The translations under genes were made by a program, and so were the position numbers. From contig CAVEOF010000006.1 of NCBI GenBank assembly GCA_963617165.1, forward strand, positions 1-63,442: a stretch of DNA of 63,442 bases. The letters are read 5' to 3'. Positions within the stretch are counted from its first letter, which is position 1; the number at the start of each line of letters is the position of its first letter. Of this stretch, positions 1 to 63,442 are shown in pieces. Below the pieces are notes generated by a model. The model was not told where the DNA came from. It did no database searches and saw only the letters and a list, made by a program, of their open reading frames with translations. Source of the stretch: Coriobacteriaceae bacterium (GTDB lineage: Bacteria; Bacillota; Clostridia; Oscillospirales; CAG-272).

Positions 1-97
1 CGCCTCACGACGGACGCCCTTGCCCTCTGCTAACAGTTCCTACTGCCATGCCTGTAGTGGACTTTCACCACCATGTTGTATCGCATGCCGAGCGCAC
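1..97 (-). mobile_element. Group II intron, 5' end of domain I (partial, continues past left edge), class C-like
   Basis: Minus-strand RNA from nt 97 starts GUGCGCUCGGCAUGCG...GGUGGUGAAAGUCCAC...GGCAGUAGGAACUGUUAGC...GCAAGGGCGUCCGUCGUGA. It has the GUGYG start and ordered blocks like the O. iheyensis IIC intron domain I (from memory). It sits right after the terminator hairpin plus U-tract. Confidence 0.7.
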
Positions 98-100
98 TAA

Positions 101-136
101 AAACCCGCCTTCAAAGTGCACTTTGAAGGCGGGTTT
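101..136. terminator. Intrinsic terminator (perfect 36-nt palindrome) ending the sdaA transcript
   Basis: AAACCCGCCTTCAAAGTG/CACTTTGAAGGCGGGTTT, with A-run on one side and T-run on the other. On the minus strand it is followed by UUUUUA. Confidence 0.8.
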
Positions 137-227
137 CTTTATTTTCTTATAGTTTTAGGCTCTCGCGCCTCTCAGCCGATTTTCACACTTCGCAAGCCGA
201 AAATCGACTCCGCAAGCCCGAGCACCT

Positions 228-269
228 AATTCTTAATTCATAATTCTTAATTCTTAATTCTCAATTCTC
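228..269 (-). repeat. Heptanucleotide tandem array, (AATTCWK)n on + = (GAATTMW)n on -, 6 units
   Basis: aattctt aattcat aattctt aattctt aattctc aattctc. It overlaps the sdaA stop codon (261-263) and its last two codons. Confidence 0.9.
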
Positions 270-1529
270 ACTCGTCTTCTTCCAAAGGTCCCGATTGGTT
301 TTTGCGAGTCCGCCCTCGGAGGTCTCGCGATAGGCGCAGGCGATGTCGCGCCCCGTCTCTCGCATGGTGACGATCACCGAGTCGAGGGAGATCTTTCTGA
401 GGTCGGAGAGAAAGTCCGAGATGCGCGCGGCATTGATGGCACGCATGGCGGCGACGGCATTGCGCTCGATGCAGGGGATCTGAACGATTCCACCGATCGG
501 GTCGCAGGTCAAGCCGAGATGGTGCTCGATGGCGATCTCGGCGGCACATTCGATCTTGGAAAGGTCTGCGCCCGCAAGTTCCGAAAGGGCGGCGGCAGCC
601 ATCGCACAGGCGGAGCCGATCTCGACCTGACAACCGCATTCCGCGCCCGAGATCGAGGCATTGGTCTTGATCAGGTTGCCGACGACGCCCGCCGTCAGAA
701 GCGCGTCGCAGATCTCGCGTTCGGAATAGCCCCCGACCGTCTTCTGATAATAGAGCACGGCGGGTAGAACGCCCGCGGCGCCGCAGGTAGGCGCGGTGAC
801 GACCGTCTCTCCCGAGGCGTTCTGTTCTCCGACGGCGAAGGCATAAGCGCAGACAAGGCGATTTTCCGCCGAAGCGGCATCCTCCCCCTGCATCTTGTGT
901 CCGCGATACAGGAGCTTTGCCTTCTTTGCAACGCCGAGTCCCCCGGGGAGGATTCCCTCATCGTCAAGTCCGCGCAGAATGCACGCCTCCATCGTCTCAT
1001 AGACGGTCTTCATATATTCGCCAATCTCTCCCCCTTCGACGCGGCGGACATATTCGGGGATGCGGATCCCCTCTTTTCTACACAGGGCGGCGATCTCGGA
1101 AAATTTCGTCTCGCGGTAGACGATCGGAGCGTTTGTCTCATCCTCCGCCGTCATGTCTCCCGAAAGAAAGCAGATTCGACCGCCTCCGACGCTCACGGCG
1201 GTGGCGTGCCCGAGCTCCTTGCCGCCCCGAAGAGCGAAAAGCTCCATTGTGTTCGGGTGCGGGAGGTCTTCACGCGTCGGATCGAAGATCACCTCGCAGG
1301 GCGCGGGAAGCGTCTTTTCGATCACGCGATCGGTGCCATGCCCTCTGCCCGTCTTGGCAAGCGAGCCGTAGAGCACCGCACGAAAGGCATCTGCCTGCGG
1401 GTACCGCGCGGAAAATGCAAGGCAGGCTCTCTCGGGTCCGATGGTGTGCGAGCTGGACGGTCCTCTGCCGATGCGGTAAAGTTCGGTCAGAGACTCCATT
1501 CCGCAGGGGTATTTTTCCTCGGATTGCAT
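261..1529 (-). CDS. sdaA: L-serine ammonia-lyase (iron-sulfur dependent, single-chain)
   Basis: 422 aa with GRGPSSSHTIGP near the N-terminus and the C-terminal alpha-domain motifs TAPTCGAAG and ECGCQVEIG typical of SdaA. Confidence 0.9.
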   Translation of the reverse strand: MQSEEKYPCGMESLTELYRIGRGPSSSHTIGPERACLAFSARYPQADAFRAVLYGSLAKTGRGHGTDRVIEKTLPAPCEVIFDPTREDLPHPNTMELFALRGGKELGHATAVSVGGGRICFLSGDMTAEDETNAPIVYRETKFSEIAALCRKEGIRIPEYVRRVEGGEIGEYMKTVYETMEACILRGLDDEGILPGGLGVAKKAKLLYRGHKMQGEDAASAENRLVCAYAFAVGEQNASGETVVTAPTCGAAGVLPAVLYYQKTVGGYSEREICDALLTAGVVGNLIKTNASISGAECGCQVEIGSACAMAAAALSELAGADLSKIECAAEIAIEHHLGLTCDPIGGIVQIPCIERNAVAAMRAINAARISDFLSDLRKISLDSVIVTMRETGRDIACAYRETSEGGLAKTNRDLWKKTSEN

Positions 1530-1596
1530 GGAATTTCCCTTTCGTTTCTTTGTTTTTTTCGGTTTTCTCTCGTGGTTTCGGCTACTTAATCTTCAC

Positions 1597-1640
1597 AAAA
1601 GCATTCCGAAGCGGCAGATGCCTCTTCGGAATGCTTTTTA
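1597..1640. terminator. Intrinsic terminator downstream of the lipoprotein gene
   Basis: AAAAGCATTCCGAAG...CTTCGGAATGCTTTT: a 15-bp stem flanked by A and T runs. Confidence 0.7.
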
Positions 1641-1866
1641 GGAGCGATGCCTGTTTGCCGCCGTGTCGTCGGTCCGCGCTCCATGTCTTCGAATGCATAC
1701 GTTGCCGACAATATATGCCGTCATGAAAAGGCGCCGTATGCAATTATATTTCACACCGCCAAGGGTACAACGAATGCTCTTCGGGCAATGCGACAGACCC
1801 TCCACTTCTCTTCGTCCGGGTCGTCGATTCTCCCGGTGAAGACAGCAAAGTCATTGACCGAACGGA

Positions 1867-2409
1867 TCACAGAAAGGGGTGAGGAGGAGTACCGTCCTCG
1901 ATGTTCAGCATATCATAACGGGCATACAGCGTGATGTCCTCTGTAATAACGGTATCAAAGTCGAAAGCGGTATCCGCGCCCTCAAGGAACCATCCGCGAA
2001 AGACGTAGCCCGCTCTGACGGGAGATTTCGGCTTGATTGCCTTTTCGCCGGCGATGACCGTCTGCGCGGGAATGTTCACACTCTCTCCCGCGAAGGTGAC
2101 GGCGAAGGTATTACCCGACGCTTTCGCCTCAAACCGCGCGATCAGGGTGAGGTCGGAATCCACCGCGGCATCAAAGTCGTAGGGCGTATCCGCGCCGTCG
2201 AGATACCATCCGAGGAAGGTATAGCCCTCCTTGACGGGGGCTTGCGGTTCTGCCGCACATTCACCCGACTTTACCGTCTGTTGTGCAGGGAGCGTGATCC
2301 CCTCCCCCGCAAAGGTGACGGTGTGCGACCCGCCGCAGGCGGTCATCGACAGAAGAAGGGTGACGAGCAAAAGGAGACCGAGCGTAAATTTTCCTAAGGT
2401 ATGTTTCAT
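1867..2409 (-). CDS. Lipoprotein with two Listeria-Bacteroides (Flg_new-type) repeats
   Basis: Signal peptide with lipobox LLSMTAC. Two ~70-aa repeats carry GYTFLGWY / GYVFRGWF motifs. Confidence 0.8.
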   Translation of the reverse strand: MKHTLGKFTLGLLLLVTLLLSMTACGGSHTVTFAGEGITLPAQQTVKSGECAAEPQAPVKEGYTFLGWYLDGADTPYDFDAAVDSDLTLIARFEAKASGNTFAVTFAGESVNIPAQTVIAGEKAIKPKSPVRAGYVFRGWFLEGADTAFDFDTVITEDITLYARYDMLNIEDGTPPHPFL

Positions 2410-2787
2410 AATGGCTCCTATCCGACCTTGCGACTTTGCAAAGTCCGTTGTTATCGGTGGATACTTGTACGACCGGGATGCATTCTATTTTGATTATAGC
2501 ACACTTTTCTCTCTCCCGCAATCACTTTTTATAAAATTTATTTTTTATTGCAAGAAAAAATATACAATCTATACGAATGGAAAAATGATTATGGACATCC
2601 CGTTTCTTTCGCATGAAATGTGCCGAAGCGAAGAGGAGTATGATGTATCGTAAGGAAAGATGCCGGATGATTCCATCTCCGGACAGCCAAAGCGCCGCCG
2701 AAGCGCATCCCTTTTCTCCGAGAATCTGCCGTGCGTGGACCGCACATACCGGAACACGACTCGGCATGTTCCTTTCCGACAGAACGA

Positions 2788-2833
2788 CCGAAAACCTCCC
2801 GTCCGCACGGTGCAATACCGTGCGGACGGGAGG
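2788..2833 (-). terminator. Intrinsic terminator of the flavodoxin transcript
   Basis: CCTCCCGTCCGCACGGT-gcaat-ACCGTGCGGACGGGAGG, a 17-bp perfect stem followed on the minus strand by UUUUC. Confidence 0.75.
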
Positions 2834-2979
2834 CTCTTATGAAATTTGGCGAAACGCCAAGCAGGCGTAGCGCGACCAACGTCAAGAAGATCTTCGAATT
2901 CGGAATGACAGAGTTCGGAACCCCATCCGAAGGGAAACCCGCAACCGTCAAACACCAAGCAGAGAAGGCAGGCGCTCCG

Positions 2980-3007
2980 AATTCATAATTCATAATTCAT
3001 AATTCTC
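2980..3007 (-). repeat. Heptanucleotide tandem array, 4 units
   Basis: aattcat x3 then aattctc. The flavodoxin stop codon (3006-3008) lies in the last unit. Confidence 0.9.
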
Positions 3008-3428
3008 ATGAGGCAAGCGCGGCGCCGAGAGCGCGGCAGGCTTCGCACGCCTCATCGTCGGGCGCTTCCTGACAGATCACGCTGTCTGCGGCAAAGGTGA
3101 CACCGAGAGAAGCACACCGCTCCTCCCACGAGCGCATCCACTCGCCGTCCCCCCAACCGTAAGAGCCGAAGAGCGCGATCTTCTTCCCGCGGAGAGCGCC
3201 CTCACATGCCTCGAACACGGGGAGGAATTCCGCGTCTTCCAGCTCCTCCGCGCCCATAGCGGGACAGCCGAATGCGAGGGCGTCATAAGACGCGGCACTC
3301 GACGCGTCGAAGGATGACGCCTCAAACAACGTGGCATCCGCCCCCGCCGCCTTTGCTCCAGCGAGAACCTCTTCTGCCATGGCTTTGGTGTTGCCGGTTC
3401 CGCTCCAATACACGATCGATACTTTCAT
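3006..3428 (-). CDS. Flavodoxin (short-chain)
   Basis: MKVSIVYWSGTGNTKAMAE is the FMN-binding loop. GGAG lies 8 nt upstream of the ATG at 3428, so the ORF-track start at 3461 was trimmed. Confidence 0.9.
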   Translation of the reverse strand: MKVSIVYWSGTGNTKAMAEEVLAGAKAAGADATLFEASSFDASSAASYDALAFGCPAMGAEELEDAEFLPVFEACEGALRGKKIALFGSYGWGDGEWMRSWEERCASLGVTFAADSVICQEAPDDEACEACRALGAALAS

Positions 3429-3450
3429 TTTTCTATCTCCTTTGTAAATA

Positions 3451-4017
3451 TTATTTTGCATTTTTTGTATTTTTTACAACAAGTTTATCAAACGACGCAT
3501 TTCGTCTGTAAGCTTTCAGATAATGCTCGGTGCACTTTTTATAGAGGGCAAAACGTTCTTTTGCCGCCTCTTCGTCTCCGTAGACGCGCCACGTTCCGAC
3601 GCATTTCGCTCCGCGCGGTCCGTAGGTCATGAAGCCGTGGACATCCTCCGGAGGGTAGCCGAGGAACAGCCCGACCTCGTGCGGGAATTCTTTCTCCTCC
3701 CGCAGGCGGCGAAGCATCTCGGAAACGCAGAGCTCGGTATCACGGACGGGATAATCCCGCTCGTCGAGGATCTGCGCGGCAAGGGGATCTTTGAGGTCGC
3801 GCGCAAGCTTTTCGGGACGGTACATATAGAGCAGGGTGCGACCGCCGACCTCCTTTACGGGGAGGATCCGCACGCCGCGCGGTACCATACGGCGATTGAA
3901 ATCGCGAAGGCTCTCGCGAATTCCCTGCCCGTCCTCCTTCGGACAGGTGAAGAGGTTCCCCGTCTTCAAGCCTGCCATGGTCGGCGAGCAGTTTCGTATG
4001 ACAAATTCTTCGGGCAT
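3451..4017 (-). CDS. DUF3793-family protein
   Basis: 188 aa with CSPTMAGLKTGNLF and FPHEVGLFLGYP, motifs I associate with DUF3793. This family usually sits next to flavodoxin in Clostridia. Confidence 0.7.
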   Translation of the reverse strand: MPEEFVIRNCSPTMAGLKTGNLFTCPKEDGQGIRESLRDFNRRMVPRGVRILPVKEVGGRTLLYMYRPEKLARDLKDPLAAQILDERDYPVRDTELCVSEMLRRLREEKEFPHEVGLFLGYPPEDVHGFMTYGPRGAKCVGTWRVYGDEEAAKERFALYKKCTEHYLKAYRRNASFDKLVVKNTKNAK

Positions 4018-4217
4018 GTGTTTCTCCTTCTATGATTATCATATGCTAACTCATGCTTAAAATCATGCCGCCCGAGGGAGCGAAAAAACGTTTTGTACGT
4101 CTTCCCTCTGCCGCTCGGGCGGCGGGGGTAAATTCGGAGGAGGCGTTCCCGCGCAAAGACTTCGGACATCGTACGCGGTCGGTCTTCCCCGAAACGGAGG
4201 ACTTTAGAGGATCGCTT

Positions 4218-4410
4218 CGGACGTTTACCGAAGCGGTGAGCTGTAAGGCTTGCGTTCGGGCTTTCGCCGAAGCGGTGGGCTGTAAGCTTGCGTTTGGGCT
4301 TTCGCCGAAGCGGTGAGCTGTAACGCTCGCGTTGGGCTTTTGTCAAAACAGCGGGCTACAACGCGCGCTTCGGCTTTTACCGAGGCGGCGAATTTCAGAA
4401 GATCCTGTTC
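4218..4410. repeat. Tandem ~39-bp GC-rich repeat, about 5 degenerating copies
   Basis: Unit CGGGCTTTCGCCGAAGCGGTGRGCTGTAAGCTTGCGTT at roughly 4218, 4257, 4296, 4334 and 4372. It runs into the stop codon of the HMA gene. Confidence 0.85.
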
Positions 4411-4413
4411 GGC

Positions 4414-4680
4414 TTACTTTTTCCCGAATAGCGAGGCAAAGAAGCCGGGCTTTTTCTCGTACGGCTCGCATGTCATGCCTCCGAAAGTATATCCCGTCTT
4501 GTCGATCACGGCGTGAATCTCCTCCTCGCTCGGCGCGTTCTCGAGAAGCATGACCGTCTCCCCCTTCGCATGGGAAGAGCTGACCTTTTTCACGGGGAAT
4601 GCCGCGCGAATGGCGTCATTGATATGTGCCTCGCACATAGAGCACGCCATACCGTCGATTTTCAGAGTTACTTTTACCAT
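4414..4680 (-). CDS. Heavy-metal-associated (HMA) domain protein, CopZ-like
   Basis: MVKVTLKIDGMACSMCEAH contains the GMxCxxC metal-binding motif. GGAGGA lies 8 nt upstream of the ATG at 4680. Confidence 0.85.
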   Translation of the reverse strand: MVKVTLKIDGMACSMCEAHINDAIRAAFPVKKVSSSHAKGETVMLLENAPSEEEIHAVIDKTGYTFGGMTCEPYEKKPGFFASLFGKK

Positions 4681-4717
4681 TTTTTCTTCCTCCAATGGCG
4701 TATTTGCTATGTATTAT

Positions 4718-4870
4718 TTACTTTTTGCCTGTTTTACTCGGATTCGGAGAAGAAAGCCGACGCTTGATCAATCGCCGCATCCATTTCCGAATCAGCACGC
4801 AAACCGTTACGATCGCGGCGGATGCCGCCACCGAAGCCCAAAATTCAAAGCTCAAAAGCGCATCAAACAT
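4718..4870 (-). CDS. Small membrane protein (50 aa), hypothetical
   Basis: GGGAGGAG lies 6 nt upstream of the ATG. The product has one predicted TM helix (FWASVAASAAIVTVCVLI) and a basic tail. It lies 37 nt upstream of the HMA gene. No homology recognised. Confidence 0.4.
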   Translation of the reverse strand: MFDALLSFEFWASVAASAAIVTVCVLIRKWMRRLIKRRLSSPNPSKTGKK

Positions 4871-4980
4871 TTCTTTCTCCTCCCTTCGAAGGGACGAAAA
4901 CCGAGGCTTTCTTCTCTTTGTTCGTTTTGTTTTCATTCGCAAGTCGGAGGTCCGGATCTTTTCTTCCGACTTCCGTTTTT

Positions 4981-7278
4981 TTACTCCGCGCCCTTCAATG
5001 CCTCGACCATATCGATCTTGCGGTTCTTTCTCGCCACGAAGAAGCTGACGAGAAGGGACATACCGACGGTCAGAAGGATCGAGACGAAGACGGAGAGGAC
5101 ACTGACCGACAGCTGCATCTCGTACTCACCCGCGAGCGCCTTCAATAAGTAATCGAGCGTCAGGATCCCGACGGGTAAGCCCACCGCGGCGCCGAGCAGG
5201 CTGAGCCAGAGGTTCTGCCCGATGAGAAGCTGTCCGATGCGCCTATCCTGAAAGCCGACGACCTTCAGGGTCGCCATCTCGCGATAGCGCTCGGTATAAC
5301 TCATGACACCGAGGTTATAGAGCACGACGACACCGAGCAGCAATGCTCCCGCGACGAGAATATAGATCATCTTGTTCATGATGTCGAGGAAGGTATCGAA
5401 GGTATCGATGATCGCCTGCTTTTCCTGCACCGATTTGATGGCGGAGGTGGCGCCGATCTCCGCCTTCGCGGTATCGGTATACAAGGAGTCGTAGCGATAC
5501 GAAATGCCGAGAGAGTCGGCGTAAGCGGGGGACATGGCGACGCTCTCCGACGCGCTCCGGAAGACGCCCGCCACGCGGAGCGTATAGGTCTTCTCCGAGC
5601 CGTAGGGGCTGACGGTGAAGGTGTCCCCCGCGGAAAGCCCGAAGGCATCGGCAAGGCGCACGCAGATATACGCGCCGTCCTCGGGGAGGGTGACGTACCC
5701 GCCCTTTTCCAGAGGGAAGCGGATCTTCTCGTGCGTCACTTCGTAGACGTCGAGGGAGATCGATTTTTCGGTGTCCCTCCATTCCCGCTTCATCTCGACG
5801 TAGAGGGAAGCGCTCCTGTCCGCGTCGTAGCGCGAGGCGAGCGCGTCCGCGTCCTCCGCCGTCGCATCCTCGGAGAGGTAAATGCGGGAGGAATAGTTGG
5901 TCACGTCACGGTAATAGAGATCGAGAAAGGCATCCATCGTGTCCCGCATACCGAGCGAGGCGATGATCAGAAGCATACACCCCGTAATGCCGACAAGCGT
6001 CATGGCGGTGCGGGATCTGTGCCGCATGATGTCACGCAGATTCCAACGGGTACCGAAGGAGAACTTGTGAAAGAGCTTTGTCTTCTCGATGAGAAGGGGC
6101 TTCATCTTCTTCGGCGTATACGGACGCAGAGCATCCGCCGCGGTACCGCGGAGCATCTCCTTGACCGACAAAAATCCGATGAGGGTCAGAAGAAGGAAAA
6201 CAACCGCCAAGACGAGGATCACAAAGGTCGGGAGGACGAGACGCCACTCGGGGAAATCCATGTAGGTGCCCATCATACCGTTCGGATCCATGATATATGC
6301 GGCGATGCCATACCCGATGCCGATGCCGCCCGCGATGCCGACAAGCCCCACGAAGACGGCGTAGGAGGTATAATGCAGAAGGATCCGCCTGTCCTTATAC
6401 CCGAGCGCCTTCAGGGTACCGATCTGCGTCTTTTCCTTCACCGCGAGGCGGTGCATGGTAGTGACCATGGTCAAGACCGCGATCAGAAGGAAGAGGACGG
6501 GGAGGATCGTCCCCATGGTCTTCCCTTCCTCGACTTCCCCTTCGGCAGAGGAATAGGAGGCGGTCTCACTCTTTTCGAAGATGAGGGTCGTCTTTCCGAC
6601 GGCGCTGTTCAGTTTCTCCGAAAACTCGGTCTTTGACAGGTCGGAGAGCACGCGGAGGTCGGTATAAAACTCGAAGCCCGCCACCGACCGATAGAAAGCG
6701 GGGGAGATATATGCGAAGGCGTAGGTCGAAAGATCGGGCATGAGCTGCGACGAATCTCTCGTGCAGATCAGATACTCGCCCGACTTGATGAGCCCTTCGA
6801 CTTTCCCGACAAATTCTTTGTTTGCGTAAACAAGAGTTAGCGTATCGCCGACTTTTACGTTGTTTTTCTCTGCGTATTGGTCGGAGATCCAGATGCCGTC
6901 GGTGCTCTTTTCGTCATACTCGTTTCCCGACATCAGAAGAAATCCCGAGACGGCGGGATCGGTGGTCACGGTGAGAGAAAGGCTGTCTCCCTCCCGCTCC
7001 TTCACGTCGGTATTGACGGCGATGTAGCGCGCCGCGCGGCGGACGCCCTCAATGCCTGCGACCCGCTCGCGCTCCTCTTCGGAGAAGCCGGTCTCCGAGC
7101 GAATGAGATAATCGGCATAGCCCGTCTTCTCGAAGAAGGAGTCCATGTTCTCCTCAATGCTCGCCCACTCCATATTGAAGCCGACGAACACGCCGATGCC
7201 GAGCGCGATCATAATGACCATGGAGATAAACTGCGCTTTGTACTGCCGCATGGTGCGGATAAGCTTCAAAAACAGCAT
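4981..7278 (-). CDS. ABC transporter permease, double FtsX domain (MacB/Bce-like)
   Basis: 765 aa with two FtsX-type 4-TM modules, each preceded by a large extracytoplasmic domain. The gene follows the ATPase gene directly. Confidence 0.85.
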   Translation of the reverse strand: MLFLKLIRTMRQYKAQFISMVIMIALGIGVFVGFNMEWASIEENMDSFFEKTGYADYLIRSETGFSEEERERVAGIEGVRRAARYIAVNTDVKEREGDSLSLTVTTDPAVSGFLLMSGNEYDEKSTDGIWISDQYAEKNNVKVGDTLTLVYANKEFVGKVEGLIKSGEYLICTRDSSQLMPDLSTYAFAYISPAFYRSVAGFEFYTDLRVLSDLSKTEFSEKLNSAVGKTTLIFEKSETASYSSAEGEVEEGKTMGTILPVLFLLIAVLTMVTTMHRLAVKEKTQIGTLKALGYKDRRILLHYTSYAVFVGLVGIAGGIGIGYGIAAYIMDPNGMMGTYMDFPEWRLVLPTFVILVLAVVFLLLTLIGFLSVKEMLRGTAADALRPYTPKKMKPLLIEKTKLFHKFSFGTRWNLRDIMRHRSRTAMTLVGITGCMLLIIASLGMRDTMDAFLDLYYRDVTNYSSRIYLSEDATAEDADALASRYDADRSASLYVEMKREWRDTEKSISLDVYEVTHEKIRFPLEKGGYVTLPEDGAYICVRLADAFGLSAGDTFTVSPYGSEKTYTLRVAGVFRSASESVAMSPAYADSLGISYRYDSLYTDTAKAEIGATSAIKSVQEKQAIIDTFDTFLDIMNKMIYILVAGALLLGVVVLYNLGVMSYTERYREMATLKVVGFQDRRIGQLLIGQNLWLSLLGAAVGLPVGILTLDYLLKALAGEYEMQLSVSVLSVFVSILLTVGMSLLVSFFVARKNRKIDMVEALKGAE

Positions 7279-7287
7279 GACGTCTCC

Positions 7288-7989
7288 TTACCAGTCGATC
7301 TCGTCGGCGGAGGTGGGGGTCGCCTGTTCTTCCTTCGCGACGATCTTTCCGTTCTTCACGCGGAGGACGACGTCCGCCATTTTGGCGATGTTCTGATTGT
7401 GTGTGACGATCACGATGGTCTTTCCGTACTCGCGCGCCATGCGGAGCAAAAGCTTCAAGACAAGGACGCCCGTCTCGGAATCCAGCGCGCCCGTCGGCTC
7501 GTCACAGAGCAGGATCTTCGGGTTCTTCGCCAGCGCGCGTGCGATGGAGACTCTCTGCTGTTCGCCGCCCGAAAGCTCGGAGGGGAAGTTTTTCAGATGG
7601 TCGGAAAGTCCGACCTCCTCGAGCATTTTGGTGGCGGAAAGGGGATTCGGTGCGATCTCCTTGACGAGTGCGACGTTTTCGTGCACGGTCAGGGTCGGGA
7701 CGAGGTTGTAAAACTGAAAGACGAAGCCGACCTTCCCCGCGCGGTACTCGGCAAGCTCGTCCCCGTTCAGGGTGGAGATGTCCTGTCCCTCGACGTAGAT
7801 CTTTCCCTCGGTCGGACTGTCAAGCCCGCCGAGAAGGTTCAGAAGCGTACTCTTCCCCGCACCGCTCGGTCCGAGGATCACGACGAATTTTCCCTCGTCG
7901 AGGGTCATGCTCACGTTGTCGAGTGCGCGAAGCTCGTGGTCGCCGCTCCGATATACGCGGCTGACATTTTTGAATTCTACGATTGCCAT
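7288..7989 (-). CDS. ABC transporter ATP-binding protein (MacB/LolD-like)
   Basis: Walker A GPSGAGKST, signature LSGGEQQRV, Walker B ILLCDEPT. Confidence 0.95.
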   Translation of the reverse strand: MAIVEFKNVSRVYRSGDHELRALDNVSMTLDEGKFVVILGPSGAGKSTLLNLLGGLDSPTEGKIYVEGQDISTLNGDELAEYRAGKVGFVFQFYNLVPTLTVHENVALVKEIAPNPLSATKMLEEVGLSDHLKNFPSELSGGEQQRVSIARALAKNPKILLCDEPTGALDSETGVLVLKLLLRMAREYGKTIVIVTHNQNIAKMADVVLRVKNGKIVAKEEQATPTSADEIDW

Positions 7990-8099
7990 ATTCTATCTCT
8001 TTCTTCCGATCGTTTTTCAAGGGCATCCGAAGGCTTCGGGAGGATTCGGGTGCTTGCTCTTGTGATCGTGCTTTTTTTACGGTAGGAGGGGCGCTTCCC

Positions 8100-8460
8100 T
8101 TTCTCGGAAAGTACCGAGGGGGTGCGCAGTAAAGGCTTGCGTGTCCGATTTTCGGGACACGCCGTGAGGTATGCCGCCTGTGGCGTTCCCGCGTTCGGAG
8201 GTGCGCGCCAGAGAGGGGACATTGTTGAGACTTTCGCCCGTTTTAAGGGCGTTTCGCGAGGGATGTCGGGGCTTGCGTGCCGGGTTTCAAGGACACATCG
8301 GAGACGCGAAGCGCGCCTCGTTTTGAATGACGCGTCACGGGGTGTGACGGGGGCGTCGTGCCCGTTTTCGGGGGATGCGCGCGGACGGTATTTCCTTCAA
8401 GAATGTGCCGCGGGGTGTGTCGGAAGAGCTTGCGTTCCCGCGCTTGCGAGGGTATCGAGA
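8100..8460. repeat. Degenerate array of ~40-nt GC-rich GCTTGCG-core repeats
   Basis: Examples: gtaaaggcttgcgtgtccgattttcgggacacgccgtgag, ggggcttgcgtgccgggtttcaaggacacatcggagac, agagcttgcgttcccgcgcttgcgaggg. Same family as 4218-4410. Confidence 0.6.
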
Positions 8461-8798
8461 CTTTCGTCGGAAATCTCGGAGAGAAGCGTACAGGCGACCG
8501 AGCGCACATCCGAGAGGGTCGGAAAATGCTCCGTCAATGCTCCCTCGACCGCGTGACATGCCGCGGCATAGCGCTCCGACAGGCGTTCTCCCTCTTCGGT
8601 GAAGACGGCGGCACCGTAGCGACCCTTCTCGATCCATCCCGCCTCCGAAAAGGCGTTCATGATGCTGTATACGCTCGGTTTTCTGACCCCGAGGGCACGC
8701 GCGACGTCCACGCTGTGCACCGCGCCGTCCTCCAAAACCTCCCGCATGACGAGGAGGTAGCGAAGCTGTGCCGCGGTCGGTCGTTTTTGATTAGCCAT
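8397..8798 (-). CDS. DtxR/MntR-family metal-dependent transcriptional regulator (no SH3 domain)
   Basis: 133 aa. The winged HTH is VDVARALGVRKPSVYSIMNAFSEAGWI. GGGAGG is the RBS before the ATG at 8798, so the track ORF (to 9077) was trimmed. Confidence 0.8.
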   Translation of the reverse strand: MANQKRPTAAQLRYLLVMREVLEDGAVHSVDVARALGVRKPSVYSIMNAFSEAGWIEKGRYGAAVFTEEGERLSERYAAACHAVEGALTEHFPTLSDVRSVACTLLSEISDESLDTLASAGTQALPTHPAAHS

Positions 8799-8806
8799 TG
8801 CTAACC
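8789..8806. promoter_or_regulatory. 7-4-7 palindrome GATTAGC-CATT-GCTAACC overlapping the dtxR-like start codon and RBS
   Basis: One mismatch from the perfect copy at 12383-12400. The arms resemble DtxR/IdeR iron-box half-sites. Confidence 0.45.
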
Positions 8807-9022
8807 TCCCGTGAAAAATCAAGGGGTCGTCACGATCGGTACAGAGCCGCCGCCCCCTTCCCCCGTACGAAAGTACGGCAAAGAGAGTACGGCGAGTGAA
8901 AAAGCAGAGCGGGAAGAAATTCGAAGAAGTTTCTCTCTTTCCCGAAGCCCCGCCGTTACGGGAGGCTTCGGAGAAGAGTCCGTGCTTTTTCGGTCTGTGC
9001 GATGCGCGACGACCCCGCGGAC

Positions 9023-9199
9023 TTATTTTGCGGATTTGTGGCAGGTTCCCGCCATGGCACAGTGAGCGCAATTGCACCCGCAGGAGCTTTTTCCTTTTTT
9101 CTTGTCCTTTACGAGCTTATGAACGATGAGAGCGACGATCAAAATGAGTACGGCGCTGACGATGATCGTACCGATATTAGCGGCTATCCATGCAAACAT
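9023..9199 (-). CDS. FeoB-associated Cys-rich membrane peptide (58 aa)
   Basis: Not in the ORF track (under 60 aa). Product MFAWIAANIGTIIVSAVLILIVALIVHKLVKDKKKGKSSCGCNCAHCAMAGTCHKSAK has a TM helix and a Cys-rich tail. It lies directly downstream of feoB. Confidence 0.75.
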   Translation of the reverse strand: MFAWIAANIGTIIVSAVLILIVALIVHKLVKDKKKGKSSCGCNCAHCAMAGTCHKSAK

Positions 9200-9267
9200 G
9201 ACAGTTTCCTTTCCGGGCGCTCACGATGTTCGCGGCGCCCGATTTGCGTTTGATCTTGGTTTGATCT

Positions 9268-11745
9268 TTATTTGATCTTTACGTTTTCCTTCAGCGTGGT
9301 CGCTTCCTTGTACGGACGGACGAGCATGTAAACGATGCCCGCGAGAGCGAGAAGGGCGGCGAGGAAGCCGAAGATGTTGAACTTACCGATGAAGATGTTA
9401 CCGAACTGGTTGATCATCAGGGCAACAATCCATGCGAAGCCACACTGATAAGCAATGGCGAATGCCGTCCACTTTCCGTTGTTCATCTCACGCTTGATCG
9501 CACCCATAGCGGCGAAGCAGGGAGCGCAAAGAAGGTTGAAGACAAGGAAGGAGTACGCGCTGACGCCCGTGAAGGACGCGGCAAGGGTCGCATACACGTT
9601 GCCCGATGCGCCGTAGAGGATGCCCATCGTACCGACGATGTTCTCCTTTGCGACAAGACCGGTGATGGAAGCGACGGTCGCCTGCCATGTGCCGAAGCCG
9701 AGCGGGGCAAAGATCCAAGCGAGCGCGCCGCCGATCTTCGCGAGAATGGAGAGGTCAAGCTCTTCCTCGGCAAGCATACGGAAGCCGTCCTCGGTGAAGC
9801 CGAAGTAGCTCGTGAACCAGACAACGATGGTGGAAAGAAGGATCACGGTGCCCGCCTTCTTGATGAAGGACCAGCCGCGCTCCCACATCGAACGGAGAAC
9901 GTTGCCGACCGTGGGAAGGTGGTATGCGGGAAGCTCCATAACGAAGGGAGCGGGTTCACCCGCGAACATACGGGTCTTCTTCAGCATGATACCCGAAACG
10001 ATGATCGCCGCCATGCCGATGAAGTATGCAGAGGTGGCAACGAGTGCCGAGCCGCCGAAGATCGCACCCGCGATCATGGCGATGAAGGGAACCTTCGCGC
10101 CGCAGGGGATGAAGGTGGTGGTCATGATCGTCATACGACGGTCACGCTCGTTTTCGATGGTACGGGATGCCATGATGCCGGGAACGCCGCAGCCCGTGCC
10201 GATCAGCATGGGGATGAAGGACTTACCCGACAGACCGAACTTGCGGAAGATACGGTCGAGGACGAAGGCGATACGTGCCATGTAGCCGCACGCCTCGAGA
10301 ATTGCAAGGAGAAGGAACAGGACGAGCATCTGGGGAACGAAGCCGAGAACGGCGCCGACACCCGCGACGATACCGTCAAGGATCAGACCCGAGAGCCAGT
10401 CGGCGGCACCGATGGCTTCCAGTCCGTCGCCGAGAAGAGCGGGGATACCGGGTACCCAAACGCCGTATTCGGCGGGATCGGGCTCGGCGGGTTCGGGATC
10501 CGTGCCATATTTCTCAATGGCTTCGAGAACCTCATCGTAGGTCGCCGTCTTTTCTTCGGTGGCAAGCGTTTCTTCATCGGTCACCGTGTAGGTGAGAGAG
10601 TAGGTCGTGCCCGCTTGGTCGCACTCTTCTTTGGCAGCATCGACACGCGCCTTGAGGGCGGCGATCGTCTCTTCATCATAGAGCTCATAGGCTGCTTCGA
10701 CGATCTGAGTGCTGTCGCCGTATTCTTCGACTGCCGCTTCATAATCGCCCGAGCCGATGCCGAGAAGATGCCAGCCGTCGCCGAAGACGCCGTCGTTCAT
10801 CCAGTCGGTCGCCATCGATCCGACGGTCACCATGGAGAGGTAGTAAACGATGAACATGATCGCTACGAAGATGGGGAGACCGAGCCAGCGGTTCGTGACC
10901 ACCTTATCGATCTTATCCGACACGGTCATCTGACCCTTGTTCTTTTTCTTGTAGCAGCTCTTGATAATGGTGGATATGTAAACGTAACGCTCATTGGTGA
11001 TGATGCTCTCGGCATCGTCGTCCATTTCCTTTTCCGCCGCCTTGATGTCGCCCTCGATGTGCGAAAGAGTGCCCGCATCGAGCTTCAGCTGCTCGAGCAC
11101 CTTTGCGTCACGCTCGAAGATCTTGATGGCGTACCATCTCTGCTGTTCTGCGGGCATCGAGTGAAGCGCCGCCTCCTCGATGTGGGCGATGGCGTGCTCG
11201 ACGCAACCCGAGAAGCTGTGCATCGGCACGGTCTTCGTGTTCTTCGCCGCGTCGATCGCCGCTTCCGCCGCCTCGGTGATGCCCGTGCCCTTCAGCGCGG
11301 AGATCTCCACCACGCGGCAACCGAGCTGTCTCGACAGCTCCATCGTGTCGATGCGGTCACCGTTCTTGCGGACGACGTCCATCATGTTGATGGCGACGAC
11401 CACGGGAATGCCCAGCTCGGTCAGCTGGGTGGTCAGGTACAGGTTACGCTCGAGGTTCGTGCCGTCGACGATGTTCAGGATGGCATCGGGACGCTCGACG
11501 ATCAGGTAGTTTCTCGCTACCACTTCCTCCAGCGTGTAGGGGGACAAAGAGTAAATACCCGGAAGGTCGGTGATGATGACATCGTCGTGCTTTTTCAGCT
11601 TACCTTCCTTTTTCTCCACCGTGACGCCCGGCCAGTTACCGACGAACTGGTTTGAGCCGGTCAGCGCGTTGAAGAGCGTTGTCTTACCGGCGTTGGGGTT
11701 ACCGGCAAGAGCAATTCGAATGTTGCTTGTGCTCATGTCTTTCAA
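9268..11745 (-). CDS. feoB: Ferrous iron transport protein B
   Basis: N-terminal G domain (GNPNAGKTTLFN, DLPG) followed by a polytopic permease. 825 aa, with an acidic insertion after TM1. Confidence 0.95.
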   Translation of the reverse strand: MKDMSTSNIRIALAGNPNAGKTTLFNALTGSNQFVGNWPGVTVEKKEGKLKKHDDVIITDLPGIYSLSPYTLEEVVARNYLIVERPDAILNIVDGTNLERNLYLTTQLTELGIPVVVAINMMDVVRKNGDRIDTMELSRQLGCRVVEISALKGTGITEAAEAAIDAAKNTKTVPMHSFSGCVEHAIAHIEEAALHSMPAEQQRWYAIKIFERDAKVLEQLKLDAGTLSHIEGDIKAAEKEMDDDAESIITNERYVYISTIIKSCYKKKNKGQMTVSDKIDKVVTNRWLGLPIFVAIMFIVYYLSMVTVGSMATDWMNDGVFGDGWHLLGIGSGDYEAAVEEYGDSTQIVEAAYELYDEETIAALKARVDAAKEECDQAGTTYSLTYTVTDEETLATEEKTATYDEVLEAIEKYGTDPEPAEPDPAEYGVWVPGIPALLGDGLEAIGAADWLSGLILDGIVAGVGAVLGFVPQMLVLFLLLAILEACGYMARIAFVLDRIFRKFGLSGKSFIPMLIGTGCGVPGIMASRTIENERDRRMTIMTTTFIPCGAKVPFIAMIAGAIFGGSALVATSAYFIGMAAIIVSGIMLKKTRMFAGEPAPFVMELPAYHLPTVGNVLRSMWERGWSFIKKAGTVILLSTIVVWFTSYFGFTEDGFRMLAEEELDLSILAKIGGALAWIFAPLGFGTWQATVASITGLVAKENIVGTMGILYGASGNVYATLAASFTGVSAYSFLVFNLLCAPCFAAMGAIKREMNNGKWTAFAIAYQCGFAWIVALMINQFGNIFIGKFNIFGFLAALLALAGIVYMLVRPYKEATTLKENVKIK

Positions 11746-11789
11746 TCCTTTCTTTCTTCGGGTGTCGCCTCGCGCACCCGCCTTGAAGC

Positions 11790-12011
11790 TTATTCAACCT
11801 CGACCATTTCGGCATCCGCTTTCCGCAGGGAAAGCTCATAGCCGCGCACGGTAAGCTCGACGGGGTCGCCGAGCGGCGCAACCTTGCGCACATGTACTTC
11901 GGTACCGCGGGTAATGCCCATGTCCATGATACGGCGCTTTACGGCGCCTTCTCCGTGGAGCTTGACAACCGTCACGGTCTCTCCGACCTTCACCTCGCGC
12001 AGTGTCTTCAT
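11790..12011 (-). CDS. feoA: FeoA-family protein
   Basis: 73-aa SH3-like FeoA (VGETVTVVKL...RRIMDMGITRGTEV). Confidence 0.9.
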   Translation of the reverse strand: MKTLREVKVGETVTVVKLHGEGAVKRRIMDMGITRGTEVHVRKVAPLGDPVELTVRGYELSLRKADAEMVEVE

Positions 12012-12066
12012 GTCCGTTTCCTCCTTTGTGGATATATATCAATCTGTTGGATCGCAAATTTGGGGA

Positions 12067-12279
12067 TCAAATCATGATCTTCTGTGCCATCTCACGGCTG
12101 ATAGCGATTCTCGACTCCTTGACGTTGACGATGAGGTTTCCGCCCATGGAATTCACCACCGTCACGGTGCCCCCGACGACAAAGCCGAGGTTTTCGAGAT
12201 GCTGTTTTACCTCCGGGGAACCTCCGACGCGGCGGATGATATTCTCTTCTCCCGGTGTGGCTACGATCAACGGTATCAT
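12067..12279 (-). CDS. feoA: FeoA-family protein (second copy)
   Basis: MIPLIVATPGEENIIRRVGG...LENLGFVVGGTVTVV. Start trimmed to the ATG at 12279. Confidence 0.8.
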   Translation of the reverse strand: MIPLIVATPGEENIIRRVGGSPEVKQHLENLGFVVGGTVTVVNSMGGNLIVNVKESRIAISREMAQKIMI

Positions 12280-12348
12280 GTCTGTTTGCTCCTTCCCTCG
12301 GTCTGCCCTTCGCTTTCGGCACGCCGAACGGGATTTTTTCGGTCGGTG

Positions 12349-12366
12349 CGTAAGCACCTGCTAACC
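12349..12366. promoter_or_regulatory. Imperfect second copy of the 7-4-7 palindrome (cGTAAGC-ACCT-GCTAACC)
   Basis: Two mismatches to GGTTAGC-N4-GCTAACC. It lies in the feoA 5' leader. Confidence 0.3.
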
Positions 12367-12382
12367 TATGGGGATAAAATCG

Positions 12383-12400
12383 GGTTAGCCTTCGCTAACC
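12383..12400. promoter_or_regulatory. Perfect 7-4-7 palindrome GGTTAGC-CTTC-GCTAACC, candidate DtxR-type operator
   Basis: It lies immediately downstream of the feo promoter -10 element. The arms match iron-box half-sites, but the spacing differs from the IdeR/DtxR 19-mer. Confidence 0.5.
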
Positions 12401-12407
12401 ATGGTAT

Positions 12408-12436
12408 ATTATACTCCCTCTCTCCTGCTTTGTCAA
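12408..12436 (-). promoter_or_regulatory. Sigma-70-type promoter of the feo operon
   Basis: Minus strand reads TTGACA-17 nt-TATAAT (consensus in both hexamers). Confidence 0.7.
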
Positions 12437-12814
12437 CACCTTTTTTCGATTTTTTTCCCCGTTTCTGCAAATTCGTCGCTTCCGCCCCGAAAGTTAGGCA
12501 AGACTAACTGTTTTTCTGTGCAATCTGAACAAAACACCGCGCAGAAGAAAGTCTTCGGAATTCGGATTCACACAGAGGGGCAATAGAGATAGATATTTTC
12601 ATAGCTCCTCCACTCTATCGATCGGAATCGTGCGGTGCTCGGGGCAAGGGTCAAGAGGGTGTCGCTTCGTTTTTTCCTTAATTTCAATATAGAAGCCATG
12701 GGCAAATGATGCGATCCTACCTTCACATCATCGCAGGCAGATAATTACCTAAACGTCAATCCATTCAAGAAACATTTCTGTCCTTCGGTCAAAAATATAG
12801 ACAAACCGTTCGGA

Positions 12815-12863
12815 CAAAAAAGACAGCCGCAAACGGGATCTTCGGATCCCGTTTGCGGCTGTC
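12815..12863 (-). terminator. Intrinsic terminator of the hydrogenase (hfs-like) operon
   Basis: GACAGCCGCAAACGGGATC-ttcg-GATCCCGTTTGCGGCTGTC, a 19-bp perfect stem followed on the minus strand by UUUUUU. Confidence 0.85.
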
Positions 12864-12940
12864 GTGATGGTGTAGAATCCGCGCAAAGGTCACAAAACGT
12901 ATGACGACCTACCGCGCAAGCCTTCCAAAACATCCGTCCG

Positions 12941-12989
12941 AATTTCGAATTCTTAATTCATAATTCTTAATTCTGAATTCTGAATTCTC
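12941..12989 (-). repeat. Heptanucleotide tandem array, 7 units
   Basis: aatttcg aattctt aattcat aattctt aattctg aattctg aattctc. It ends 10 nt from the hydrogenase stop codon (13000-13002). Confidence 0.9.
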
Positions 12990-12999
12990 GATCGTTGCT

Positions 13000-14421
13000 T
13001 TATTTCAGCACCGACGTCGCGTCCTTGATGGTCTTTTCGAGCGCTTCGCGGCCGTATTTGTCGACCTCGGCTTTGTTCTTTTCGCCGTGGGTGAGACAGC
13101 CCGCGCCGCCGATACAACCGCCGACGCACGCCATACCTTCGATAAAGTTGGCGTCGAGCTTTTCCTTGCTCTTTTGAAGCAGGGCGATCTTGCACTGTTC
13201 GATGCCGTCGCAGGTGCAGGGCTTCAGCAGGAAGTCGATCCCCTGCTCCTTGAGTCCCTCCGCCACCGCGTCGGAAAGTCCGCCCGAGCGGGCGAAGATG
13301 CGTCCGAAGTAGGACGCGTTATCGAGGACGCCCTCCTCCAGCGTCGTGATGTCGATGTCGCGGCTGTCGAAGAGCGCCTGAAGCTCTTCAAAGGTCATGG
13401 CGGCATCCACGTAGGGCTTCACGCTCTCGCGCTGTACCTCCATCTTTTTCGCGGTGCAGGGACCGATGAAGACGACCTTGCAATGTCCTTCATGCTCCTT
13501 GATATACTTCGCGATGGCGGTCATCGGCGAAGGATTGTGCGAGACGAAGGGCATCAGTGCGGGGAACGCCTTCTCGATGTAGCTGACGAATGCGGGGCAA
13601 CAGGAGCTCGTCAAAAATCCCTTCTCGGCAAGCTCGCGGGATTCCGCCTCCGCGACCATATCGGCGCCGAGTGCCGCCTCGATCACGGTGTGGAAGCCGA
13701 GCTTATGTAATCCCGTAATGACCTGCCCGAGCTTCGCATAGGTGAACTGGCTCGAGATCGAGGGAGCGACGACGGCATAGATCTTATAATTCTGATTGCC
13801 GTGACTTCCTTTCAGCATGTCGATCACGTTCAGGATATAGGATTTGTCGGTGATGGCGCCGAAGGGGCACTGATACACGCAGGCGCCGCAGGAGATGCAC
13901 TTGCCGTTATCGATGCACGCCTGCTTGTCCTCGCCCATCGAGATGGCTTTCACCTTGCAGGCGGTCTCGCAGGGGCGCTTATAGTTATGGATCGCGCTGT
14001 ACGGGCAGACCTTCGAGCAGGCGCCGCACTCCTTGCATTTGGTCTTGTCGATGTGGGCAACGTGGTTCTGATCGAAGGTGATGGCGCCGAAGCGGCAGAC
14101 GTCCTCGCAACGGTGCGCAAGGCATCCGCGGCAGGCGTTCGTCACCTCGTAGCCGCCCATCGGGCACTCGTCGCAGGCGATGTCGATGACCTCGATCACG
14201 TTCGGGTTGCTCTTATCGCCGCCCATGGCGAGCTTGACCCGCTCGGCGAGGATGGCTCTCTCTTTATAGACGCAGCAACGCATGGTCGGCACCTTACCGG
14301 GGACGATCGTCTTCGGAATGTCGATGGCGTTCTCCGCGAGCTTATCCGCCCACGCCTGTCTTGCGACCTCGCGCAGAACCTTGTATTTCAGATGCTGTAC
14401 CTTGGTATCGAATTTTCTCAT
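13000..14421 (-). CDS. Monomeric [FeFe] hydrogenase (HfsD-like catalytic subunit)
   Basis: Ferredoxin-like CxxCxxCxxxCP clusters plus H-cluster motifs SSCCPAF, GPCTAKKME and GMACVGGCIGGAG. Start trimmed to MRKF (14421). Confidence 0.9.
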   Translation of the reverse strand: MRKFDTKVQHLKYKVLREVARQAWADKLAENAIDIPKTIVPGKVPTMRCCVYKERAILAERVKLAMGGDKSNPNVIEVIDIACDECPMGGYEVTNACRGCLAHRCEDVCRFGAITFDQNHVAHIDKTKCKECGACSKVCPYSAIHNYKRPCETACKVKAISMGEDKQACIDNGKCISCGACVYQCPFGAITDKSYILNVIDMLKGSHGNQNYKIYAVVAPSISSQFTYAKLGQVITGLHKLGFHTVIEAALGADMVAEAESRELAEKGFLTSSCCPAFVSYIEKAFPALMPFVSHNPSPMTAIAKYIKEHEGHCKVVFIGPCTAKKMEVQRESVKPYVDAAMTFEELQALFDSRDIDITTLEEGVLDNASYFGRIFARSGGLSDAVAEGLKEQGIDFLLKPCTCDGIEQCKIALLQKSKEKLDANFIEGMACVGGCIGGAGCLTHGEKNKAEVDKYGREALEKTIKDATSVLK

Positions 14422-14432
14422 GGCTCGTTTCC

Positions 14433-15605
14433 TCAAAAATAACTGACTTTGATCCGTTTGCCCATCTTCACAAGGCATTTCGAGAGCTCCTCGACGAGGT
14501 TCATCTTAATGTTGAAGTTGATGGGTAGGTCGGGGTTCTGGTGTGCGGGGTTGACCGCCCGTCCGACGTAAAAATTGATGTCCGTCGCCTCCTCAAAGAG
14601 AAGACGGCAGATCAGGGAGGCTCCGTCGTGACCGAAGCTCCACTTCTCGTAAAGCTTGTTGTCTCCGACGGCATCTTTTGCATATTCCACCACGCGGTTG
14701 ACGGTAATGACGCCCTCGGTAACGAGGTCGACGCCCTCGATTTCCGCGATCGGAGGAATGTCGCTACGTACAAATTGTAAACTTGTCTTTACCGTTTTGC
14801 CGAGATATTTCGCCGCGATGGAGGATGTGGTGCCTCCGCAGATGATATGTTTTCCCTCCTTCGAGAAGAAAAGCGACATCATACGGTTCGCGTCGTCTCG
14901 GTTCGCGGGGGGACCGAAGAGGATGTTCATCGGGACTCTGCGCCGTACCTTTACGACGCAGGCGGTCGCGTCGTCTCCCGGCTTTTTGCCGTAGAGCTTA
15001 TCGACCTCGTCGATGAGGATCGTGGAGAGCGTCTTCGCGGTATAGCCCGCCGCCGAGACCGCCTCCATATATGCGATGATGTCATTTCGTTTCCAACCGA
15101 AATTATACGCCGTACCGATGCCCGCGTGGGGACAACCGTCGCTCATGGCGATGAAAATATCGTCCTCGAGCAGCTTGATCTGCGACTTGAAGATCTTCTT
15201 GCCGTCGATGTTCATCTCGGTGCGGGGATACTCGTAATTTTTTCCGTCGCGAAGGAGAATGACCTGCGGATTGTCGTACTGGATAAGCTCCATCTCCCGA
15301 TTGTCGACAAGGTGCATGATCGTGAAGGTGGAATAGGCGACGCCGCGCACCGAGCAGATGGGCAGGGTCTTCGCGATCGTCTCGACGCAATCCTCGAGCG
15401 TCAGCTCCGCCGCCATCATGGTCGAGATGATCTTCGCCGTGAGGGTGGAGAGGATGCTCGCCTTCACGCCGCTGCCGAGTCCGTCGGCAAGGACGATAAC
15501 GGTCGAATTCTCCCCCTGCTCCACGACGTCGACATGGTCACCGCAAAGCTGCTCTCCCGCGTGGTTGATGCTTCGGTAGCCGATATCGGCACAAAGGTCA
15601 TTCAT
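14433..15605 (-). CDS. PP2C/SpoIIE-family serine phosphatase (HfsC-like)
   Basis: N-terminal GEQLCGDHV...VLADGLGSGVKAS is a PP2C-type metal site. The gene lies between the sensory and catalytic hydrogenase genes. Confidence 0.85.
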   Translation of the reverse strand: MNDLCADIGYRSINHAGEQLCGDHVDVVEQGENSTVIVLADGLGSGVKASILSTLTAKIISTMMAAELTLEDCVETIAKTLPICSVRGVAYSTFTIMHLVDNREMELIQYDNPQVILLRDGKNYEYPRTEMNIDGKKIFKSQIKLLEDDIFIAMSDGCPHAGIGTAYNFGWKRNDIIAYMEAVSAAGYTAKTLSTILIDEVDKLYGKKPGDDATACVVKVRRRVPMNILFGPPANRDDANRMMSLFFSKEGKHIICGGTTSSIAAKYLGKTVKTSLQFVRSDIPPIAEIEGVDLVTEGVITVNRVVEYAKDAVGDNKLYEKWSFGHDGASLICRLLFEEATDINFYVGRAVNPAHQNPDLPINFNIKMNLVEELSKCLVKMGKRIKVSYF

Positions 15606-17274
15606 CCGAAATACTCTCCTTCAGCTTGGTGAGGGCGATCTTCGTCTCCGCGGCGGTCTCTCCGAGCAGAGAGGCGATCTCCTGAACGATGCGCATCTGC
15701 TTATCCACGACCTTATCGGCGATCTCCACCGTGCGGCGGCTGATGTCTTCCTTCTTCTCCCGCTCGGTCTCCTCGTCGGTCACGTCACGCATGATGCAGA
15801 CGAGGAGACGGTAGGTCGCGTCGTAAATGACCGTCTGCTCAACGTAGCGGTTATACTCCGCGAGGAAGACGCGCTGATCGCGGATCGAGCGCTTGGTCTC
15901 GAGCACCTTTAGGAAGATGGCGGGGTCGAGAATTCTCACGACTTGATCGCCGAGGACGTCGGAGGCGCTGCGGATGTTCATGATCTTCCGCGCGGCGGCA
16001 TTGATCTGCTGAACCTCGAGGGCGTCGTTGACGACGATCAGCCCGTTCGGCGTATTGTTGACGATGCAATCGGAGAAGCTCTCGGCTTTGTCCTTGAGGA
16101 AGGGCAGGCACATGGAGATCTCCGCCTTGCCGTGATAGACGGCGATCGCCTTCTCGCGGCAGGTATTGTAGCCGCAGGAGCCGCAGTTCAGCTCGTCCTC
16201 CGGCTTCATCTTACCCATCTTATGTAGGATCTCGGTGATCTCGCTCTCGGAGGGGATCCCGTTCCGCAGCTCGATCGCCTCGAAATTCTTGCGCAGGGTG
16301 TCCTCCGCGGGGCTTGCCACCTCGAAGTCGCGCGAGCCGGCGTAAGAGGCGACCGCGGTGTAATCCGAGACGGGGCTGCGATGGTATTTTTCCATCACGG
16401 GGCCGCCGACACAGCTGCCGATGCAGGCAGACATTTCGATGAAGCAGTGATGGATCTTACCGCTCTCGATGTCGCGAAGCGCCGCCATGCAGTTCTCCAC
16501 GCCGTCGAGCGCGAGGTAGGTATAGCCCTCGGCGTTCTGCGCCATGGTCTTGAGAATTCCGCCCGTCGTCGGGAAGAAGCGCGCGCGGCTCTCTTCCTTA
16601 TGATCGGGCTTCGGCTCGAGGGTGATGTGCTCCGCCTCGAACCAACGCGTCAGCTCCTCGTAGGTGAGGACGGCGTCGGCGTAGCCCTCGTAATGCTCCG
16701 CCTCGTCCTTCTTCGCGACGCAGGGGCCGATGAAGACGGTCTTCGCATTCGGGAAGCGGCGCTTGATGTCCGCGCAGTGTGCCTGCATCGGAGAGAGCAC
16801 GTCGGCAAGATAGGGGAGCTCCGCGGGAAAATATTTCTGGATCAGAAGATTGATCGAATGACAACAGGAAGAGATGAGAATATCCCTGTCGCCCTTCGCG
16901 AGGATGGCTTCGTACTCGCGCTTGACAATGGTGGCGCCGACAGCGGTCTCCTCCGCATCGGCGAAGCCGAGCTTACGGAGCGCGTCGCGCATCCCCTCGA
17001 TGCCGATGCCCTGATAATTCGCGATAAAGGAAGGCGCAAGGCTCACGTAGACGGGATCGCCCGACTGGATGAGGACCTTCACCTTCTCGGTGCTGTCGGT
17101 GATCTGCTTCGCGTTCTGCGGGCAGACGACAAAGCACTGTCCGCAAAGAATACACTCGTTGCCGATGATGTGCGCCTGATTACCCGAAAAGCGAATGGAT
17201 TTCACGGGGCAATGGCGAATGCACTTATAGCAGTTTTTACAGTTCGATTTTTTTAGAGTCAAGCAATCGGACAT
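15598..17274 (-). CDS. Sensory-type [FeFe] hydrogenase with C-terminal PAS domain (HydS/HfsB-like)
   Basis: Two 4Fe-4S motifs, H-cluster-like SSCCHS, GPCVAKKDE and MSACIGSCVGG, an extra CGSCGYNTC cluster, then a PAS-like domain and a coiled tail. Confidence 0.85.
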   Translation of the reverse strand: MSDCLTLKKSNCKNCYKCIRHCPVKSIRFSGNQAHIIGNECILCGQCFVVCPQNAKQITDSTEKVKVLIQSGDPVYVSLAPSFIANYQGIGIEGMRDALRKLGFADAEETAVGATIVKREYEAILAKGDRDILISSCCHSINLLIQKYFPAELPYLADVLSPMQAHCADIKRRFPNAKTVFIGPCVAKKDEAEHYEGYADAVLTYEELTRWFEAEHITLEPKPDHKEESRARFFPTTGGILKTMAQNAEGYTYLALDGVENCMAALRDIESGKIHHCFIEMSACIGSCVGGPVMEKYHRSPVSDYTAVASYAGSRDFEVASPAEDTLRKNFEAIELRNGIPSESEITEILHKMGKMKPEDELNCGSCGYNTCREKAIAVYHGKAEISMCLPFLKDKAESFSDCIVNNTPNGLIVVNDALEVQQINAAARKIMNIRSASDVLGDQVVRILDPAIFLKVLETKRSIRDQRVFLAEYNRYVEQTVIYDATYRLLVCIMRDVTDEETEREKKEDISRRTVEIADKVVDKQMRIVQEIASLLGETAAETKIALTKLKESISDE

Positions 17275-17331
17275 GGTTTCTCTTCCTTTTCAAAGGATTT
17301 TGCAAAGAATTGTTTTCAAATATACAAAAAA

Positions 17332-17604
17332 TCAGGGAGCGTCGCCTTTGTGCGCTTCCACCGCGGGAAGAATCTTCTCCCGCCAGAATTCGGAAAATCC
17401 GTCCTTCGTCACGCCGGTATACACCTCGTCGGCGACCGTGATCGTGACACCGACGCGATTGCATCTGCCGGTGCAGAAGCTGCCCGTCAGGACGATCTCA
17501 TCCTCCAAATGCTCCTCGCCTATCTTCTGTTGGAGCAGCTCGACGATGTCGGGCGCGCCCTTCAGATGGCAGGAGGAGCCGACGCATACTTCGACGACGA
17601 TCAT
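17332..17604 (-). CDS. Thioredoxin-like [2Fe-2S] ferredoxin domain protein
   Basis: VCVGSSCHLKG...GSFCTGRCN Cys pattern (NuoE/HndA-like). Confidence 0.8.
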   Translation of the reverse strand: MIVVEVCVGSSCHLKGAPDIVELLQQKIGEEHLEDEIVLTGSFCTGRCNRVGVTITVADEVYTGVTKDGFSEFWREKILPAVEAHKGDAP

Positions 17605-17840
17605 ACCTTTGCCTTGATCTCTTTTTCAAAGAAGTCCTTCACGGTGTCGGGGCTGACCGAGAAGAATTTATCGTCCACGGTGACGCAGACGCCCTGCTGG
17701 CACTTGCCCATGCAGAAGGTACCGCCGAGCTCGACCTTATCGCCGAGACCCGACTCGGAGATCAAATACTGGAGACCCTCCACGACCCGGCGGGAGCCTT
17801 TGATATGGCAGGAGGAACCGATACATACGGTGACTTTCAT
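17601..17840 (-). CDS. Thioredoxin-like [2Fe-2S] ferredoxin domain protein (paralog)
   Basis: MKVTVCIGSSCHIKG...GGTFCMGKCQ. Its 3' end shares an ATGA overlap with the start of the next gene. Track ORF trimmed from 18065. Confidence 0.8.
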   Translation of the reverse strand: MKVTVCIGSSCHIKGSRRVVEGLQYLISESGLGDKVELGGTFCMGKCQQGVCVTVDDKFFSVSPDTVKDFFEKEIKAKV

Positions 17841-18080
17841 AATTTTTTCCTTTCGTAATTCAAAATTCGGGATCATCGCGTTCGTTACGGAACGAAACGC
17901 AAGGCTTCGCGCGCACAAGTCTTCCCTCTCGGGGTGGCACGTGGCGCGACGTGCCATCGGTTTCTTTTTTGGCTTTTCGCGCGTCCCCTTCCCTCTCCCG
18001 CCGTATTCTGTGGCGGGAGAGGAGGGGTGCTCCGTATCGCGGGAGGCTGTCCCGTAAGATTTCACGGGGCGGTGCGAAAA

Positions 18081-18830
18081 TTATTCGTAGTCGACGACGT
18101 TGACCCAAGTATGAAGGAATTCACGCTCTTTCTCGTTCCCCTTCACCGACTGGGAGGCGGCGACGATGGGCATCCACTTCTCGACATACTGCTTTGCGGT
18201 ATTGCTCTTCTTGCAGAAAAGCTCGAGATACTTCTTCGCGTCCTCGATGTCTCCCGCGAGCCAGAAGAGAAGGTAGGTGCGGGCGGCGTCGGCGGAGGCG
18301 TTGCCCTGCGTGGCATGAGACCAGTCGAGGATATACGCCTTGTCGTCGTCGGTGATGATGATGTTCGAGGGGTTGAAGTCGCCGTGGCAGAGCTTCGTAT
18401 GCTTCGGCATCGCGTCGAGACGGGTATGAAGGTCATAGCGCGTCGTGGCATCAAAGTCGGTCTGGCTGATCTTGCGGTTCATCTTATCCTTGAGCTTGGT
18501 CAGGAGGGGACAGCTCTTCGACTGCACCTCGATCTGAAGATCGACGAAGCGCTCGAGGTACTCCTCTTTCTTCTCGGGATTCTCTTCCATCAGGCGGGCA
18601 AGCGTCTTGCCCTTGATGAAGTCGGTGACGATCGCCCATTTTCCGTCGATCACGGTGACCTCGCGCACCTTCGGTACGTTGAGGCCCGTCTCCTCGACGC
18701 GCGCCTGATTCAGCGCCTCGTTGAGAACGTCCGCCTTGGAATAGTTGGCATCGAAGACCTTCATGCAAAGGTCGCCGTCACGGTACACGGTCTTATTGTT
18801 TCTGACCGCAATGATTCTGTCAAGTTTCAT
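18081..18830 (-). CDS. APH/choline-kinase-fold phosphotransferase
   Basis: Catalytic loop HGDFNPSNIII and ILDWSHA (Brenner-type HxDxxxxN plus a metal-binding D). 249 aa. Confidence 0.8.
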   Translation of the reverse strand: MKLDRIIAVRNNKTVYRDGDLCMKVFDANYSKADVLNEALNQARVEETGLNVPKVREVTVIDGKWAIVTDFIKGKTLARLMEENPEKKEEYLERFVDLQIEVQSKSCPLLTKLKDKMNRKISQTDFDATTRYDLHTRLDAMPKHTKLCHGDFNPSNIIITDDDKAYILDWSHATQGNASADAARTYLLFWLAGDIEDAKKYLELFCKKSNTAKQYVEKWMPIVAASQSVKGNEKEREFLHTWVNVVDYE

Positions 18831-18843
18831 CGGTTCTTCCTCC

Positions 18844-21561
18844 TTATGCTTTCTTCATTCCGCTCTTGGCGCGGCGGTAGGGCTGCTTGAAATTGCCGGC
18901 ATCGGAATTCGTCTCAAAGTCGGCGGACGTGGGCATTGCCGGCTCCTTGAAGTGCTCCTTGCCGTAGTAGGCATTGAGGTACATCTGCTTGATCTCGCTC
19001 ATGAGCGGGTATCTCGGGTTCGCGCCCGTGCACTGGTCGTCGAACGCCTGCTCGGTCATCGCGTCGAGACGGTTCAGGAAATCGGTCTCGTCGATGTTGT
19101 AATCCTTGATGGTGGGCTTAATACCGATTCTCGCCTTTAGGGCGTTGACGGCATCGATGAGCTTCTCGAGCTTCTCCTCGTCGGTCGTGCCGCCGAGTCC
19201 GAGGGCATCCGCCGCCTCGGCATACTTTGCGAGGGTCTTCGGATGATCGTACTGCGAGAAGGTACCCATCTTGACGGGAGCCTCTGCCGCGTTGAAGCGG
19301 AGGACTTCCTCGAGCATCAGGGCGTTTGCAACGCCGTGCGGCAGGTGATGGAAGGCGCCGAGCTTATGCGCCATGGAGTGGCAGACGCCGAGGAAGGCGT
19401 TTGCAAACGCCATACCCGCCATGGTAGCGGCGTTCGCCATCTTCTCACGCGCTTCGACGTCCGTCTGTCCGTTGTCGTAGGCTCTCGGCAAATACTCGAA
19501 AATGTTCTTGAGAGAACGGAGGGCAAGACCGTCGGTATAGTCGGTCGCCATCACCGAGGCGAGCGCCTCGAGGCAGTGGGACACGGCGTCGATACCCGAA
19601 GCGGCGGTCAGCCCGCGGGGTGCGGACATATGGAAGTCGGTGTCGATGATCGCCATGTTCGGCAGGAGCTGATAGTCGGCAAGAGGATACTTGATGCCGC
19701 TCTTCTCGTCGGTAATGACCGCGAAGGGCGTGACCTCGGAGCCGGTACCCGCGGACGTGGGGATCGCGATGAAGTAGGCTTTCTCGCCCATCTTCGGGAA
19801 GGTATAAACTCTCTTACGGATATCGATGAAGCGCATCGCCATATCCATGAAGTCGACCTCGGGATGCTCATACATCACCCACATGATCTTCGCGGCGTCC
19901 ATTGCGGAGCCGCCGCCGAGGGCGATGATGCAGTCGGGAGCGAAGGCTCTCATCTGCTCGGTGCCTGCCTTGGCGCAGGCGAGGGTCGGGTCGGGTGCGA
20001 CGTCGAAGAAGGTGGTGTGCTCGATCCCGAGCTCGTCGAGCTTATCGGTGATCGGTTTGGTATAGCCGTTGTGATAGAGGAAGGAGTCGGTCACGACGAA
20101 CGCCTTCTTCTTGTTCATGACGTGTTTCAGCTCGTCGAGAGCGACGGGAAGGCATCCCTTTTTGAGATAGACCTTCTCGGGAGCGCGGAACCAAAGCATA
20201 TTTTCTCTCCTCTCTGCTACGGTCTTGATGTTGATAAGGTGCTTGACACCGACGTTCTCGGAGACCGAGTTGCCGCCCCAAGAGCCGCAACCGAGGGTCA
20301 GAGAGGGGGTGAGCTTGAAGTTGTAGAGGTCACCGATACCGCCGTGCGAGGAGGGAGTATTGACGAGAATACGGCAGGTCTTCATGCGGGCGGCAAACTC
20401 GTCGAGCTTTTCTCTCTCGGTCACGGCGTTCAGATAGATGGAGGACGTATGTCCGTAGCCGCCGTCGGCGATGAGGTGCTCCGCCTTATCGAAGGCGTCG
20501 TGAATGTCCTTTGCGCGGTACATGGCAAGCACGGGAGAAAGCTTCTCGTGTGCGAACTCCTCGGAAATGTCGACGCTCTCGACCTCGCCGATGAGGATCT
20601 TCGTCCCCTCGGGGACCTTCACGCCCGCGAGGGCGACGATCTTCGCGGCGGGCTGTCCGACGATCTTCGCGTTCAGTGCGCCGTTGATGATGATGGTCTT
20701 GCGGACCTTCTCGGTCTCTTCGGGATTCAGGAAATAGCATCCGCGGTCGGCGAATTCGGTCTTGACCGCGTCATAGACCTTATCGAGGACGATGACCGAC
20801 TGCTCGGAGGCGCAGATCATACCGTTGTCGAAGGTCTTCGAATGGATAATGGAGCTGACGGCAAGCACGAGGTCGGCGGTGTCGTCGATGATGGCGGGAG
20901 TGTTGCCCGCGCCGACGCCGAGGGCAGGCTTGCCCGAAGAATATGCCGCCTTGACCATGCCGGGGCCACCCGTCGCGAGGATGATGTCCGCCTCCTTCAT
21001 CAGAAGGTTGGTCATCTCGAGGCTCGGGACGTCGATCCAGTCGATGATGCCCTCGGGAGCGCCCGCCTTCACGGCGGCGTCCAGAACGATCTTCGCCGCC
21101 GCGGCGGTCGAATGCTTCGCTCTCGGGTGAGGGCTGATGAGGATGGCGTTTCTCGTCTTCAGAGCGATCAGGCATTTGAAGATCGCGGTGGAGGTGGGGT
21201 TCGTCGTCGGGATAACGGCGGCGATCACACCGATCGGCTCGGCGACTTTTTTAATGCCGTACGCCTTATCCTCTTCGATCACACCGCAGGTCTTGGTATA
21301 GCGGTAGGCGTTGTAGATGTATTCGGCGGCGTAGTTGTTCTTAATGACCTTATCCTCTACGACACCCATGCCGGTCTCCTCGACCGCCTGCTTTGCAAGG
21401 GGAATTCTCGCCTGGTTCGCGGCGATGGCGGCGGCTTTGAAGATCTCGTCGACCTGCTCCTGCGTATAGGTCGCAAATTTTCTCTGCGCCTCTCTTACGC
21501 GGGCGATCGCGGCTTCCAGCGTTTCCACGCTGTCGACAATGATTCTTTCTTTGGTTTCCAT
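18844..21561 (-). CDS. adhE: Bifunctional acetaldehyde-CoA/alcohol dehydrogenase
   Basis: 905 aa: an N-terminal ALDH domain, a C-terminal Fe-ADH domain (GGGSAMDAAK) and a ~35-aa tail. Confidence 0.95.
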   Translation of the reverse strand: METKERIIVDSVETLEAAIARVREAQRKFATYTQEQVDEIFKAAAIAANQARIPLAKQAVEETGMGVVEDKVIKNNYAAEYIYNAYRYTKTCGVIEEDKAYGIKKVAEPIGVIAAVIPTTNPTSTAIFKCLIALKTRNAILISPHPRAKHSTAAAAKIVLDAAVKAGAPEGIIDWIDVPSLEMTNLLMKEADIILATGGPGMVKAAYSSGKPALGVGAGNTPAIIDDTADLVLAVSSIIHSKTFDNGMICASEQSVIVLDKVYDAVKTEFADRGCYFLNPEETEKVRKTIIINGALNAKIVGQPAAKIVALAGVKVPEGTKILIGEVESVDISEEFAHEKLSPVLAMYRAKDIHDAFDKAEHLIADGGYGHTSSIYLNAVTEREKLDEFAARMKTCRILVNTPSSHGGIGDLYNFKLTPSLTLGCGSWGGNSVSENVGVKHLINIKTVAERRENMLWFRAPEKVYLKKGCLPVALDELKHVMNKKKAFVVTDSFLYHNGYTKPITDKLDELGIEHTTFFDVAPDPTLACAKAGTEQMRAFAPDCIIALGGGSAMDAAKIMWVMYEHPEVDFMDMAMRFIDIRKRVYTFPKMGEKAYFIAIPTSAGTGSEVTPFAVITDEKSGIKYPLADYQLLPNMAIIDTDFHMSAPRGLTAASGIDAVSHCLEALASVMATDYTDGLALRSLKNIFEYLPRAYDNGQTDVEAREKMANAATMAGMAFANAFLGVCHSMAHKLGAFHHLPHGVANALMLEEVLRFNAAEAPVKMGTFSQYDHPKTLAKYAEAADALGLGGTTDEEKLEKLIDAVNALKARIGIKPTIKDYNIDETDFLNRLDAMTEQAFDDQCTGANPRYPLMSEIKQMYLNAYYGKEHFKEPAMPTSADFETNSDAGNFKQPYRRAKSGMKKA

Positions 21562-21630
21562 ATATCCTATCCTTTCTTAATATAACCTTGTGTTGTTCTT
21601 CTCCCGAAAACGGGAAGGTGTGCCGTGCCT

Positions 21631-22254
21631 TCAGGACGGTCCGACGCCACTCTCCTTCACCCCGCGGCACAGATGCGCGAGGGAGAGCGCCATGTTCTCA
21701 TACTTTACGCGGATGCCCGGAGGAAGGGTGAGCCGAACGGGCGAAAGACAGAAGATCGCACGCACCCCCGCGCTCACGAGAAGCTCGGCGCAGGTCTGCG
21801 CCGCCTCGGGCGGGACGGTGAGGATGCCGACCTCCACGCGGTGAAGGTCGCAATAGGAGCGAAGCTCTTCCATCGGGAGGACGTCCGCTTCCCTGCCCTC
21901 GGCGTGAATGTCGAACGCGCGGCGGATCCGTATGCCGTACTCGGCAAATCCCGAAAAGTCAAGGAGCGCCGTCCCGAGCTTTCCCGCGCCGACGATCACC
22001 GCCTCGCAGTCGCCCCCGTCGCCGAGCGCCGTCCGAATGCTGCGGACGAGCACGCCGATGTCGTAGCCGACCTTGGGCTTCCCCGCGCCGCACACGGCGG
22101 ACAGGTCTTTTCTCACCTGAACCTCACCGAGTCCGAGCCCGCGGGCGATCGCCGTCGCGGAGACGCGACGCGTCCCCTTCGGCAAGCCTTCGAGATAACG
22201 AAGATATTCGGGCAGTCTGCCCATGGTAGCCCGTGATATGCTTTCCGCGTGCAT
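21631..22254 (-). CDS. rex: Rex-family redox-sensing transcriptional repressor (divergent paralog)
   Basis: RLPEYLRYL wHTH followed by a Rossmann IVGAGKLG. It lies directly upstream of adhE. Confidence 0.8.
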   Translation of the reverse strand: MHAESISRATMGRLPEYLRYLEGLPKGTRRVSATAIARGLGLGEVQVRKDLSAVCGAGKPKVGYDIGVLVRSIRTALGDGGDCEAVIVGAGKLGTALLDFSGFAEYGIRIRRAFDIHAEGREADVLPMEELRSYCDLHRVEVGILTVPPEAAQTCAELLVSAGVRAIFCLSPVRLTLPPGIRVKYENMALSLAHLCRGVKESGVGPS

Positions 22255-22294
22255 GTGCCGCCCTCCGTTTCGTCTCCCGTTTCTTTCCGCTTAT

Positions 22295-22323
22295 AGTATA
22301 ACAGATTCCGACGGATTTTGCAA
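22295..22323 (-). promoter_or_regulatory. Candidate promoter of rex-adhE
   Basis: Minus strand reads TTGCAA-17 nt-TATACT. Confidence 0.45.
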
Positions 22324-22373
22324 TAGCGAATTTTGCATATCGGTATTGTATGTATCGATATAACACAGAGAGA

Positions 22374-22428
22374 TAAAAATCCGACAGCCAAAGGCAGGAG
22401 AAAATCTGCCTTTGGCTGTCGGTGTTTT
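22374..22428. terminator. Bidirectional intrinsic terminator
   Basis: CCGACAGCCAAAGGCAG-gagaaaat-CTGCCTTTGGCTGTCGG, a 17-bp stem flanked by A and T runs. Confidence 0.8.
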
Positions 22429-22479
22429 CAAAGCATCAAGTAAGAATCAGGAACGAAGAAAGCGCACTACGGTAAGGCA

Positions 22480-22518
22480 AATTCATTCTTAATTCTTAAT
22501 TCTTAATTCATAATTTAC
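22480..22518 (-). repeat. Heptanucleotide tandem array, about 5 units
   Basis: aattcat (tctt) aattctt aattctt aattcat aatttac. It contains the stop codon (22515-22517) of the CvpA-like gene. Confidence 0.85.
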
Positions 22519-23711
22519 TCAATGGCGAAGAGATCCTTGAGCTTTGCGATGGTCTCTGCGTCGGCGTCGGCGGGCGTCAGCTTTTCGATGGCGCTCTCTA
22601 CCTTTGCCTTATCGCTCTCGCTAAGGTCGATGGCTTCGTTTTGCGAGGTGAGGATCGGGAGGATGATGTCGCTCTTTGCAAGGTGCTTGATCAGCGAGTC
22701 GACGTCGGGCTCCTTCGTCTCGTCCTGAAGGGCGAGCATGTCGCCGATCAGATCCGCTTCGTTTGCGAAATCGATCTCGGTCAGATCAAAGTTATCGAGG
22801 TCGATCGGGAAGTTTTCCTTCTCCTCCGCGGGAATGACGGAATCGGCGAGCGAACGGATCAGGTCGTTGATGACTTCGAGCGTTTCGGGGCTTGCGTCCT
22901 GCTTGATCTGCTCGATGTTGCGGAGCATGGTCTGGATCTCGCCGACGTTCTCTTCGGTAAGTTCGCCCTCGAAGTTGATGTTCGACATCTTCGCCACTTC
23001 ATTCGCGATCTTCGCGCTCGTCGCGATGGCGTCGATCTGCGTATCGAGATGTACCTTATTGCCGTTTGCATCCGTGGTCGTGGTGAGAAGGTCATAGTAG
23101 AAGGTGCCGATGGCGCCGTAGACCTTCATGAAGGGATCGTCCTTGATCTCCTCGAGGTCGATCTGCGAGGTGAATTCCTCGGGAAGGGAGTCGCTGACCT
23201 TCTGCCCGTCCACCTCGACGTCCGACAGCTTCAACAGCGTACCCGTCAGACCGAGCACGGGCATCTCGAGAAGGTAGAACACGAGGAAGCCGGCGAGAAG
23301 TCCCGTCAGCATACCGCCGAGGCGGCGCACCTTCTGACTCTTGTCCTTCTTTACGAAGATCTTGCAGATCGGGAAGACGATGAGCCACGAAAGGAATTGC
23401 AGAACGATAAACAGGAGGAGGTAGACGATGAGTCCGACGAGGATATTGATGATCGGGACGAGCTTATCTTTGACGCCCGCCATTTCCTCGGGGATGTTGC
23501 TCGCGAGCATCTGCTCGAAGGTCTGTCCGTCCATATTGATCTGCCAGAGGGCATTGATCACGACGTCACGAAGGAAGAACGCGCCGACGGCGCAAAGAAG
23601 GAGCAGAACGATGCGGAGCACCGAACGCTTGACCCCGCGGTGCAGTCCGAACAGAAGCCCGAACAGAAGACACACGCCGAGTCCGATGAGAGCGGAGGTT
23701 GTGAAGGTCAT
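22515..23711 (-). CDS. Membrane protein, CvpA-like N-terminus plus long acidic soluble domain
   Basis: Four predicted TM helices in the first ~160 aa, then ~230 aa of acidic sequence. The family assignment is tentative. Confidence 0.6.
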   Translation of the reverse strand: MTFTTSALIGLGVCLLFGLLFGLHRGVKRSVLRIVLLLLCAVGAFFLRDVVINALWQINMDGQTFEQMLASNIPEEMAGVKDKLVPIINILVGLIVYLLLFIVLQFLSWLIVFPICKIFVKKDKSQKVRRLGGMLTGLLAGFLVFYLLEMPVLGLTGTLLKLSDVEVDGQKVSDSLPEEFTSQIDLEEIKDDPFMKVYGAIGTFYYDLLTTTTDANGNKVHLDTQIDAIATSAKIANEVAKMSNINFEGELTEENVGEIQTMLRNIEQIKQDASPETLEVINDLIRSLADSVIPAEEKENFPIDLDNFDLTEIDFANEADLIGDMLALQDETKEPDVDSLIKHLAKSDIILPILTSQNEAIDLSESDKAKVESAIEKLTPADADAETIAKLKDLFAIE

Positions 23712-23827
23712 ACAGAAAAAGTCTCCTTATGTAAGATATATTGCGAAATGCGAGATCGCCTTTCCTTTTTATCTTATCACGGTTTTCATAAAATTGCAAT
23801 AGATTTTTCACAAATTCGCAAGTTTTT

Positions 23828-24820
23828 TCAACACTCGGACGGAATTTTTCCCTTCCCGAGACGGGCTTCGAAAAAGCGCAGGGCATTTCCGCCCGCGATG
23901 CGGTCGACGGTGGCGGCGGAATAATGCGAGAGCAAAACGTCCGCGACGCGGGCGTGCATACTGTCCGAAAAGGAGACGCCCGCAGGGTACGCGCCGCCCG
24001 TGCCGTCGATGTCGAAGCCGAAGGCGAGCGTCTCTTCCCCGCAGAGGGCGAGTCCGTGCTCGACGTGGCGCAAAAGATCGTCGAGCGTCGCGTGCCCCGA
24101 AAAATCGACCGACGAATGTTTCGAAAGGTGGGGCGGCGTTTGACTCCGATCGCAAAGAAAGGGCGGGTAGAGATTCAACCCGATGAGTCCGCCGCGCGCG
24201 GCGATCAGCAGAGCTTCCTCATCGGTGAGATTCCGCGGGTGGGGACAGACGGCGCGGAAGTTCGAATGCGTGGCGAGAAGAGGGGTAGCGGTATGCGCCG
24301 CGACGTCCCGAAAGGAGGCGTCCGACAGATGCGAGACATCGATCGTGAGTCCGAGGCTCTCACACGCCGAGAGCGTCCCGATGCCGAGGGGCGTCAATCC
24401 GTCGTCCGCCCCCGTCCCGCTCTCGCGGGAGGAGGCGCCGAATTCATTCCGATCCCAGACGAGGGAGAGCACCCGAACGCCGCGGGCAAAGAGTGCGGGC
24501 AGATCCTCGGGGAGGAAGCCGCCACCCTCGACGCTGTACATCACCGTGTGCGCGTTCGTCTCGTGCAGAAGGGCGAGATCGGCGGCGGTGCGCACGGGAA
24601 GGAGCATTTCCCTCCTCGCCGCCTCGTCGAGGGTATCGAGCATCCGAAAAAGCCTTGCGCGGCGCGAGGCGAGCGGCTCCCGTCCGCTCCCCGAAAAGCA
24701 GGCGGCAAGCTGCAAGCCCGCGGTATGCATGGGGAAATGATAGGGCGCCGTTAGGGGCAGACCGAGCGTCAGAGGACGCGACACGCTGTCGGCATGAAGA
24801 TCCGCAAAAATATTCGGCAT
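23828..24820 (-). CDS. Membrane dipeptidase (peptidase M19 family)
   Basis: MPNIFADLHADS and HSNFRAVCPHPRNLTDEE are typical renal-dipeptidase-family motifs. Start trimmed to 24820. Confidence 0.8.
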   Translation of the reverse strand: MPNIFADLHADSVSRPLTLGLPLTAPYHFPMHTAGLQLAACFSGSGREPLASRRARLFRMLDTLDEAARREMLLPVRTAADLALLHETNAHTVMYSVEGGGFLPEDLPALFARGVRVLSLVWDRNEFGASSRESGTGADDGLTPLGIGTLSACESLGLTIDVSHLSDASFRDVAAHTATPLLATHSNFRAVCPHPRNLTDEEALLIAARGGLIGLNLYPPFLCDRSQTPPHLSKHSSVDFSGHATLDDLLRHVEHGLALCGEETLAFGFDIDGTGGAYPAGVSFSDSMHARVADVLLSHYSAATVDRIAGGNALRFFEARLGKGKIPSEC

Positions 24821-24990
24821 CGTAAATTCCTTTCTTGTGTAGGAAGAGATCCTTTGCCAGGCAAAAAATCCGCGCGACAAGAAGAAGGTATATTGCGGGA
24901 GAATCCGCGTCTTTCTGCGGGAAAATCCTGCGCTTCCGGGCGAAAAGCCTTCTGTCGGAGCAAAGCCGTATCGAATTTTACAAAAAACGC

Positions 24991-25019
24991 TTGACAAACG
25001 AGAAACTCTCCTGTATAAT
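24991..25019 (+). promoter_or_regulatory. Sigma-70 promoter of the T-box leader
   Basis: TTGACA-17 nt-TATAAT. Confidence 0.75.
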
Positions 25020-25020
25020 A

Positions 25021-25290
25021 GAGGAAAACCGTGAAGAGGAAGAGTAGCAAACGCGAGAGCGTCAAGAGAGAAGGCGGGCGGTGAAAGCCTTTCGCTTCGT
25101 TTGTGAACGCAGCCTCGGAGTTCCGCGGGAACGCATCTATGCGGTAACCGTCGGCGGCGTCCCCGTTATCGGACGGAGTTATGAAGGTAACTCTCTGAGG
25201 GTCTTTCCGCGAGGAGGGACCGAAGCCTCGGTGGTAACACGTTTTTTCGTCCGAGGGTCGCTTGTGGGCGGCTCACGGGCTTTTTTTATT
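25021..25290 (+). promoter_or_regulatory. T-box leader (tRNA-sensing riboswitch)
   Basis: Stem I elements are GAAGAGUA, AGAGA and GGUGAAAGC. The Specifier loop 3' side reads GAACGCAG. The T-box sequence is CUCGGUGGUAACACG, followed by a hairpin and a U7 run just before the Lrp-family gene. Confidence 0.75.
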
Positions 25291-25315
25291 TTCTTTTTCC
25301 CGAAAGGAGAACCCG

Positions 25316-25798
25316 ATGAACACGAAAATTTTAAGACTGCTCGAAAAGGACGCGCGCATGAGCACGGCGGACATTGCCACGGTGACGGGACTTGACGAGG
25401 CGGCGGTCTGCCGCGAGATCTCCGAGATGGAGAAGGCGGGCATCATCCGCGGCTACAAGGGCGTCATCGACTGGGAGAAGGTGGAGACCGACCGCGTCAG
25501 CGCCATCATCGAGCTGAAGGTCACACCGAAGGCGGGTTGCGGCTTCGAAGAGGTGGCGGAACGTATCGCGAAATATCCCGAGGTGGAGTCGGTCAGCCTG
25601 ATGTCGGGCGCTTACGACTTAAATGTGGTCGTCAAGGGCAAAACTTTTCGCGAAGTGTCAACTTTTGTTTCCAAAGAGCTTGCCGTGATCGACTCGGTGA
25701 CCTCGACGGCGACGCAGTTCGTTATGCGGCGCTATAAGGAATTCGACGTCGAGCTTCTTCCCGAGGAAGAGGATGAAAGGGGCGCCGTCTCCTTATGA
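25316..25798 (+). CDS. Lrp/AsnC-family transcriptional regulator
   Basis: MNTKILRLLEKDARMSTADIA is the HTH, followed by an RAM-type effector domain. 160 aa. Confidence 0.9.
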   Translation: MNTKILRLLEKDARMSTADIATVTGLDEAAVCREISEMEKAGIIRGYKGVIDWEKVETDRVSAIIELKVTPKAGCGFEEVAERIAKYPEVESVSLMSGAYDLNVVVKGKTFREVSTFVSKELAVIDSVTSTATQFVMRRYKEFDVELLPEEEDERGAVSL

Positions 25799-26985
25799 TC
25801 GATTACAGCCGTATGCTGTCCGACACCGTCGTCGCGCTGAAGCCCTCGGGCATCCGCCGCTTCTTCGACGTGGCAAACACGATGGAGGGCGTCATTTCCC
25901 TCGGTGTCGGAGAGCCCGATTTTCAAACGCCGTGGCAGATCCGTGCGGCGGGCATCCGTTCCCTCGAACACGGGAGCACGCGCTACACCTCGAACCGCGG
26001 GCTTCTCTCCCTGCGCGAAGAGATCGCGCGCTACACTAAAAGAAAATATGCAATCGACTATTCTCCCGACACCGAGATCCTCGTGACGGTGGGAGGGAGC
26101 GAGGCGATCGACGCCGCGATCCGCGCCCTCGTCAACCCGGGGGACGAGGTGATCATCCCCCAGCCGAGCTACGTCTGCTACGAGCCGATCACGCGGCTCG
26201 CAGGGGGTGTCCCCGTCATTTTGGCGACGCGGGCGGAGGACGATTTCAAGGTGACGCCCGCGTCGCTCCGCGAAAAGATCACGGAGCGGACGAAGGCGCT
26301 CATTCTTCCCTACCCCTCCAACCCGACGGGTGCGATCATGGAGCGGGCAGACCTCGAGGCGATCGCCGAAGTGCTCCGCGGGACGAACATCGCGGTGATC
26401 TCGGACGAGATCTATGCGGAGCTGACCTTCTCGGAAACGCCGCACGTATCCATCGCCTCCCTGCCCGACATGAAAGAGCGGACGGTGACGGTCAACGGCT
26501 TTTCCAAGGCGTTCTCCATGACGGGCTGGCGCCTCGGGTACGCCTGCGCGCCGAAGCCCCTGATCGAGCAGATGACGAAGATCCACCAATACGCCATCAT
26601 GTGCGCGCCCACGACCTCGCAAAGCGCCGCCGTCGAAGCGCTCCGCTCCTGCGACGCCGAGGTGGAGCGCATGAAGGAGGAGTACGACATCCGCAGGCGG
26701 ATCATCGTCAAGGGCTTCTGCGACCTCGGGCTTCCCTGCCGTATGCCGAAGGGCGCGTTCTACGCCTTCCCCGACATCCGTCCGACGGGACTTTCGAGTG
26801 AGGAATTCTGCGAGCGTCTGCTCCGCGAAAAGCGGGTCGCCATCGTCCCGGGAACCGCCTTCGGCGAGGGGGGCGAGGGCTTCGTCCGCGCGTCCTATTG
26901 CTATTCCGTCCCGCATATCAAGGAAGCGCTTTCGCGGATCGACGAGTTTCTCGAGACCCTAAAAAAAGAAGGATGCTTCGCGTAA
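25795..26985 (+). CDS. Class I/II pyridoxal-phosphate aminotransferase (AlaT/AspC-like)
   Basis: 396 aa with SNPTG and NGFSKAFSMTGWRLGY (PLP lysine). ATGA overlap with the Lrp gene. Confidence 0.9.
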   Translation: MIDYSRMLSDTVVALKPSGIRRFFDVANTMEGVISLGVGEPDFQTPWQIRAAGIRSLEHGSTRYTSNRGLLSLREEIARYTKRKYAIDYSPDTEILVTVGGSEAIDAAIRALVNPGDEVIIPQPSYVCYEPITRLAGGVPVILATRAEDDFKVTPASLREKITERTKALILPYPSNPTGAIMERADLEAIAEVLRGTNIAVISDEIYAELTFSETPHVSIASLPDMKERTVTVNGFSKAFSMTGWRLGYACAPKPLIEQMTKIHQYAIMCAPTTSQSAAVEALRSCDAEVERMKEEYDIRRRIIVKGFCDLGLPCRMPKGAFYAFPDIRPTGLSSEEFCERLLREKRVAIVPGTAFGEGGEGFVRASYCYSVPHIKEALSRIDEFLETLKKEGCFA

Positions 26986-27054
26986 CGAAAGTAAAATTCT
27001 ATTGAAAATGCAAAGTTTTCTTTTCATTTTTTTGCATTTTGCTTCTGCCAATAG

Positions 27055-27101
27055 AAAAGTCCGCCCCGCGGCGTTTTGAAGTGCCGCGGGGCGGTATTTT
27101 T
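27055..27101. terminator. Bidirectional intrinsic terminator between convergent genes
   Basis: CCGCCCCGCGGC-10 nt-GCCGCGGGGCGG followed by TATTTTT. Confidence 0.8.
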
Positions 27102-27115
27102 GCTTTTTCGGAAGA

Positions 27116-28264
27116 TCAATAAGCCTTCTTATAGAGGGTAAGGATATCCGCCTCGGTAATCTCACGCGGGTTGCCGCCCGTGCAGACGTCGGCGAAGGCG
27201 TCCTTTGCGAGCTGCTCGAGCGCGGAAGCGGGGATCCCGATCTCGCGAAGCGTCTGAGGAATGTGAAGATCGAGAGACAGACGCTTGACCGCGGTGACGG
27301 CGGCGCGAGCGGCGACCTCATCGGTCATGCCCGTGGTGTTGACGCCCATCGCGCGGGCGATGTCGCCGTACTTCTTCACGGCGGCGGGAAGGTTATATTC
27401 CATGACGATCGGAAGGAGCAGAGCGTTGGCAACGCCGTGCGGAATATCGAATCTCGCGCCGAGCGGGTGTGCCATCGAATGGACGCATCCGAGTCCGACG
27501 TTCGAGAACGCCATGCCCGCGACATACTGTGCAAGTGCCATGTTCTCTCTTGCGGTCATATCCTTGCCGTTTTCGGTCGCGGCACGGAGGTTCTCGGAGA
27601 TCCATTTGATCGCCCGGATCTCGAACATATCCGAGAGCGCCCACGCGCCCTTCGTGATATAGCCCTCGATCGCGTGCGTCAGCGCATCCATACCCGTCGC
27701 GGCGGTCAGCCCCTTCGGCATGGTTGCCATCAGCTCGGCATCGACGATGGCGAGGGTGGGAATATCGTTCGGGTCGACGCAGACCATCTTACGTCCCGTC
27801 TCTTCGTCGGTAATGACATAGTTGATGGTGACTTCCGCCGCGGTGCCCGCGGTGGTGGGAAGTGCGATGATCGGCATACACTTCTTCTTTGTATCCGCCA
27901 CGCCCTCAAGAGAGACGATGTCGGCGAATTCGGGGTTGTTCGCCACGATGGCGATGCCCTTCGAGGTATCGATGGCGGAGCCGCCGCCGATCGCGATCAA
28001 AAAATCCGCGCCCGAAGCAAGGAACGCACTGACACCCGCCTTCACGTTCTTGACCGTGGGGTTTGCCTTAAAATCCGAGAAGATCTCGTAGGGGATCCCG
28101 CCGAGCTCGGAGGTCACGAGGTCAACGGTGCCGAATTTCAGAAGGTCGTGGTCCGCAACGATAAACGCCTTATGAAAACCGCGACGTTTGATCTCTCCGG
28201 CGATCTCGCGTCTTGCGCCCGCGCCGAAGTAAGAGGTTTCGTTAAGAATAAATCTGTTTGCCAT
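27116..28264 (-). CDS. Iron-containing alcohol dehydrogenase (lactaldehyde/propanediol reductase-like)
   Basis: GGGSAIDTSK and a His-rich metal site (HxxxH). 382 aa from MANRFILNETSYFG. Confidence 0.9.
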   Translation of the reverse strand: MANRFILNETSYFGAGARREIAGEIKRRGFHKAFIVADHDLLKFGTVDLVTSELGGIPYEIFSDFKANPTVKNVKAGVSAFLASGADFLIAIGGGSAIDTSKGIAIVANNPEFADIVSLEGVADTKKKCMPIIALPTTAGTAAEVTINYVITDEETGRKMVCVDPNDIPTLAIVDAELMATMPKGLTAATGMDALTHAIEGYITKGAWALSDMFEIRAIKWISENLRAATENGKDMTARENMALAQYVAGMAFSNVGLGCVHSMAHPLGARFDIPHGVANALLLPIVMEYNLPAAVKKYGDIARAMGVNTTGMTDEVAARAAVTAVKRLSLDLHIPQTLREIGIPASALEQLAKDAFADVCTGGNPREITEADILTLYKKAY

Positions 28265-28427
28265 CACAATGTACTTCACTTTCCGCCATACGGCAATATT
28301 TCGGGAGGTTTCTTTTATCTCCTTACCGATTATGCCATATCCGAGGGAATTTATCTGCAAAATTGCCGAAAACTTTTTGTGAATTTTCTGTCAATCTGTC
28401 ACTTTTGACCGACCTATCCTCCCTCTC

Positions 28428-28456
28428 TTGACAGAGGCGGCGGGATGGTGTAAAAT
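28428..28456 (+). promoter_or_regulatory. Candidate ppa promoter
   Basis: TTGACA-17 nt-TAAAAT. Confidence 0.55.
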
Positions 28457-28488
28457 AAAAAGGAAAACGAGAAAAGGAAGGCTACGAC

Positions 28489-29028
28489 ATGAACATTTGG
28501 CGCGATATCGACGAAGCGAGGGTCCGTCCGACCGACTTCATCGCCGTGGTGGAGATCACCAAGGGAAGCAAGAAAAAATACGAGCTCGACAAGCCGACAG
28601 GGATGCTCATCCTCGACCGCGTGCTCTACACCGCGACGCACTATCCGATGAATTACGGCTTCATTCCCCGCACCTATGCGGACGACGGCGACCCGCTCGA
28701 CGTGCTGATCCTCTGCTCGGAATCCATCGACCCCTTAACGCTCGTGCGCTGTTATCCGATCGGGGTGATGCGCATGGAGGACGGCGGGATGCGGGACGAG
28801 AAGATCATCGCCATCCCCTTCGGCGACCCGACCTACACGCCCTATCGGGACATCTCCGAGCTGCCGCGGCATATTTTCGACGAGCTCTGCCACTTCTTCT
28901 CGGTCTACAAGCAACTTGAGGGCAAGACGACGGTCGTCGACGATGTGGGCGACCGCGCGGAGGCGGTCGATATCATCCGCCACTGCATCGAGGGGTATCA
29001 CAAAAAATTCGAAAGCTGCGCAATATGA
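28489..29028 (+). CDS. ppa: Inorganic pyrophosphatase (family I)
   Basis: KYELDK...YPMNYGFIPRT...DGDPLDVL are canonical family I PPase motifs. Confidence 0.95.
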   Translation: MNIWRDIDEARVRPTDFIAVVEITKGSKKKYELDKPTGMLILDRVLYTATHYPMNYGFIPRTYADDGDPLDVLILCSESIDPLTLVRCYPIGVMRMEDGGMRDEKIIAIPFGDPTYTPYRDISELPRHIFDELCHFFSVYKQLEGKTTVVDDVGDRAEAVDIIRHCIEGYHKKFESCAI

Positions 29029-30062
29029 AGCATATGTTCCGCACCGAAGCATACACGGTAACGCTCGTTCGCCCCTCATGGTTTCACCCCTTTATCAACC
29101 GGCACGGTCTGAAGCTGATCGGAATGGCGCTCTTTGCGGTGTCACAGCTTCTGACGCTTGCAAAAATCGGTGGTTTCTTCTTTGAGGATTTTCTCAAATT
29201 CGACGGGGCGCTCGCCGGATTTCTGAAAGGGATCTCCGCCATCTCTTTGCCCTTGATGATGGTGTCGGTATTCTCCTGCATCATCACCGACGAGCGGCGC
29301 ATCCGACGGCGCCTGCGCCTTTATTTCTTTTGCGCGTTTGCTTTTTATATTCTCGAGATCGTTGCCGCTCATGCATACATCTATCGGGCCGCACTCAGAG
29401 TTTTTTCGGATGCCGAAGATCTCGCACCGTTTACGGAAGAGCTGGTGAGGGTTTTGCTCGCACCCTTTGCAGGAATCAACGTCTTTCTCGACTTCTTTAT
29501 CTGCGCTTCGTTTTATTACTTTCTGATCGATACGCCGAAGGGGCTGTCCAGTCTAAGACGAAAGCTCTTTCGCCTCGGCGCCCTGCTCCCCGTCCTTTAC
29601 ATTCTTTTCGGCTTTGTTTTGCACGGGTTGTTCTCTCTCGGAACTCTCGATCTCGATTTTTACGCCGTGGCGCTCCTGCCGTCAAAAAGTCCCTCGGTCT
29701 ACCTTCTGTTTTTCGCCATGGTATTATACCGCCGTCACCGCTCTCCCGACAAGTCCGGAGAAATGTTTCGCGCCGATTCCTTCTCCGTCTTTCTCGCTCT
29801 GATTCTGACTCTGATCTCGGTGGCGGATTATCTGCTCTCTTTCCTGCCCTCCGCCGAAGTCTTCGGTATCGGAAAGGCTTCGACATTTTTTCTTGCCGTT
29901 CCGCTGATCCTGTGTTACGATTGCGAGATGCCGCCGAGAAACCGCCTCGCACCCTTCATCTACGATCCTGTTTTTTACTTTATCCTGTACGCAGTGCTTT
30001 TTTATTACTATTCCGAGATGTGCGATATCGTACTCGCCACGATGGCATCTCTGTTCGAATAA
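29025..30062 (+). CDS. Polytopic membrane protein, hypothetical
   Basis: 345 aa with about 8 hydrophobic segments. ATGA overlap with the ppa stop. No family recognised. Confidence 0.65.
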   Translation: MKHMFRTEAYTVTLVRPSWFHPFINRHGLKLIGMALFAVSQLLTLAKIGGFFFEDFLKFDGALAGFLKGISAISLPLMMVSVFSCIITDERRIRRRLRLYFFCAFAFYILEIVAAHAYIYRAALRVFSDAEDLAPFTEELVRVLLAPFAGINVFLDFFICASFYYFLIDTPKGLSSLRRKLFRLGALLPVLYILFGFVLHGLFSLGTLDLDFYAVALLPSKSPSVYLLFFAMVLYRRHRSPDKSGEMFRADSFSVFLALILTLISVADYLLSFLPSAEVFGIGKASTFFLAVPLILCYDCEMPPRNRLAPFIYDPVFYFILYAVLFYYYSEMCDIVLATMASLFE

Positions 30063-30066
30063 AGCC

Positions 30067-30105
30067 AAACCGCCCGTTGCTTTTTGTCGGCAACGGGCGG
30101 TTTTA
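30067..30105. terminator. Bidirectional intrinsic terminator
   Basis: AAACCGCCCGTTGC-loop-GCAACGGGCGGTTTT. Confidence 0.8.
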
Positions 30106-30110
30106 TACGG

Positions 30111-31472
30111 TCAGATGCTTTTCAGTTTTCCTTTTTTATACTTGACGAGGACGAAGGCGAGCATACAGAGATTGACGAACAGGTTGATGCTCCACGACCA
30201 CGGATAGCAGAGATAGAGATTGTCGAGCGTCTGCTCGGACGGGTAGACGAAGGTCATCCAGAAGACGCGGAACAAAATGACGGTGACGAAGGAATTGAGG
30301 GCGGGGAGGGCGGAATAGCCGAATGCCTTCAACGCATTCAGCACCACGGCGTTGAGCCCCGCGACAAAGTAGATCGTGAGAAGGTAACGCATCCGCACCA
30401 TGCCCGCCGCGATGGCGTCCTCTTCCCCCGGGATATAGAGGGAGAGAAGCTCCCTGCCGCAGAGGAAGCGGATCCCGAGTCCGAGCACGGCGCCGATGCC
30501 GACGCCGAGGACACAGCAATACCAAAGCGACTTATGTACGCGCTCTCTGTTTTCCTGTCCGAGGTTCTGTCCGATGAAGGTCAGGGCGCAGACGCCGAAG
30601 GCGTTGGTAAAAGCGCTGACGAAGCCCTCGAGGCTCGAGGCGGCGACGTTGCCCGACATGGCGGCGGTCCCGAGCTGATTGATCGCCGACTGGATCATCA
30701 GGTTGGTGAGCGGGTACATTGCCGTGGTGAGGGCGCAGGGTCCGCCGTGGACGAGGATCTTCCAGAGGAGGTGACGGTCAAAGGAGAGTTTTCGGTAATC
30801 GACCCGACAGACGCCCGAAATGCGCGAGAGGCGGACGAGAACGCACACGGCACCGATGACCTGAGAGACAAGGGTGGCGATGGCGACCGCCGCGACCTTC
30901 TCAGTGAGGATCAAGCAGAGGAGGATATTCAAAACGACGTTGGTAAGACCCGAGATCACGAGATAGATCAGGGGACGCTGGGTATCACCGACGGAATTGA
31001 GGATCGCCGAGCCGAAGTTATAGAGCATGATCGCGGGAATGGCGGCGAAATAGATGATTAAGTAGATGCGCGCGGAATTCAGGCACTCCTCGGGGCAGGA
31101 GGTCAGGCGGAGAAAGGGCTCGGCGAGCGGGATCGCAACCGCGGTCAAAAGCAGTCCGAGTCCGAAGGCGAACCACAGAGAGGTGCCGACCGTCTGTTTT
31201 ACCTTTTCGTCGTCCTTCGCGCCGAAGTAGCGGGAGAGCAGAATGCGGGTGCCCGCCGACAGACCGACGAAGGTCATGACGCACAGGCTGACGATCACGG
31301 AGGTCGCGCCGACCGAGGCGACGGCAACCTTATCCGCCATGTTGCCGAGGACGATGATGTCGACGGAATTGAAGAGCGTCTGAAGCAGGGTGGCAAGCAT
31401 GAGGGGAAGGCTATACAGAAGAATGGACGGGAGCAGAGGCCCGCTCGTCACATCGATCTCTTTAAGCTTCAT
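30111..31472 (-). CDS. MATE-family efflux transporter
   Basis: 453 aa with 12 TM segments. The N-terminus GPLLPSILLYSLPLMLATLLQTLFNSVD is typical of MATE. Confidence 0.9.
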   Translation of the reverse strand: MKLKEIDVTSGPLLPSILLYSLPLMLATLLQTLFNSVDIIVLGNMADKVAVASVGATSVIVSLCVMTFVGLSAGTRILLSRYFGAKDDEKVKQTVGTSLWFAFGLGLLLTAVAIPLAEPFLRLTSCPEECLNSARIYLIIYFAAIPAIMLYNFGSAILNSVGDTQRPLIYLVISGLTNVVLNILLCLILTEKVAAVAIATLVSQVIGAVCVLVRLSRISGVCRVDYRKLSFDRHLLWKILVHGGPCALTTAMYPLTNLMIQSAINQLGTAAMSGNVAASSLEGFVSAFTNAFGVCALTFIGQNLGQENRERVHKSLWYCCVLGVGIGAVLGLGIRFLCGRELLSLYIPGEEDAIAAGMVRMRYLLTIYFVAGLNAVVLNALKAFGYSALPALNSFVTVILFRVFWMTFVYPSEQTLDNLYLCYPWSWSINLFVNLCMLAFVLVKYKKGKLKSI

Positions 31473-31510
31473 GATTTTTCCTTATCTCCTTTCGGTGCGC
31501 GAGTATTTAT

Positions 31511-31539
31511 AGTATAGCGCGCGGCGCGGGAAAAGTCAA
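31511..31539 (-). promoter_or_regulatory. Candidate MATE promoter
   Basis: Minus strand reads TTGACT-17 nt-TATACT. Confidence 0.5.
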
Positions 31540-31602
31540 TGCAAAAATCCGATTTTGTCGTTTTTTTCCTCCGTTTTCCTCCGAGTCCCGAAAACGCGCG
31601 AC

Positions 31603-31631
31603 TTGACATTTTTCGCGTTTTGTCCTATAAT
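31603..31631 (+). promoter_or_regulatory. Sigma-70 promoter of the 31721 membrane-protein gene
   Basis: TTGACA-17 nt-TATAAT. Confidence 0.65.
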
Positions 31632-31720
31632 AAGAGTGCGGACAGGCTCGGGCGCCCCGCGTCCCTTTCTCTCCGCATTCAAAAAACGGACGCACGTCCG
31701 AGTACACACGGGAGGATCAT

Positions 31721-32335
31721 ATGAAAACCAACGGATTTTTTCAAAAGGTCAAGACCTTCTCCTACGGATACCTACTCTTCTTTCTCTTCGATATTGCCGT
31801 CGCCGCCGCCTTCTTCTCTTTCTCCGCCGACTCACTCGACTATCTCGCGATCGCCATCGGCGTGACCGTCATTCTCTTCTCCGCGGTGTTCGCCGTGCTG
31901 ACGCTCTCGCGGGAGAAACGGGGGGCAACCTTCTTCTTCCGCATCCTCTTTGCCGTCGTCGCTCTGCTCGCGGGTGTCGCCGCCCTGATCGGCAGGGAGA
32001 GCGCCGTCGCCTCCATCGTCGCCGCCTTCGGTCTGATCCTGATCGTCGACGCCTCCTTTAAGTTAAACTCCACCGTGCTGGCAAAGCGCTTTCGCTCCTC
32101 TCTTTGGTGGGTCTTGCTCGTGATCGCGCTGCTTCTGATCGCGGGAGGATTCTCCCTGATCCGCTTCCGCATCGAGGATCGCACGTGGCTTGCCTACCTG
32201 CTCGGCGCGCTTCTCGTGCTTGACGGAATTGCCAATCTGCTGACGCCCTTCTATCTCTCGATGTGGAAGACCGTATCGGCAAAGGAAGAGCAAGCGCTTC
32301 CCGAAAAGTCCGAAGAAACGAATGAAAAACGCTAA
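31721..32335 (+). CDS. Membrane protein (DUF308/HdeD-like)
   Basis: 204 aa with about 6 TM segments and an acidic tail. The family call is tentative. Confidence 0.6.
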   Translation: MKTNGFFQKVKTFSYGYLLFFLFDIAVAAAFFSFSADSLDYLAIAIGVTVILFSAVFAVLTLSREKRGATFFFRILFAVVALLAGVAALIGRESAVASIVAAFGLILIVDASFKLNSTVLAKRFRSSLWWVLLVIALLLIAGGFSLIRFRIEDRTWLAYLLGALLVLDGIANLLTPFYLSMWKTVSAKEEQALPEKSEETNEKR

Positions 32336-32356
32336 ATTTGAAAACAGTTATTTGCA

Positions 32357-32403
32357 AAATCACGGCAGAACTTCGCTTTTCGAAGTCCTGCCGTGATTTT
32401 TTG
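32357..32403. terminator. Bidirectional intrinsic terminator
   Basis: AAAATCACGGCAG...CTGCCGTGATTTT, a long interrupted stem. Confidence 0.8.
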
Positions 32404-32425
32404 CTTTGATCTTCGGAAGGGGTTT

Positions 32426-34327
32426 TCAGAATTCTACCTCGAATGCCGCCATGGCGTACGGGAGAATATCCGAGAGGGTGACCGTATCGCCCGAGAGGGT
32501 GGCGGTACAGCCGACGGTCGCCGTGATCCGCTTCGGCGCGGGAGAGAGAACGACCTTCGGCTCCTTTACCGCGTCGGCAAAGAAATTCCAGAGTCCGACG
32601 GCGCGGCGTCCCTCTCCGTCCTTGCAAAGGAGGTAGAGGTCGGGATTCCCGAAACAGACGGCGGGCAGAGGATGCCCGAGGCGCGCGGCGAATGCCGCGA
32701 CCTGCTTTTGTCTTTCGTAGCTCTCGTAAATACCGATGACCGACTCTTCCCTGCGGTCGCCGACGCGCTTCACCGTGAAGGGAAGGACGAGGAAGGACGT
32801 GCCCTCGGCGTTCGTATAGGAGAAGGTCCCGCTCACGCGTGTGCCGTCGGTATCGACGAATTCGCTCTCGATCACGGCGCCCGCCTTCGGCGTCGTGCGC
32901 CACTTTGTCCCGCCGAACAGGAAGACGTTCTCCCCGCTCGCCGTGAAGTGCTCGGTCGGCAGAAGAAGGGGCTCGCCGACCGAGAGAAGTCCCGTGTCGA
33001 TGCCACGCGACTCGAGGATCCTTGCCGCCCCGAGATCGAGGATCGCGCCGTTTTTCAAACGTGCGGGGTCGATCTGTCTTGCGTCCTCACCGAAGACCAC
33101 GTAGGGGCACTCTCCCCCGTCCGCCTCAAAGGTGAGGGGGAAGGAACAGGAGCCGACGAAGCAGGCGCCGTCGTTCAACCCGTAGCCCGGGGTCTCGAAG
33201 GTCTCGGGCAGTTCGGCGTCGCGGAGGGTGTGCATGACCGCGGGATGGCGGATGCCGACCGCGGTCTTTCCTCCGAAGAGCTTCTCGATCGCTGCGTGAG
33301 TCTCGCGGTTCTCCGCCGCGGCGCGGCAATAGCCCTGCTCGTACGTCGGGCTTGCGTAATAATCGACGGTATATTTATGGATGCCGCCGAGGTTGCCGTC
33401 GGCATGAAGCAACGTATCGAAGCCCTCGAGGAAGGAGGCGGGGACGGCATAGCGCGGGCGGGGATAGCTGTCCCCCTCCGAGAGAACGGTCATGCCGCGC
33501 CCCTTCACGTGGTGCGCCTGCATCCGCTCGAAGTCGATGACGTCGTGCATTTTTCTGTCGGGAGGATTCATGGCGATCCAATAGGGCGCGCCGATGAGAC
33601 GGAGGAAGGGGCGGTTCCCTTCTCCCGCGAAGATCTCGGCGAGCTCCGCGCTCTCCACGCCGTCGAGATCCCATGTGGAAAGGCAGCCGCAAAAGCCGAT
33701 CGTGATCCCCCGATCGACGAGATCGACGGCGGCGCGGATCTCCCGCGCGAAATCGCGGAGGGTATCTCCCGAGAGCTTCAGCCATGCGTCGCGATAGCGG
33801 CTCGGCTTGCCAGTATAGACGAGATCGCGGATCTCCTTCGCCTCCGGCACGTCCTCTCTGCCGACCGCCTTCGCAAAGGCGCGGCGGTGCCGCTCACAAA
33901 AGCAGGTCATGCCGTAGGTCCCGCGGCTCAGGCGGAAGTCGTCGTCGATCAAAAGGAGCTTCGCCCCGCAGGACGCGATCTCGGCGATCCAACGGCAAAT
34001 GTCGCGGGAAAAATCCTTATCGAGGGGGCAATACGCCGCGTGCAGAGGGGTGCCGTCCTGAAGGACGAGGGGAGTATACGGTCCCGGGGTGCCCCAATCG
34101 TGCCCCATGCTCTCTCCGACCCAGACGCCGACGGTGAAGCCTTCCTTTTCATAATAGGGGATCAGCTCCCGCAGAAGTGCGAGATCCTCCTTCGGCGAGA
34201 AGCGGTATTCCATCTTTCTTGTCAGGGTCAGAAACACGGTGTCCGCGCCGCATTGCCGCAGCGCCGCGAGCGTGCCTTCCTTATCAAAGCCCTGACGGGC
34301 CATTACGGGGACGGAGGTACGGTACAT
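32426..34327 (-). CDS. Hypothetical protein (633 aa), possible TIM-barrel/glycoside-hydrolase-like fold
   Basis: Long ORF with host-like composition. AGGAG lies 8 nt before the ATG at 34327. No signal peptide and no family confidently recognised. Confidence 0.6.
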   Translation of the reverse strand: MYRTSVPVMARQGFDKEGTLAALRQCGADTVFLTLTRKMEYRFSPKEDLALLRELIPYYEKEGFTVGVWVGESMGHDWGTPGPYTPLVLQDGTPLHAAYCPLDKDFSRDICRWIAEIASCGAKLLLIDDDFRLSRGTYGMTCFCERHRRAFAKAVGREDVPEAKEIRDLVYTGKPSRYRDAWLKLSGDTLRDFAREIRAAVDLVDRGITIGFCGCLSTWDLDGVESAELAEIFAGEGNRPFLRLIGAPYWIAMNPPDRKMHDVIDFERMQAHHVKGRGMTVLSEGDSYPRPRYAVPASFLEGFDTLLHADGNLGGIHKYTVDYYASPTYEQGYCRAAAENRETHAAIEKLFGGKTAVGIRHPAVMHTLRDAELPETFETPGYGLNDGACFVGSCSFPLTFEADGGECPYVVFGEDARQIDPARLKNGAILDLGAARILESRGIDTGLLSVGEPLLLPTEHFTASGENVFLFGGTKWRTTPKAGAVIESEFVDTDGTRVSGTFSYTNAEGTSFLVLPFTVKRVGDRREESVIGIYESYERQKQVAAFAARLGHPLPAVCFGNPDLYLLCKDGEGRRAVGLWNFFADAVKEPKVVLSPAPKRITATVGCTATLSGDTVTLSDILPYAMAAFEVEF

Positions 34328-34483
34328 GTCATTTTCTCCTCTGCTTTCGCGCATATCGCGCGAGGTGATGCTTCATTCTATCACGAAACGCGAAAGAAGA
34401 GAATGAAATATTCTGTTCCGATGGAGAATTGACGCCGACGGCGGAATGCTTTCCGCTCTTCGCTCCGCACACTTTCCGAAAAC

Positions 34484-34534
34484 GAAAAAAATACGGCGCT
34501 CCCCGCACGACCGTGCGTCGGAGAGCGCCGTATT
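34484..34534 (-). terminator. Intrinsic terminator of the CotF-like gene
   Basis: ATACGGCGCTC...GAGCGCCGTAT stem, followed on the minus strand by a U-run (the plus-strand A-run at 34484-34491). Confidence 0.7.
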
Positions 34535-34548
34535 GCGGGACGGGAAGA

Positions 34549-35007
34549 TCAGGCGTTGTACATCCCGTTCTTCGCGAGGTATTCGTAGAGCTGCTGCCCG
34601 TGGTTCTGCTCTTCCTTCTGGATATGCCCGAGGGTATCGCGGAGCGTGGGGTTCGAAAACTCGAAGATGCTCACGTCGTAGAGAGAGGAGACGTGCTTTT
34701 CCATCGCGAGAGCGTCGCGGCAAAGGTAGGCGTCCTTCTGCTTATCCTCCACACCGCAGGAGGAGGGTGCGCCCTCGTAGGTCTGGCTGACCGCGCTCGG
34801 CGCCGCGGGAGAGCTCACCTCTTCGCCCGCGAGGATCTTCTCGACGGTTTGCAGATGGCTCTGCTCGGTGGAGCGGATGGCAGAAAAGAGATTTTTCAAT
34901 GCGCCGTCACAGGCGTCCGCGCCGTATTTTCCGTACTTTTCGATGCAGAGCTCCTCCTGCGATTTGAGGTCCTTCAGAAGTTCGGTTTCTTTTTGCGTCA
35001 GGTTCAT
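34549..35007 (-). CDS. Coat F domain protein (spore coat protein F-like)
   Basis: 152 aa with two helical half-repeats (LKDLKSQEELCIEKY..., LCRDALAMEKHVSSLYD...) typical of CotF-like proteins. Confidence 0.7.
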   Translation of the reverse strand: MNLTQKETELLKDLKSQEELCIEKYGKYGADACDGALKNLFSAIRSTEQSHLQTVEKILAGEEVSSPAAPSAVSQTYEGAPSSCGVEDKQKDAYLCRDALAMEKHVSSLYDVSIFEFSNPTLRDTLGHIQKEEQNHGQQLYEYLAKNGMYNA

Positions 35008-35076
35008 GTTTTTTCCTCCGTGATTTCGATTTCACGGTCAGTATGGACGACGCGGCGCGGTTTTATTCAGCCCGCC

Positions 35077-35997
35077 CTACGACTTTTCCTTCGGCAGGGA
35101 CACCGCGACGACGGTGAGATCGCCGAAGATCTCCGTCTCGCCGCTCCCCGCGGGGAGAAAGAAGGTATCGCCTGCGGTGCATTTTTGCCCGTCTATCGTT
35201 CCTTCTCCTTCGGTCACTGTCAAGGATAAAAAAGAGGTTTTATCGACGAATAGGCTTCTTTTTATAAAGTTTTGTTTGTAAACATGCGTTTCAAAGTACG
35301 GAGTCAAGCCGATCAGCGTGGGGTCGTCCGATACGGGAGGTGTCGGCTCGTAGGGGGAAAGCGTGGCGACCTCGAGCGCTTTTTCGAGATGGAGGGGGCG
35401 CGGTTTCCCGTCCGTGCCGAGCCGTCCGTAATCGTACAGGCGATAGGTCAGGGTGCTGTTCTCCTGAATTTCGAAAAGAAGGACGCCCGCGCCGATGGCG
35501 TGGACGGTGCCCGGTGGGATGAGGTAGCTCTCTCCCCTCTTCACGGGAAAGAAGCGAAGCAGGTGCTGCGCCGTGCCGTCGAGCGTCGCGCGGCGCAGAG
35601 TCTCGGCATCGACGGCGCTCGTCAAGCCGATGTAGATGCCCGCGTTCGGCGCGGCGTCGAGAATGTACCACATCTCACACTTGCCATACTGTCCTTCATG
35701 CGCGAGGGCGTAAGTGTCCGAGGGATGCACCTGCACCGAGAGGTCGCGCGCGGCATCGATGAATTTTGTCAGGACGGGAAAGAAGGGCATGTTTTCGGCG
35801 CGGGTGCCGAAGGCTTCCCTTCCGAAGACCTCCGAGACGGGACGTCCGTCCGCGAGGCGGGACTCCGCACCGGGAACGAAGGAGAGCTCCCAGCTCTCTC
35901 CGAGCGTGTTGCTCTCCGAAGTCTTTCCGTAGGCTTTCAGTCGGTCGCCGCCCCACGGCGTGATATGAAGAGAGGGGGTCAGACGGTAGGCGGGCAT
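35077..35997 (-). CDS. manA: Mannose-6-phosphate isomerase, class I
   Basis: 306 aa with PWGG, SVQVHP and the cupin PPGTVHAIGAG motif. Confidence 0.85.
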   Translation of the reverse strand: MPAYRLTPSLHITPWGGDRLKAYGKTSESNTLGESWELSFVPGAESRLADGRPVSEVFGREAFGTRAENMPFFPVLTKFIDAARDLSVQVHPSDTYALAHEGQYGKCEMWYILDAAPNAGIYIGLTSAVDAETLRRATLDGTAQHLLRFFPVKRGESYLIPPGTVHAIGAGVLLFEIQENSTLTYRLYDYGRLGTDGKPRPLHLEKALEVATLSPYEPTPPVSDDPTLIGLTPYFETHVYKQNFIKRSLFVDKTSFLSLTVTEGEGTIDGQKCTAGDTFFLPAGSGETEIFGDLTVVAVSLPKEKS

Positions 35998-36102
35998 CGG
36001 GATTCCTCTTTTCGTTTTTCTTCCATTATACCGCGCCGCGGCTTCCCTGTCAAATAAAAATTGTGAATTTTCGCAAAAAGTATTTATTTTTATTCTTTTA
36101 TA

Positions 36103-36111
36103 TGGTATAAT
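36103..36111 (+). promoter_or_regulatory. Extended -10 element (TGgTATAAT) upstream of the DUF1385-prmC operon
   Basis: TGGTATAAT in an AT-rich stretch. No good -35 element. Confidence 0.4.
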
Positions 36112-36140
36112 CGGTATGTTATTATGCGGAGCGCGTGAGA

Positions 36141-36187
36141 GTTCAGAATTCAGAATTAAGAATTATGAATTAAGAATTATGATTTCG
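36141..36187 (+). repeat. Heptanucleotide tandem array in the opposite genomic orientation, about 6 units
   Basis: gaattca gaattaa gaattat gaattaa gaattat gatttcg, followed by CTTGCGTT-type sequence. It lies in the presumed 5' UTR of the DUF1385 gene. Confidence 0.9.
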
Positions 36188-36253
36188 AACTTGCGTTGCC
36201 TCCGTGCCCTAAGAAAGGAAGCCTTTGCGTTTTGCGAAGGTAGGGTCTTCAAA

Positions 36254-37597
36254 TTGAAAAAATACAGTGACGGAAAATGCCCCGAGCGCTGTAACCGCGT
36301 AGGCGGTCAGGCGGTGCTCGAGGGTGTCATGATGAAGGCGGGCGAGCACACCGTGACGACCTGCCGCAAGGAGGACGGGTCGCTCGCCGTTTACGACGAC
36401 AGCTTCGTCTCCGTTCGGAAAAAGCATAAGCTTCTGAACCTGCCGATCCTGCGCGGGGTTATCAACTTCGTCGAGATGATGAAGCTCAGCTTCAAGACCA
36501 TGTCGGTCTCGGCGGACGCGATGGGACTCGAGGAGGAAGAGGGACGCTTCGAAAAGTGGCTCAAAAAGCATTTCGGCATCGGTGTCACCGAGGTGGTGAC
36601 CGTGATCGGGGTAATTCTCGGTGTGGCGTTGGCTCTCTTTTTGTTCCTTTGGCTCCCGACCTTCCTTGCGGGGTTGTTTGACACGGCGGTCGGCAGTGTG
36701 CTCGGCGCGTGGCGTGCGGTGCTCGAGGGTGTGATGAAGATCGGCATCTTCCTCGTCTACCTTTGGCTCGTGTCCCTGATGCCCGAGATCCGACGCGTCT
36801 TCATGTACCACGGGGCGGAACACAAATCGATCGCCTGCTTCGAATCGGGCACCGAGCTGACCCCCGAGAATGCGAAGAATTACACGCGCTTTCACCCGCG
36901 TTGCGGGACGAGCTTCATGTTCTTCATGATCCTGATCGGCATCTTTGCGGGCTTGTTTATCCGCCTGATCTTCCCCGATCTGCCAAATCTTGTTTACGTT
37001 TTGATCCGTCTTCTGATCCTTCCCCTCGTGGTCGGCATCGGATATGAATTTATCATGTATGCGGGCAAGCACGAAAATCCCTTGACCCGTGCGCTCTCCG
37101 CCCCCGGGCTGTGGGTACAGCGGCTGACGACAAGAGAGCCCGACCTCTCCATGCTCGAGGTGGCGATCACCTCTCTGAAATGCGCCCTGCGCGACGACTT
37201 CCCCGAATTCAGGGAATTCTATGAGAGCCGTCCGTGGGAGAAGAAAGAAGAATCTCTTCCTTCCGACGTAACGGAAGCGGCGGCAAACGAAGCCGACAGC
37301 GCCCCCCGCGCGGAGGACGCGCAGGTGACGGAAGCATCGGGCGACGAGAGTGTTTCTCCCGTGATAGCGGAAGAGGCGCGGGTCTCCGAGGCGGAAAACG
37401 CGATCGATGCGAAGGCGGTAATCGAAACGGAAGAAAGCGACACGACCGAAACGAATGACATGACCGCTTCGGAAGAAAACAACATGACCGAAGCGAACGG
37501 CACGACCGAAGCGGAAGAAAACGGAACGGCCGAGAACGCCGCCCCGACGGACGACGTGACCGAACGCGAAGAGGGTGAGCAAGGAGCCTCGGCATGA
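36254..37597 (+). CDS. DUF1385-domain membrane protein (YqhQ-like) with acidic low-complexity tail
   Basis: GGQAVLEGVMMK and YHGAEHK motifs. The start is uncertain: TTG at 36254 is preferred, because the ATG at 36179 lies inside the heptamer array. The stop overlaps the prmC start. Confidence 0.8.
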   Translation: MKKYSDGKCPERCNRVGGQAVLEGVMMKAGEHTVTTCRKEDGSLAVYDDSFVSVRKKHKLLNLPILRGVINFVEMMKLSFKTMSVSADAMGLEEEEGRFEKWLKKHFGIGVTEVVTVIGVILGVALALFLFLWLPTFLAGLFDTAVGSVLGAWRAVLEGVMKIGIFLVYLWLVSLMPEIRRVFMYHGAEHKSIACFESGTELTPENAKNYTRFHPRCGTSFMFFMILIGIFAGLFIRLIFPDLPNLVYVLIRLLILPLVVGIGYEFIMYAGKHENPLTRALSAPGLWVQRLTTREPDLSMLEVAITSLKCALRDDFPEFREFYESRPWEKKEESLPSDVTEAAANEADSAPRAEDAQVTEASGDESVSPVIAEEARVSEAENAIDAKAVIETEESDTTETNDMTASEENNMTEANGTTEAEENGTAENAAPTDDVTEREEGEQGASA

Positions 37598-38409
37598 CCG
37601 TGCGGGAGGCGGCGGCAAGACTGCGCGCCGCGAACATCCCCGAACCGCTTTATGAAGCAAGACGATTGTTCGAAGCCTTCGCAAATATCCCCGTCGCCGC
37701 GCAGATCGGGCGCGACCCGTCCTCCGACGCGCCCGCGCTCGAGCGGGCGGTCAAACGGCGGGAGGCACGGGAGCCGCTCGCCTACATTCTCGGCGAATGG
37801 GGCTTTTACAAGGAGAGCTATCTTCTCTCCCCCGACTGTCTCATTCCGCGCGAGGACACCGAGCTTCTCGTCGAGACGGCGATCTCGGAGCTTTCCTCGG
37901 GCGCGGTCTTTGCCGATCTGTGCACGGGGTGCGGCTGTATCGGGCTCTCGGTGCTAAAACACACGGCAGGAACGCGCGCGTTGCTCCTCGACATTTCGGA
38001 GGGCGCCGTGCAAACGGCAAGGACGAACGCCGAGCGGCTCGGACTCTCGGACCGCAGCGAGTTTCTCGTCGCGGACGTGAAGAGCGCTACGATCGGCGGC
38101 GGCTTCGACGCCATTTTATCGAATCCTCCTTATATCAAAAAGGACGTCTATCCGACCCTTGCCGCGGAGATTGCGTGGGAACCCGCGCGCGCCTTTCTCG
38201 GCGGGGAGGACGGAATGGAATTTTACCGCGTGTTCCTCTCACGTTACAAAAATTGCCTGTCGCCGAACGGTTTTTTTGCCTTCGAGATCGGGTACGATGA
38301 AGAGGACGCCATCCGCGCCCTCGCCGCAGAGCACGGCTTTTCCTGCCGCGTCCTCTGCGACCTGTCAAACAACCCGCGCGTAGCCGTACTACGCAAAGAA
38401 AAAGAGTAA
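37594..38409 (+). CDS. prmC: Peptide chain release factor N5-glutamine methyltransferase
   Basis: SAM motif DLCTGCGCIG and the catalytic NPPY (ILSNPPYI). Confidence 0.9.
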   Translation: MTVREAAARLRAANIPEPLYEARRLFEAFANIPVAAQIGRDPSSDAPALERAVKRREAREPLAYILGEWGFYKESYLLSPDCLIPREDTELLVETAISELSSGAVFADLCTGCGCIGLSVLKHTAGTRALLLDISEGAVQTARTNAERLGLSDRSEFLVADVKSATIGGGFDAILSNPPYIKKDVYPTLAAEIAWEPARAFLGGEDGMEFYRVFLSRYKNCLSPNGFFAFEIGYDEEDAIRALAAEHGFSCRVLCDLSNNPRVAVLRKEKE

Positions 38410-38501
38410 AAAGAGTAAAAAAGCGAAGCCTCACACGCCGAGCTTTGCCGAACCGAAAAAGCAAAACCTCAACAAAAAGCAAAAAACGCAAGCCCGCTCC
38501 G

Positions 38502-38557
38502 AATTCATAATTCATAATTCATAATTCTTAATTCATAATTCTGAATTCTGAATTCTT
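38502..38557 (-). repeat. Heptanucleotide tandem array, 8 units (longest copy)
   Basis: aattcat x3, aattctt, aattcat, aattctg x2, aattctt, preceded by gcaagcccgctccg. It lies between prmC and ddl (both + strand), so it is antisense to the local genes. Confidence 0.9.
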
Positions 38558-38616
38558 CATTCACCCCTCTCACCCTTTCCCTCCCCCTTCATATACTGCC
38601 CGTGAGGTGATGTATC

Positions 38617-39678
38617 ATGAAGAAAACGATCGCCGTTCTGTTCGGCGGTAAGGGGTGGGAACACACGGTCTCCTGTGCCTCCGCAGGGGCTGTCCTCTCG
38701 TGGCTCGACCGTGAAAAATTCGCCCCGCTCCCCGTGGCGATCACGAGGGAGGGCGATTTCTTTCTCTATCGCGGGTCGTACGATCGGATCGCGGACGCGA
38801 GCTTTGCCGAGGATCGCGGGCATCTGACACCGACCTTCCCCGTGAGGCTCTCCGGCAAATGCGGCTTTCTCGAAGGGCGGCGCGTGCGGGAGGTCGACGG
38901 AGTGATTCCCTGCCTGCACGGGGACTTCGGCGAGGACGGACGGGTGCAGGGACTGCTCGACTGTGCGGGGCTTCCGTACGTCGGTGTGGGATGCGCCGCG
39001 GGCGCCGTCGCCGCCGACAAGGCAATGACGAAGGCGATCGCACGCACGCTCGGGATCCCGACGCTGCCGTGGCTCCTCTTCTCCGGGAACGAAGGAGAGG
39101 ACGAAGTGCTCCGCGTCGTGCGCGAGACCTTCGGCGACGAAGACTTCCCCGCGCTCTTCCTCAAGCCGAACGCGCTCGGCAGCTCGGTCGGCGCCTCTCC
39201 CGCAAGCAGCGAGGAAGATTTCCTCGACGCGTACCGCACCGCCGCACGGCTCGGCAGAGTGCTCGTCGAACCGATGCTTTTGCATCCGCGGGAACTGGAG
39301 GTCGCGGCGCTCCTTACCGAGGGCGTGCCGATCCTCTCCTACCCCGGGGAGATCGACTCGGGCGCCGAATTTTACAGTTACGAAGAAAAGTATGCGGGCG
39401 ACACCGCAAAAATCACGCTCACACCCTCCCTCGACGGGGAAACGGAAGAAGCGCTTTACACTTACAGCACGTCCCTTCTTTCCTATCTCGGATGTCGGGG
39501 ACTGTCGCGCGTAGATTACTTTCTTACCGAAGACGGGAAGCTCTATTTCAATGAGATCAACACCTTCCCGGGCTTCACCTCCATCAGCCTGTATCCGCGG
39601 CTGATGGAACGGGCGGGCATCCCGCCGCGGGAGCTTCTGACACGGCTCGTGGAGGCGGCGATTGATCGGCGTCTTTGA
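38617..39678 (+). CDS. ddl: D-alanine--D-alanine ligase
   Basis: 353 aa with an ATP-grasp fold and typical Ddl N-terminus (KTIAVLFGG) and C-terminus (YFNEINTFPGFT). Confidence 0.95.
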   Translation: MKKTIAVLFGGKGWEHTVSCASAGAVLSWLDREKFAPLPVAITREGDFFLYRGSYDRIADASFAEDRGHLTPTFPVRLSGKCGFLEGRRVREVDGVIPCLHGDFGEDGRVQGLLDCAGLPYVGVGCAAGAVAADKAMTKAIARTLGIPTLPWLLFSGNEGEDEVLRVVRETFGDEDFPALFLKPNALGSSVGASPASSEEDFLDAYRTAARLGRVLVEPMLLHPRELEVAALLTEGVPILSYPGEIDSGAEFYSYEEKYAGDTAKITLTPSLDGETEEALYTYSTSLLSYLGCRGLSRVDYFLTEDGKLYFNEINTFPGFTSISLYPRLMERAGIPPRELLTRLVEAAIDRRL

Positions 39679-40375
39679 CAGCGGGGTCGGCGGGCTCTCG
39701 GCGCTCGCCATCCTCCGCTCCCGCCTGCCGCGTGCCGATCTGTGTTACTTTGCGGATACGGGTAACGCGCCTTACGGCACGAAGAGCAACGCGGAGCTTT
39801 GCCGTCTCGTGGCGGCGGACATCGACCGTCTGCGGGAGGCGGGATGTCACAAAATTCTCATTGCCTGCGGCACGGCGAGCAGTATCTACGAAAAACTGCC
39901 GACCGAATATCGGCTCGGCGCCTTTCCCATTCTTCTCCCAACGGCAAAGCGTGCCGCCCGCGTGACGAAAAACGGGAAGATCGGGATCCTCGCCACCGAG
40001 GCGACCGTCAGGCTCGGTGTCCTCGAGCGGGCGGTGCGCAAGGAGCTTCCGGACGCCACGCTCTTCTGTGCGGCGGCGGGCGAGCTCGTCACGTTGGCGG
40101 AAGAGGGTCGCACCTCCGACCGCGACCCCGTCGCACGGGCAGCGGTCGAACGGGCACTCCTCCCCTTTTCGGGGAGCGGCATCGACACGCTGATTCTCGG
40201 TTGCACGCACTTTCACCGCCTTTCGGCATTGATCTCCAAGCGGATGCCGAAGGTCGATCTCGTCTCCGCCGCCGAGGAAGGGGCGCACGCCATGATCCGT
40301 GCTCTGTCCCCCGAAGAAACGTGCGGAGGTGCGAGACTCCTGTTTCTGAAGGACACGGCGGAAGCCGTCAAATGA
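39662..40375 (+). CDS. murI: Glutamate racemase
   Basis: IGVFDSGVGGLS and LGCTHF catalytic Cys motifs. 237 aa. Confidence 0.9.
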   Translation: MIGVFDSGVGGLSALAILRSRLPRADLCYFADTGNAPYGTKSNAELCRLVAADIDRLREAGCHKILIACGTASSIYEKLPTEYRLGAFPILLPTAKRAARVTKNGKIGILATEATVRLGVLERAVRKELPDATLFCAAAGELVTLAEEGRTSDRDPVARAAVERALLPFSGSGIDTLILGCTHFHRLSALISKRMPKVDLVSAAEEGAHAMIRALSPEETCGGARLLFLKDTAEAVK

Positions 40376-40598
40376 CCGTCGGAAAAGCGGGAAAGTAAAA
40401 AAACGCTATCGACAGTCACGGAGAGTCGCGGCGTAGAGAAACGCGAAGATCTGCACGATACCAATCGTCAAACGAACATAAAAAGCGCGTCGGGGCGGAC
40501 GCAAAAGGGAGTGACCCGCAAGGGCGGGAAGCTACAAAAATGCGGCGCCCGAGGACGTAAGATCCCATTCGGAAAAAACAAAGCAAAGGAAGATCAAG

Positions 40599-40976
40599 AT
40601 GTCAAAGTACAGAAGAGGCAGAATCAACGACGCGGTCGCCGAGGAGCTCGGCGTCGCCCTGCGCGAGGTGCGCGAGCCGAAGGTCGTCGACAATTTCATC
40701 AGCATTACCCGTGCGGAGGTCGCACCCGATCTCAAATACGCGACGGTGTGGTTCTCCTGCATGGGGGACACGAAGGAGGCGCTCGCGGGGCTTGTAAAAT
40801 GCACGGGGATGCTCCGCCACCATCTCGCGGTGACGCTGAATCTGCGCATCACGCCCGAGCTCCATTTCGTGAAGGATGCCTCCATCGAGCACGGCGCGCA
40901 CATCGCCGAGTTGCTCGAAAAGATCGAAAGATCCGAGCCGCACACGGCGCCCGAGGGAGAGGAAGAGTATGAATAA
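40599..40976 (+). CDS. rbfA: Ribosome-binding factor A
   Basis: 125 aa. RINDAVAEELGVALRE...ITRAEVAPDLKYATVWF is the typical RbfA KH fold. Confidence 0.9.
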   Translation: MSKYRRGRINDAVAEELGVALREVREPKVVDNFISITRAEVAPDLKYATVWFSCMGDTKEALAGLVKCTGMLRHHLAVTLNLRITPELHFVKDASIEHGAHIAELLEKIERSEPHTAPEGEEEYE

Positions 40977-41946
40977 CGTTCGCCCTCTTTCGGCAGAGGA
41001 ATTCGCAAAGGAGCTCTTCTCCGTCGAGCGTCCCGTCATTCTGACGCATACGCACCCCGACGGGGACACCGTAGGTACTGCGGCGGCGCTTGCCGCGGCG
41101 TTCCGTCAGGTGGGAAAGGTCGTATACTACGCCTCGGAGGAGCCGCTGCCCTCCCGCCTTGCCTTTCTGGCTGTGGGAACGCCGCGCGCCGAGAGCCTTG
41201 ACGGCATGACCCCCGTCGCGGTGGACATTGCCTCCCCCGCACAGCTCGGGCGGCTCTCCGAGAAGCTCGACGGAGGGCGCGGGGTCGCTCTCATGCTCGA
41301 CCATCACGAGGTGGGCGAGCCGTTCGCCCCGTACTACTTGATCAAAGGGGCGTCCAGTGCGGGCGAGGTACTGCTCACCGTGCTTGACGCGGCAGAGCGC
41401 GCGGGAATATTGACGCTCACGAAGGAGATCGCCGCGCCGCTCTATGCCGCGATCTCCTCGGACACGGGATGCTTCCGCTTCTCCAACGCGACGGCATCCA
41501 CCTACCGCGCCGCCGCGAGACTTCTCGAGCTCGGCATCGACGCGGCGGATATCAATCACCGTCTCTTCGACTCGAAGAGCGCGGGACAGCTCGCCGCCGA
41601 GGGACTCACGGCGAGAATGCTATGCACGCCTCTGCCGCACGTTTCGGGGGTTTGTATTTCCCGCGCCGCGCGCGAAGCGCTCGGGTGTCCTCTCTCGGAT
41701 TTCGAGACCTCGATCGACGTCGTCCGCTCTCTGGCGGGCACCGAGATCGCGTATGTCATCAAGGAGACGGACGACGCCCGTTTCCGCATCTCTCTGCGCT
41801 CGACCGAAGCGGATGTCGGCGCCGTCGCGGCGACGCTCGGCGGCGGCGGGCATGTCCGTGCGGCGGGTTGCGCCATCGATGCACCCGACGTCGGAGCCGC
41901 AGAGGACAAGCTGATCGAAGCGATCCGAAACGCGAATATTTTATAA
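40969..41946 (+). CDS. DHH-family phosphoesterase (NrnA-like oligoribonuclease/pAp phosphatase)
   Basis: HTHPDGDTVGTAAAL (DHH motif), DHH, and GGGH in the DHHA1 domain. Start trimmed to MNNV (40969). Confidence 0.85.
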   Translation: MNNVRPLSAEEFAKELFSVERPVILTHTHPDGDTVGTAAALAAAFRQVGKVVYYASEEPLPSRLAFLAVGTPRAESLDGMTPVAVDIASPAQLGRLSEKLDGGRGVALMLDHHEVGEPFAPYYLIKGASSAGEVLLTVLDAAERAGILTLTKEIAAPLYAAISSDTGCFRFSNATASTYRAAARLLELGIDAADINHRLFDSKSAGQLAAEGLTARMLCTPLPHVSGVCISRAAREALGCPLSDFETSIDVVRSLAGTEIAYVIKETDDARFRISLRSTEADVGAVAATLGGGGHVRAAGCAIDAPDVGAAEDKLIEAIRNANIL

Positions 41947-41994
41947 TTAAGAAAATTTCGTAAACTATACTTATCATTTTAAGGAGAACGTACT

Positions 41995-42876
41995 ATGAAA
42001 ACCGTAAGAAAAGCTATTATTCCCGCCGCGGGGCTTGGTACGCGTATGCTCCCCATCTCCCATGCGGTACCGAAGGAAATGCTCCCGATCGTCGACCTCC
42101 CCGCCGTCTATTATCTTGTCGAGGAGGCGGTGAAGAGCGGGATCGAGGAGATCCTCATCATCACCAACCGCGACAAGGAGGCGATGGAGGACTTCTTCGA
42201 CCTCTCGATCGAATACGGCGACGCCCTGCGTGTGAAGGGAAAGACCGCGGAAGCCGAACGCCTTCGCGAGATCGCGAACATGGCGAACATCTACTTTCTC
42301 CGTCAGAAGGAGACCAAGGGTCTCGGTCACGCGGTCGGACGGGCGCGCACCTTTGTCGGGGACGAGCCCTTCCTCGTTCTCTACGGAGACGACATCATCT
42401 TCTCGAAGACGCCCGTCTGCCGTCAGATGATCGACGTATACGAGACCTACAAAAAGCCGGTCGTCGGCGTCAAGCCCGTCCCGATGGCGGACGTCGCGAA
42501 ATACTGCTCTCTGAAGATCGAGTCCGTCGACGGGCGCAACGACCTTTTCTCCTGCACCGACATGATCGAAAAACCGAAGCCCGGGCAGGAATTCTCCAAC
42601 TATTCGATCCTCGGGCGGGTGCTTCTCACCCCCGACCTCTTCGACCTTATCGACGCGCTGACCCCCGGGGCGGGCGGCGAATATCAGCTGACCGACGCAA
42701 TGGCGCAGAAGGCGCGGGCGGACGGCGTTCTCGCGCTCGACTTTGAGGGCGTGCGCTACGACATGGGCGCGAAGCTCGGCTTCCTGACGGCGAACGTCGT
42801 GCGCGGGTGCGAGCATCCCGAGACGGGCGAGGCTTTCCGGGCGTTTCTCAAGGAATTCGTCAAGACCCTTGACTGA
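41995..42876 (+). CDS. galU: UTP--glucose-1-phosphate uridylyltransferase
   Basis: KAIIPAAGLGTRMLP and VEKP-like (MIEKPKP) motifs. Confidence 0.95.
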   Translation: MKTVRKAIIPAAGLGTRMLPISHAVPKEMLPIVDLPAVYYLVEEAVKSGIEEILIITNRDKEAMEDFFDLSIEYGDALRVKGKTAEAERLREIANMANIYFLRQKETKGLGHAVGRARTFVGDEPFLVLYGDDIIFSKTPVCRQMIDVYETYKKPVVGVKPVPMADVAKYCSLKIESVDGRNDLFSCTDMIEKPKPGQEFSNYSILGRVLLTPDLFDLIDALTPGAGGEYQLTDAMAQKARADGVLALDFEGVRYDMGAKLGFLTANVVRGCEHPETGEAFRAFLKEFVKTLD

Positions 42877-43582
42877 CACGACGCCGCTTTACGAAGATTC
42901 CCGCGTGGCGCCGACCTTCGGTGTCCGAGAGGGAGCAGAAAATACGCCTCCGCGCTTTTGTGAGGGGACGGGCTTAAAAGACGCGTCCCGCCCCGACAAA
43001 GCGACGGGAGAAAAAGAAACGACGTGTTCCGACGGCTCCGCGGTAGCGAAAGATACGGTGTGCTCCGATGGCTCTGCGGTAGCAAAAGAAGCGGTGCGCT
43101 CCGACGATGCTGCGCAAGCGAAAGGCGGCGTACCCGTGATTACGGTCAGAGGCGCGGAGGAGGGCGATCTTTCTTCCCTTCTCGCGATGGAAGCCGAGTG
43201 CTTTCGAACGCCGTACCGCGAAGGGGCGCTTCGCCCGATGCTTTCCCAATCCTTTGCGAAAAATTATCTCGCGCTCTCGGGCGGCGAGGCGGTCGGCTAC
43301 CTCCTCGCGACGATGATCGCGGGGGAGTCGGAGATCCTGCGCATTGCGGTGCGAAAAGAGATGCGCGGCAGGGGCATCGCCCGCGCCATGCTCTCCCGCC
43401 TGCTCGAGGAGCTGCCCGGAGACACGGCGTACTTTCTCGAGGTGAGACGGAGCAACGCCGCGGCGATCGCGCTCTACAATGCCTTCGGCTTTGACGCCTA
43501 TGCGGAGCGGAAAAATTACTATAAGGATCCGACGGAGGACGCGGTGCTCATGCGCCGTTTGCCGAAAGAAGAACCGAAATAA
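42869..43582 (+). CDS. rimI: Ribosomal-protein-alanine N-acetyltransferase with repetitive N-terminal extension
   Basis: The C-terminal ~150 aa form a GNAT domain (RGRGIARAML). The N-terminal ~85 aa are low-complexity with 12-aa repeats. The true start may be internal. Confidence 0.75.
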   Translation: MTDTTPLYEDSRVAPTFGVREGAENTPPRFCEGTGLKDASRPDKATGEKETTCSDGSAVAKDTVCSDGSAVAKEAVRSDDAAQAKGGVPVITVRGAEEGDLSSLLAMEAECFRTPYREGALRPMLSQSFAKNYLALSGGEAVGYLLATMIAGESEILRIAVRKEMRGRGIARAMLSRLLEELPGDTAYFLEVRRSNAAAIALYNAFGFDAYAERKNYYKDPTEDAVLMRRLPKEEPK

Positions 43583-43625
43583 CAGCGACTTCGGGCATGT
43601 GCCCCTGTCAAAGAAAGAATATACG

Positions 43626-44714
43626 ATGAACATTCTCGCTTTTGAAAGCTCCTGCGACGAAACCTCTGCCTCGGTCGTCGCGCGGGAGGCGGACGGAACC
43701 TTCCGCGTCCTCTCGAACATCATCGCCTCGCAGGTCGAGACGCACCGTCTCTACGGCGGTGTCGTCCCCGAGATCGCGAGCCGCGCGCACATCGAGGCGA
43801 TCTCCGAAATTACATACGAAGCGCTGAAGGTGGCGGGCGTGCCCCTCTCCGAGATCGGGCTTGTCGCCGTGACGGCGAATCCCGGGCTGATCGGCGCGCT
43901 CCTCGTGGGCGTCAACTTTGCCAAAGGGCTTGCCGCGGCGAACGGCATCCCGCTCGTCGCCGTCGACCACATCAAGGGGCATATTGCCGCCGCCTACCTT
44001 CCCCGCGAGGGGGAGGGGGTGCCGACGCCCCCCTTCCTCGCTCTCGCGGTATCGGGCGGACACACGGCGATCTACCGTGTCGACTCCTACACCGACTACC
44101 GTCTCATCGGGACGACGCGGGACGACGCCATCGGCGAGTCCTTCGACAAGGTGGGACGCCTGATCGGCATTCCCTATCCTGCGGGTCGAGGATTCGACGA
44201 ACTTGCCGCCCGCGGATTCGAGGAGGCGGTCGGTGCGGGGGGTAAAGTCTTCTCCCGCTATCGGAAAAGTGCCGCCTACCATGATCCCGCGCTTACGCTT
44301 CCCTCCCCCGCGCTCGCGGACGGGACGCTCGATTTCTCCTTCTCGGGGTTAAAAACGGCGGCGATCAATCTGCTTCACCGCTTTGAACAAAGCGGTGAGG
44401 AAGTGCCCCGCGCGGCATTTGCCGCCCGCTACACCTACGAGGCGGTAGAGGCGGTCGCCAAAAAGATCGGCGCGGCGCTCGACCGTGAGAAGGTCACCTC
44501 TCTTGTCGTGGCGGGAGGCGTCGCGGCAAACTCGCACCTGCGCGCAAGGCTCGCCGAGGTGGCGGGCGTGCGGAGGATCCCCCTCTTCCTTCCCCCTCTC
44601 GCCCTCTGCGGTGACAATGCCGCGATGATCGCGGCGCAGGGATATTACGAATACGAGGCGGGACATCTTGCCGACGCATCCCTGAATGCGAGTGCGGCGG
44701 ATTCGGTAAATTGA
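43626..44714 (+). CDS. tsaD: tRNA N6-adenosine threonylcarbamoyltransferase
   Basis: MNILAFESSCDETSASVV and VSGGH motifs. Start trimmed to 43626. Confidence 0.95.
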   Translation: MNILAFESSCDETSASVVAREADGTFRVLSNIIASQVETHRLYGGVVPEIASRAHIEAISEITYEALKVAGVPLSEIGLVAVTANPGLIGALLVGVNFAKGLAAANGIPLVAVDHIKGHIAAAYLPREGEGVPTPPFLALAVSGGHTAIYRVDSYTDYRLIGTTRDDAIGESFDKVGRLIGIPYPAGRGFDELAARGFEEAVGAGGKVFSRYRKSAAYHDPALTLPSPALADGTLDFSFSGLKTAAINLLHRFEQSGEEVPRAAFAARYTYEAVEAVAKKIGAALDREKVTSLVVAGGVAANSHLRARLAEVAGVRRIPLFLPPLALCGDNAAMIAAQGYYEYEAGHLADASLNASAADSVN

Positions 44715-44751
44715 CAACTTTTGTATCCATATTACAGGAATAAGGAAGGCT

Positions 44752-45483
44752 ATGGAACGCATAGACAAACTGAAAGGCACATTTGAACAGCGGGAAGAGC
44801 TCGCGGGGAAGCCCGTCGTTTCTCCCGCCGTGATCAAACGGCTTCCGCGCTATCACCGATACCTCGGCGAGCTTATCCGTCAGGGGCGTATGCGCATCTC
44901 CTCGGCGGAGCTGTCCAAGATCATGGACGTGACCGCCTCGCAGATCCGACAGGACCTCAACTGCTTCGGCGGCTTCGGTCAGCAGGGGTACGGATATAAC
45001 GCGAAGTATCTTTACAGCAAGATCAGCGAGCTTCTCGGCACGACGGAGGGCTATACCGCCGTCATCGTCGGCGCGGGAAACCTCGGTCGGGCGCTCGCCG
45101 CGACGCACATGTTCGAGCGGCGGGGAGTAACGCGCACCGCGATGTTCGACATCCGCCCCGAGCTTGTCGGCACCGAGATCTGCGGGATCCCCGTGTATCA
45201 CACCGACGACCTCTTCGAATATTGCAAAAACAACGGCACCGACATCGGCGTGCTGACCGTGCCGAAGGAGGCGGCGCACGACGTGGCGCGCACGCTTTCC
45301 GACGCGGGGGTGCGCGGGATCTGGAATTTCGCGAATATGGAGCTTCCCTCCTCCTTCGGGAGCGGGACGGTGGTGGAAAATATCCACCTCGGCGACTCGC
45401 TCATGACCCTCTGCTACGCCGTCAAGACCCAAAACGAAGAAAAAGAAAAAGATAAGGAGAGGGAGGCGTCGGATGAAGCTTGA
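44752..45483 (+). CDS. rex: Rex redox-sensing transcriptional repressor (canonical paralog)
   Basis: RLPRYHRYL, RQDLNCFGGFGQQGYGYN and the Rossmann IVGAGNLG. rimI-tsaD-rex synteny matches Bacillus. Confidence 0.9.
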   Translation: MERIDKLKGTFEQREELAGKPVVSPAVIKRLPRYHRYLGELIRQGRMRISSAELSKIMDVTASQIRQDLNCFGGFGQQGYGYNAKYLYSKISELLGTTEGYTAVIVGAGNLGRALAATHMFERRGVTRTAMFDIRPELVGTEICGIPVYHTDDLFEYCKNNGTDIGVLTVPKEAAHDVARTLSDAGVRGIWNFANMELPSSFGSGTVVENIHLGDSLMTLCYAVKTQNEEKEKDKEREASDEA

Positions 45484-46720
45484 TTTTAAGGACGGATGCG
45501 TGCCCGCCGACCTTTCCGAGAGCGGGTCGCTCGCCGAAGCGACGCGCGAGGAGCTGGCGACCCTCTTATACTGCCTTTGCCGTCGGGAGCTCCCCGAGGT
45601 CTCCGAGATCGCCCGCGCCATCGGCGCGAGCGACGCGCGGGTGCGCGCATCCCTTGCCTATTGGGAGGCGACGGAGCTCCCCTCGGGGAATGTCCGTCAT
45701 GAATTTCCCTCTCGACTGCGCGCGGGAGAGCTCCGCGAGGAGAGTGCCGCCGAGGTGGCGCGCACCATCCGCGACGGCGAGCTTGCCTCCCTCATGGAGG
45801 AATGCGCGCGCCTTCTCGGCAAGCCGACGTTGAGCGGCAAGGACGCGCACAACATCACCGCCCTGTATACGCAGTACGGGTTGACCGAAGAGTACATCGT
45901 CACCCTTCTGTCCGACCTCGTGCGTCACAGCATGGAGGGACGGACGACGGTCAATCGCCTTGTCAACACGGCGCTCCGCCTCGCGGACGAGGGCATCGAG
46001 ACCATCGATGCGCTGAACGAACACTTCCGCCTGCGCGACGCGACGGGAGAGTGGGAGCGCTCGGTGCGCCGCATCCTCGGCATTTACGGTCGCGCGCTCT
46101 CCCCGAGCGAGAAGGAACGTTTCGCCCGTTGGACGGAGGTCTACGGCTACGCCGACGACATCATCACGAAAGCCTACGACATCACGGTCGGCAACACGGG
46201 CAAGGCATCGAGCGATTATATGGATAAGATCCTCACCGCGTGGAACGCGGCGGGGCTTCACACGCTCACGGAATGTGAGCGCTATAACGAAGAGCACCGC
46301 GCGGAAGCCTCCGCAAAAGCGAAGGGCAAGACGCAAAAGGGCAAGGAAAAAGAGCGTCTCGGCACCTTCGACCCCGAGGAAGCCTTCCGCCTCGCCCTCG
46401 AGCGAAGCTACGGCGGCGCAAGATCCGATGCGGGGACAACCAAACAAGCGGGTGGTGCCGCCGATACAAAGATATCTGTCGGGTCGAGCGGCGCTACCGA
46501 CGCCAAGGCATCCGTAAGATTGAATAACTCTGCCGACGCGAAAACGACCGCGAGGTCGGGCGATACCGACGTGAAGACGACCGCGAGGTCGGGCGATACC
46601 GACGTGAAGACGACCGCAAGATCGGACGCCGCCGACGCGAAGGACACATGCGACGGGAACGCCGCGAAGAGCGCGGGCGGCACCGCGCCCGCGCGGGACG
46701 ACCGTCAGAAACGAACATAA
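45473..46720 (+). CDS. DnaD-domain replication protein with repetitive C-terminal tail
   Basis: DnaD/DnaB_2-like segment (YMDKILTAWNAAGLHTL) and 33-bp in-frame tandem repeats near the 3' end. Its start overlaps the rex stop by 11 nt. Confidence 0.75.
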   Translation: MKLDFKDGCVPADLSESGSLAEATREELATLLYCLCRRELPEVSEIARAIGASDARVRASLAYWEATELPSGNVRHEFPSRLRAGELREESAAEVARTIRDGELASLMEECARLLGKPTLSGKDAHNITALYTQYGLTEEYIVTLLSDLVRHSMEGRTTVNRLVNTALRLADEGIETIDALNEHFRLRDATGEWERSVRRILGIYGRALSPSEKERFARWTEVYGYADDIITKAYDITVGNTGKASSDYMDKILTAWNAAGLHTLTECERYNEEHRAEASAKAKGKTQKGKEKERLGTFDPEEAFRLALERSYGGARSDAGTTKQAGGAADTKISVGSSGATDAKASVRLNNSADAKTTARSGDTDVKTTARSGDTDVKTTARSDAADAKDTCDGNAAKSAGGTAPARDDRQKRT

Positions 46721-46735
46721 CCGAAAGGAGTCCGC

Positions 46736-47683
46736 ATGTACATCTCCGATAACTACAAAAAAGTCAAAGAGGCTCTGGAGGCAAAGCGCCTCGCCGCCGT
46801 GCGGGAAGCCGACCTGCACAACGAAGAGCTGCGCGAAAAGTTCCCCGAGATCCGAAAGATCGACGCGGAATTGACGCGCACGGGGCTTACGATCTTCCGC
46901 ACCGCGCTCTCGGGCGGGGACATCACGCCCGTGAGAGAGCGGAATCAGGCGCTGTGCGCCAAGCGGCGGGAGCTGCTTCTCTCCTACGGCTACCCGAGCG
47001 ACTACACCGAGGTGCACTACGCCTGCCCCGACTGCCACGACACGGGCTATATCGATACGAAAATGTGCCACTGCCTGCGCGAGGCGCTCATCTGCGAGAA
47101 CCTCCGAAGCTCGGGCATCGGGAATCTCATCGAGACGCAATCCTTCGAAAATTTCGACCTTTCGCACTACCGTGCGAGCGAGGAGGAATACCGCAGGATG
47201 GTGCAAAACTTCGAGGCGGCAAAAGCCTATGCCGAAAACTTCCCGAAGAACCGCGGCAATCTGCTCCTCATCGGTCCGACGGGAACGGGAAAGACGCACC
47301 TTTCGACCGCCATTGCAAAGACCGTCATTTCGCAGGGCTTCGACGTTCTCTACGACTCGATCCAGAACATTCTGTCGGCGTTTGAGCACGACCGCTTCCG
47401 CTCGGGGTACGGGCAGGACGAACAGAGTGCGAAAAAGTATCTCGACGTGACCCTGCTCGTGATCGACGATCTCGGCACGGAATTCACGAACGCCTTCACC
47501 GTCTCGGTGCTGTATAATCTTCTGAACGAGAGAGAGAACCGCGGACTCTCGACCGTGATCTCCACCAATCTCTCGGTCAAGAAGCTGACCGAGATTTACG
47601 AAGATCGCATCTACTCCCGCATGATCGGTTCTCAGTATCAGATCCTGCAATTCGTCGGAAAAGATTACAGATTGTATCGTTAA
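46736..47683 (+). CDS. DnaC/DnaI-like AAA+ helicase loader (IstB-like ATPase)
   Basis: Walker A GPTGTGKTHL, Walker B LLVIDDLG, and an N-terminal CPDCHDTGY zinc motif. Confidence 0.85.
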   Translation: MYISDNYKKVKEALEAKRLAAVREADLHNEELREKFPEIRKIDAELTRTGLTIFRTALSGGDITPVRERNQALCAKRRELLLSYGYPSDYTEVHYACPDCHDTGYIDTKMCHCLREALICENLRSSGIGNLIETQSFENFDLSHYRASEEEYRRMVQNFEAAKAYAENFPKNRGNLLLIGPTGTGKTHLSTAIAKTVISQGFDVLYDSIQNILSAFEHDRFRSGYGQDEQSAKKYLDVTLLVIDDLGTEFTNAFTVSVLYNLLNERENRGLSTVISTNLSVKKLTEIYEDRIYSRMIGSQYQILQFVGKDYRLYR

Positions 47684-47717
47684 GTTTACAATTTTTCGCA
47701 AGAAAGGAAATATAACC

Positions 47718-48329
47718 ATGAAAAAACTCACGATCTCATCCCGCAAGGATTACCCGCTCTTCATCGTTCTCGGTGCGCTCGCCGTGATCGCCGCCGTGCT
47801 CTTTGCCCCCTTTTGGAAGAACACCGACGTTTTCTTCTCGACATGGGGCGTGACGGCGCTGAACCTCATGATCGCCGCCGTCCTTCTCGTCTATCTCTTC
47901 ACCTTCCTCTTCCCGAAGATCCTGCACGGCTCGCGCGGTGCGGTGCTCGTGCTGACGCTTGTCGAATTCCTCGCGATCTTCCTCATTGCGCTCGGCTGCA
48001 TCCTCTCGCAGTTCAAGGTCATCAACATTTCGGGCGCCTGCGCCATTCTCGGGCTCTGCCTCTTCTGCCGCGGCACGGTGGAGATCTTCCGTGCGTACTA
48101 CTATCGCGGCGGGAATTCGAAGCCCTATCCCGTCTGGTGGCTCGGCGTCGCCATTCTGATGGTCGCCTTCGGCACCTACTGCTTCGCGAAGCCCCTCTTC
48201 ACCGACGAGCAGATCCTCTGGATCTTCGTGATCCTTCTGCTCCTCCTCGGAGCGGCGCTCATTACCTACGGCATCCTCTGCCGTCCCGAGCACAAGGGCG
48301 GCAAAAAGTCCAAAAAGAGCAACAAATAA
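47718..48329 (+). CDS. Membrane protein (DUF308-like), hypothetical
   Basis: 203 aa with 6 hydrophobic segments and a Lys-rich tail. Confidence 0.6.
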   Translation: MKKLTISSRKDYPLFIVLGALAVIAAVLFAPFWKNTDVFFSTWGVTALNLMIAAVLLVYLFTFLFPKILHGSRGAVLVLTLVEFLAIFLIALGCILSQFKVINISGACAILGLCLFCRGTVEIFRAYYYRGGNSKPYPVWWLGVAILMVAFGTYCFAKPLFTDEQILWIFVILLLLLGAALITYGILCRPEHKGGKKSKKSNK

Positions 48330-48550
48330 AGTACAAAAGAAATCGACCGTGTGAGGAATATTCATCTCTTCGCGCAAAATGCCGTCACGCAGAACGGCGA
48401 CTTCCAATTATTATGAAATTCACGCAATAATAAAACGCAAAAAACGAACCGTCGCAAAGAAGATGTTCAAAATCCACTTACTACGGTTCGTCTTTGTTTC
48501 TGCATGTTTCCGCATACCGAGACCAATCTTGCAGAGCACCCCGAAAATCG

Positions 48551-49681
48551 TCAGAGTAGGGCAAGAAGGGCGGCGGTATAGTCTGCCGTTGTCGCTCCCC
48601 GACGCGTGCCGTCCGCGTGCACGGGTACCGCATCGAGCGCCCGTTCCAGGCGCTCCGCCGCCGAGTGGCGGGCGATATGATGCAGGAGCATGACTGTCGC
48701 GCGGAGAATGCTCTCGGGACTCGCGAAATCGCCGAGCCCCTCCTCGATCATGCGGGGGGCGGAGCCGTGGATCGCCTCAAACATCGCGTAGCGGTCGCCG
48801 AGGTTCGCGCTCCCTGCCGTGCCGACGCCCCCTTGCAGCTCCGCCGCCTCATCGGTGAGAATGTCGCCGTAGAGATTCGGGAGGAGGAAGACCTCGAAAT
48901 TTTTGCGGACGGCGGGATTCACGAGGTTCGCGCTCATGATGTCCACGTAGTAGTCCTCCGCCGTAATGCCCGGGAATTCCTCCGCCACCTCGTGACAGAT
49001 CGCGGAGAAAGCGCCGTCCGTCTTCTTCATGATATTCGCCTTCGTAACGATGGCGACTCTGCTCTTCCCGTTCTCCTTCGCGTAGGTGAAGGCGGCACGG
49101 GCGATGCGTCGGGTGCCCGCACGGGTCGTGACCTTAAAATCCATCGCGAGCCGATCGCCGATCGTGATCCCGCGACTGCCGAGGACATATTCTCCCTCGG
49201 TATTCTCGCGGAAAAACGTCCATTCGACCCCTTCCGCCGCGAGGCGAACGGGGCGCACGTTCGCATACAGGTCGAGGGCGCGGCGGAGAGCGACGTTCGC
49301 GCTCTCGGTCTTTCCGCCCTTCGGGGTCGTGGTCGGTCCCTTCAAAAGGACGTCGCAGGTCAGGATCTCCTCCATGACCTCGTGCGGCACCGTCTCCCCC
49401 TTGGCAAGGCGGTTCTCAATCGTCAGTCCCTCGATGCGGTGAAGCGTCACGCTCCCCGTCGACAGCTCCTCGGAAAGAAGGCGTCCGAGCACCCGCTCCG
49501 CCGCATCCACGATCCGCGGTCCGATGCCGTCCCCGCCGATGATGCCGATGCGGACGGGGGTGTTCTTTGTATATTCCTTCGGCGAGGCGGCGCTCTCCAT
49601 CCGCTCCGTGCGGGCAAGCTGCTCGCAAAGAAGCGTGCGAAACGCGGCGACCGCTTCCTCCGTTTCCTGTTCGTAACTCAT
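48551..49681 (-). CDS. icd: Isocitrate/isopropylmalate dehydrogenase-family enzyme, probable isocitrate dehydrogenase
   Basis: RIGIIGGDGIGPRIV and NLYGDILTDEAA family motifs. It is the last gene of the citrate synthase-aconitase operon. Confidence 0.8.
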   Translation of the reverse strand: MSYEQETEEAVAAFRTLLCEQLARTERMESAASPKEYTKNTPVRIGIIGGDGIGPRIVDAAERVLGRLLSEELSTGSVTLHRIEGLTIENRLAKGETVPHEVMEEILTCDVLLKGPTTTPKGGKTESANVALRRALDLYANVRPVRLAAEGVEWTFFRENTEGEYVLGSRGITIGDRLAMDFKVTTRAGTRRIARAAFTYAKENGKSRVAIVTKANIMKKTDGAFSAICHEVAEEFPGITAEDYYVDIMSANLVNPAVRKNFEVFLLPNLYGDILTDEAAELQGGVGTAGSANLGDRYAMFEAIHGSAPRMIEEGLGDFASPESILRATVMLLHHIARHSAAERLERALDAVPVHADGTRRGATTADYTAALLALL

Positions 49682-49700
49682 AAATTGTCAACCTTTCTTT

Positions 49701-51635
49701 TCATTTTGTCGAATGTTTTTTGGTATAGGGCAGAAGTCCGCCGAGAAGAAGAATCTCCCTTTGCCTCGGTGTAAAGGTAGCGACGAGGGGGATCTTTTTC
49801 CCGTTTGTCAGATTCTCGAGAAGAATTTCTCCCGATGCGAGTCCGTCAAAGACATCGGAGAGGACGAGCTCGTCCCCTGCCTGAAGCTTATCGTAATCGG
49901 CGGGATCTTTGAAGGTCAGGGGGAGGATCCCTGCGTTGATGAGGTTTGCCGCGTGGATGCGCGCAAAGCTCCGAGCAACGACGGCGCGGATGCCGAGATA
50001 CAGGGGGACGAGCGCGGCGTGCTCTCTCGACGAGCCCTGCCCGTAATTCTGCCCGCCGACGATGATGCCCGCGCCCGCCTTCTCCGCGCGGGCGGGAAAG
50101 TCGGGGTCGATCACGGAAAAACAGAATTTCGAAAGATAGGGGATGTTCGACCGATAGGGCAGGATCTTTGCCCCTGCGGGCATGATGTGGTCGGTGGTGA
50201 TATTGTCCCCGACCTTCAAAACGAGAGACGCTTTTACGGTATTCTCGGTCGGGTGCGCCTTCGGAAAGGGCTTGATGTTCGGGCCGCGGAGAATTTCAAG
50301 CGTCTTTGCCTCTTCGGGGGTGGCGGGCGGGATCACGGCGCTGTCATCGACGGTAAAGCGAGGTGGCAATGCGACCTTCGGCATCTCTCCGAGGGTGCGC
50401 GGGTCGGTGATCCTGCCCGTCAAGGCGGACGCGACCGCGACCTCGGGAGAGACGAGATAGACCTTCGCGTCGCGGGTGCCGCTTCTTCCCTCAAAATTGC
50501 GGTTGAAGGTGCGGAGACTGACGCCGCCCGAATTCGGCGAAAAGCCCATGCCGATGCAGGGACCGCACGCACATTCGAGCAGGCGTGCGCCCGCGGCGAG
50601 AATGTCCGAAAGAGAGCCGTCGTCGGCGAGCATACGAAGCACCTGCTTCGACCCCGGGGAGACCGAAAGGCTGACGCTCTCGGCAACGGTGCGACCGCGA
50701 AGGAGCGCGGCGACCTTCTTCATATCGTATAAAGAGGAATTCGTGCAGGAGCCGATGCACACCTGATCGACCCTGACATCCGAGAGCTCCTTCACCTTCA
50801 CGACACGGTCGGGGCTGTGCGGCAGGGCGATCAGTGGCTCGAGGGTCGAAAGGTCGACGTCGATGATCTTATCGTACACGGCGTCGGCGTCGGGGAAGAC
50901 GGGCACGTAGTCCTCTTCTCTCCCCTGCGCCCGCAGAAAGTCGCGCGTGATCTCATCCGAGGGGAAGACCGAAGTCGTCGCGCCGAGCTCCGTGCCCATG
51001 TTGGTGATCGTGGCGCGCTCGGGCACCGTGAGGGTCGAGACGCCCTCTCCTCCCCACTCGAGGATCGCGCCGACGCCCCCCTTGACCGTGAGGAGCCGCA
51101 GGATCTCGAGGCTGACGTCCTTCGCGGTGACAAAGGGGGAAAGTCTGCCGTGCAGATTGACGCGGTACATCTTCGGCATGGTGATAGAGTAGGCGCCGCC
51201 GCCCATCGCGACCGCGACGTCGAGTCCGCCCGCGCCGAACGCGAGCATTCCGATGCCGCCGCCCGTCGGCGTATGGCTGTCCGAACCGATGAGCGTCTTC
51301 CCCGGAATGCCGAAGCGCTCGAGATGCACCTGATGGCAGATTCCGTTTCCCGGGCGGGAAAAATAGATGCCGTGCTTTTTCGCGACGGAGGCGATATAGC
51401 GATGATCGTCCGCGTTTTCAAAGCCGGATTGTAACGTATTGTGGTCAATATAGGCGACGCTGCGCTCGGTTTTCACGCGGTCGATTCCCATGGTCTCGAA
51501 TTCGAGATATGCCATCGTGCCCGTCGCGTCCTGCGTCAGAGTCTGGTCGATGCGGAGCGCGATCTCGCTCCCCGTGCGCATCTCACCCGAGAGAAGATGC
51601 GCGGCAATGATCTTTTGTGCAATGGTGTAACCCAT
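49701..51635 (-). CDS. Aconitate hydratase
   Basis: 644 aa with IDQTLTQDATG, GSDSHT and CGPCIG Fe-S ligand motifs. Start trimmed to MGYTIAQK (51635). Confidence 0.9.
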   Translation of the reverse strand: MGYTIAQKIIAAHLLSGEMRTGSEIALRIDQTLTQDATGTMAYLEFETMGIDRVKTERSVAYIDHNTLQSGFENADDHRYIASVAKKHGIYFSRPGNGICHQVHLERFGIPGKTLIGSDSHTPTGGGIGMLAFGAGGLDVAVAMGGGAYSITMPKMYRVNLHGRLSPFVTAKDVSLEILRLLTVKGGVGAILEWGGEGVSTLTVPERATITNMGTELGATTSVFPSDEITRDFLRAQGREEDYVPVFPDADAVYDKIIDVDLSTLEPLIALPHSPDRVVKVKELSDVRVDQVCIGSCTNSSLYDMKKVAALLRGRTVAESVSLSVSPGSKQVLRMLADDGSLSDILAAGARLLECACGPCIGMGFSPNSGGVSLRTFNRNFEGRSGTRDAKVYLVSPEVAVASALTGRITDPRTLGEMPKVALPPRFTVDDSAVIPPATPEEAKTLEILRGPNIKPFPKAHPTENTVKASLVLKVGDNITTDHIMPAGAKILPYRSNIPYLSKFCFSVIDPDFPARAEKAGAGIIVGGQNYGQGSSREHAALVPLYLGIRAVVARSFARIHAANLINAGILPLTFKDPADYDKLQAGDELVLSDVFDGLASGEILLENLTNGKKIPLVATFTPRQREILLLGGLLPYTKKHSTK

Positions 51636-51775
51636 AAAATTCTCTCTTTCTCCGCCGAGGGCGGAATCAAATGTTCCCCGCGTTTTTGTCGCAAGTGGGG
51701 CGTGCTTTATGAGGACTCGGAAGACCTCCGCAAGGGATCTTGCAAAGGGCATCGGAACGGTTCTTCGGATGTACG

Positions 51776-52414
51776 CTATCCGCGCTGTAAGATATGATCG
51801 CGCGCGTTCTGCACGTGGGCGGTCATGGCGCGCGCCGCCGCCTCGGCATCTCCCCGCTCGATCGCCTCATAGATCTCGCGGTGCTCCGCGGCAGACTCTG
51901 CGGCGCGGTCTCCGCTCTCGACCGAGAGCTTTCTGTATTTTTGCACCTTTTTGTGCAGGGGGAGGAGCGTATCGGCATAGATCACGCTCCCCGATGCGAG
52001 ATAGACGAGCTCGTGAAAACGGCTGTCCATCGAGCGGATGTGATCGGCATCCGAGCGCCCGACGTAGTACTCCTGAAGCTCGAGCGCCTCGCCGAGTCTG
52101 CCGATCGCGGCGGGATCGGCGTTCTTTGCCGCGAGCGCCGCCGCTTCTCCCTCGATGCGCAGGCGGATGTCGAAGATGTCCTTCACGTCCTCCTCACTCA
52201 CGCCGATGACGAGGATGCCCCGTCCGCCGATCTCGACGATGTGCTCCTGCTCCAATCGGCGGAGCGCCTCGCGGATCGGTGTGCGGCTGACGCCGAGATC
52301 CTCCACGAGCCGATGCTCGGTCAGAAGCTCTCCCCTCTGATACCTGCCGCCGAGCAGATCGGACTCGAGCCGCTCAAACACGCGGTCGGCAAGTGATACG
52401 TTCTTATGTTCCAT
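51776..52414 (-). CDS. GntR-family transcriptional regulator (FadR-like FCD domain)
   Basis: The N-terminal wHTH is LGVSRTPIREALRRLEQE. The C-terminal domain is all-helical. Confidence 0.9.
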   Translation of the reverse strand: MEHKNVSLADRVFERLESDLLGGRYQRGELLTEHRLVEDLGVSRTPIREALRRLEQEHIVEIGGRGILVIGVSEEDVKDIFDIRLRIEGEAAALAAKNADPAAIGRLGEALELQEYYVGRSDADHIRSMDSRFHELVYLASGSVIYADTLLPLHKKVQKYRKLSVESGDRAAESAAEHREIYEAIERGDAEAAARAMTAHVQNARDHILQRG

Positions 52415-52450
52415 CGAAAATTCCCTTTCTTCTGTTTTTCGCCCGGTGTT

Positions 52451-53827
52451 TCACAGTCTCGGAAGGGCACCGCCCGAGAATTCCTCGATCTTCTCCTCGA
52501 TCTCCGCGGTGGAGAGTGCCGTCTGCCGTCCGTCCGCATATTCCGCGTCGATCCATTCCTTGAGCCGCAGGACGACGGGATGCCTTTTATCGAGTGCCGC
52601 GGCGGCGGGGATGGCGTAGTTTTCGTTGATCCAATAGGCGATGCCGGCAAGTCCCGAATTCTTCCCGAGCATGACGGTCGGACGCCTGCCGAGGAGCTTT
52701 TCGGTATCGAAGATGTTGTAGATCTCCTCGTCCTTGAGAAGTCCGTCGGCATGAATCCCCGCGCGGGTCACGTTGAAGTTCTTCCCGACGAAGGGAGTCA
52801 TCGGCGGGATCTTGTATCCGATCTCATGGCGGAAATAGTCGGCAATCTCGGTGATCGCGGTGGTGTCCATCCCGTCGAGCGAGCCGCGCAGGGACGCGTA
52901 CTCGAACACCATCGCCTCAAGCGGGATGTTGCCCGTGCGCTCTCCGATGCCGAGTAAGGAGCAGTTGACGCCCGAGGCGCCGTAGAGCCACGCAGTCGCG
53001 GCGTTTGCCACCGCGCGATAAAAGTCGTTGTGTCCGTGCCATTCGAGCATTTCGCTCGGAACGTCGGAATAGTGCTGGAGTCCGTAGACGATGCCCGCCA
53101 CACTGCGCGGGAGCGCCGCCTCGGTGTAAGGGACGCCGTACCCCATCGTATCGCAGGCGCGGATCCGCACGGGGATGCCCGCGTCCTGCGACATTTTCAT
53201 CAGCTCGTTGACGAAGGGAACGACGAAGCCGTAAAAGTCGGCGCGCGTGATGTCCTCGAGGTGACAGCGGGGCATGACCCCCGCCTCGAACGCCTCCGCC
53301 ACCGCGGCGAGATAATGCTCCATGCATTCCTTGCGCGTCATTTTCATCTTCTTGAAAATGTGGTAGTCGCTGCAAGAGACGAGAATGCCCGTCTCGCGGA
53401 TGCCGAGGTCGCGCACGAGGCGAAAATCCTCCTTCGACGCGCGGATCCACGTGGTGATCTCGGGGAATTTCAGTCCGAGGTCACGGCAGCGGCAGATCGC
53501 CTCCCTGTCCTTTTCGCTGTAAACGAAGAATTCGGTCTGGCGTATGATGCCGTAGGGGCCGCCGAGCTTCGACATCAGGCGGTAGAGGTCGACGATCTGC
53601 TTTACCGTATAGGGCTCCACCGACTGCTGACCGTCGCGGAAGGAGGTATCGGTGATCCAGATGTCCTCGGGCATTCCCATCGGGACGCGCCGATGGTTGA
53701 AGGCGATGCGCGGCACGTCGGTGTAGGGGTAAATGTCGCGGTAAAGATTCGGGTCCTTCACGTCCTGGAGCGAATATTTATAGCTTTTCTGCTCCAACAG
53801 GTTGGTTTTCGAGGATATTTCGAGCAT
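52451..53827 (-). CDS. Homocitrate/isopropylmalate-synthase-family enzyme, probable Re-citrate synthase
   Basis: 458 aa with a DRE-TIM barrel (DTSFRDGQQ) and HxH (EWHGHNDF). Its position next to aconitase and IDH matches the clostridial Re-citrate synthase arrangement. Confidence 0.75.
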   Translation of the reverse strand: MLEISSKTNLLEQKSYKYSLQDVKDPNLYRDIYPYTDVPRIAFNHRRVPMGMPEDIWITDTSFRDGQQSVEPYTVKQIVDLYRLMSKLGGPYGIIRQTEFFVYSEKDREAICRCRDLGLKFPEITTWIRASKEDFRLVRDLGIRETGILVSCSDYHIFKKMKMTRKECMEHYLAAVAEAFEAGVMPRCHLEDITRADFYGFVVPFVNELMKMSQDAGIPVRIRACDTMGYGVPYTEAALPRSVAGIVYGLQHYSDVPSEMLEWHGHNDFYRAVANAATAWLYGASGVNCSLLGIGERTGNIPLEAMVFEYASLRGSLDGMDTTAITEIADYFRHEIGYKIPPMTPFVGKNFNVTRAGIHADGLLKDEEIYNIFDTEKLLGRRPTVMLGKNSGLAGIAYWINENYAIPAAAALDKRHPVVLRLKEWIDAEYADGRQTALSTAEIEEKIEEFSGGALPRL

Positions 53828-53846
53828 GGCGACCTCCTTTTCCTGT

Positions 53847-53864
53847 TTGTATACATGTATACAA
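53847..53864. promoter_or_regulatory. Perfect 18-bp palindrome TTGTATACATGTATACAA, candidate GntR operator
   Basis: It lies between the promoter and the RBS of the citrate-synthase operon. It fits the GntR/FadR-type t.GT...AC.a half-site logic. An imperfect copy, TGTACCATTATACA, overlaps the -10. Confidence 0.55.
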
Positions 53865-53880
53865 TGTAAAAATATGTACC

Positions 53881-53909
53881 ATTATACAGAAAAGTGAAGG
53901 GTTTGTCAA
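53881..53909 (-). promoter_or_regulatory. Sigma-70 promoter of the citrate synthase-gntR-acn-icd operon
   Basis: Minus strand reads TTGACA-17 nt-TATAAT. Confidence 0.7.
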
Positions 53910-54158
53910 GAGGAAAGCGTGAAAAAAACGAAAAAAACGAAGAAAAATGCGTTTTTGCCAATAAAATGCGCTTACGCTTTTCGCGACGGAGCGTTCGCCC
54001 CTGCCGCCTTTCGGAAGCTTATGTCTCTTGTTTTTTCGAAAGAGCCGTTCTTCGCCGCTTGCCTTTCCGAAGGCGCACGGGTCTGCCCGTCCTTCGGAAA
54101 AATCGTCGGGTTCTACGGATCGGCGATATTTTTTGTGTCGGGTCTCTTCTTTTTTGGC

Positions 54159-54187
54159 TTGAAATTCCCGAGGGTATGTGATATAAT
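54159..54187 (+). promoter_or_regulatory. Sigma-70 promoter about 285 nt upstream of the MFS gene
   Basis: TTGAAA-17 nt-TATAAT. Confidence 0.6.
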
Positions 54188-54202
54188 AACATTACACGGC
54201 TT

Positions 54203-54312
54203 ACAAAAATAAATTTTTGTATTGCATTCGCAATATGTTCTTTGCGAAACGCAAAGAACAGCCGTTCGTTGAAATATGGCGTGAAAAAGTCCTTGCAAGC
54301 AAACTTTTTCAC
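54203..54312 (+). promoter_or_regulatory. Cluster of four perfect inverted repeats in the MFS leader
   Basis: ACAAAAAT-aa-ATTTTTGT; ATTGC-attc-GCAAT; GTTCTTTGCG-aaa-CGCAAAGAAC; GTGAAAAAGT-12 nt-ACTTTTTCAC. Confidence 0.5.
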
Positions 54313-54473
54313 TTATATGATAAAGGTACATTTTTTCGCGCAGGCGCTCGGGCTACCGCTTTTGCTCCTGCGGATGTTTCCGGATCGGGAAACCTGTGAA
54401 AAGGTGCGGTGCGCTCCCACGCATGACGCGCGAAGCGCTCCCGCCTTCTCCCGTCCTATCCGAAGGAGGATAC

Positions 54474-55859
54474 ATGCAAGACACAGAGACAAGCGCAAAA
54501 ACCGCCGCAACAGATATTGCGGCAGGTGCGGAGCCGTCGGCATCGGCGCCGTCCGACAGCACGGGAACGGCGGTTCCTGCCGACGGGACGGAGGCGCCTG
54601 CATCGACCGATGAGGTGGCAGCGCAGCTCGCAGGGGCGGGCGCGACCGTCGCCTCTCTTCGCAAGAAGGATCTCACCATCGGCTCTCTTTGCTTTTTGGC
54701 ATACACCGCGTGCTATATCGGGAAGAACATCCTGAGCTCCCTCATGCCCTCGATCTTGGAGGAGCTGCCCGAGAGTGCGGGTGCGCTCGGCACCATGACG
54801 AGCGTCTTCCTTCTGACCTACGGCATCGGTCAGCTCATCAACGGACTCGTCGGCAATTTTCTGCCTGCGAAATGGATGGTCTTCATCGGACTCTTTTTGA
54901 GCGGCGGGATCCTTTCCTTTTTACCGGCGGTGGGACTCGGAACGCTCGGGTGCGTTCTGTTCGGCATCTCGGGCTTCTTTGCCTCCATGCTGTACGGTCC
55001 GATCTCCGCCCTGATCGGAGAAAACACCGAGGACAAGGCGGCAAAGGCGATCCTCACCTTACTGAACATCGCCTCGCTCCTCGGCACTCTCGTCACCTAT
55101 CTGCTCGCCTTCTTCGCCGCGATCTCTTCGGCGTGGCGTCCCTTCTTCTCGCTTGCGGGAATTCTCATGCTTGCCATTGCGTTCGTATGGCTCCCCGTCT
55201 GCACCTATATGGAGCGCACGGGCATGATCGTACGCAGAAAAAAGCAGGCGAGCGCCGCGCGGGGAGGGCATCTCCGATGCGGGATCCTGTCCGTCGCCTT
55301 TCTCTCCATGGTGATCGTCAACATGCTGAACGGTATCATCCGAAACGCGACCTCCCTCTGGGTCCCGACCTTCCTCAATACCTATCTCGGCTTTTCTACC
55401 GCGGAGACCTCCCTGATCTCCTCCGTGCTCCCCATCATCTCCATCGTCGGCACCTTCCTTTCTCTTGCGATCCTCCGCTTCTTCCGTTATGACGAAAAGA
55501 TAGAGTGTCTCGCGCTCTTTCTTCTCGCCGCGCTTTGCTTTGCGACGGTCCTGCTCGTCGGCACGGCGGCAAGGCTCCTGACGCTTGCCGCGCTCTTCCT
55601 CGCCATGGCTGCCATGTACGGCGCCAGCAACATGATCTTCAGCGTATACGTGCTCCGCTTCCGCGACTTCGGCATCATCTCGGGCATGAGCGGATTTTTC
55701 GACTTTGCCTCCTACATGTCCGCCTCCGCCGCGAGCTTTCTCTTCTCCGCTCTCTTCGAGGTCGGGAACCTCTCGGGCATCGTCTTGACATGGACGCTTT
55801 CCTGCACGGCGGGCGTTCTCTTCTCCTTCGTCGCCAAGGTCTCCGAGAAAAAGAAATAA
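54474..55859 (+). CDS. MFS transporter with Ala/Thr-rich N-terminal extension
   Basis: GAAGGAGGA RBS before the ATG at 54474. About 12 TM segments after a ~55-aa low-complexity N-terminus. Confidence 0.85.
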   Translation: MQDTETSAKTAATDIAAGAEPSASAPSDSTGTAVPADGTEAPASTDEVAAQLAGAGATVASLRKKDLTIGSLCFLAYTACYIGKNILSSLMPSILEELPESAGALGTMTSVFLLTYGIGQLINGLVGNFLPAKWMVFIGLFLSGGILSFLPAVGLGTLGCVLFGISGFFASMLYGPISALIGENTEDKAAKAILTLLNIASLLGTLVTYLLAFFAAISSAWRPFFSLAGILMLAIAFVWLPVCTYMERTGMIVRRKKQASAARGGHLRCGILSVAFLSMVIVNMLNGIIRNATSLWVPTFLNTYLGFSTAETSLISSVLPIISIVGTFLSLAILRFFRYDEKIECLALFLLAALCFATVLLVGTAARLLTLAALFLAMAAMYGASNMIFSVYVLRFRDFGIISGMSGFFDFASYMSASAASFLFSALFEVGNLSGIVLTWTLSCTAGVLFSFVAKVSEKKK

Positions 55860-55883
55860 GCAAAAGCGCTTCTCATGATACCA

Positions 55884-55932
55884 AAAAAACGCTTATTATG
55901 CAAATCTTTCTTTGCATAATAAGCGTTTTTTG
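55884..55932 (+). terminator. Intrinsic terminator of the MFS gene
   Basis: AAAACGCTTATTATGCAAA-tctttc-TTTGCATAATAAGCGTTTT followed by TTTG. Confidence 0.85.
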
Positions 55933-56156
55933 TTTTTCTCCGTTCTTGTGAAAAACACGAGCGGAGATTTTTGAAAGAGGCTTGATCGAAGCGTGCGAAG
56001 TGCCACAGTGTCAGTCTCTCCCCCCTCTCCGCGTTTTTGCGGGGAGAGGGTTCAGAGGGATTCCCGTGAAGCCTTAATTATAGGTCAGCTCCCAGATGCG
56101 GGAGAGAAGTCCGTTGTAGGGAGAGCGCTCCGGCTCGGGCGTCATACCGGATTCTT

Positions 56157-56915
56157 TTAAGACGTCCTTATCTTTTGCGTTTCACCGCCGAACATTGAAA
56201 AGACTTGCTTTCGGTATTCTTCTGTATTGAACATTTCGTATTCGGGGTGCGGCTCGCGCTCGGTTTCGTCCACCTTTACGTCATCCATTTTGTCAAGACG
56301 ATAGGTTACGAGGTCGTTGTGTCCGTTGGAAAAACAAAGCAAATAATAGTTATCTTTGTTCCATACCATATAGGCGGGACTGACGATATAACGCTTTCCG
56401 TTCTTCCGATAAATCTTTTTATGCTTTTCGTCGTAATCGAAATACAAAAAGGATATTTTCTTGTTTTCGTCAATCGCTCTTTCAATGGTATCCACGTTGT
56501 ATATCAGCGAGCAACTGCCTTTTCTGCCTTTATCCGGCGAAACAATGTGTTTTGAAACGCTTTCCGCTCGGTGCAAACAAAGCGTTTCCGCAAGTCTGTC
56601 GACAAGCGCTTTCTTTTGCGTAGCCGAGAGTTTCGACGCATTGATACTGTCGGCAATCATAACGACTTCCGCCGTTTCGAGAATGCGGTTTACGACGTAA
56701 TAGTAAGTATATTTCTTTTTATATGACAAAACTTCATAACCGAATTCGTTGAGCGTGGCAATATCGTCCGCAATCACCCTGCGGATTACGCCGATACCTT
56801 TCTTTTCGAGTTCCGCGCGGAGTTCATCGGCATTCATCGCGTGATTTTCGTCGGTATGTTTACAGAGTATATCCCACCGCACAAGCAATTTGATTTTGTT
56901 GTTCTCGTTTGCCAT
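56157..56915 (-). CDS. HTH-WYL domain transcriptional regulator, apparently truncated at the C-terminus
   Basis: N-terminal wHTH, then a WYL region (ISFLYFDYD...YIVSPAYMVWNKDNYYLLCF...YRLDKM). The ORF stops 10 aa after the FGGE motif, where family members normally continue ~60 aa. Low G+C. Start taken at MANENN (56915). Confidence 0.7.
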   Translation of the reverse strand: MANENNKIKLLVRWDILCKHTDENHAMNADELRAELEKKGIGVIRRVIADDIATLNEFGYEVLSYKKKYTYYYVVNRILETAEVVMIADSINASKLSATQKKALVDRLAETLCLHRAESVSKHIVSPDKGRKGSCSLIYNVDTIERAIDENKKISFLYFDYDEKHKKIYRKNGKRYIVSPAYMVWNKDNYYLLCFSNGHNDLVTYRLDKMDDVKVDETEREPHPEYEMFNTEEYRKQVFSMFGGETQKIRTS

Positions 56916-57037
56916 ATTCTCTCCGATTGTAGTATGAGAGCCGTCCGTCATATGGCGAACGGCTCTTTGTGAGATGGATTGTTTACTATCGCAAATTATT
57001 TGTCAAAGTTATATCACCAATCGATTTTCGTTCGGGT

Positions 57038-59338
57038 TTATTGCTCCGCAGAGTCAAGCGTTATCCACAGAGCAGGTACGATTCCGCCGGGGGAGGCGTT
57101 CATTTGAGCAATTTGACCGTAGTAATCGCCGGAGGTGCCATACCTATAAACGTAGTAGGTTGCCAGTCCTTTGTTTCCCTCGAAACTCGGCGAACGGGTG
57201 AACCAATCCAAAGAAGGTTGCCCTTGGAATTTTGCATAGTCCGTCGATTCTATCTTCCTTGCGATGTCGGTGCCTGCGCTTTCGGAAAAACCGTAGGCTT
57301 TGTTGGTTATATCCTGCAAGGACAGCAGGAACACCTTATCGTACGTATTGTTGCATTGATCTGCATAGCGGTTTTCCCCGTTGTTGTAATACGTCGAGTT
57401 GCTGCTTAAATTGGCGCTTCTCGCGCTGTTGTCCACAAGCGTTGTCCGGACGATTTCCTTTTGCAGGTCGTTGAACACCGTGTTGTAGAAAGTGTCGTTC
57501 AGCCACTTGCGGATAAAGGTGTATTCCCAGTTGTTGGCGTAAGTGCCTTCGGGGACGCCTTCGTCCGTGTTGAAATACTCCATGATTCCGTTGTTGTTTA
57601 CATACTCGTAATCGAGATGGAGTTTGTTGAAGTCCAGCGAAAGTTCGCTCATCAAAAATGCCGAAGTAGAGGTTGCGGTCAGAATTCGCCACTTGATCGG
57701 CTCGAATCTGAACCAATATGCCTGACCGTTGCTATAACCGTTACGATATTGCCATGAATAGCAATCTACAGAGCCTACGGTTCTGAAGTCTTTTAATTTG
57801 ATGCCGCGGTATTTGACGCCGTTGTAGATAACGTCTTTATACCATATCCATTCCGCACCCTCGTGGTTAAGCCAATTGTTCGGATTTTCATAATACGGAT
57901 AATCCGGATATTTGCCCGCGATTTCCAAAAGTTTGGCGGTGATTGTTTCGTCTTTTTCGCAGGTCTGCATCCAGTAGCCGAAATAGATATAGTTGCCGTC
58001 ACGCGTGTATTTTACGGGATTGTTTGCCTCGCAAGTGATACAGACGTCGCAAACAAAACTGTGTTTGCCGTTGGCGGGGATTTCCACTTTGGTGGTATAG
58101 TCGCAACCGACGCGCTTGCAGGTGTCGTATTCGGCGTATCCCGGTAAACAGTCGGCATCTTTCCCTTCGTGATGTTCGAGATTATGCCCCGTCGCCTTCC
58201 ATATATTGCTTTCCGTGTTGGACGTATAGTCGCAACGGGAACAGGTTTTGTACTCTTTCCAATTTCCGTCTTCCGTGCAGGTGGGATAGGTCATGGGGTG
58301 TGTTACGTAATCGTGCCCGAGAGATCTGAGCAGTTTATAATTGAAATTCTCCTTGCAACCGTCGTTGGTACATTCTTCGTGTTCTTCGTATCCCCACTCG
58401 GTGCAGGTCGGCTCTTTTCTCGGAACGGTTTGCATATTGTGCCCCGTGGCGGAGAGTTCTTCGTAGCCCTCGGTTTTTCCGCAACCGTTTACGCAACGCT
58501 TGTATGCTTTGTATCCGCTTTCCGTACAAGTCGGAGCCTTTGCCTCTATATCGCGCATTTCATGTCCCGTTGTGGGGATTTCCGTCTGCTCGGTATAGGT
58601 ACAGCCTGCGTTAAAACACTTTTTGCCGTGGGTAAGCCCCGTTTCTTCGCAACGCGCGTCGTAGCCTTTGACGTCTCTCAAATCGTGCTCGGCAAGTTCG
58701 CCGTATTCAAACGTTTCTCTGCCCAATTCGCCGCAAGTTTTGCAAACGAGACGATACACCGCCTTTCTTGTGCAGGTCGCTTCGTCAACGAGATTGTTTT
58801 CCGTCACTTTTTCGGTATAAACGTGAACGTGCGGTTCGTCGGGGTTTACCGCGCCCGCAACGATAAAATAGGAAAAACTTTCCGTTTCAAAGGATATTTT
58901 GTCGCCGTCAAGGGTGGTTGTAAGTTCCTCAACCGTATTGTCGCTCTTGACGTGATAGGTAACGTAACCGCTCTCGGAATAGAACGGCTTTTGCATCGTA
59001 ACCTTGACTTTTCCGCTCGGCTGTACCTTTGCGCCGTCTTTCATAACGGAAATGTCGAACACGGCGACTTTCGTTTCGTCGTATGATTTGTCCGCAATCT
59101 TGCTAAGCGCGGCTTTGCCGTTTTCACTGTCCGCATCTTCGGTTTTGACTTCCAGCGTTGCGCCTTGTTCAAACTCACCGCTTACCGTAACGCCGCTGTC
59201 TGCCGTCAGTTCTTTGACAATTTCGGTTTGTGTATTGCCCGTTTCGTTGCTACCTTTATCTCCGCACGCAACGAGCGTAAGGCTTAACACAACCGCAAGT
59301 GCGATTGCAAGCAGTAAGAAGGGGATTTTTCTTTTCAT
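57038..59338 (-). CDS. Secreted lipoprotein: Ig-like domain, six Cys3-His repeats, C-terminal DUF6273-like domain
   Basis: Lipobox LTLVAC. Six ~33-aa repeats of the form PTCTExGY-x5-C-x2-4-C-x11-14-GH. The C-terminal ~330 aa carry EPIKWRIL...IRKWLN...VFLLS...WFTRSP...PALW. Confidence 0.8.
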   Translation of the reverse strand: MKRKIPFLLLAIALAVVLSLTLVACGDKGSNETGNTQTEIVKELTADSGVTVSGEFEQGATLEVKTEDADSENGKAALSKIADKSYDETKVAVFDISVMKDGAKVQPSGKVKVTMQKPFYSESGYVTYHVKSDNTVEELTTTLDGDKISFETESFSYFIVAGAVNPDEPHVHVYTEKVTENNLVDEATCTRKAVYRLVCKTCGELGRETFEYGELAEHDLRDVKGYDARCEETGLTHGKKCFNAGCTYTEQTEIPTTGHEMRDIEAKAPTCTESGYKAYKRCVNGCGKTEGYEELSATGHNMQTVPRKEPTCTEWGYEEHEECTNDGCKENFNYKLLRSLGHDYVTHPMTYPTCTEDGNWKEYKTCSRCDYTSNTESNIWKATGHNLEHHEGKDADCLPGYAEYDTCKRVGCDYTTKVEIPANGKHSFVCDVCITCEANNPVKYTRDGNYIYFGYWMQTCEKDETITAKLLEIAGKYPDYPYYENPNNWLNHEGAEWIWYKDVIYNGVKYRGIKLKDFRTVGSVDCYSWQYRNGYSNGQAYWFRFEPIKWRILTATSTSAFLMSELSLDFNKLHLDYEYVNNNGIMEYFNTDEGVPEGTYANNWEYTFIRKWLNDTFYNTVFNDLQKEIVRTTLVDNSARSANLSSNSTYYNNGENRYADQCNNTYDKVFLLSLQDITNKAYGFSESAGTDIARKIESTDYAKFQGQPSLDWFTRSPSFEGNKGLATYYVYRYGTSGDYYGQIAQMNASPGGIVPALWITLDSAEQ

Positions 59339-59457
59339 AGCGTTTTACTCCTTTTTGTGTTTTCAATCGCAACCGCGACGTGAAAAAGTATTGTTCGGAA
59401 AGCCCGAAAGTCTGACGTTGAATCAAGGCTATCGGGCTTGGTGTTACCGATTATTTT

Positions 59458-62400
59458 TTATTTCTTTTTGAAAATACCTTTGATTGCGGCGATGAGGTCG
59501 GAGAATTTCTTTTTCTTTATTACAAACCAGAACAATGAGAATCCGCCAAGTCCTGCAACCGCAGTGCTGCCAACCGCGATACCCGCTATCGCTCCGCCCG
59601 AAAGTCCTTTCGGCTCTTCCTTGTCGATAGTAGGTTCGGTAGGATCTGTCGGGTCAGTCGGATCGACAGGCTCAACCGGATCGACAGGGTCAACGGCTTT
59701 ATCCGCATACACCGCCGTGAGATTGACCTCACCCGATACGGTGAATTTATACTCAACGTCCGTTGAAACAATATTGCCGCTTGCGTCCTGCCAGCCCTTG
59801 AACTCTTTGCCTTCGGGCGCGTCGTTCGCCTTTACGGTGACTTCATCGCCGATTTTGTAACTGCCTTCGCCGCTACCGCCGTTGACTGTTACGATTGCCG
59901 AGCCTATTTTGGCAATTACGATGTTTGAAATCTCGTTGCCGTCCTTGTCGAAGTGCTTACCGCAAACGGTGCAGTCCTTATGCGCTTTCACGCCCTCGGT
60001 ATCCGCCGTAGGTGCGACTTCTTCTTTCCACTCTCCGAACGTGTGCGCAACGTAGTCAATCTCGACTTCGCGCGTTTGCGTTGCAAAGGCGGAGTTTGCA
60101 AAGGTCGCCGTATAACGCATTTTGCCTTTTTCCGTGCAGGTTGCAGCCGTTACAATCGCACCGCTTGCCGTAACCGTTTCGGATTCCTTGTGCGTGCCGT
60201 CGTTTGCGCAAACTCTTTCCGCTTTGCAGACGTTGTTTTCCCAAGTGTAAGTCGGCGCTCCGTAGTTGTGTCCCAATACGTTTCCGTATTCTTTTCCGCA
60301 AACTTCGCAAACGGCTTTATGTTCGCAAGTCGCTTTTCCGCCGGAGTGGGCTGCTTTGTCCAAAATTTCCGAACAACCGCTGTAAGTACACTTGTGATAG
60401 TGGTACGTTCCGTCCGCCGAATTATGCCACTCGCTGTCCGCCGTATGCTCGTAATGTCCTGCGGGAGCGATTACATAACCGCACTTTGTGCATTTCTTGT
60501 CGTGTGCCTCGTCCGCTTTGTCTCTGTCCGGCGTATGCGCTTCAAAATTCAATTTGTTGGCGCAAGTCGAGCAAGTGTCCCAGTGTCCCGAACCGTCTTT
60601 TCCGCCGTACTGCGTTGTGGTATGCTCTTTTGTTGTTCCGTAAGTGGTTCTGCACACGTCGCAAACAGCCTTTTCAGTGCAGGTTGCCGTTCCACCGGAG
60701 CAGTTGACAGTTTCTTTATGTTCGGCATTCCTCTTGCAGGTGCGGGAGTGCGTATCGTTTCCGTTGCTTACCCAAGCATTCCAGTCGTGTGCGGTATCGT
60801 CGATTGAGATTTCAAGTGCGTCTTTCGTGGTTTCAGACATGCTTTCGTCAAAATACTTACCGCATTCCTCGCAATGATAATGCGCATACCAACCCTTTTC
60901 CGTGCAAGTGGCTTCTTTTTTCGGAATCAACGTGCCGTAGGTGTGTGCATGTTCCGCCGCTGTGAACGTGCAGTAGATCGCCCTCAATTCCGTATTTGTT
61001 GAGGCTGTTTCGTTGGTTGCTGTGGTTCCGTTTATTTTATACGTTCTGCCTGTTTCATTTGCTTCGGCGAAAATATAACCGTAATTTGCCTTTACCAGCA
61101 CCATGACGGTATATTGTTCCCCCGCAACGAATTTATCGGTTTCGATGTTCATCACAGAACCGTCTCTCCCGCCCTTGAACCAGCCCACGCCGAATACTCT
61201 GTATTTATCGGTGTCTGCGGCATCTACCGTAGCCGTTTCGAGCGGAGCATTCCCTGCCACGGGAGGATCTACCGTAAGCGATACGCTCTCTATGTTCGTA
61301 GGTGTTGTTGCAGTGAAGGTGCAGTAAATAAGTTTTGATTTCACCTCGGTTGCGACCGTGTCGTTGGCTGCTGTGGTTCCGTTTATTTTATACGTTCTGC
61401 TTGCTTCATTTGCTTCGGCAAAAATATATCCGTCTTTTGCCCCTACTTTGAGTGCGACGGTGTATTGTTCCCCTGCAACGAATTTTGCGCTTTCGGTCAT
61501 CAAAGTGACACCTAGCCCTGCGCCCTTATACCAGCCAAAAACTTTCACCACTTCGTACTTGTCTGTATCTGCGACGTCTACCGTAGCAGTATTAGACGGC
61601 GCATAGCCATCAACGGGTTTATCTACCGTAACGGAAACGGCAGAGATATTGTCGGTTACTAAAAACGTGTAATAAATAACGCAAGTATCGGTTTCTTTGT
61701 CACTGTTACCCCTTTTTGCGGATTGGTTGTTTATATAAAAAAGTTTTTCGGTCCCCGGTGTAAATTCATATTCGTCTTTTGCTTTTAATGCGACTAAAAC
61801 GGTATAATATTTTCCGACTTCAAAAACGTCCTCGTCCGTCATAATAGCATTCAAATCCAAGTCAGCACTTTTACACCAAATAGCATCGCCAATCTGCTCG
61901 TATTGCTGTTGATACACGGCAGGGACTGTTGCCGTTTTATCTCGGCTTTCTCCTACCTTGGGCACGGTAACTGTAGCGGAAACTGTATAAATCGGGTTAT
62001 TGCTCACCTCGAAACTGCAATAAAATTCGCAGGCTTCTTCGTCGGTATCGGCATTCAGTCGTGTTGCGGCGTTTCCGTTTATCGTCAACGTCCTCGCCGT
62101 GTTGCCCGCTTTGAATTTATATCCGGCGCTTTTGGGAGCAACCGCTACGACGGCGATATAGGTTTGACCTTTTACAAACTTCTCCGACGTAGTCATTAAG
62201 TTTCCGTCTGCCACGGAACCCTTATACCATTTTAATGAAGCAAGGGTAACGTTATCGCTTGCAAAGGTTGCCGTCGTCGAAGGCGTTCTGTTGACGTAAG
62301 GCAACGTAACGGTTGCTTCAACGCTTTCAATATCATGCCTCGTCACAACGTAAATATCGTCTTCTATATAACTTTGATTGTAATCGACAGGCAACCAACC

Positions 62401-63333
62401 GATTTTTACAATGCCTTTGTCGGTATCGAGATAATCGGCAATTTTCTTTGTCGCGTCGTTTGTGCAAACGCTGTACAAACTCTTGGTTGTGGTTGTAACC
62501 GCGCTCTCGCCCGAATCGATTTGCACGGTAGGCTTATAGATGGTTGCGGACTTCAAAACGACGTTTGCTCCGCTTTCGATAAGCAGGCTCGAAGATGCGC
62601 TCGGTATATAGCTATCGCCGTCGGAACGTATCGAACTTTTAAGGTCTGCTCCGTCTATCGTGGTCGTTCCCGATTTTGCCCAAACCGCATATCCGTAATG
62701 TCCGCGCGGTTGGTCTGCGTAACCGAAACCACCGACGCCGATAATCGTACCGCCGTTTAAGTTCACCGTTCCGCCGTTGTTGATAACGCCCGACGTAGCG
62801 GCAGGAATACCGATAATGCTTTGAATGGTTATACTGCTTCCTTCCTCTATGGTGAATTTTGTGCCGGAACCGACGTAGACGGCGGCGGTGTCGGACTTTG
62901 AGCCTGTGGAAAAGGTCAATGTTCCGCCGTACCCTTTAAGCGTCAGGTCATTATTAAGCAAGTTAGAAAGAGAAAACACACCTTGGGCTGCTGTTGAGTT
63001 CGTGTATACTTTGATGTCTCCGCGTATGTTCAGCACTTTTTTTCCTTTCATCGGCAACAAAGCGCCGGCTTGGGGATCATTGACAACGTCGGTTAGATTA
63101 TACCCTGACGGCACGAAAATATAAGTTACCGAATCGTCAAGCAACGCCGATTGTAATTCGGCAAAGGTGGTGACAATCAACGGATCGTCGTCGCTTGTTC
63201 CGGTTCCCATTGCCGCATAAGCTGGGGTAACAAAAGTCCCGCTTGCAAAGATAATGCCGAGCATAAGCGCAAGGCACATTGCAACTCCGAGCATAACCGT
63301 CAAAAATTTAGATTTGTAAGTTTTGTTTGTCAT
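59458..63333 (-). CDS. Large tail-anchored surface protein (1291 aa)
   Basis: Signal peptide (AYA/A), then a beta-helix-like Gly/Thr/Ser-rich region, four ~115-aa tandem domains and Cys/His modules. These are followed by one Listeria-Bacteroides repeat, a Pro/Asp/Thr stalk, and a C-terminal TM helix with a Lys-rich tail. No LPXTG. Confidence 0.85.
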   Translation of the reverse strand: MTNKTYKSKFLTVMLGVAMCLALMLGIIFASGTFVTPAYAAMGTGTSDDDPLIVTTFAELQSALLDDSVTYIFVPSGYNLTDVVNDPQAGALLPMKGKKVLNIRGDIKVYTNSTAAQGVFSLSNLLNNDLTLKGYGGTLTFSTGSKSDTAAVYVGSGTKFTIEEGSSITIQSIIGIPAATSGVINNGGTVNLNGGTIIGVGGFGYADQPRGHYGYAVWAKSGTTTIDGADLKSSIRSDGDSYIPSASSSLLIESGANVVLKSATIYKPTVQIDSGESAVTTTTKSLYSVCTNDATKKIADYLDTDKGIVKIGWLPVDYNQSYIEDDIYVVTRHDIESVEATVTLPYVNRTPSTTATFASDNVTLASLKWYKGSVADGNLMTTSEKFVKGQTYIAVVAVAPKSAGYKFKAGNTARTLTINGNAATRLNADTDEEACEFYCSFEVSNNPIYTVSATVTVPKVGESRDKTATVPAVYQQQYEQIGDAIWCKSADLDLNAIMTDEDVFEVGKYYTVLVALKAKDEYEFTPGTEKLFYINNQSAKRGNSDKETDTCVIYYTFLVTDNISAVSVTVDKPVDGYAPSNTATVDVADTDKYEVVKVFGWYKGAGLGVTLMTESAKFVAGEQYTVALKVGAKDGYIFAEANEASRTYKINGTTAANDTVATEVKSKLIYCTFTATTPTNIESVSLTVDPPVAGNAPLETATVDAADTDKYRVFGVGWFKGGRDGSVMNIETDKFVAGEQYTVMVLVKANYGYIFAEANETGRTYKINGTTATNETASTNTELRAIYCTFTAAEHAHTYGTLIPKKEATCTEKGWYAHYHCEECGKYFDESMSETTKDALEISIDDTAHDWNAWVSNGNDTHSRTCKRNAEHKETVNCSGGTATCTEKAVCDVCRTTYGTTKEHTTTQYGGKDGSGHWDTCSTCANKLNFEAHTPDRDKADEAHDKKCTKCGYVIAPAGHYEHTADSEWHNSADGTYHYHKCTYSGCSEILDKAAHSGGKATCEHKAVCEVCGKEYGNVLGHNYGAPTYTWENNVCKAERVCANDGTHKESETVTASGAIVTAATCTEKGKMRYTATFANSAFATQTREVEIDYVAHTFGEWKEEVAPTADTEGVKAHKDCTVCGKHFDKDGNEISNIVIAKIGSAIVTVNGGSGEGSYKIGDEVTVKANDAPEGKEFKGWQDASGNIVSTDVEYKFTVSGEVNLTAVYADKAVDPVDPVEPVDPTDPTDPTEPTIDKEEPKGLSGGAIAGIAVGSTAVAGLGGFSLFWFVIKKKKFSDLIAAIKGIFKKK
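60960..62340 (-). repeat. Four in-frame ~350-bp tandem coding repeats inside the 1291-aa gene
   Basis: The domains start IESVEATVTLP / IYTVSATVTVP / ISAVSVTVDKP / IESVSLTVDPP. Copies 3 and 4 share an identical 30-nt DNA run (ctgtggttccgtttattttatacgttctgc). Confidence 0.85.
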
Positions 63334-63442
63334 GATATTATCTCCTTAGGTTTTGTGGGGATATATTTTTAGTCGCTTTTATATTTGCGACCTAAAACCG
63401 TTGTTTGTGTGGGATTTTTTGTCATTCAGAGGAGCGTAGCGA

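Follow-up and report, generated by a model that had tools for sequence, protein, structure and literature searches.

The 63-kb stretch of DNA analyzed here in full (hereafter, the window), from a high-GC Clostridia metagenome-assembled genome (MAG), carries six (GAATTMW)n arrays of 4-9 units each within 38 kb, and the question that this locus raises is what these arrays are. We consider it probable, if by no means assured, that they are heptanucleotide microsatellites prone to slippage, of the kind already known as STRRs or LSSRs. All six arrays reported in the initial annotation were recovered in place by pattern matching and by TRF, with period 7, 3.7-8.9 copies and 87-100% matches:

Array 1, positions 226-268, minus strand: 6 units, AGAATTG AGAATTA AGAATTA AGAATTA TGAATTA AGAATTA
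Array 2, positions 2979-3005, minus strand: approximately 4 units, (GAATTAT)3 GAATTC
Array 3, positions 12941-12988, minus strand: 7 units, CA, CA, AA, AT, AA, CG and one degenerate
Array 4, positions 22480-22518, minus strand: approximately 5 units, the first degenerate
Array 5, positions 36141-36187, plus strand: approximately 6 units, with the GAATTMW sense on the plus strand
Array 6, positions 38501-38563, minus strand: approximately 9 units

With at most one mismatch, GAATTMWGAATTMW has 39 matches in the 63-kb window vs 0.40 expected, and none of 100 shuffles came close to this number. Besides the six arrays, TRF detected no real period-7 array in the 63 kb, just two trivial 2-copy runs, and (GAATTMW)n is the sole heptamer unit family found in the window; the two-unit "remnant" previously proposed at 17857-17870 departs from the pattern at 2 positions and is within what chance would produce. 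The arrays are AT-rich (approximately 15-28% GC vs 58% for the genome) and non-coding, overlapping a stop codon at most, and the genes that flank them are housekeeping genes unrelated to one another. Arrays 1-4 overlap the stop codon of a minus-strand gene or start 0-11 nt after it, in agreement with the initial annotation, and in 4 of 4 cases lie between that stop codon and the intrinsic terminator of the same gene, which places them in 3'UTRs:

sdaA, positions 261-1529, minus strand: TGA stop at 261-263, inside array 1
Intrinsic terminator of sdaA, positions 96-136, minus strand: 18-bp stem and U-run, approximately 90 nt past array 1
Flavodoxin gene, positions 3006-3461, minus strand: TGA stop at 3006-3008, directly abutting array 2
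Terminator-like hairpin, positions 2786-2836, minus strand: 20-bp stem and UUUU, approximately 145 nt past array 2
[FeFe]-hydrogenase-like gene, positions 13000-14421, minus strand: stop at 13000-13002, with array 3 beginning 11 nt later
Intrinsic terminator, positions 12816-12863, minus strand: 19-bp stem and TTTTTT, approximately 78 nt past array 3
Weakly CvpA-like gene (398 aa), positions 22515-23711, minus strand: TAA stop at 22515-22517, in the degenerate first unit of array 4
Bidirectional intrinsic terminator, positions 22375-22422, minus strand: 17-18-bp stem, approximately 58 nt past array 4

Of the three arrays that were thought to contain a stop codon, two do (those of sdaA and the CvpA-like gene), and the flavodoxin stop only abuts its array. 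Because the sdaA TGA is inside array 1, the last residues of the protein, SEN before the stop, are encoded by the array. The arrays themselves were considered as intrinsic terminators and rejected: they fold with 0 to -13 kcal/mol and are without a U-run, and separate terminators lie 58-145 nt downstream. The DUF1385-prmC operon carries array 5 in its 5' leader, where the array reads as GAAUUMW; a conserved TATAAT (36106-36111) lies approximately 30 nt ahead of the array, and the probable TTG start codon (36254, inferred) approximately 67 nt past it. Array 6 lies between the prmC stop (38409, plus strand) and the ddl start (38617, plus strand), antisense to both. The earlier count of five of the six arrays in the GAAUUMW transcript sense is thus correct, array 6 being the one in the opposite sense.

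Comparison with related genomes reveals turnover of the arrays. In the closest relatives (93-97% identical), the same arrays are present with their units reshuffled or decayed, and sister species (77-88% identical) are without the arrays of the window. Array 3 is 71% identical, with indels, to its ortholog in L128, where the coding sequence is 95% and the downstream UTR 90% identical; in seven contigs (L121-126 and L129; 87% nucleotide identity), this array is missing, with 14 nt in place of approximately 75. The ortholog of array 1 in L135 has kept 6 units with the AA/AT order shifted, and array 1 is missing in L136-139, L265-270 and L271; arrays 5 and 6 are missing in L131-134, including the syntenic L131. 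An array is also found at the sdaA stop in L140 (85% amino acid identity), where the protein tail FRIQN, up to the stop, comes from TTCAGAATTCAGAATTAA, and both L135 and L140 contain additional arrays that abut stops. Unit content differs between strains (window vs L128, L135 and L130), presence is sporadic, and no particular gene has an array as a conserved regulatory element. In L130, the contig end falls inside the ortholog of array 6, as could be the case for an assembly or vector artefact. However, orthologous arrays occur in four independent assemblies (L128, L130, L135 and L140) that differ in sample and assembler, each array is short enough to fit within one sequencing read, and the flanking reading frames are intact; the artefact reading is effectively refuted by these independent assemblies.

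Several features of the array ends and flanks suggest that the arrays could have spread between sites in a copy-and-paste manner, via ectopic gene conversion or a mobile or templated process (MITE-like, or mediated by a reverse transcriptase or recombinase). A stretch of 37 nt, with the unit order CA-CA-AA-AT-AA, is identical in arrays 3 and 5; arrays 3, 5 and 6 have a common polarity, C-type units occupying the 5' end and a CG unit the 3' end; GGCTTGCG is enriched beside arrays; and CGGAGCG adjoins arrays 2, 5 and 6, although this 7-mer is not enriched across the window. The 37-nt identity together with CGGAGCG at three arrays hints at copying between sites over independent growth, and the single heptamer family in the window, which would also fit copying, implies that heptamer slippage in general does not fully explain the arrays. 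Nevertheless, we regard such spread as improbable. In the flanks of the six copies and in the empty-site alignment, neither terminal inverted repeats nor a target-site duplication is seen, and no common flank is longer than 7 nt, contrary to the proposal of a miniature mobile element terminus; the window genes scanned include no transposase, RAYT or reverse transcriptase; and orthologous arrays diverge in place. The initial annotation also described a composite element in which every array ends in GAATTCGG(A)(G/C)CG and is followed by GCTTGCG-type sequence. The ending is present in arrays 2, 3 and 6 and in no others, and GGCTTGCG follows arrays 1, 3 and 6 but not the rest. Moreover, GAATTCG is merely an ordinary variant unit, with (GAATTCG)n runs in many metagenome loci, and GGCTTGCG, found also at the orthologous site without an array in sister species, therefore belongs to the 3'UTR of the host, and the composite element dissolves.

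Under the microsatellite interpretation, which we favor, the arrays would form, gain and lose units and change the unit order without leaving their sites, via slipped-strand mispairing and unequal exchange, and the palindromic AATT/GAATTC core may aid these processes because a single strand can fold back on itself. The arrays would persist where extra AT-rich sequence is tolerated, chiefly in the unconstrained spacer from the stop codon to the first 3'UTR structure. Because they lie ahead of the terminator, transcripts of the upstream gene are expected to include them as an AU-rich segment with little structure; in the predicted folds, arrays of A-type units only are unstructured (0 kcal/mol), and GAAUUC units at both ends lead to weak folding. 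The GAATTAA and GAATTAT units contain TAA or TGA in all three frames, so that an array growing into a gene end can supply a new stop; such growth would rewrite the last few residues of the gene, with sdaA as an example. The published class of heptanucleotide repeats likewise occupies intergenic DNA shortly after the upstream ORF, is transcribed and varies among close relatives (PMC4692102; PMC4679880).

The same stops in all frames bear on the earlier suggestion of a contingency tract, that is, of loci where a change in unit number switches neighbor genes on or off. Repeats prone to slippage would suit such loci, as would the contact of three arrays with a stop codon and the placement of one in a 5' leader. 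However, gaining or losing A-type units affects no more than the final few residues (0-3 for a 7-nt step) and yields no on/off switch; the neighbors belong to central metabolism rather than to surface structures; and 0 of the 6 arrays are in a 5' coding region or a promoter spacer. Contingency is therefore highly improbable.

The GAATTNN unit family extends to many phyla and to metagenomes among the matches listed, including a Richelia MAG (L001) where (GAATTAA)n stands beside GGGCATT/GGGTATT arrays; in other genomes, 3 of 109 arrays are inside ORFs as delineated by a heuristic ORF caller. Among the 276 arrays listed, the gene with the abutting stop is encoded on the purine-rich strand, at whose 5' end the stop lies, in 82 cases vs 25 for the other strand (p = 3e-8; 240 unrelated loci among the matches listed). 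This bias persists in both unit types and in both GC classes, and is seen also in C-type arrays, where the strands differ in the spacer base only. The bias of position toward stop codons and the bias of orientation, which the initial annotation set as its test, are present in the window as well as in the 240 unrelated loci. Such polarity, unexpected of a purely neutral repeat, counts against the microsatellite reading.

The strand polarity across phyla argues for a functional 3'UTR (or 5'UTR) RNA element, with (GAAUUNN)n acting as a single-stranded AU-rich platform after the stop, a possibility that we take seriously but deem unlikely. The platform might be where the decay-initiating endonuclease enters or cleaves (RNase Y in Firmicutes, RNase E in other groups), or it might offer several docking sites to an RNA-binding protein; cleavage would part the coding region from the protective terminator hairpin, and unit number would tune mRNA lifetime. 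The position of all four stop-adjoining arrays of the window between stop codon and terminator is consistent with this scheme, and the arrays are predicted to be unpaired. The consensus of RNase E is R-N|W-U-U, which GA|AUU of the unit would fit. The unit, with one G in an A/U context, would also fit the preference reported for Staphylococcus aureus RNase Y, which cuts 3' of G in A/U-rich regions (PMC4608709). Against an RNA element, arrays are gained and lost between close relatives behind unrelated genes, array 6 is antisense to both of its neighbors, and the best-conserved part of the unit among variant units is the AATT core, not the G, although edge effects confound this measure. A search of the window and 16 related loci against Rfam 15 gave 0 matches at the gathering score, and E-value mode yielded nothing above chance level. 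It is doubtful that (GAAUUNN)n is a pan-bacterial, orientation-specific UTR module that directly follows stops, ahead of the terminator, acts on the transcript, most plausibly as a platform with several entry sites for the decay-initiating endonuclease or for a conserved protein that binds single-stranded RNA, and has its strength reset by 7-nt slippage; if it were, this module would be a heritable, rapidly evolving dial for mRNA stability, and a function would be at hand for the bacterial heptanucleotide repeats, so long unexplained.

The arrays could also act at the DNA level, with AATT tracts at 7-bp intervals that bind a nucleoid-associated or AT-hook-type protein, as a topological barrier at the ends of genes or by providing promoters on the pyrimidine-rich strand (TTCATA-17-CATAAT). 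They are AT-rich islands in a GC-rich genome, the palindromic core is their best-conserved part, and array 6 has a promoter-like score on the plus strand, upstream of ddl. However, the strand bias holds for C-type units, which form a near strand-symmetric duplex and are not promoter-like; a promoter on the pyrimidine-rich strand of arrays 1-4 would fire antisense into the gene; ddl retains, past array 6, a -10-like box (TATACT) that is conserved also in relatives without the array; and units spaced 7 bp apart do not stay in register with the helical turn of DNA. With 41 GAATTC sites vs approximately 11 expected, this sequence shows no avoidance elsewhere in the window, and hence no sign of a link to restriction-modification. 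Overall, a role at the DNA level is improbable.

Like the heptanucleotide SSRs and STRRs, the arrays consist of at least 3-4 tandem copies, are dispersed and non-coding, lie near ORF 3' ends and vary between relatives. The cyanobacterial STRRs, the textbook case of bacterial long simple sequence repeats and reportedly described by Mazel et al. in 1990 (cited in PMC4692102), are said to be tandem heptanucleotides in non-coding DNA with many copies per genome, with the units CCCCAGT, TTGGTCA and CAACAGT, and to have been originally defined as restricted to heterocystous cyanobacteria. They resemble the window arrays as tandem non-coding heptanucleotides and differ in unit sequence. The prokaryotic heptanucleotide LSSRs (Mrazek, Guo and Shah 2007), as recounted in PMC4679880 and PMC4692102, show an intergenic bias and an over-representation of period 7, for which slippage was proposed. 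Like the window arrays, they are dispersed, strongly intergenic tandem 7-nt units; unlike these, in those accounts they are a statistical class without sequence families, and the GAATTNN unit, abutment of stops and strand polarity are not part of the description.

The repeats of Xanthomonas (GGGAATC) and Nostoc (GGGGA(T/C)T) are 89-93% intergenic, with a mean distance of 28 nt from the upstream ORF vs 160 nt from the downstream one, are transcribed and vary widely in length and sequence between close relatives, and no function was found for them (Rehm et al. 2015, PMC4692102). The window arrays are similarly intergenic, near the 3' end of the upstream ORF and variable between relatives, but their host is a Clostridia MAG, and whereas the G-rich units form G-quadruplexes, the AT-rich units with the palindromic AATT core cannot. 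The TAACTGA repeats of marine Beggiatoaceae, cyanobacteria and Bacteroidetes are intergenic heptamers in 2-43 copies; one unit dominates each genome, occurrence across phyla is patchy and strains differ by 7-nt indels (MacGregor 2015, PMC4679880). They share the intergenic heptamers, the single dominant unit and the patchy spread across phyla with the window arrays; in Beggiatoaceae, however, they mostly precede start codons by a few nucleotides and are oriented forward, in contrast to the arrays mostly just past stops described here. Phase-variable contingency SSRs, such as the tetranucleotide repeats of Haemophilus influenzae (PMC2651432), are also slippage-prone tandem repeats beside genes, but they turn genes on and off from within 5' coding regions or promoter spacers, whereas the window arrays are at or after stops and incapable of switching. 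REP/BIME extragenic palindromes, which require a 20-40-nt imperfect palindrome as the unit and are often accompanied by a RAYT transposase gene in the genome, were rejected as a match for a directly repeated tandem 7-mer with no RAYT among the scanned genes of the window. The initial annotation did not recognize a described repeat family; the kind is described (heptanucleotide SSRs, STRRs, GGGAATC and TAACTGA repeats), and the GAATTMW family itself was not found in the literature searched. GAATTMW appears to be a new sequence family within the known, unexplained class of bacterial heptanucleotide repeats.

The six tandem arrays of the 7-nt unit GAATTMW described in the initial annotation are all present on reading of the six regions. 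Here, they are denoted A1-A6 by coordinate, with the units written on the purine-rich strand, that is, the strand reading (GAATTMW)n.

Heptanucleotide arrays in the window and their gene context.
A1, 226-268 (-): GAATTGA GAATTAA GAATTAA GAATTAT GAATTAA GAATTAG; contains the TGA of sdaA, 261..1529 (-)
A2, 2979-3005 (-): (GAATTAT)3 GAATTCG; abuts the TGA of a flavodoxin gene, 3006..3461 (-)
A3, 12941-12988 (-): GAATTCA GAATTCA GAATTAA GAATTAT GAATTAA GAATTCG AAATTCG; begins 11 nt past the TAA of an [FeFe]-hydrogenase-like gene, 13000..14421 (-)
A4, 22480-22518 (-): AAATTAT (GAATTAA)3 GAATGAA; contains the TAA of a 398-aa weakly CvpA-like gene, 22515..23711 (-)
A5, 36141-36187 (+): GAGTTCA GAATTCA GAATTAA GAATTAT GAATTAA GAATTAT GATTTCG; in the 5' leader of the DUF1385-prmC operon (+)
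A6, 38501-38563 (-): GAATGAA GAATTCA GAATTCA GAATTAT GAATTAA (GAATTAT)3 GAATTCG; between prmC (+) and ddl (+), antisense to both

Outside the last 8 kb, the GC content of the window is 55-63%, so that these tracts, with 15-28% GC, stand out. A two-unit pattern with at most one mismatch matches the window 39 times, against 0.40 matches expected, and Tandem Repeats Finder detected no other real period-7 arrays in the 63 kb. The Rfam search at the gathering score, run on the window and 16 related loci, yielded nothing meaningful, and neither did the E-value mode on positions 1-4600; no tRNA or tmRNA was found. For the flavodoxin, a search for entries with an identical sequence gave no match.

The window also contains tandem repeats of other periods, namely, an intergenic 38-nt repeat at 4228-4340 (2.9 copies, 90% identity), the unit of which contains CGCTTGCG, and repeats of 42, 36 and 33 nt (2.4-3.3 copies) at 37423-37522, 43005-43106 and 46533-46642, apparently within reading frames. 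A possible acquired island is the segment 56000-63442, where the GC content is 46-50% compared to about 58% elsewhere; it encodes a WYL-domain regulator, a DUF6273 protein and a 1291-aa protein containing an InlB B-repeat domain.

Genes were distinguished from spurious ORFs by Pfam scans and third-position GC. A strong terminator hairpin is located 58-145 nt beyond each of A1-A4; hence, these four arrays lie within 3'UTRs and must be co-transcribed with the upstream gene. A TATAAT box retained in a syntenic relative precedes A5 by about 30 nt, and the likely TTG start of the DUF1385-prmC operon follows it at about 67 nt, so that A5 belongs to a 5' leader and has the same sense in the RNA. The minus-strand ORF at A6 (38557..39711) is a shadow of ddl. 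Thus, the assignment of five of the six arrays to the same transcript sense was right: A1-A5 are sense and A6 is antisense.

Two further features adjoin these genes. The region 22375-23711, which encompasses the weakly CvpA-like gene, A4 and a bidirectional terminator, is missing in the sister species, where Peptidase_M19 is directly followed by Rex, and is a lineage-specific insertion. Immediately after the U-run of the sdaA terminator, at 1-97 (-), the sequence runs GTGCGCTCGGCATGCGATACAAC...GGTGAAAGTCC, and L135, a related locus from another assembly, diverges from exactly that point. This candidate 5' end resembles that of a class C group II intron, the type that targets terminators, and the element would run off the window; an Rfam search of this segment gave no match.

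The relatives of sdaA and prmC are named Clostridiales or Clostridia, and the syntenic locus L131 carries Coat_F and DnaB_2 genes, which identifies the window as part of a high-GC gut Clostridia MAG. The same context rules out Treponema as the host, a name borne by one hydrogenase homologue (85%). The hydrogenase/AdhE/Rex cluster (13000-22254; loci L121-L129) has many homologues at 85-98%, one of which is labelled Treponema sp. Given that the rest of the window is clearly Clostridia, this suggests that genes were transferred horizontally or that the public record contains a binning error.

The relatives provide what we consider the most informative evidence, with the arrays real in independent assemblies; accordingly, an artefact is a rival of negligible probability. 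The locus L128, 93.7% identical to the window over 6.5 kb, carries the orthologous A3 array with diverged units (AGAATTC AGAATTG AAAGTC AGAATTC AGAATGA TGAATGA TAAATTT TGATTTC); the array itself is 71% identical, with indels, whereas the coding sequence next to it reaches 95% and the UTR downstream 90%. In seven contigs of the sister species (about 87% nucleotide identity), 14 nt (GAAAATGCTCAGAT) replace the A3 segment of about 75 nt, and the sequence is conserved from GGCTTGCG onward. In L135 (sdaA 97% identical), A1 still consists of six units, the AA/AT order being shifted in the manner expected if one unit had been lost and another gained, and a second array is located 1 nt past the stop of a convergent gene. 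In L140 (85%), the array starts inside sdaA, so that TTCAGAATTCAGAATTAA encodes the tail FRIQN*, and a further array lies over the stop of the next gene. The A1 site is array-less in three other lineages at 82-84%. A6 is present in L130 (prmC 95%), the contig of which ends within the array, and L131-L134 (77%) lack both A5 and A6. The arrays are lineage-specific, gained and lost, and can evolve faster than their surroundings. Upstream of sdaA, five otherwise identical contigs from different samples (L265-L269) show length differences of 3 or 6 nt (the gene starts at 1286, 1289 or 1292), which suggests a trinucleotide length polymorphism.

The initial annotation interpreted the array ends as parts of a composite element, possibly, the terminus of a miniature mobile element. 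Neither proposal is supported: GAATTCG is a plain unit variant, with (GAATTCG)n runs adjoining (GAATTCA)n or (GAATTAA)n arrays in many metagenome contigs, and no mobile-element features were found. The recurrent CGGA at array ends is the beginning of another, decayed unit. The sequence GGCTTGCG occurs 10 times in the window (3.4 expected), with four of the copies within 25 nt 3' of A1, A3 and A6 (191-218, 12915-12922, 38487-38494); it likewise occurs in the sister species at the orthologous site that has no array, is part of 3'UTR hairpins and is host sequence rather than a part of the array. CGGAGCG adjoins A2 and A6 on the 3' side and A5 on the 5' side, this 7-mer showing no overall enrichment in the window, and A3 and A5 share an identical 37-nt run of units. 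Because of these two similarities, copying or gene conversion from one site to another retains a low probability. A link to restriction-modification via avoidance of GAATTC was rejected, given that GAATTC is over-represented outside the arrays.

A scan of one genome per GTDB species with a four-unit pattern gave at least 120 matches, and those listed include Bacteroidota, Cyanobacteria, Lentisphaerota, Planctomycetota, Chloroflexota, Verrucomicrobiota, Spirochaetota, Clostridia and Patescibacteria. Metagenome contigs were scanned for arrays ending in GAATTCGG, and among the matches listed, many come from soil or sediment and have 60-70% GC. Elsewhere, the arrays often grade into kindred heptamers, such as GCATTCA, CGTATTC, GGGCATT and GAGAATT. 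When variant units are compared, conservation is highest in the AATT core and lowest at the G, partly through an edge effect, which argues against the G being a conserved, nuclease-defining position. In viral contigs, the numbers of four-unit arrays are low and about equal for all the units compared (GAATTCW, 4; CAATTGW, 4 stretches; GATATCW, 3; GTTAACW, 1; CTTAAGW, 1), and with such counts, GAATTC cannot be claimed to be special among heptamers with a palindromic core.

Several of these genomes contain more elaborate arrangements. Six Lentisphaeria MAGs (L010, L033, L034, L086, L103, L114) share a recurrent composite, CCCTAAC-(GAATTAT)n-GAAATGCGCCTC-(AGCATTC)n, present in L033 in three copies about 90 nt apart, that resembles a higher-order repeat in which two heptamer families are combined. 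In a Chloroflexia MAG (L049), inverted pairs of (TTAATTC)n and (GAATTAA)n separated by about 30 nt (3034-3116, 4840-4865 and 5617-5706) could form long AT-rich hairpins between genes. In five metagenome contigs (L141, L200, L204, L210, L240), a conserved module consists of a terminator T-run followed at once by AATTCG GAATTAT GAATTAT GAATTCG GAATTGACGGTCGCG, so that the array comes after the terminator, not before it.

The polarity of the arrays with respect to stop codons was assessed for 276 orientable arrays from 240 loci, among the matches listed, using a conservative ORF criterion of our own (an open frame of at least 150 codons, with a third-position GC filter at GC-rich loci). A stop codon within -28 to +30 nt was found at the 5' end of the purine-rich strand in 82 cases and at that of the other strand in 25 (p = 3e-8), bearing out the stop-codon proximity and orientation biases predicted by the initial annotation. 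The imbalance is seen with A-type units, such as GAATTAA (51 versus 14), and C-type units, such as GAATTCA (31 versus 11); with stops strictly upstream of the array (23 versus 8 for either type); and at loci below 50% GC (34 versus 8) and at or above it (48 versus 17). The supply of stop codons by the arrays is ruled out as the cause since (GAATTCA)n, which has no stop in any sense frame and the two strands of which are distinguished by the spacer base alone, shows the same bias. Start-codon distances derived with this ORF criterion are unreliable and were set aside. For 232 arrays from other taxa, our home-made terminator finder gave 9 matches, too few to be informative.

On balance, we lean towards the interpretation that the arrays are slippage-driven microsatellites: slippage would generate them, and they would build up in the unconstrained spacer past stop codons and ride passively in UTRs. 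The strand polarity is the main observation left without explanation under this scenario; neutral slippage does not predict it, which makes an RNA-level test worthwhile and keeps alive a role of the arrays at the transcript level, a possible, if considerably less likely, alternative. The array unit fits the RNase E consensus, RN|WUU. Furthermore, the tract is predicted to be unpaired, and a cut falling past the stop codon but short of the terminator would part the coding region from the protective hairpin. A single G in an A/U context every 7 nt also fits the reported preference of RNase Y (PMC4608709). The less likely rivals are copying between sites, which is improbable, roles at the DNA level, slightly more so, and phase variation, which is very improbable, along with artefact.

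Should the polarity reflect an mRNA function, it would be of high interest. On the practical side, assemblies made from short reads break at such arrays, which also give rise to misleading shadow ORFs.

Bacterial heptanucleotide repeats have been on record since 1990, and neither their origin nor any function has been established, although in many genomes no other long simple repeats are as over-represented. According to Mrazek et al. 2007, as relayed in passages of PMC4679880 and PMC4692102, many prokaryotic genomes have heptanucleotides as their most abundant class of long SSRs, for which polymerase slippage is the proposed cause. The GGGAATC repeats of Xanthomonas are 89-93% intergenic, with a mean distance of 28 nt to the upstream ORF versus 160 nt to the downstream ORF (PMC4692102); for TAACTGA repeats, each genome has one dominant unit, the distribution across phyla is patchy and strains differ by 7-nt indels (PMC4679880); and Geobacter metallireducens has heptamer families of its own. 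The GAATTNN arrays show the features of this class. A literature search did not find the GAATTNN unit, with the repeat strings turning up only in primers and unrelated sequences. What is added here is a family of AT-rich units, palindromic at the core, the range of which extends from Clostridia to cyanobacteria, Bacteroidota, Lentisphaerota and soil metagenomes; direct cases in which an array has rewritten the stop codon and C-terminus of a housekeeping gene; and a strand polarity, statistically solid, with respect to the gene whose stop lies beside the array. The arrays represent a new sequence family, not a new kind of element; the kind of bacterial repeat to which they belong is known but still lacks an explanation.
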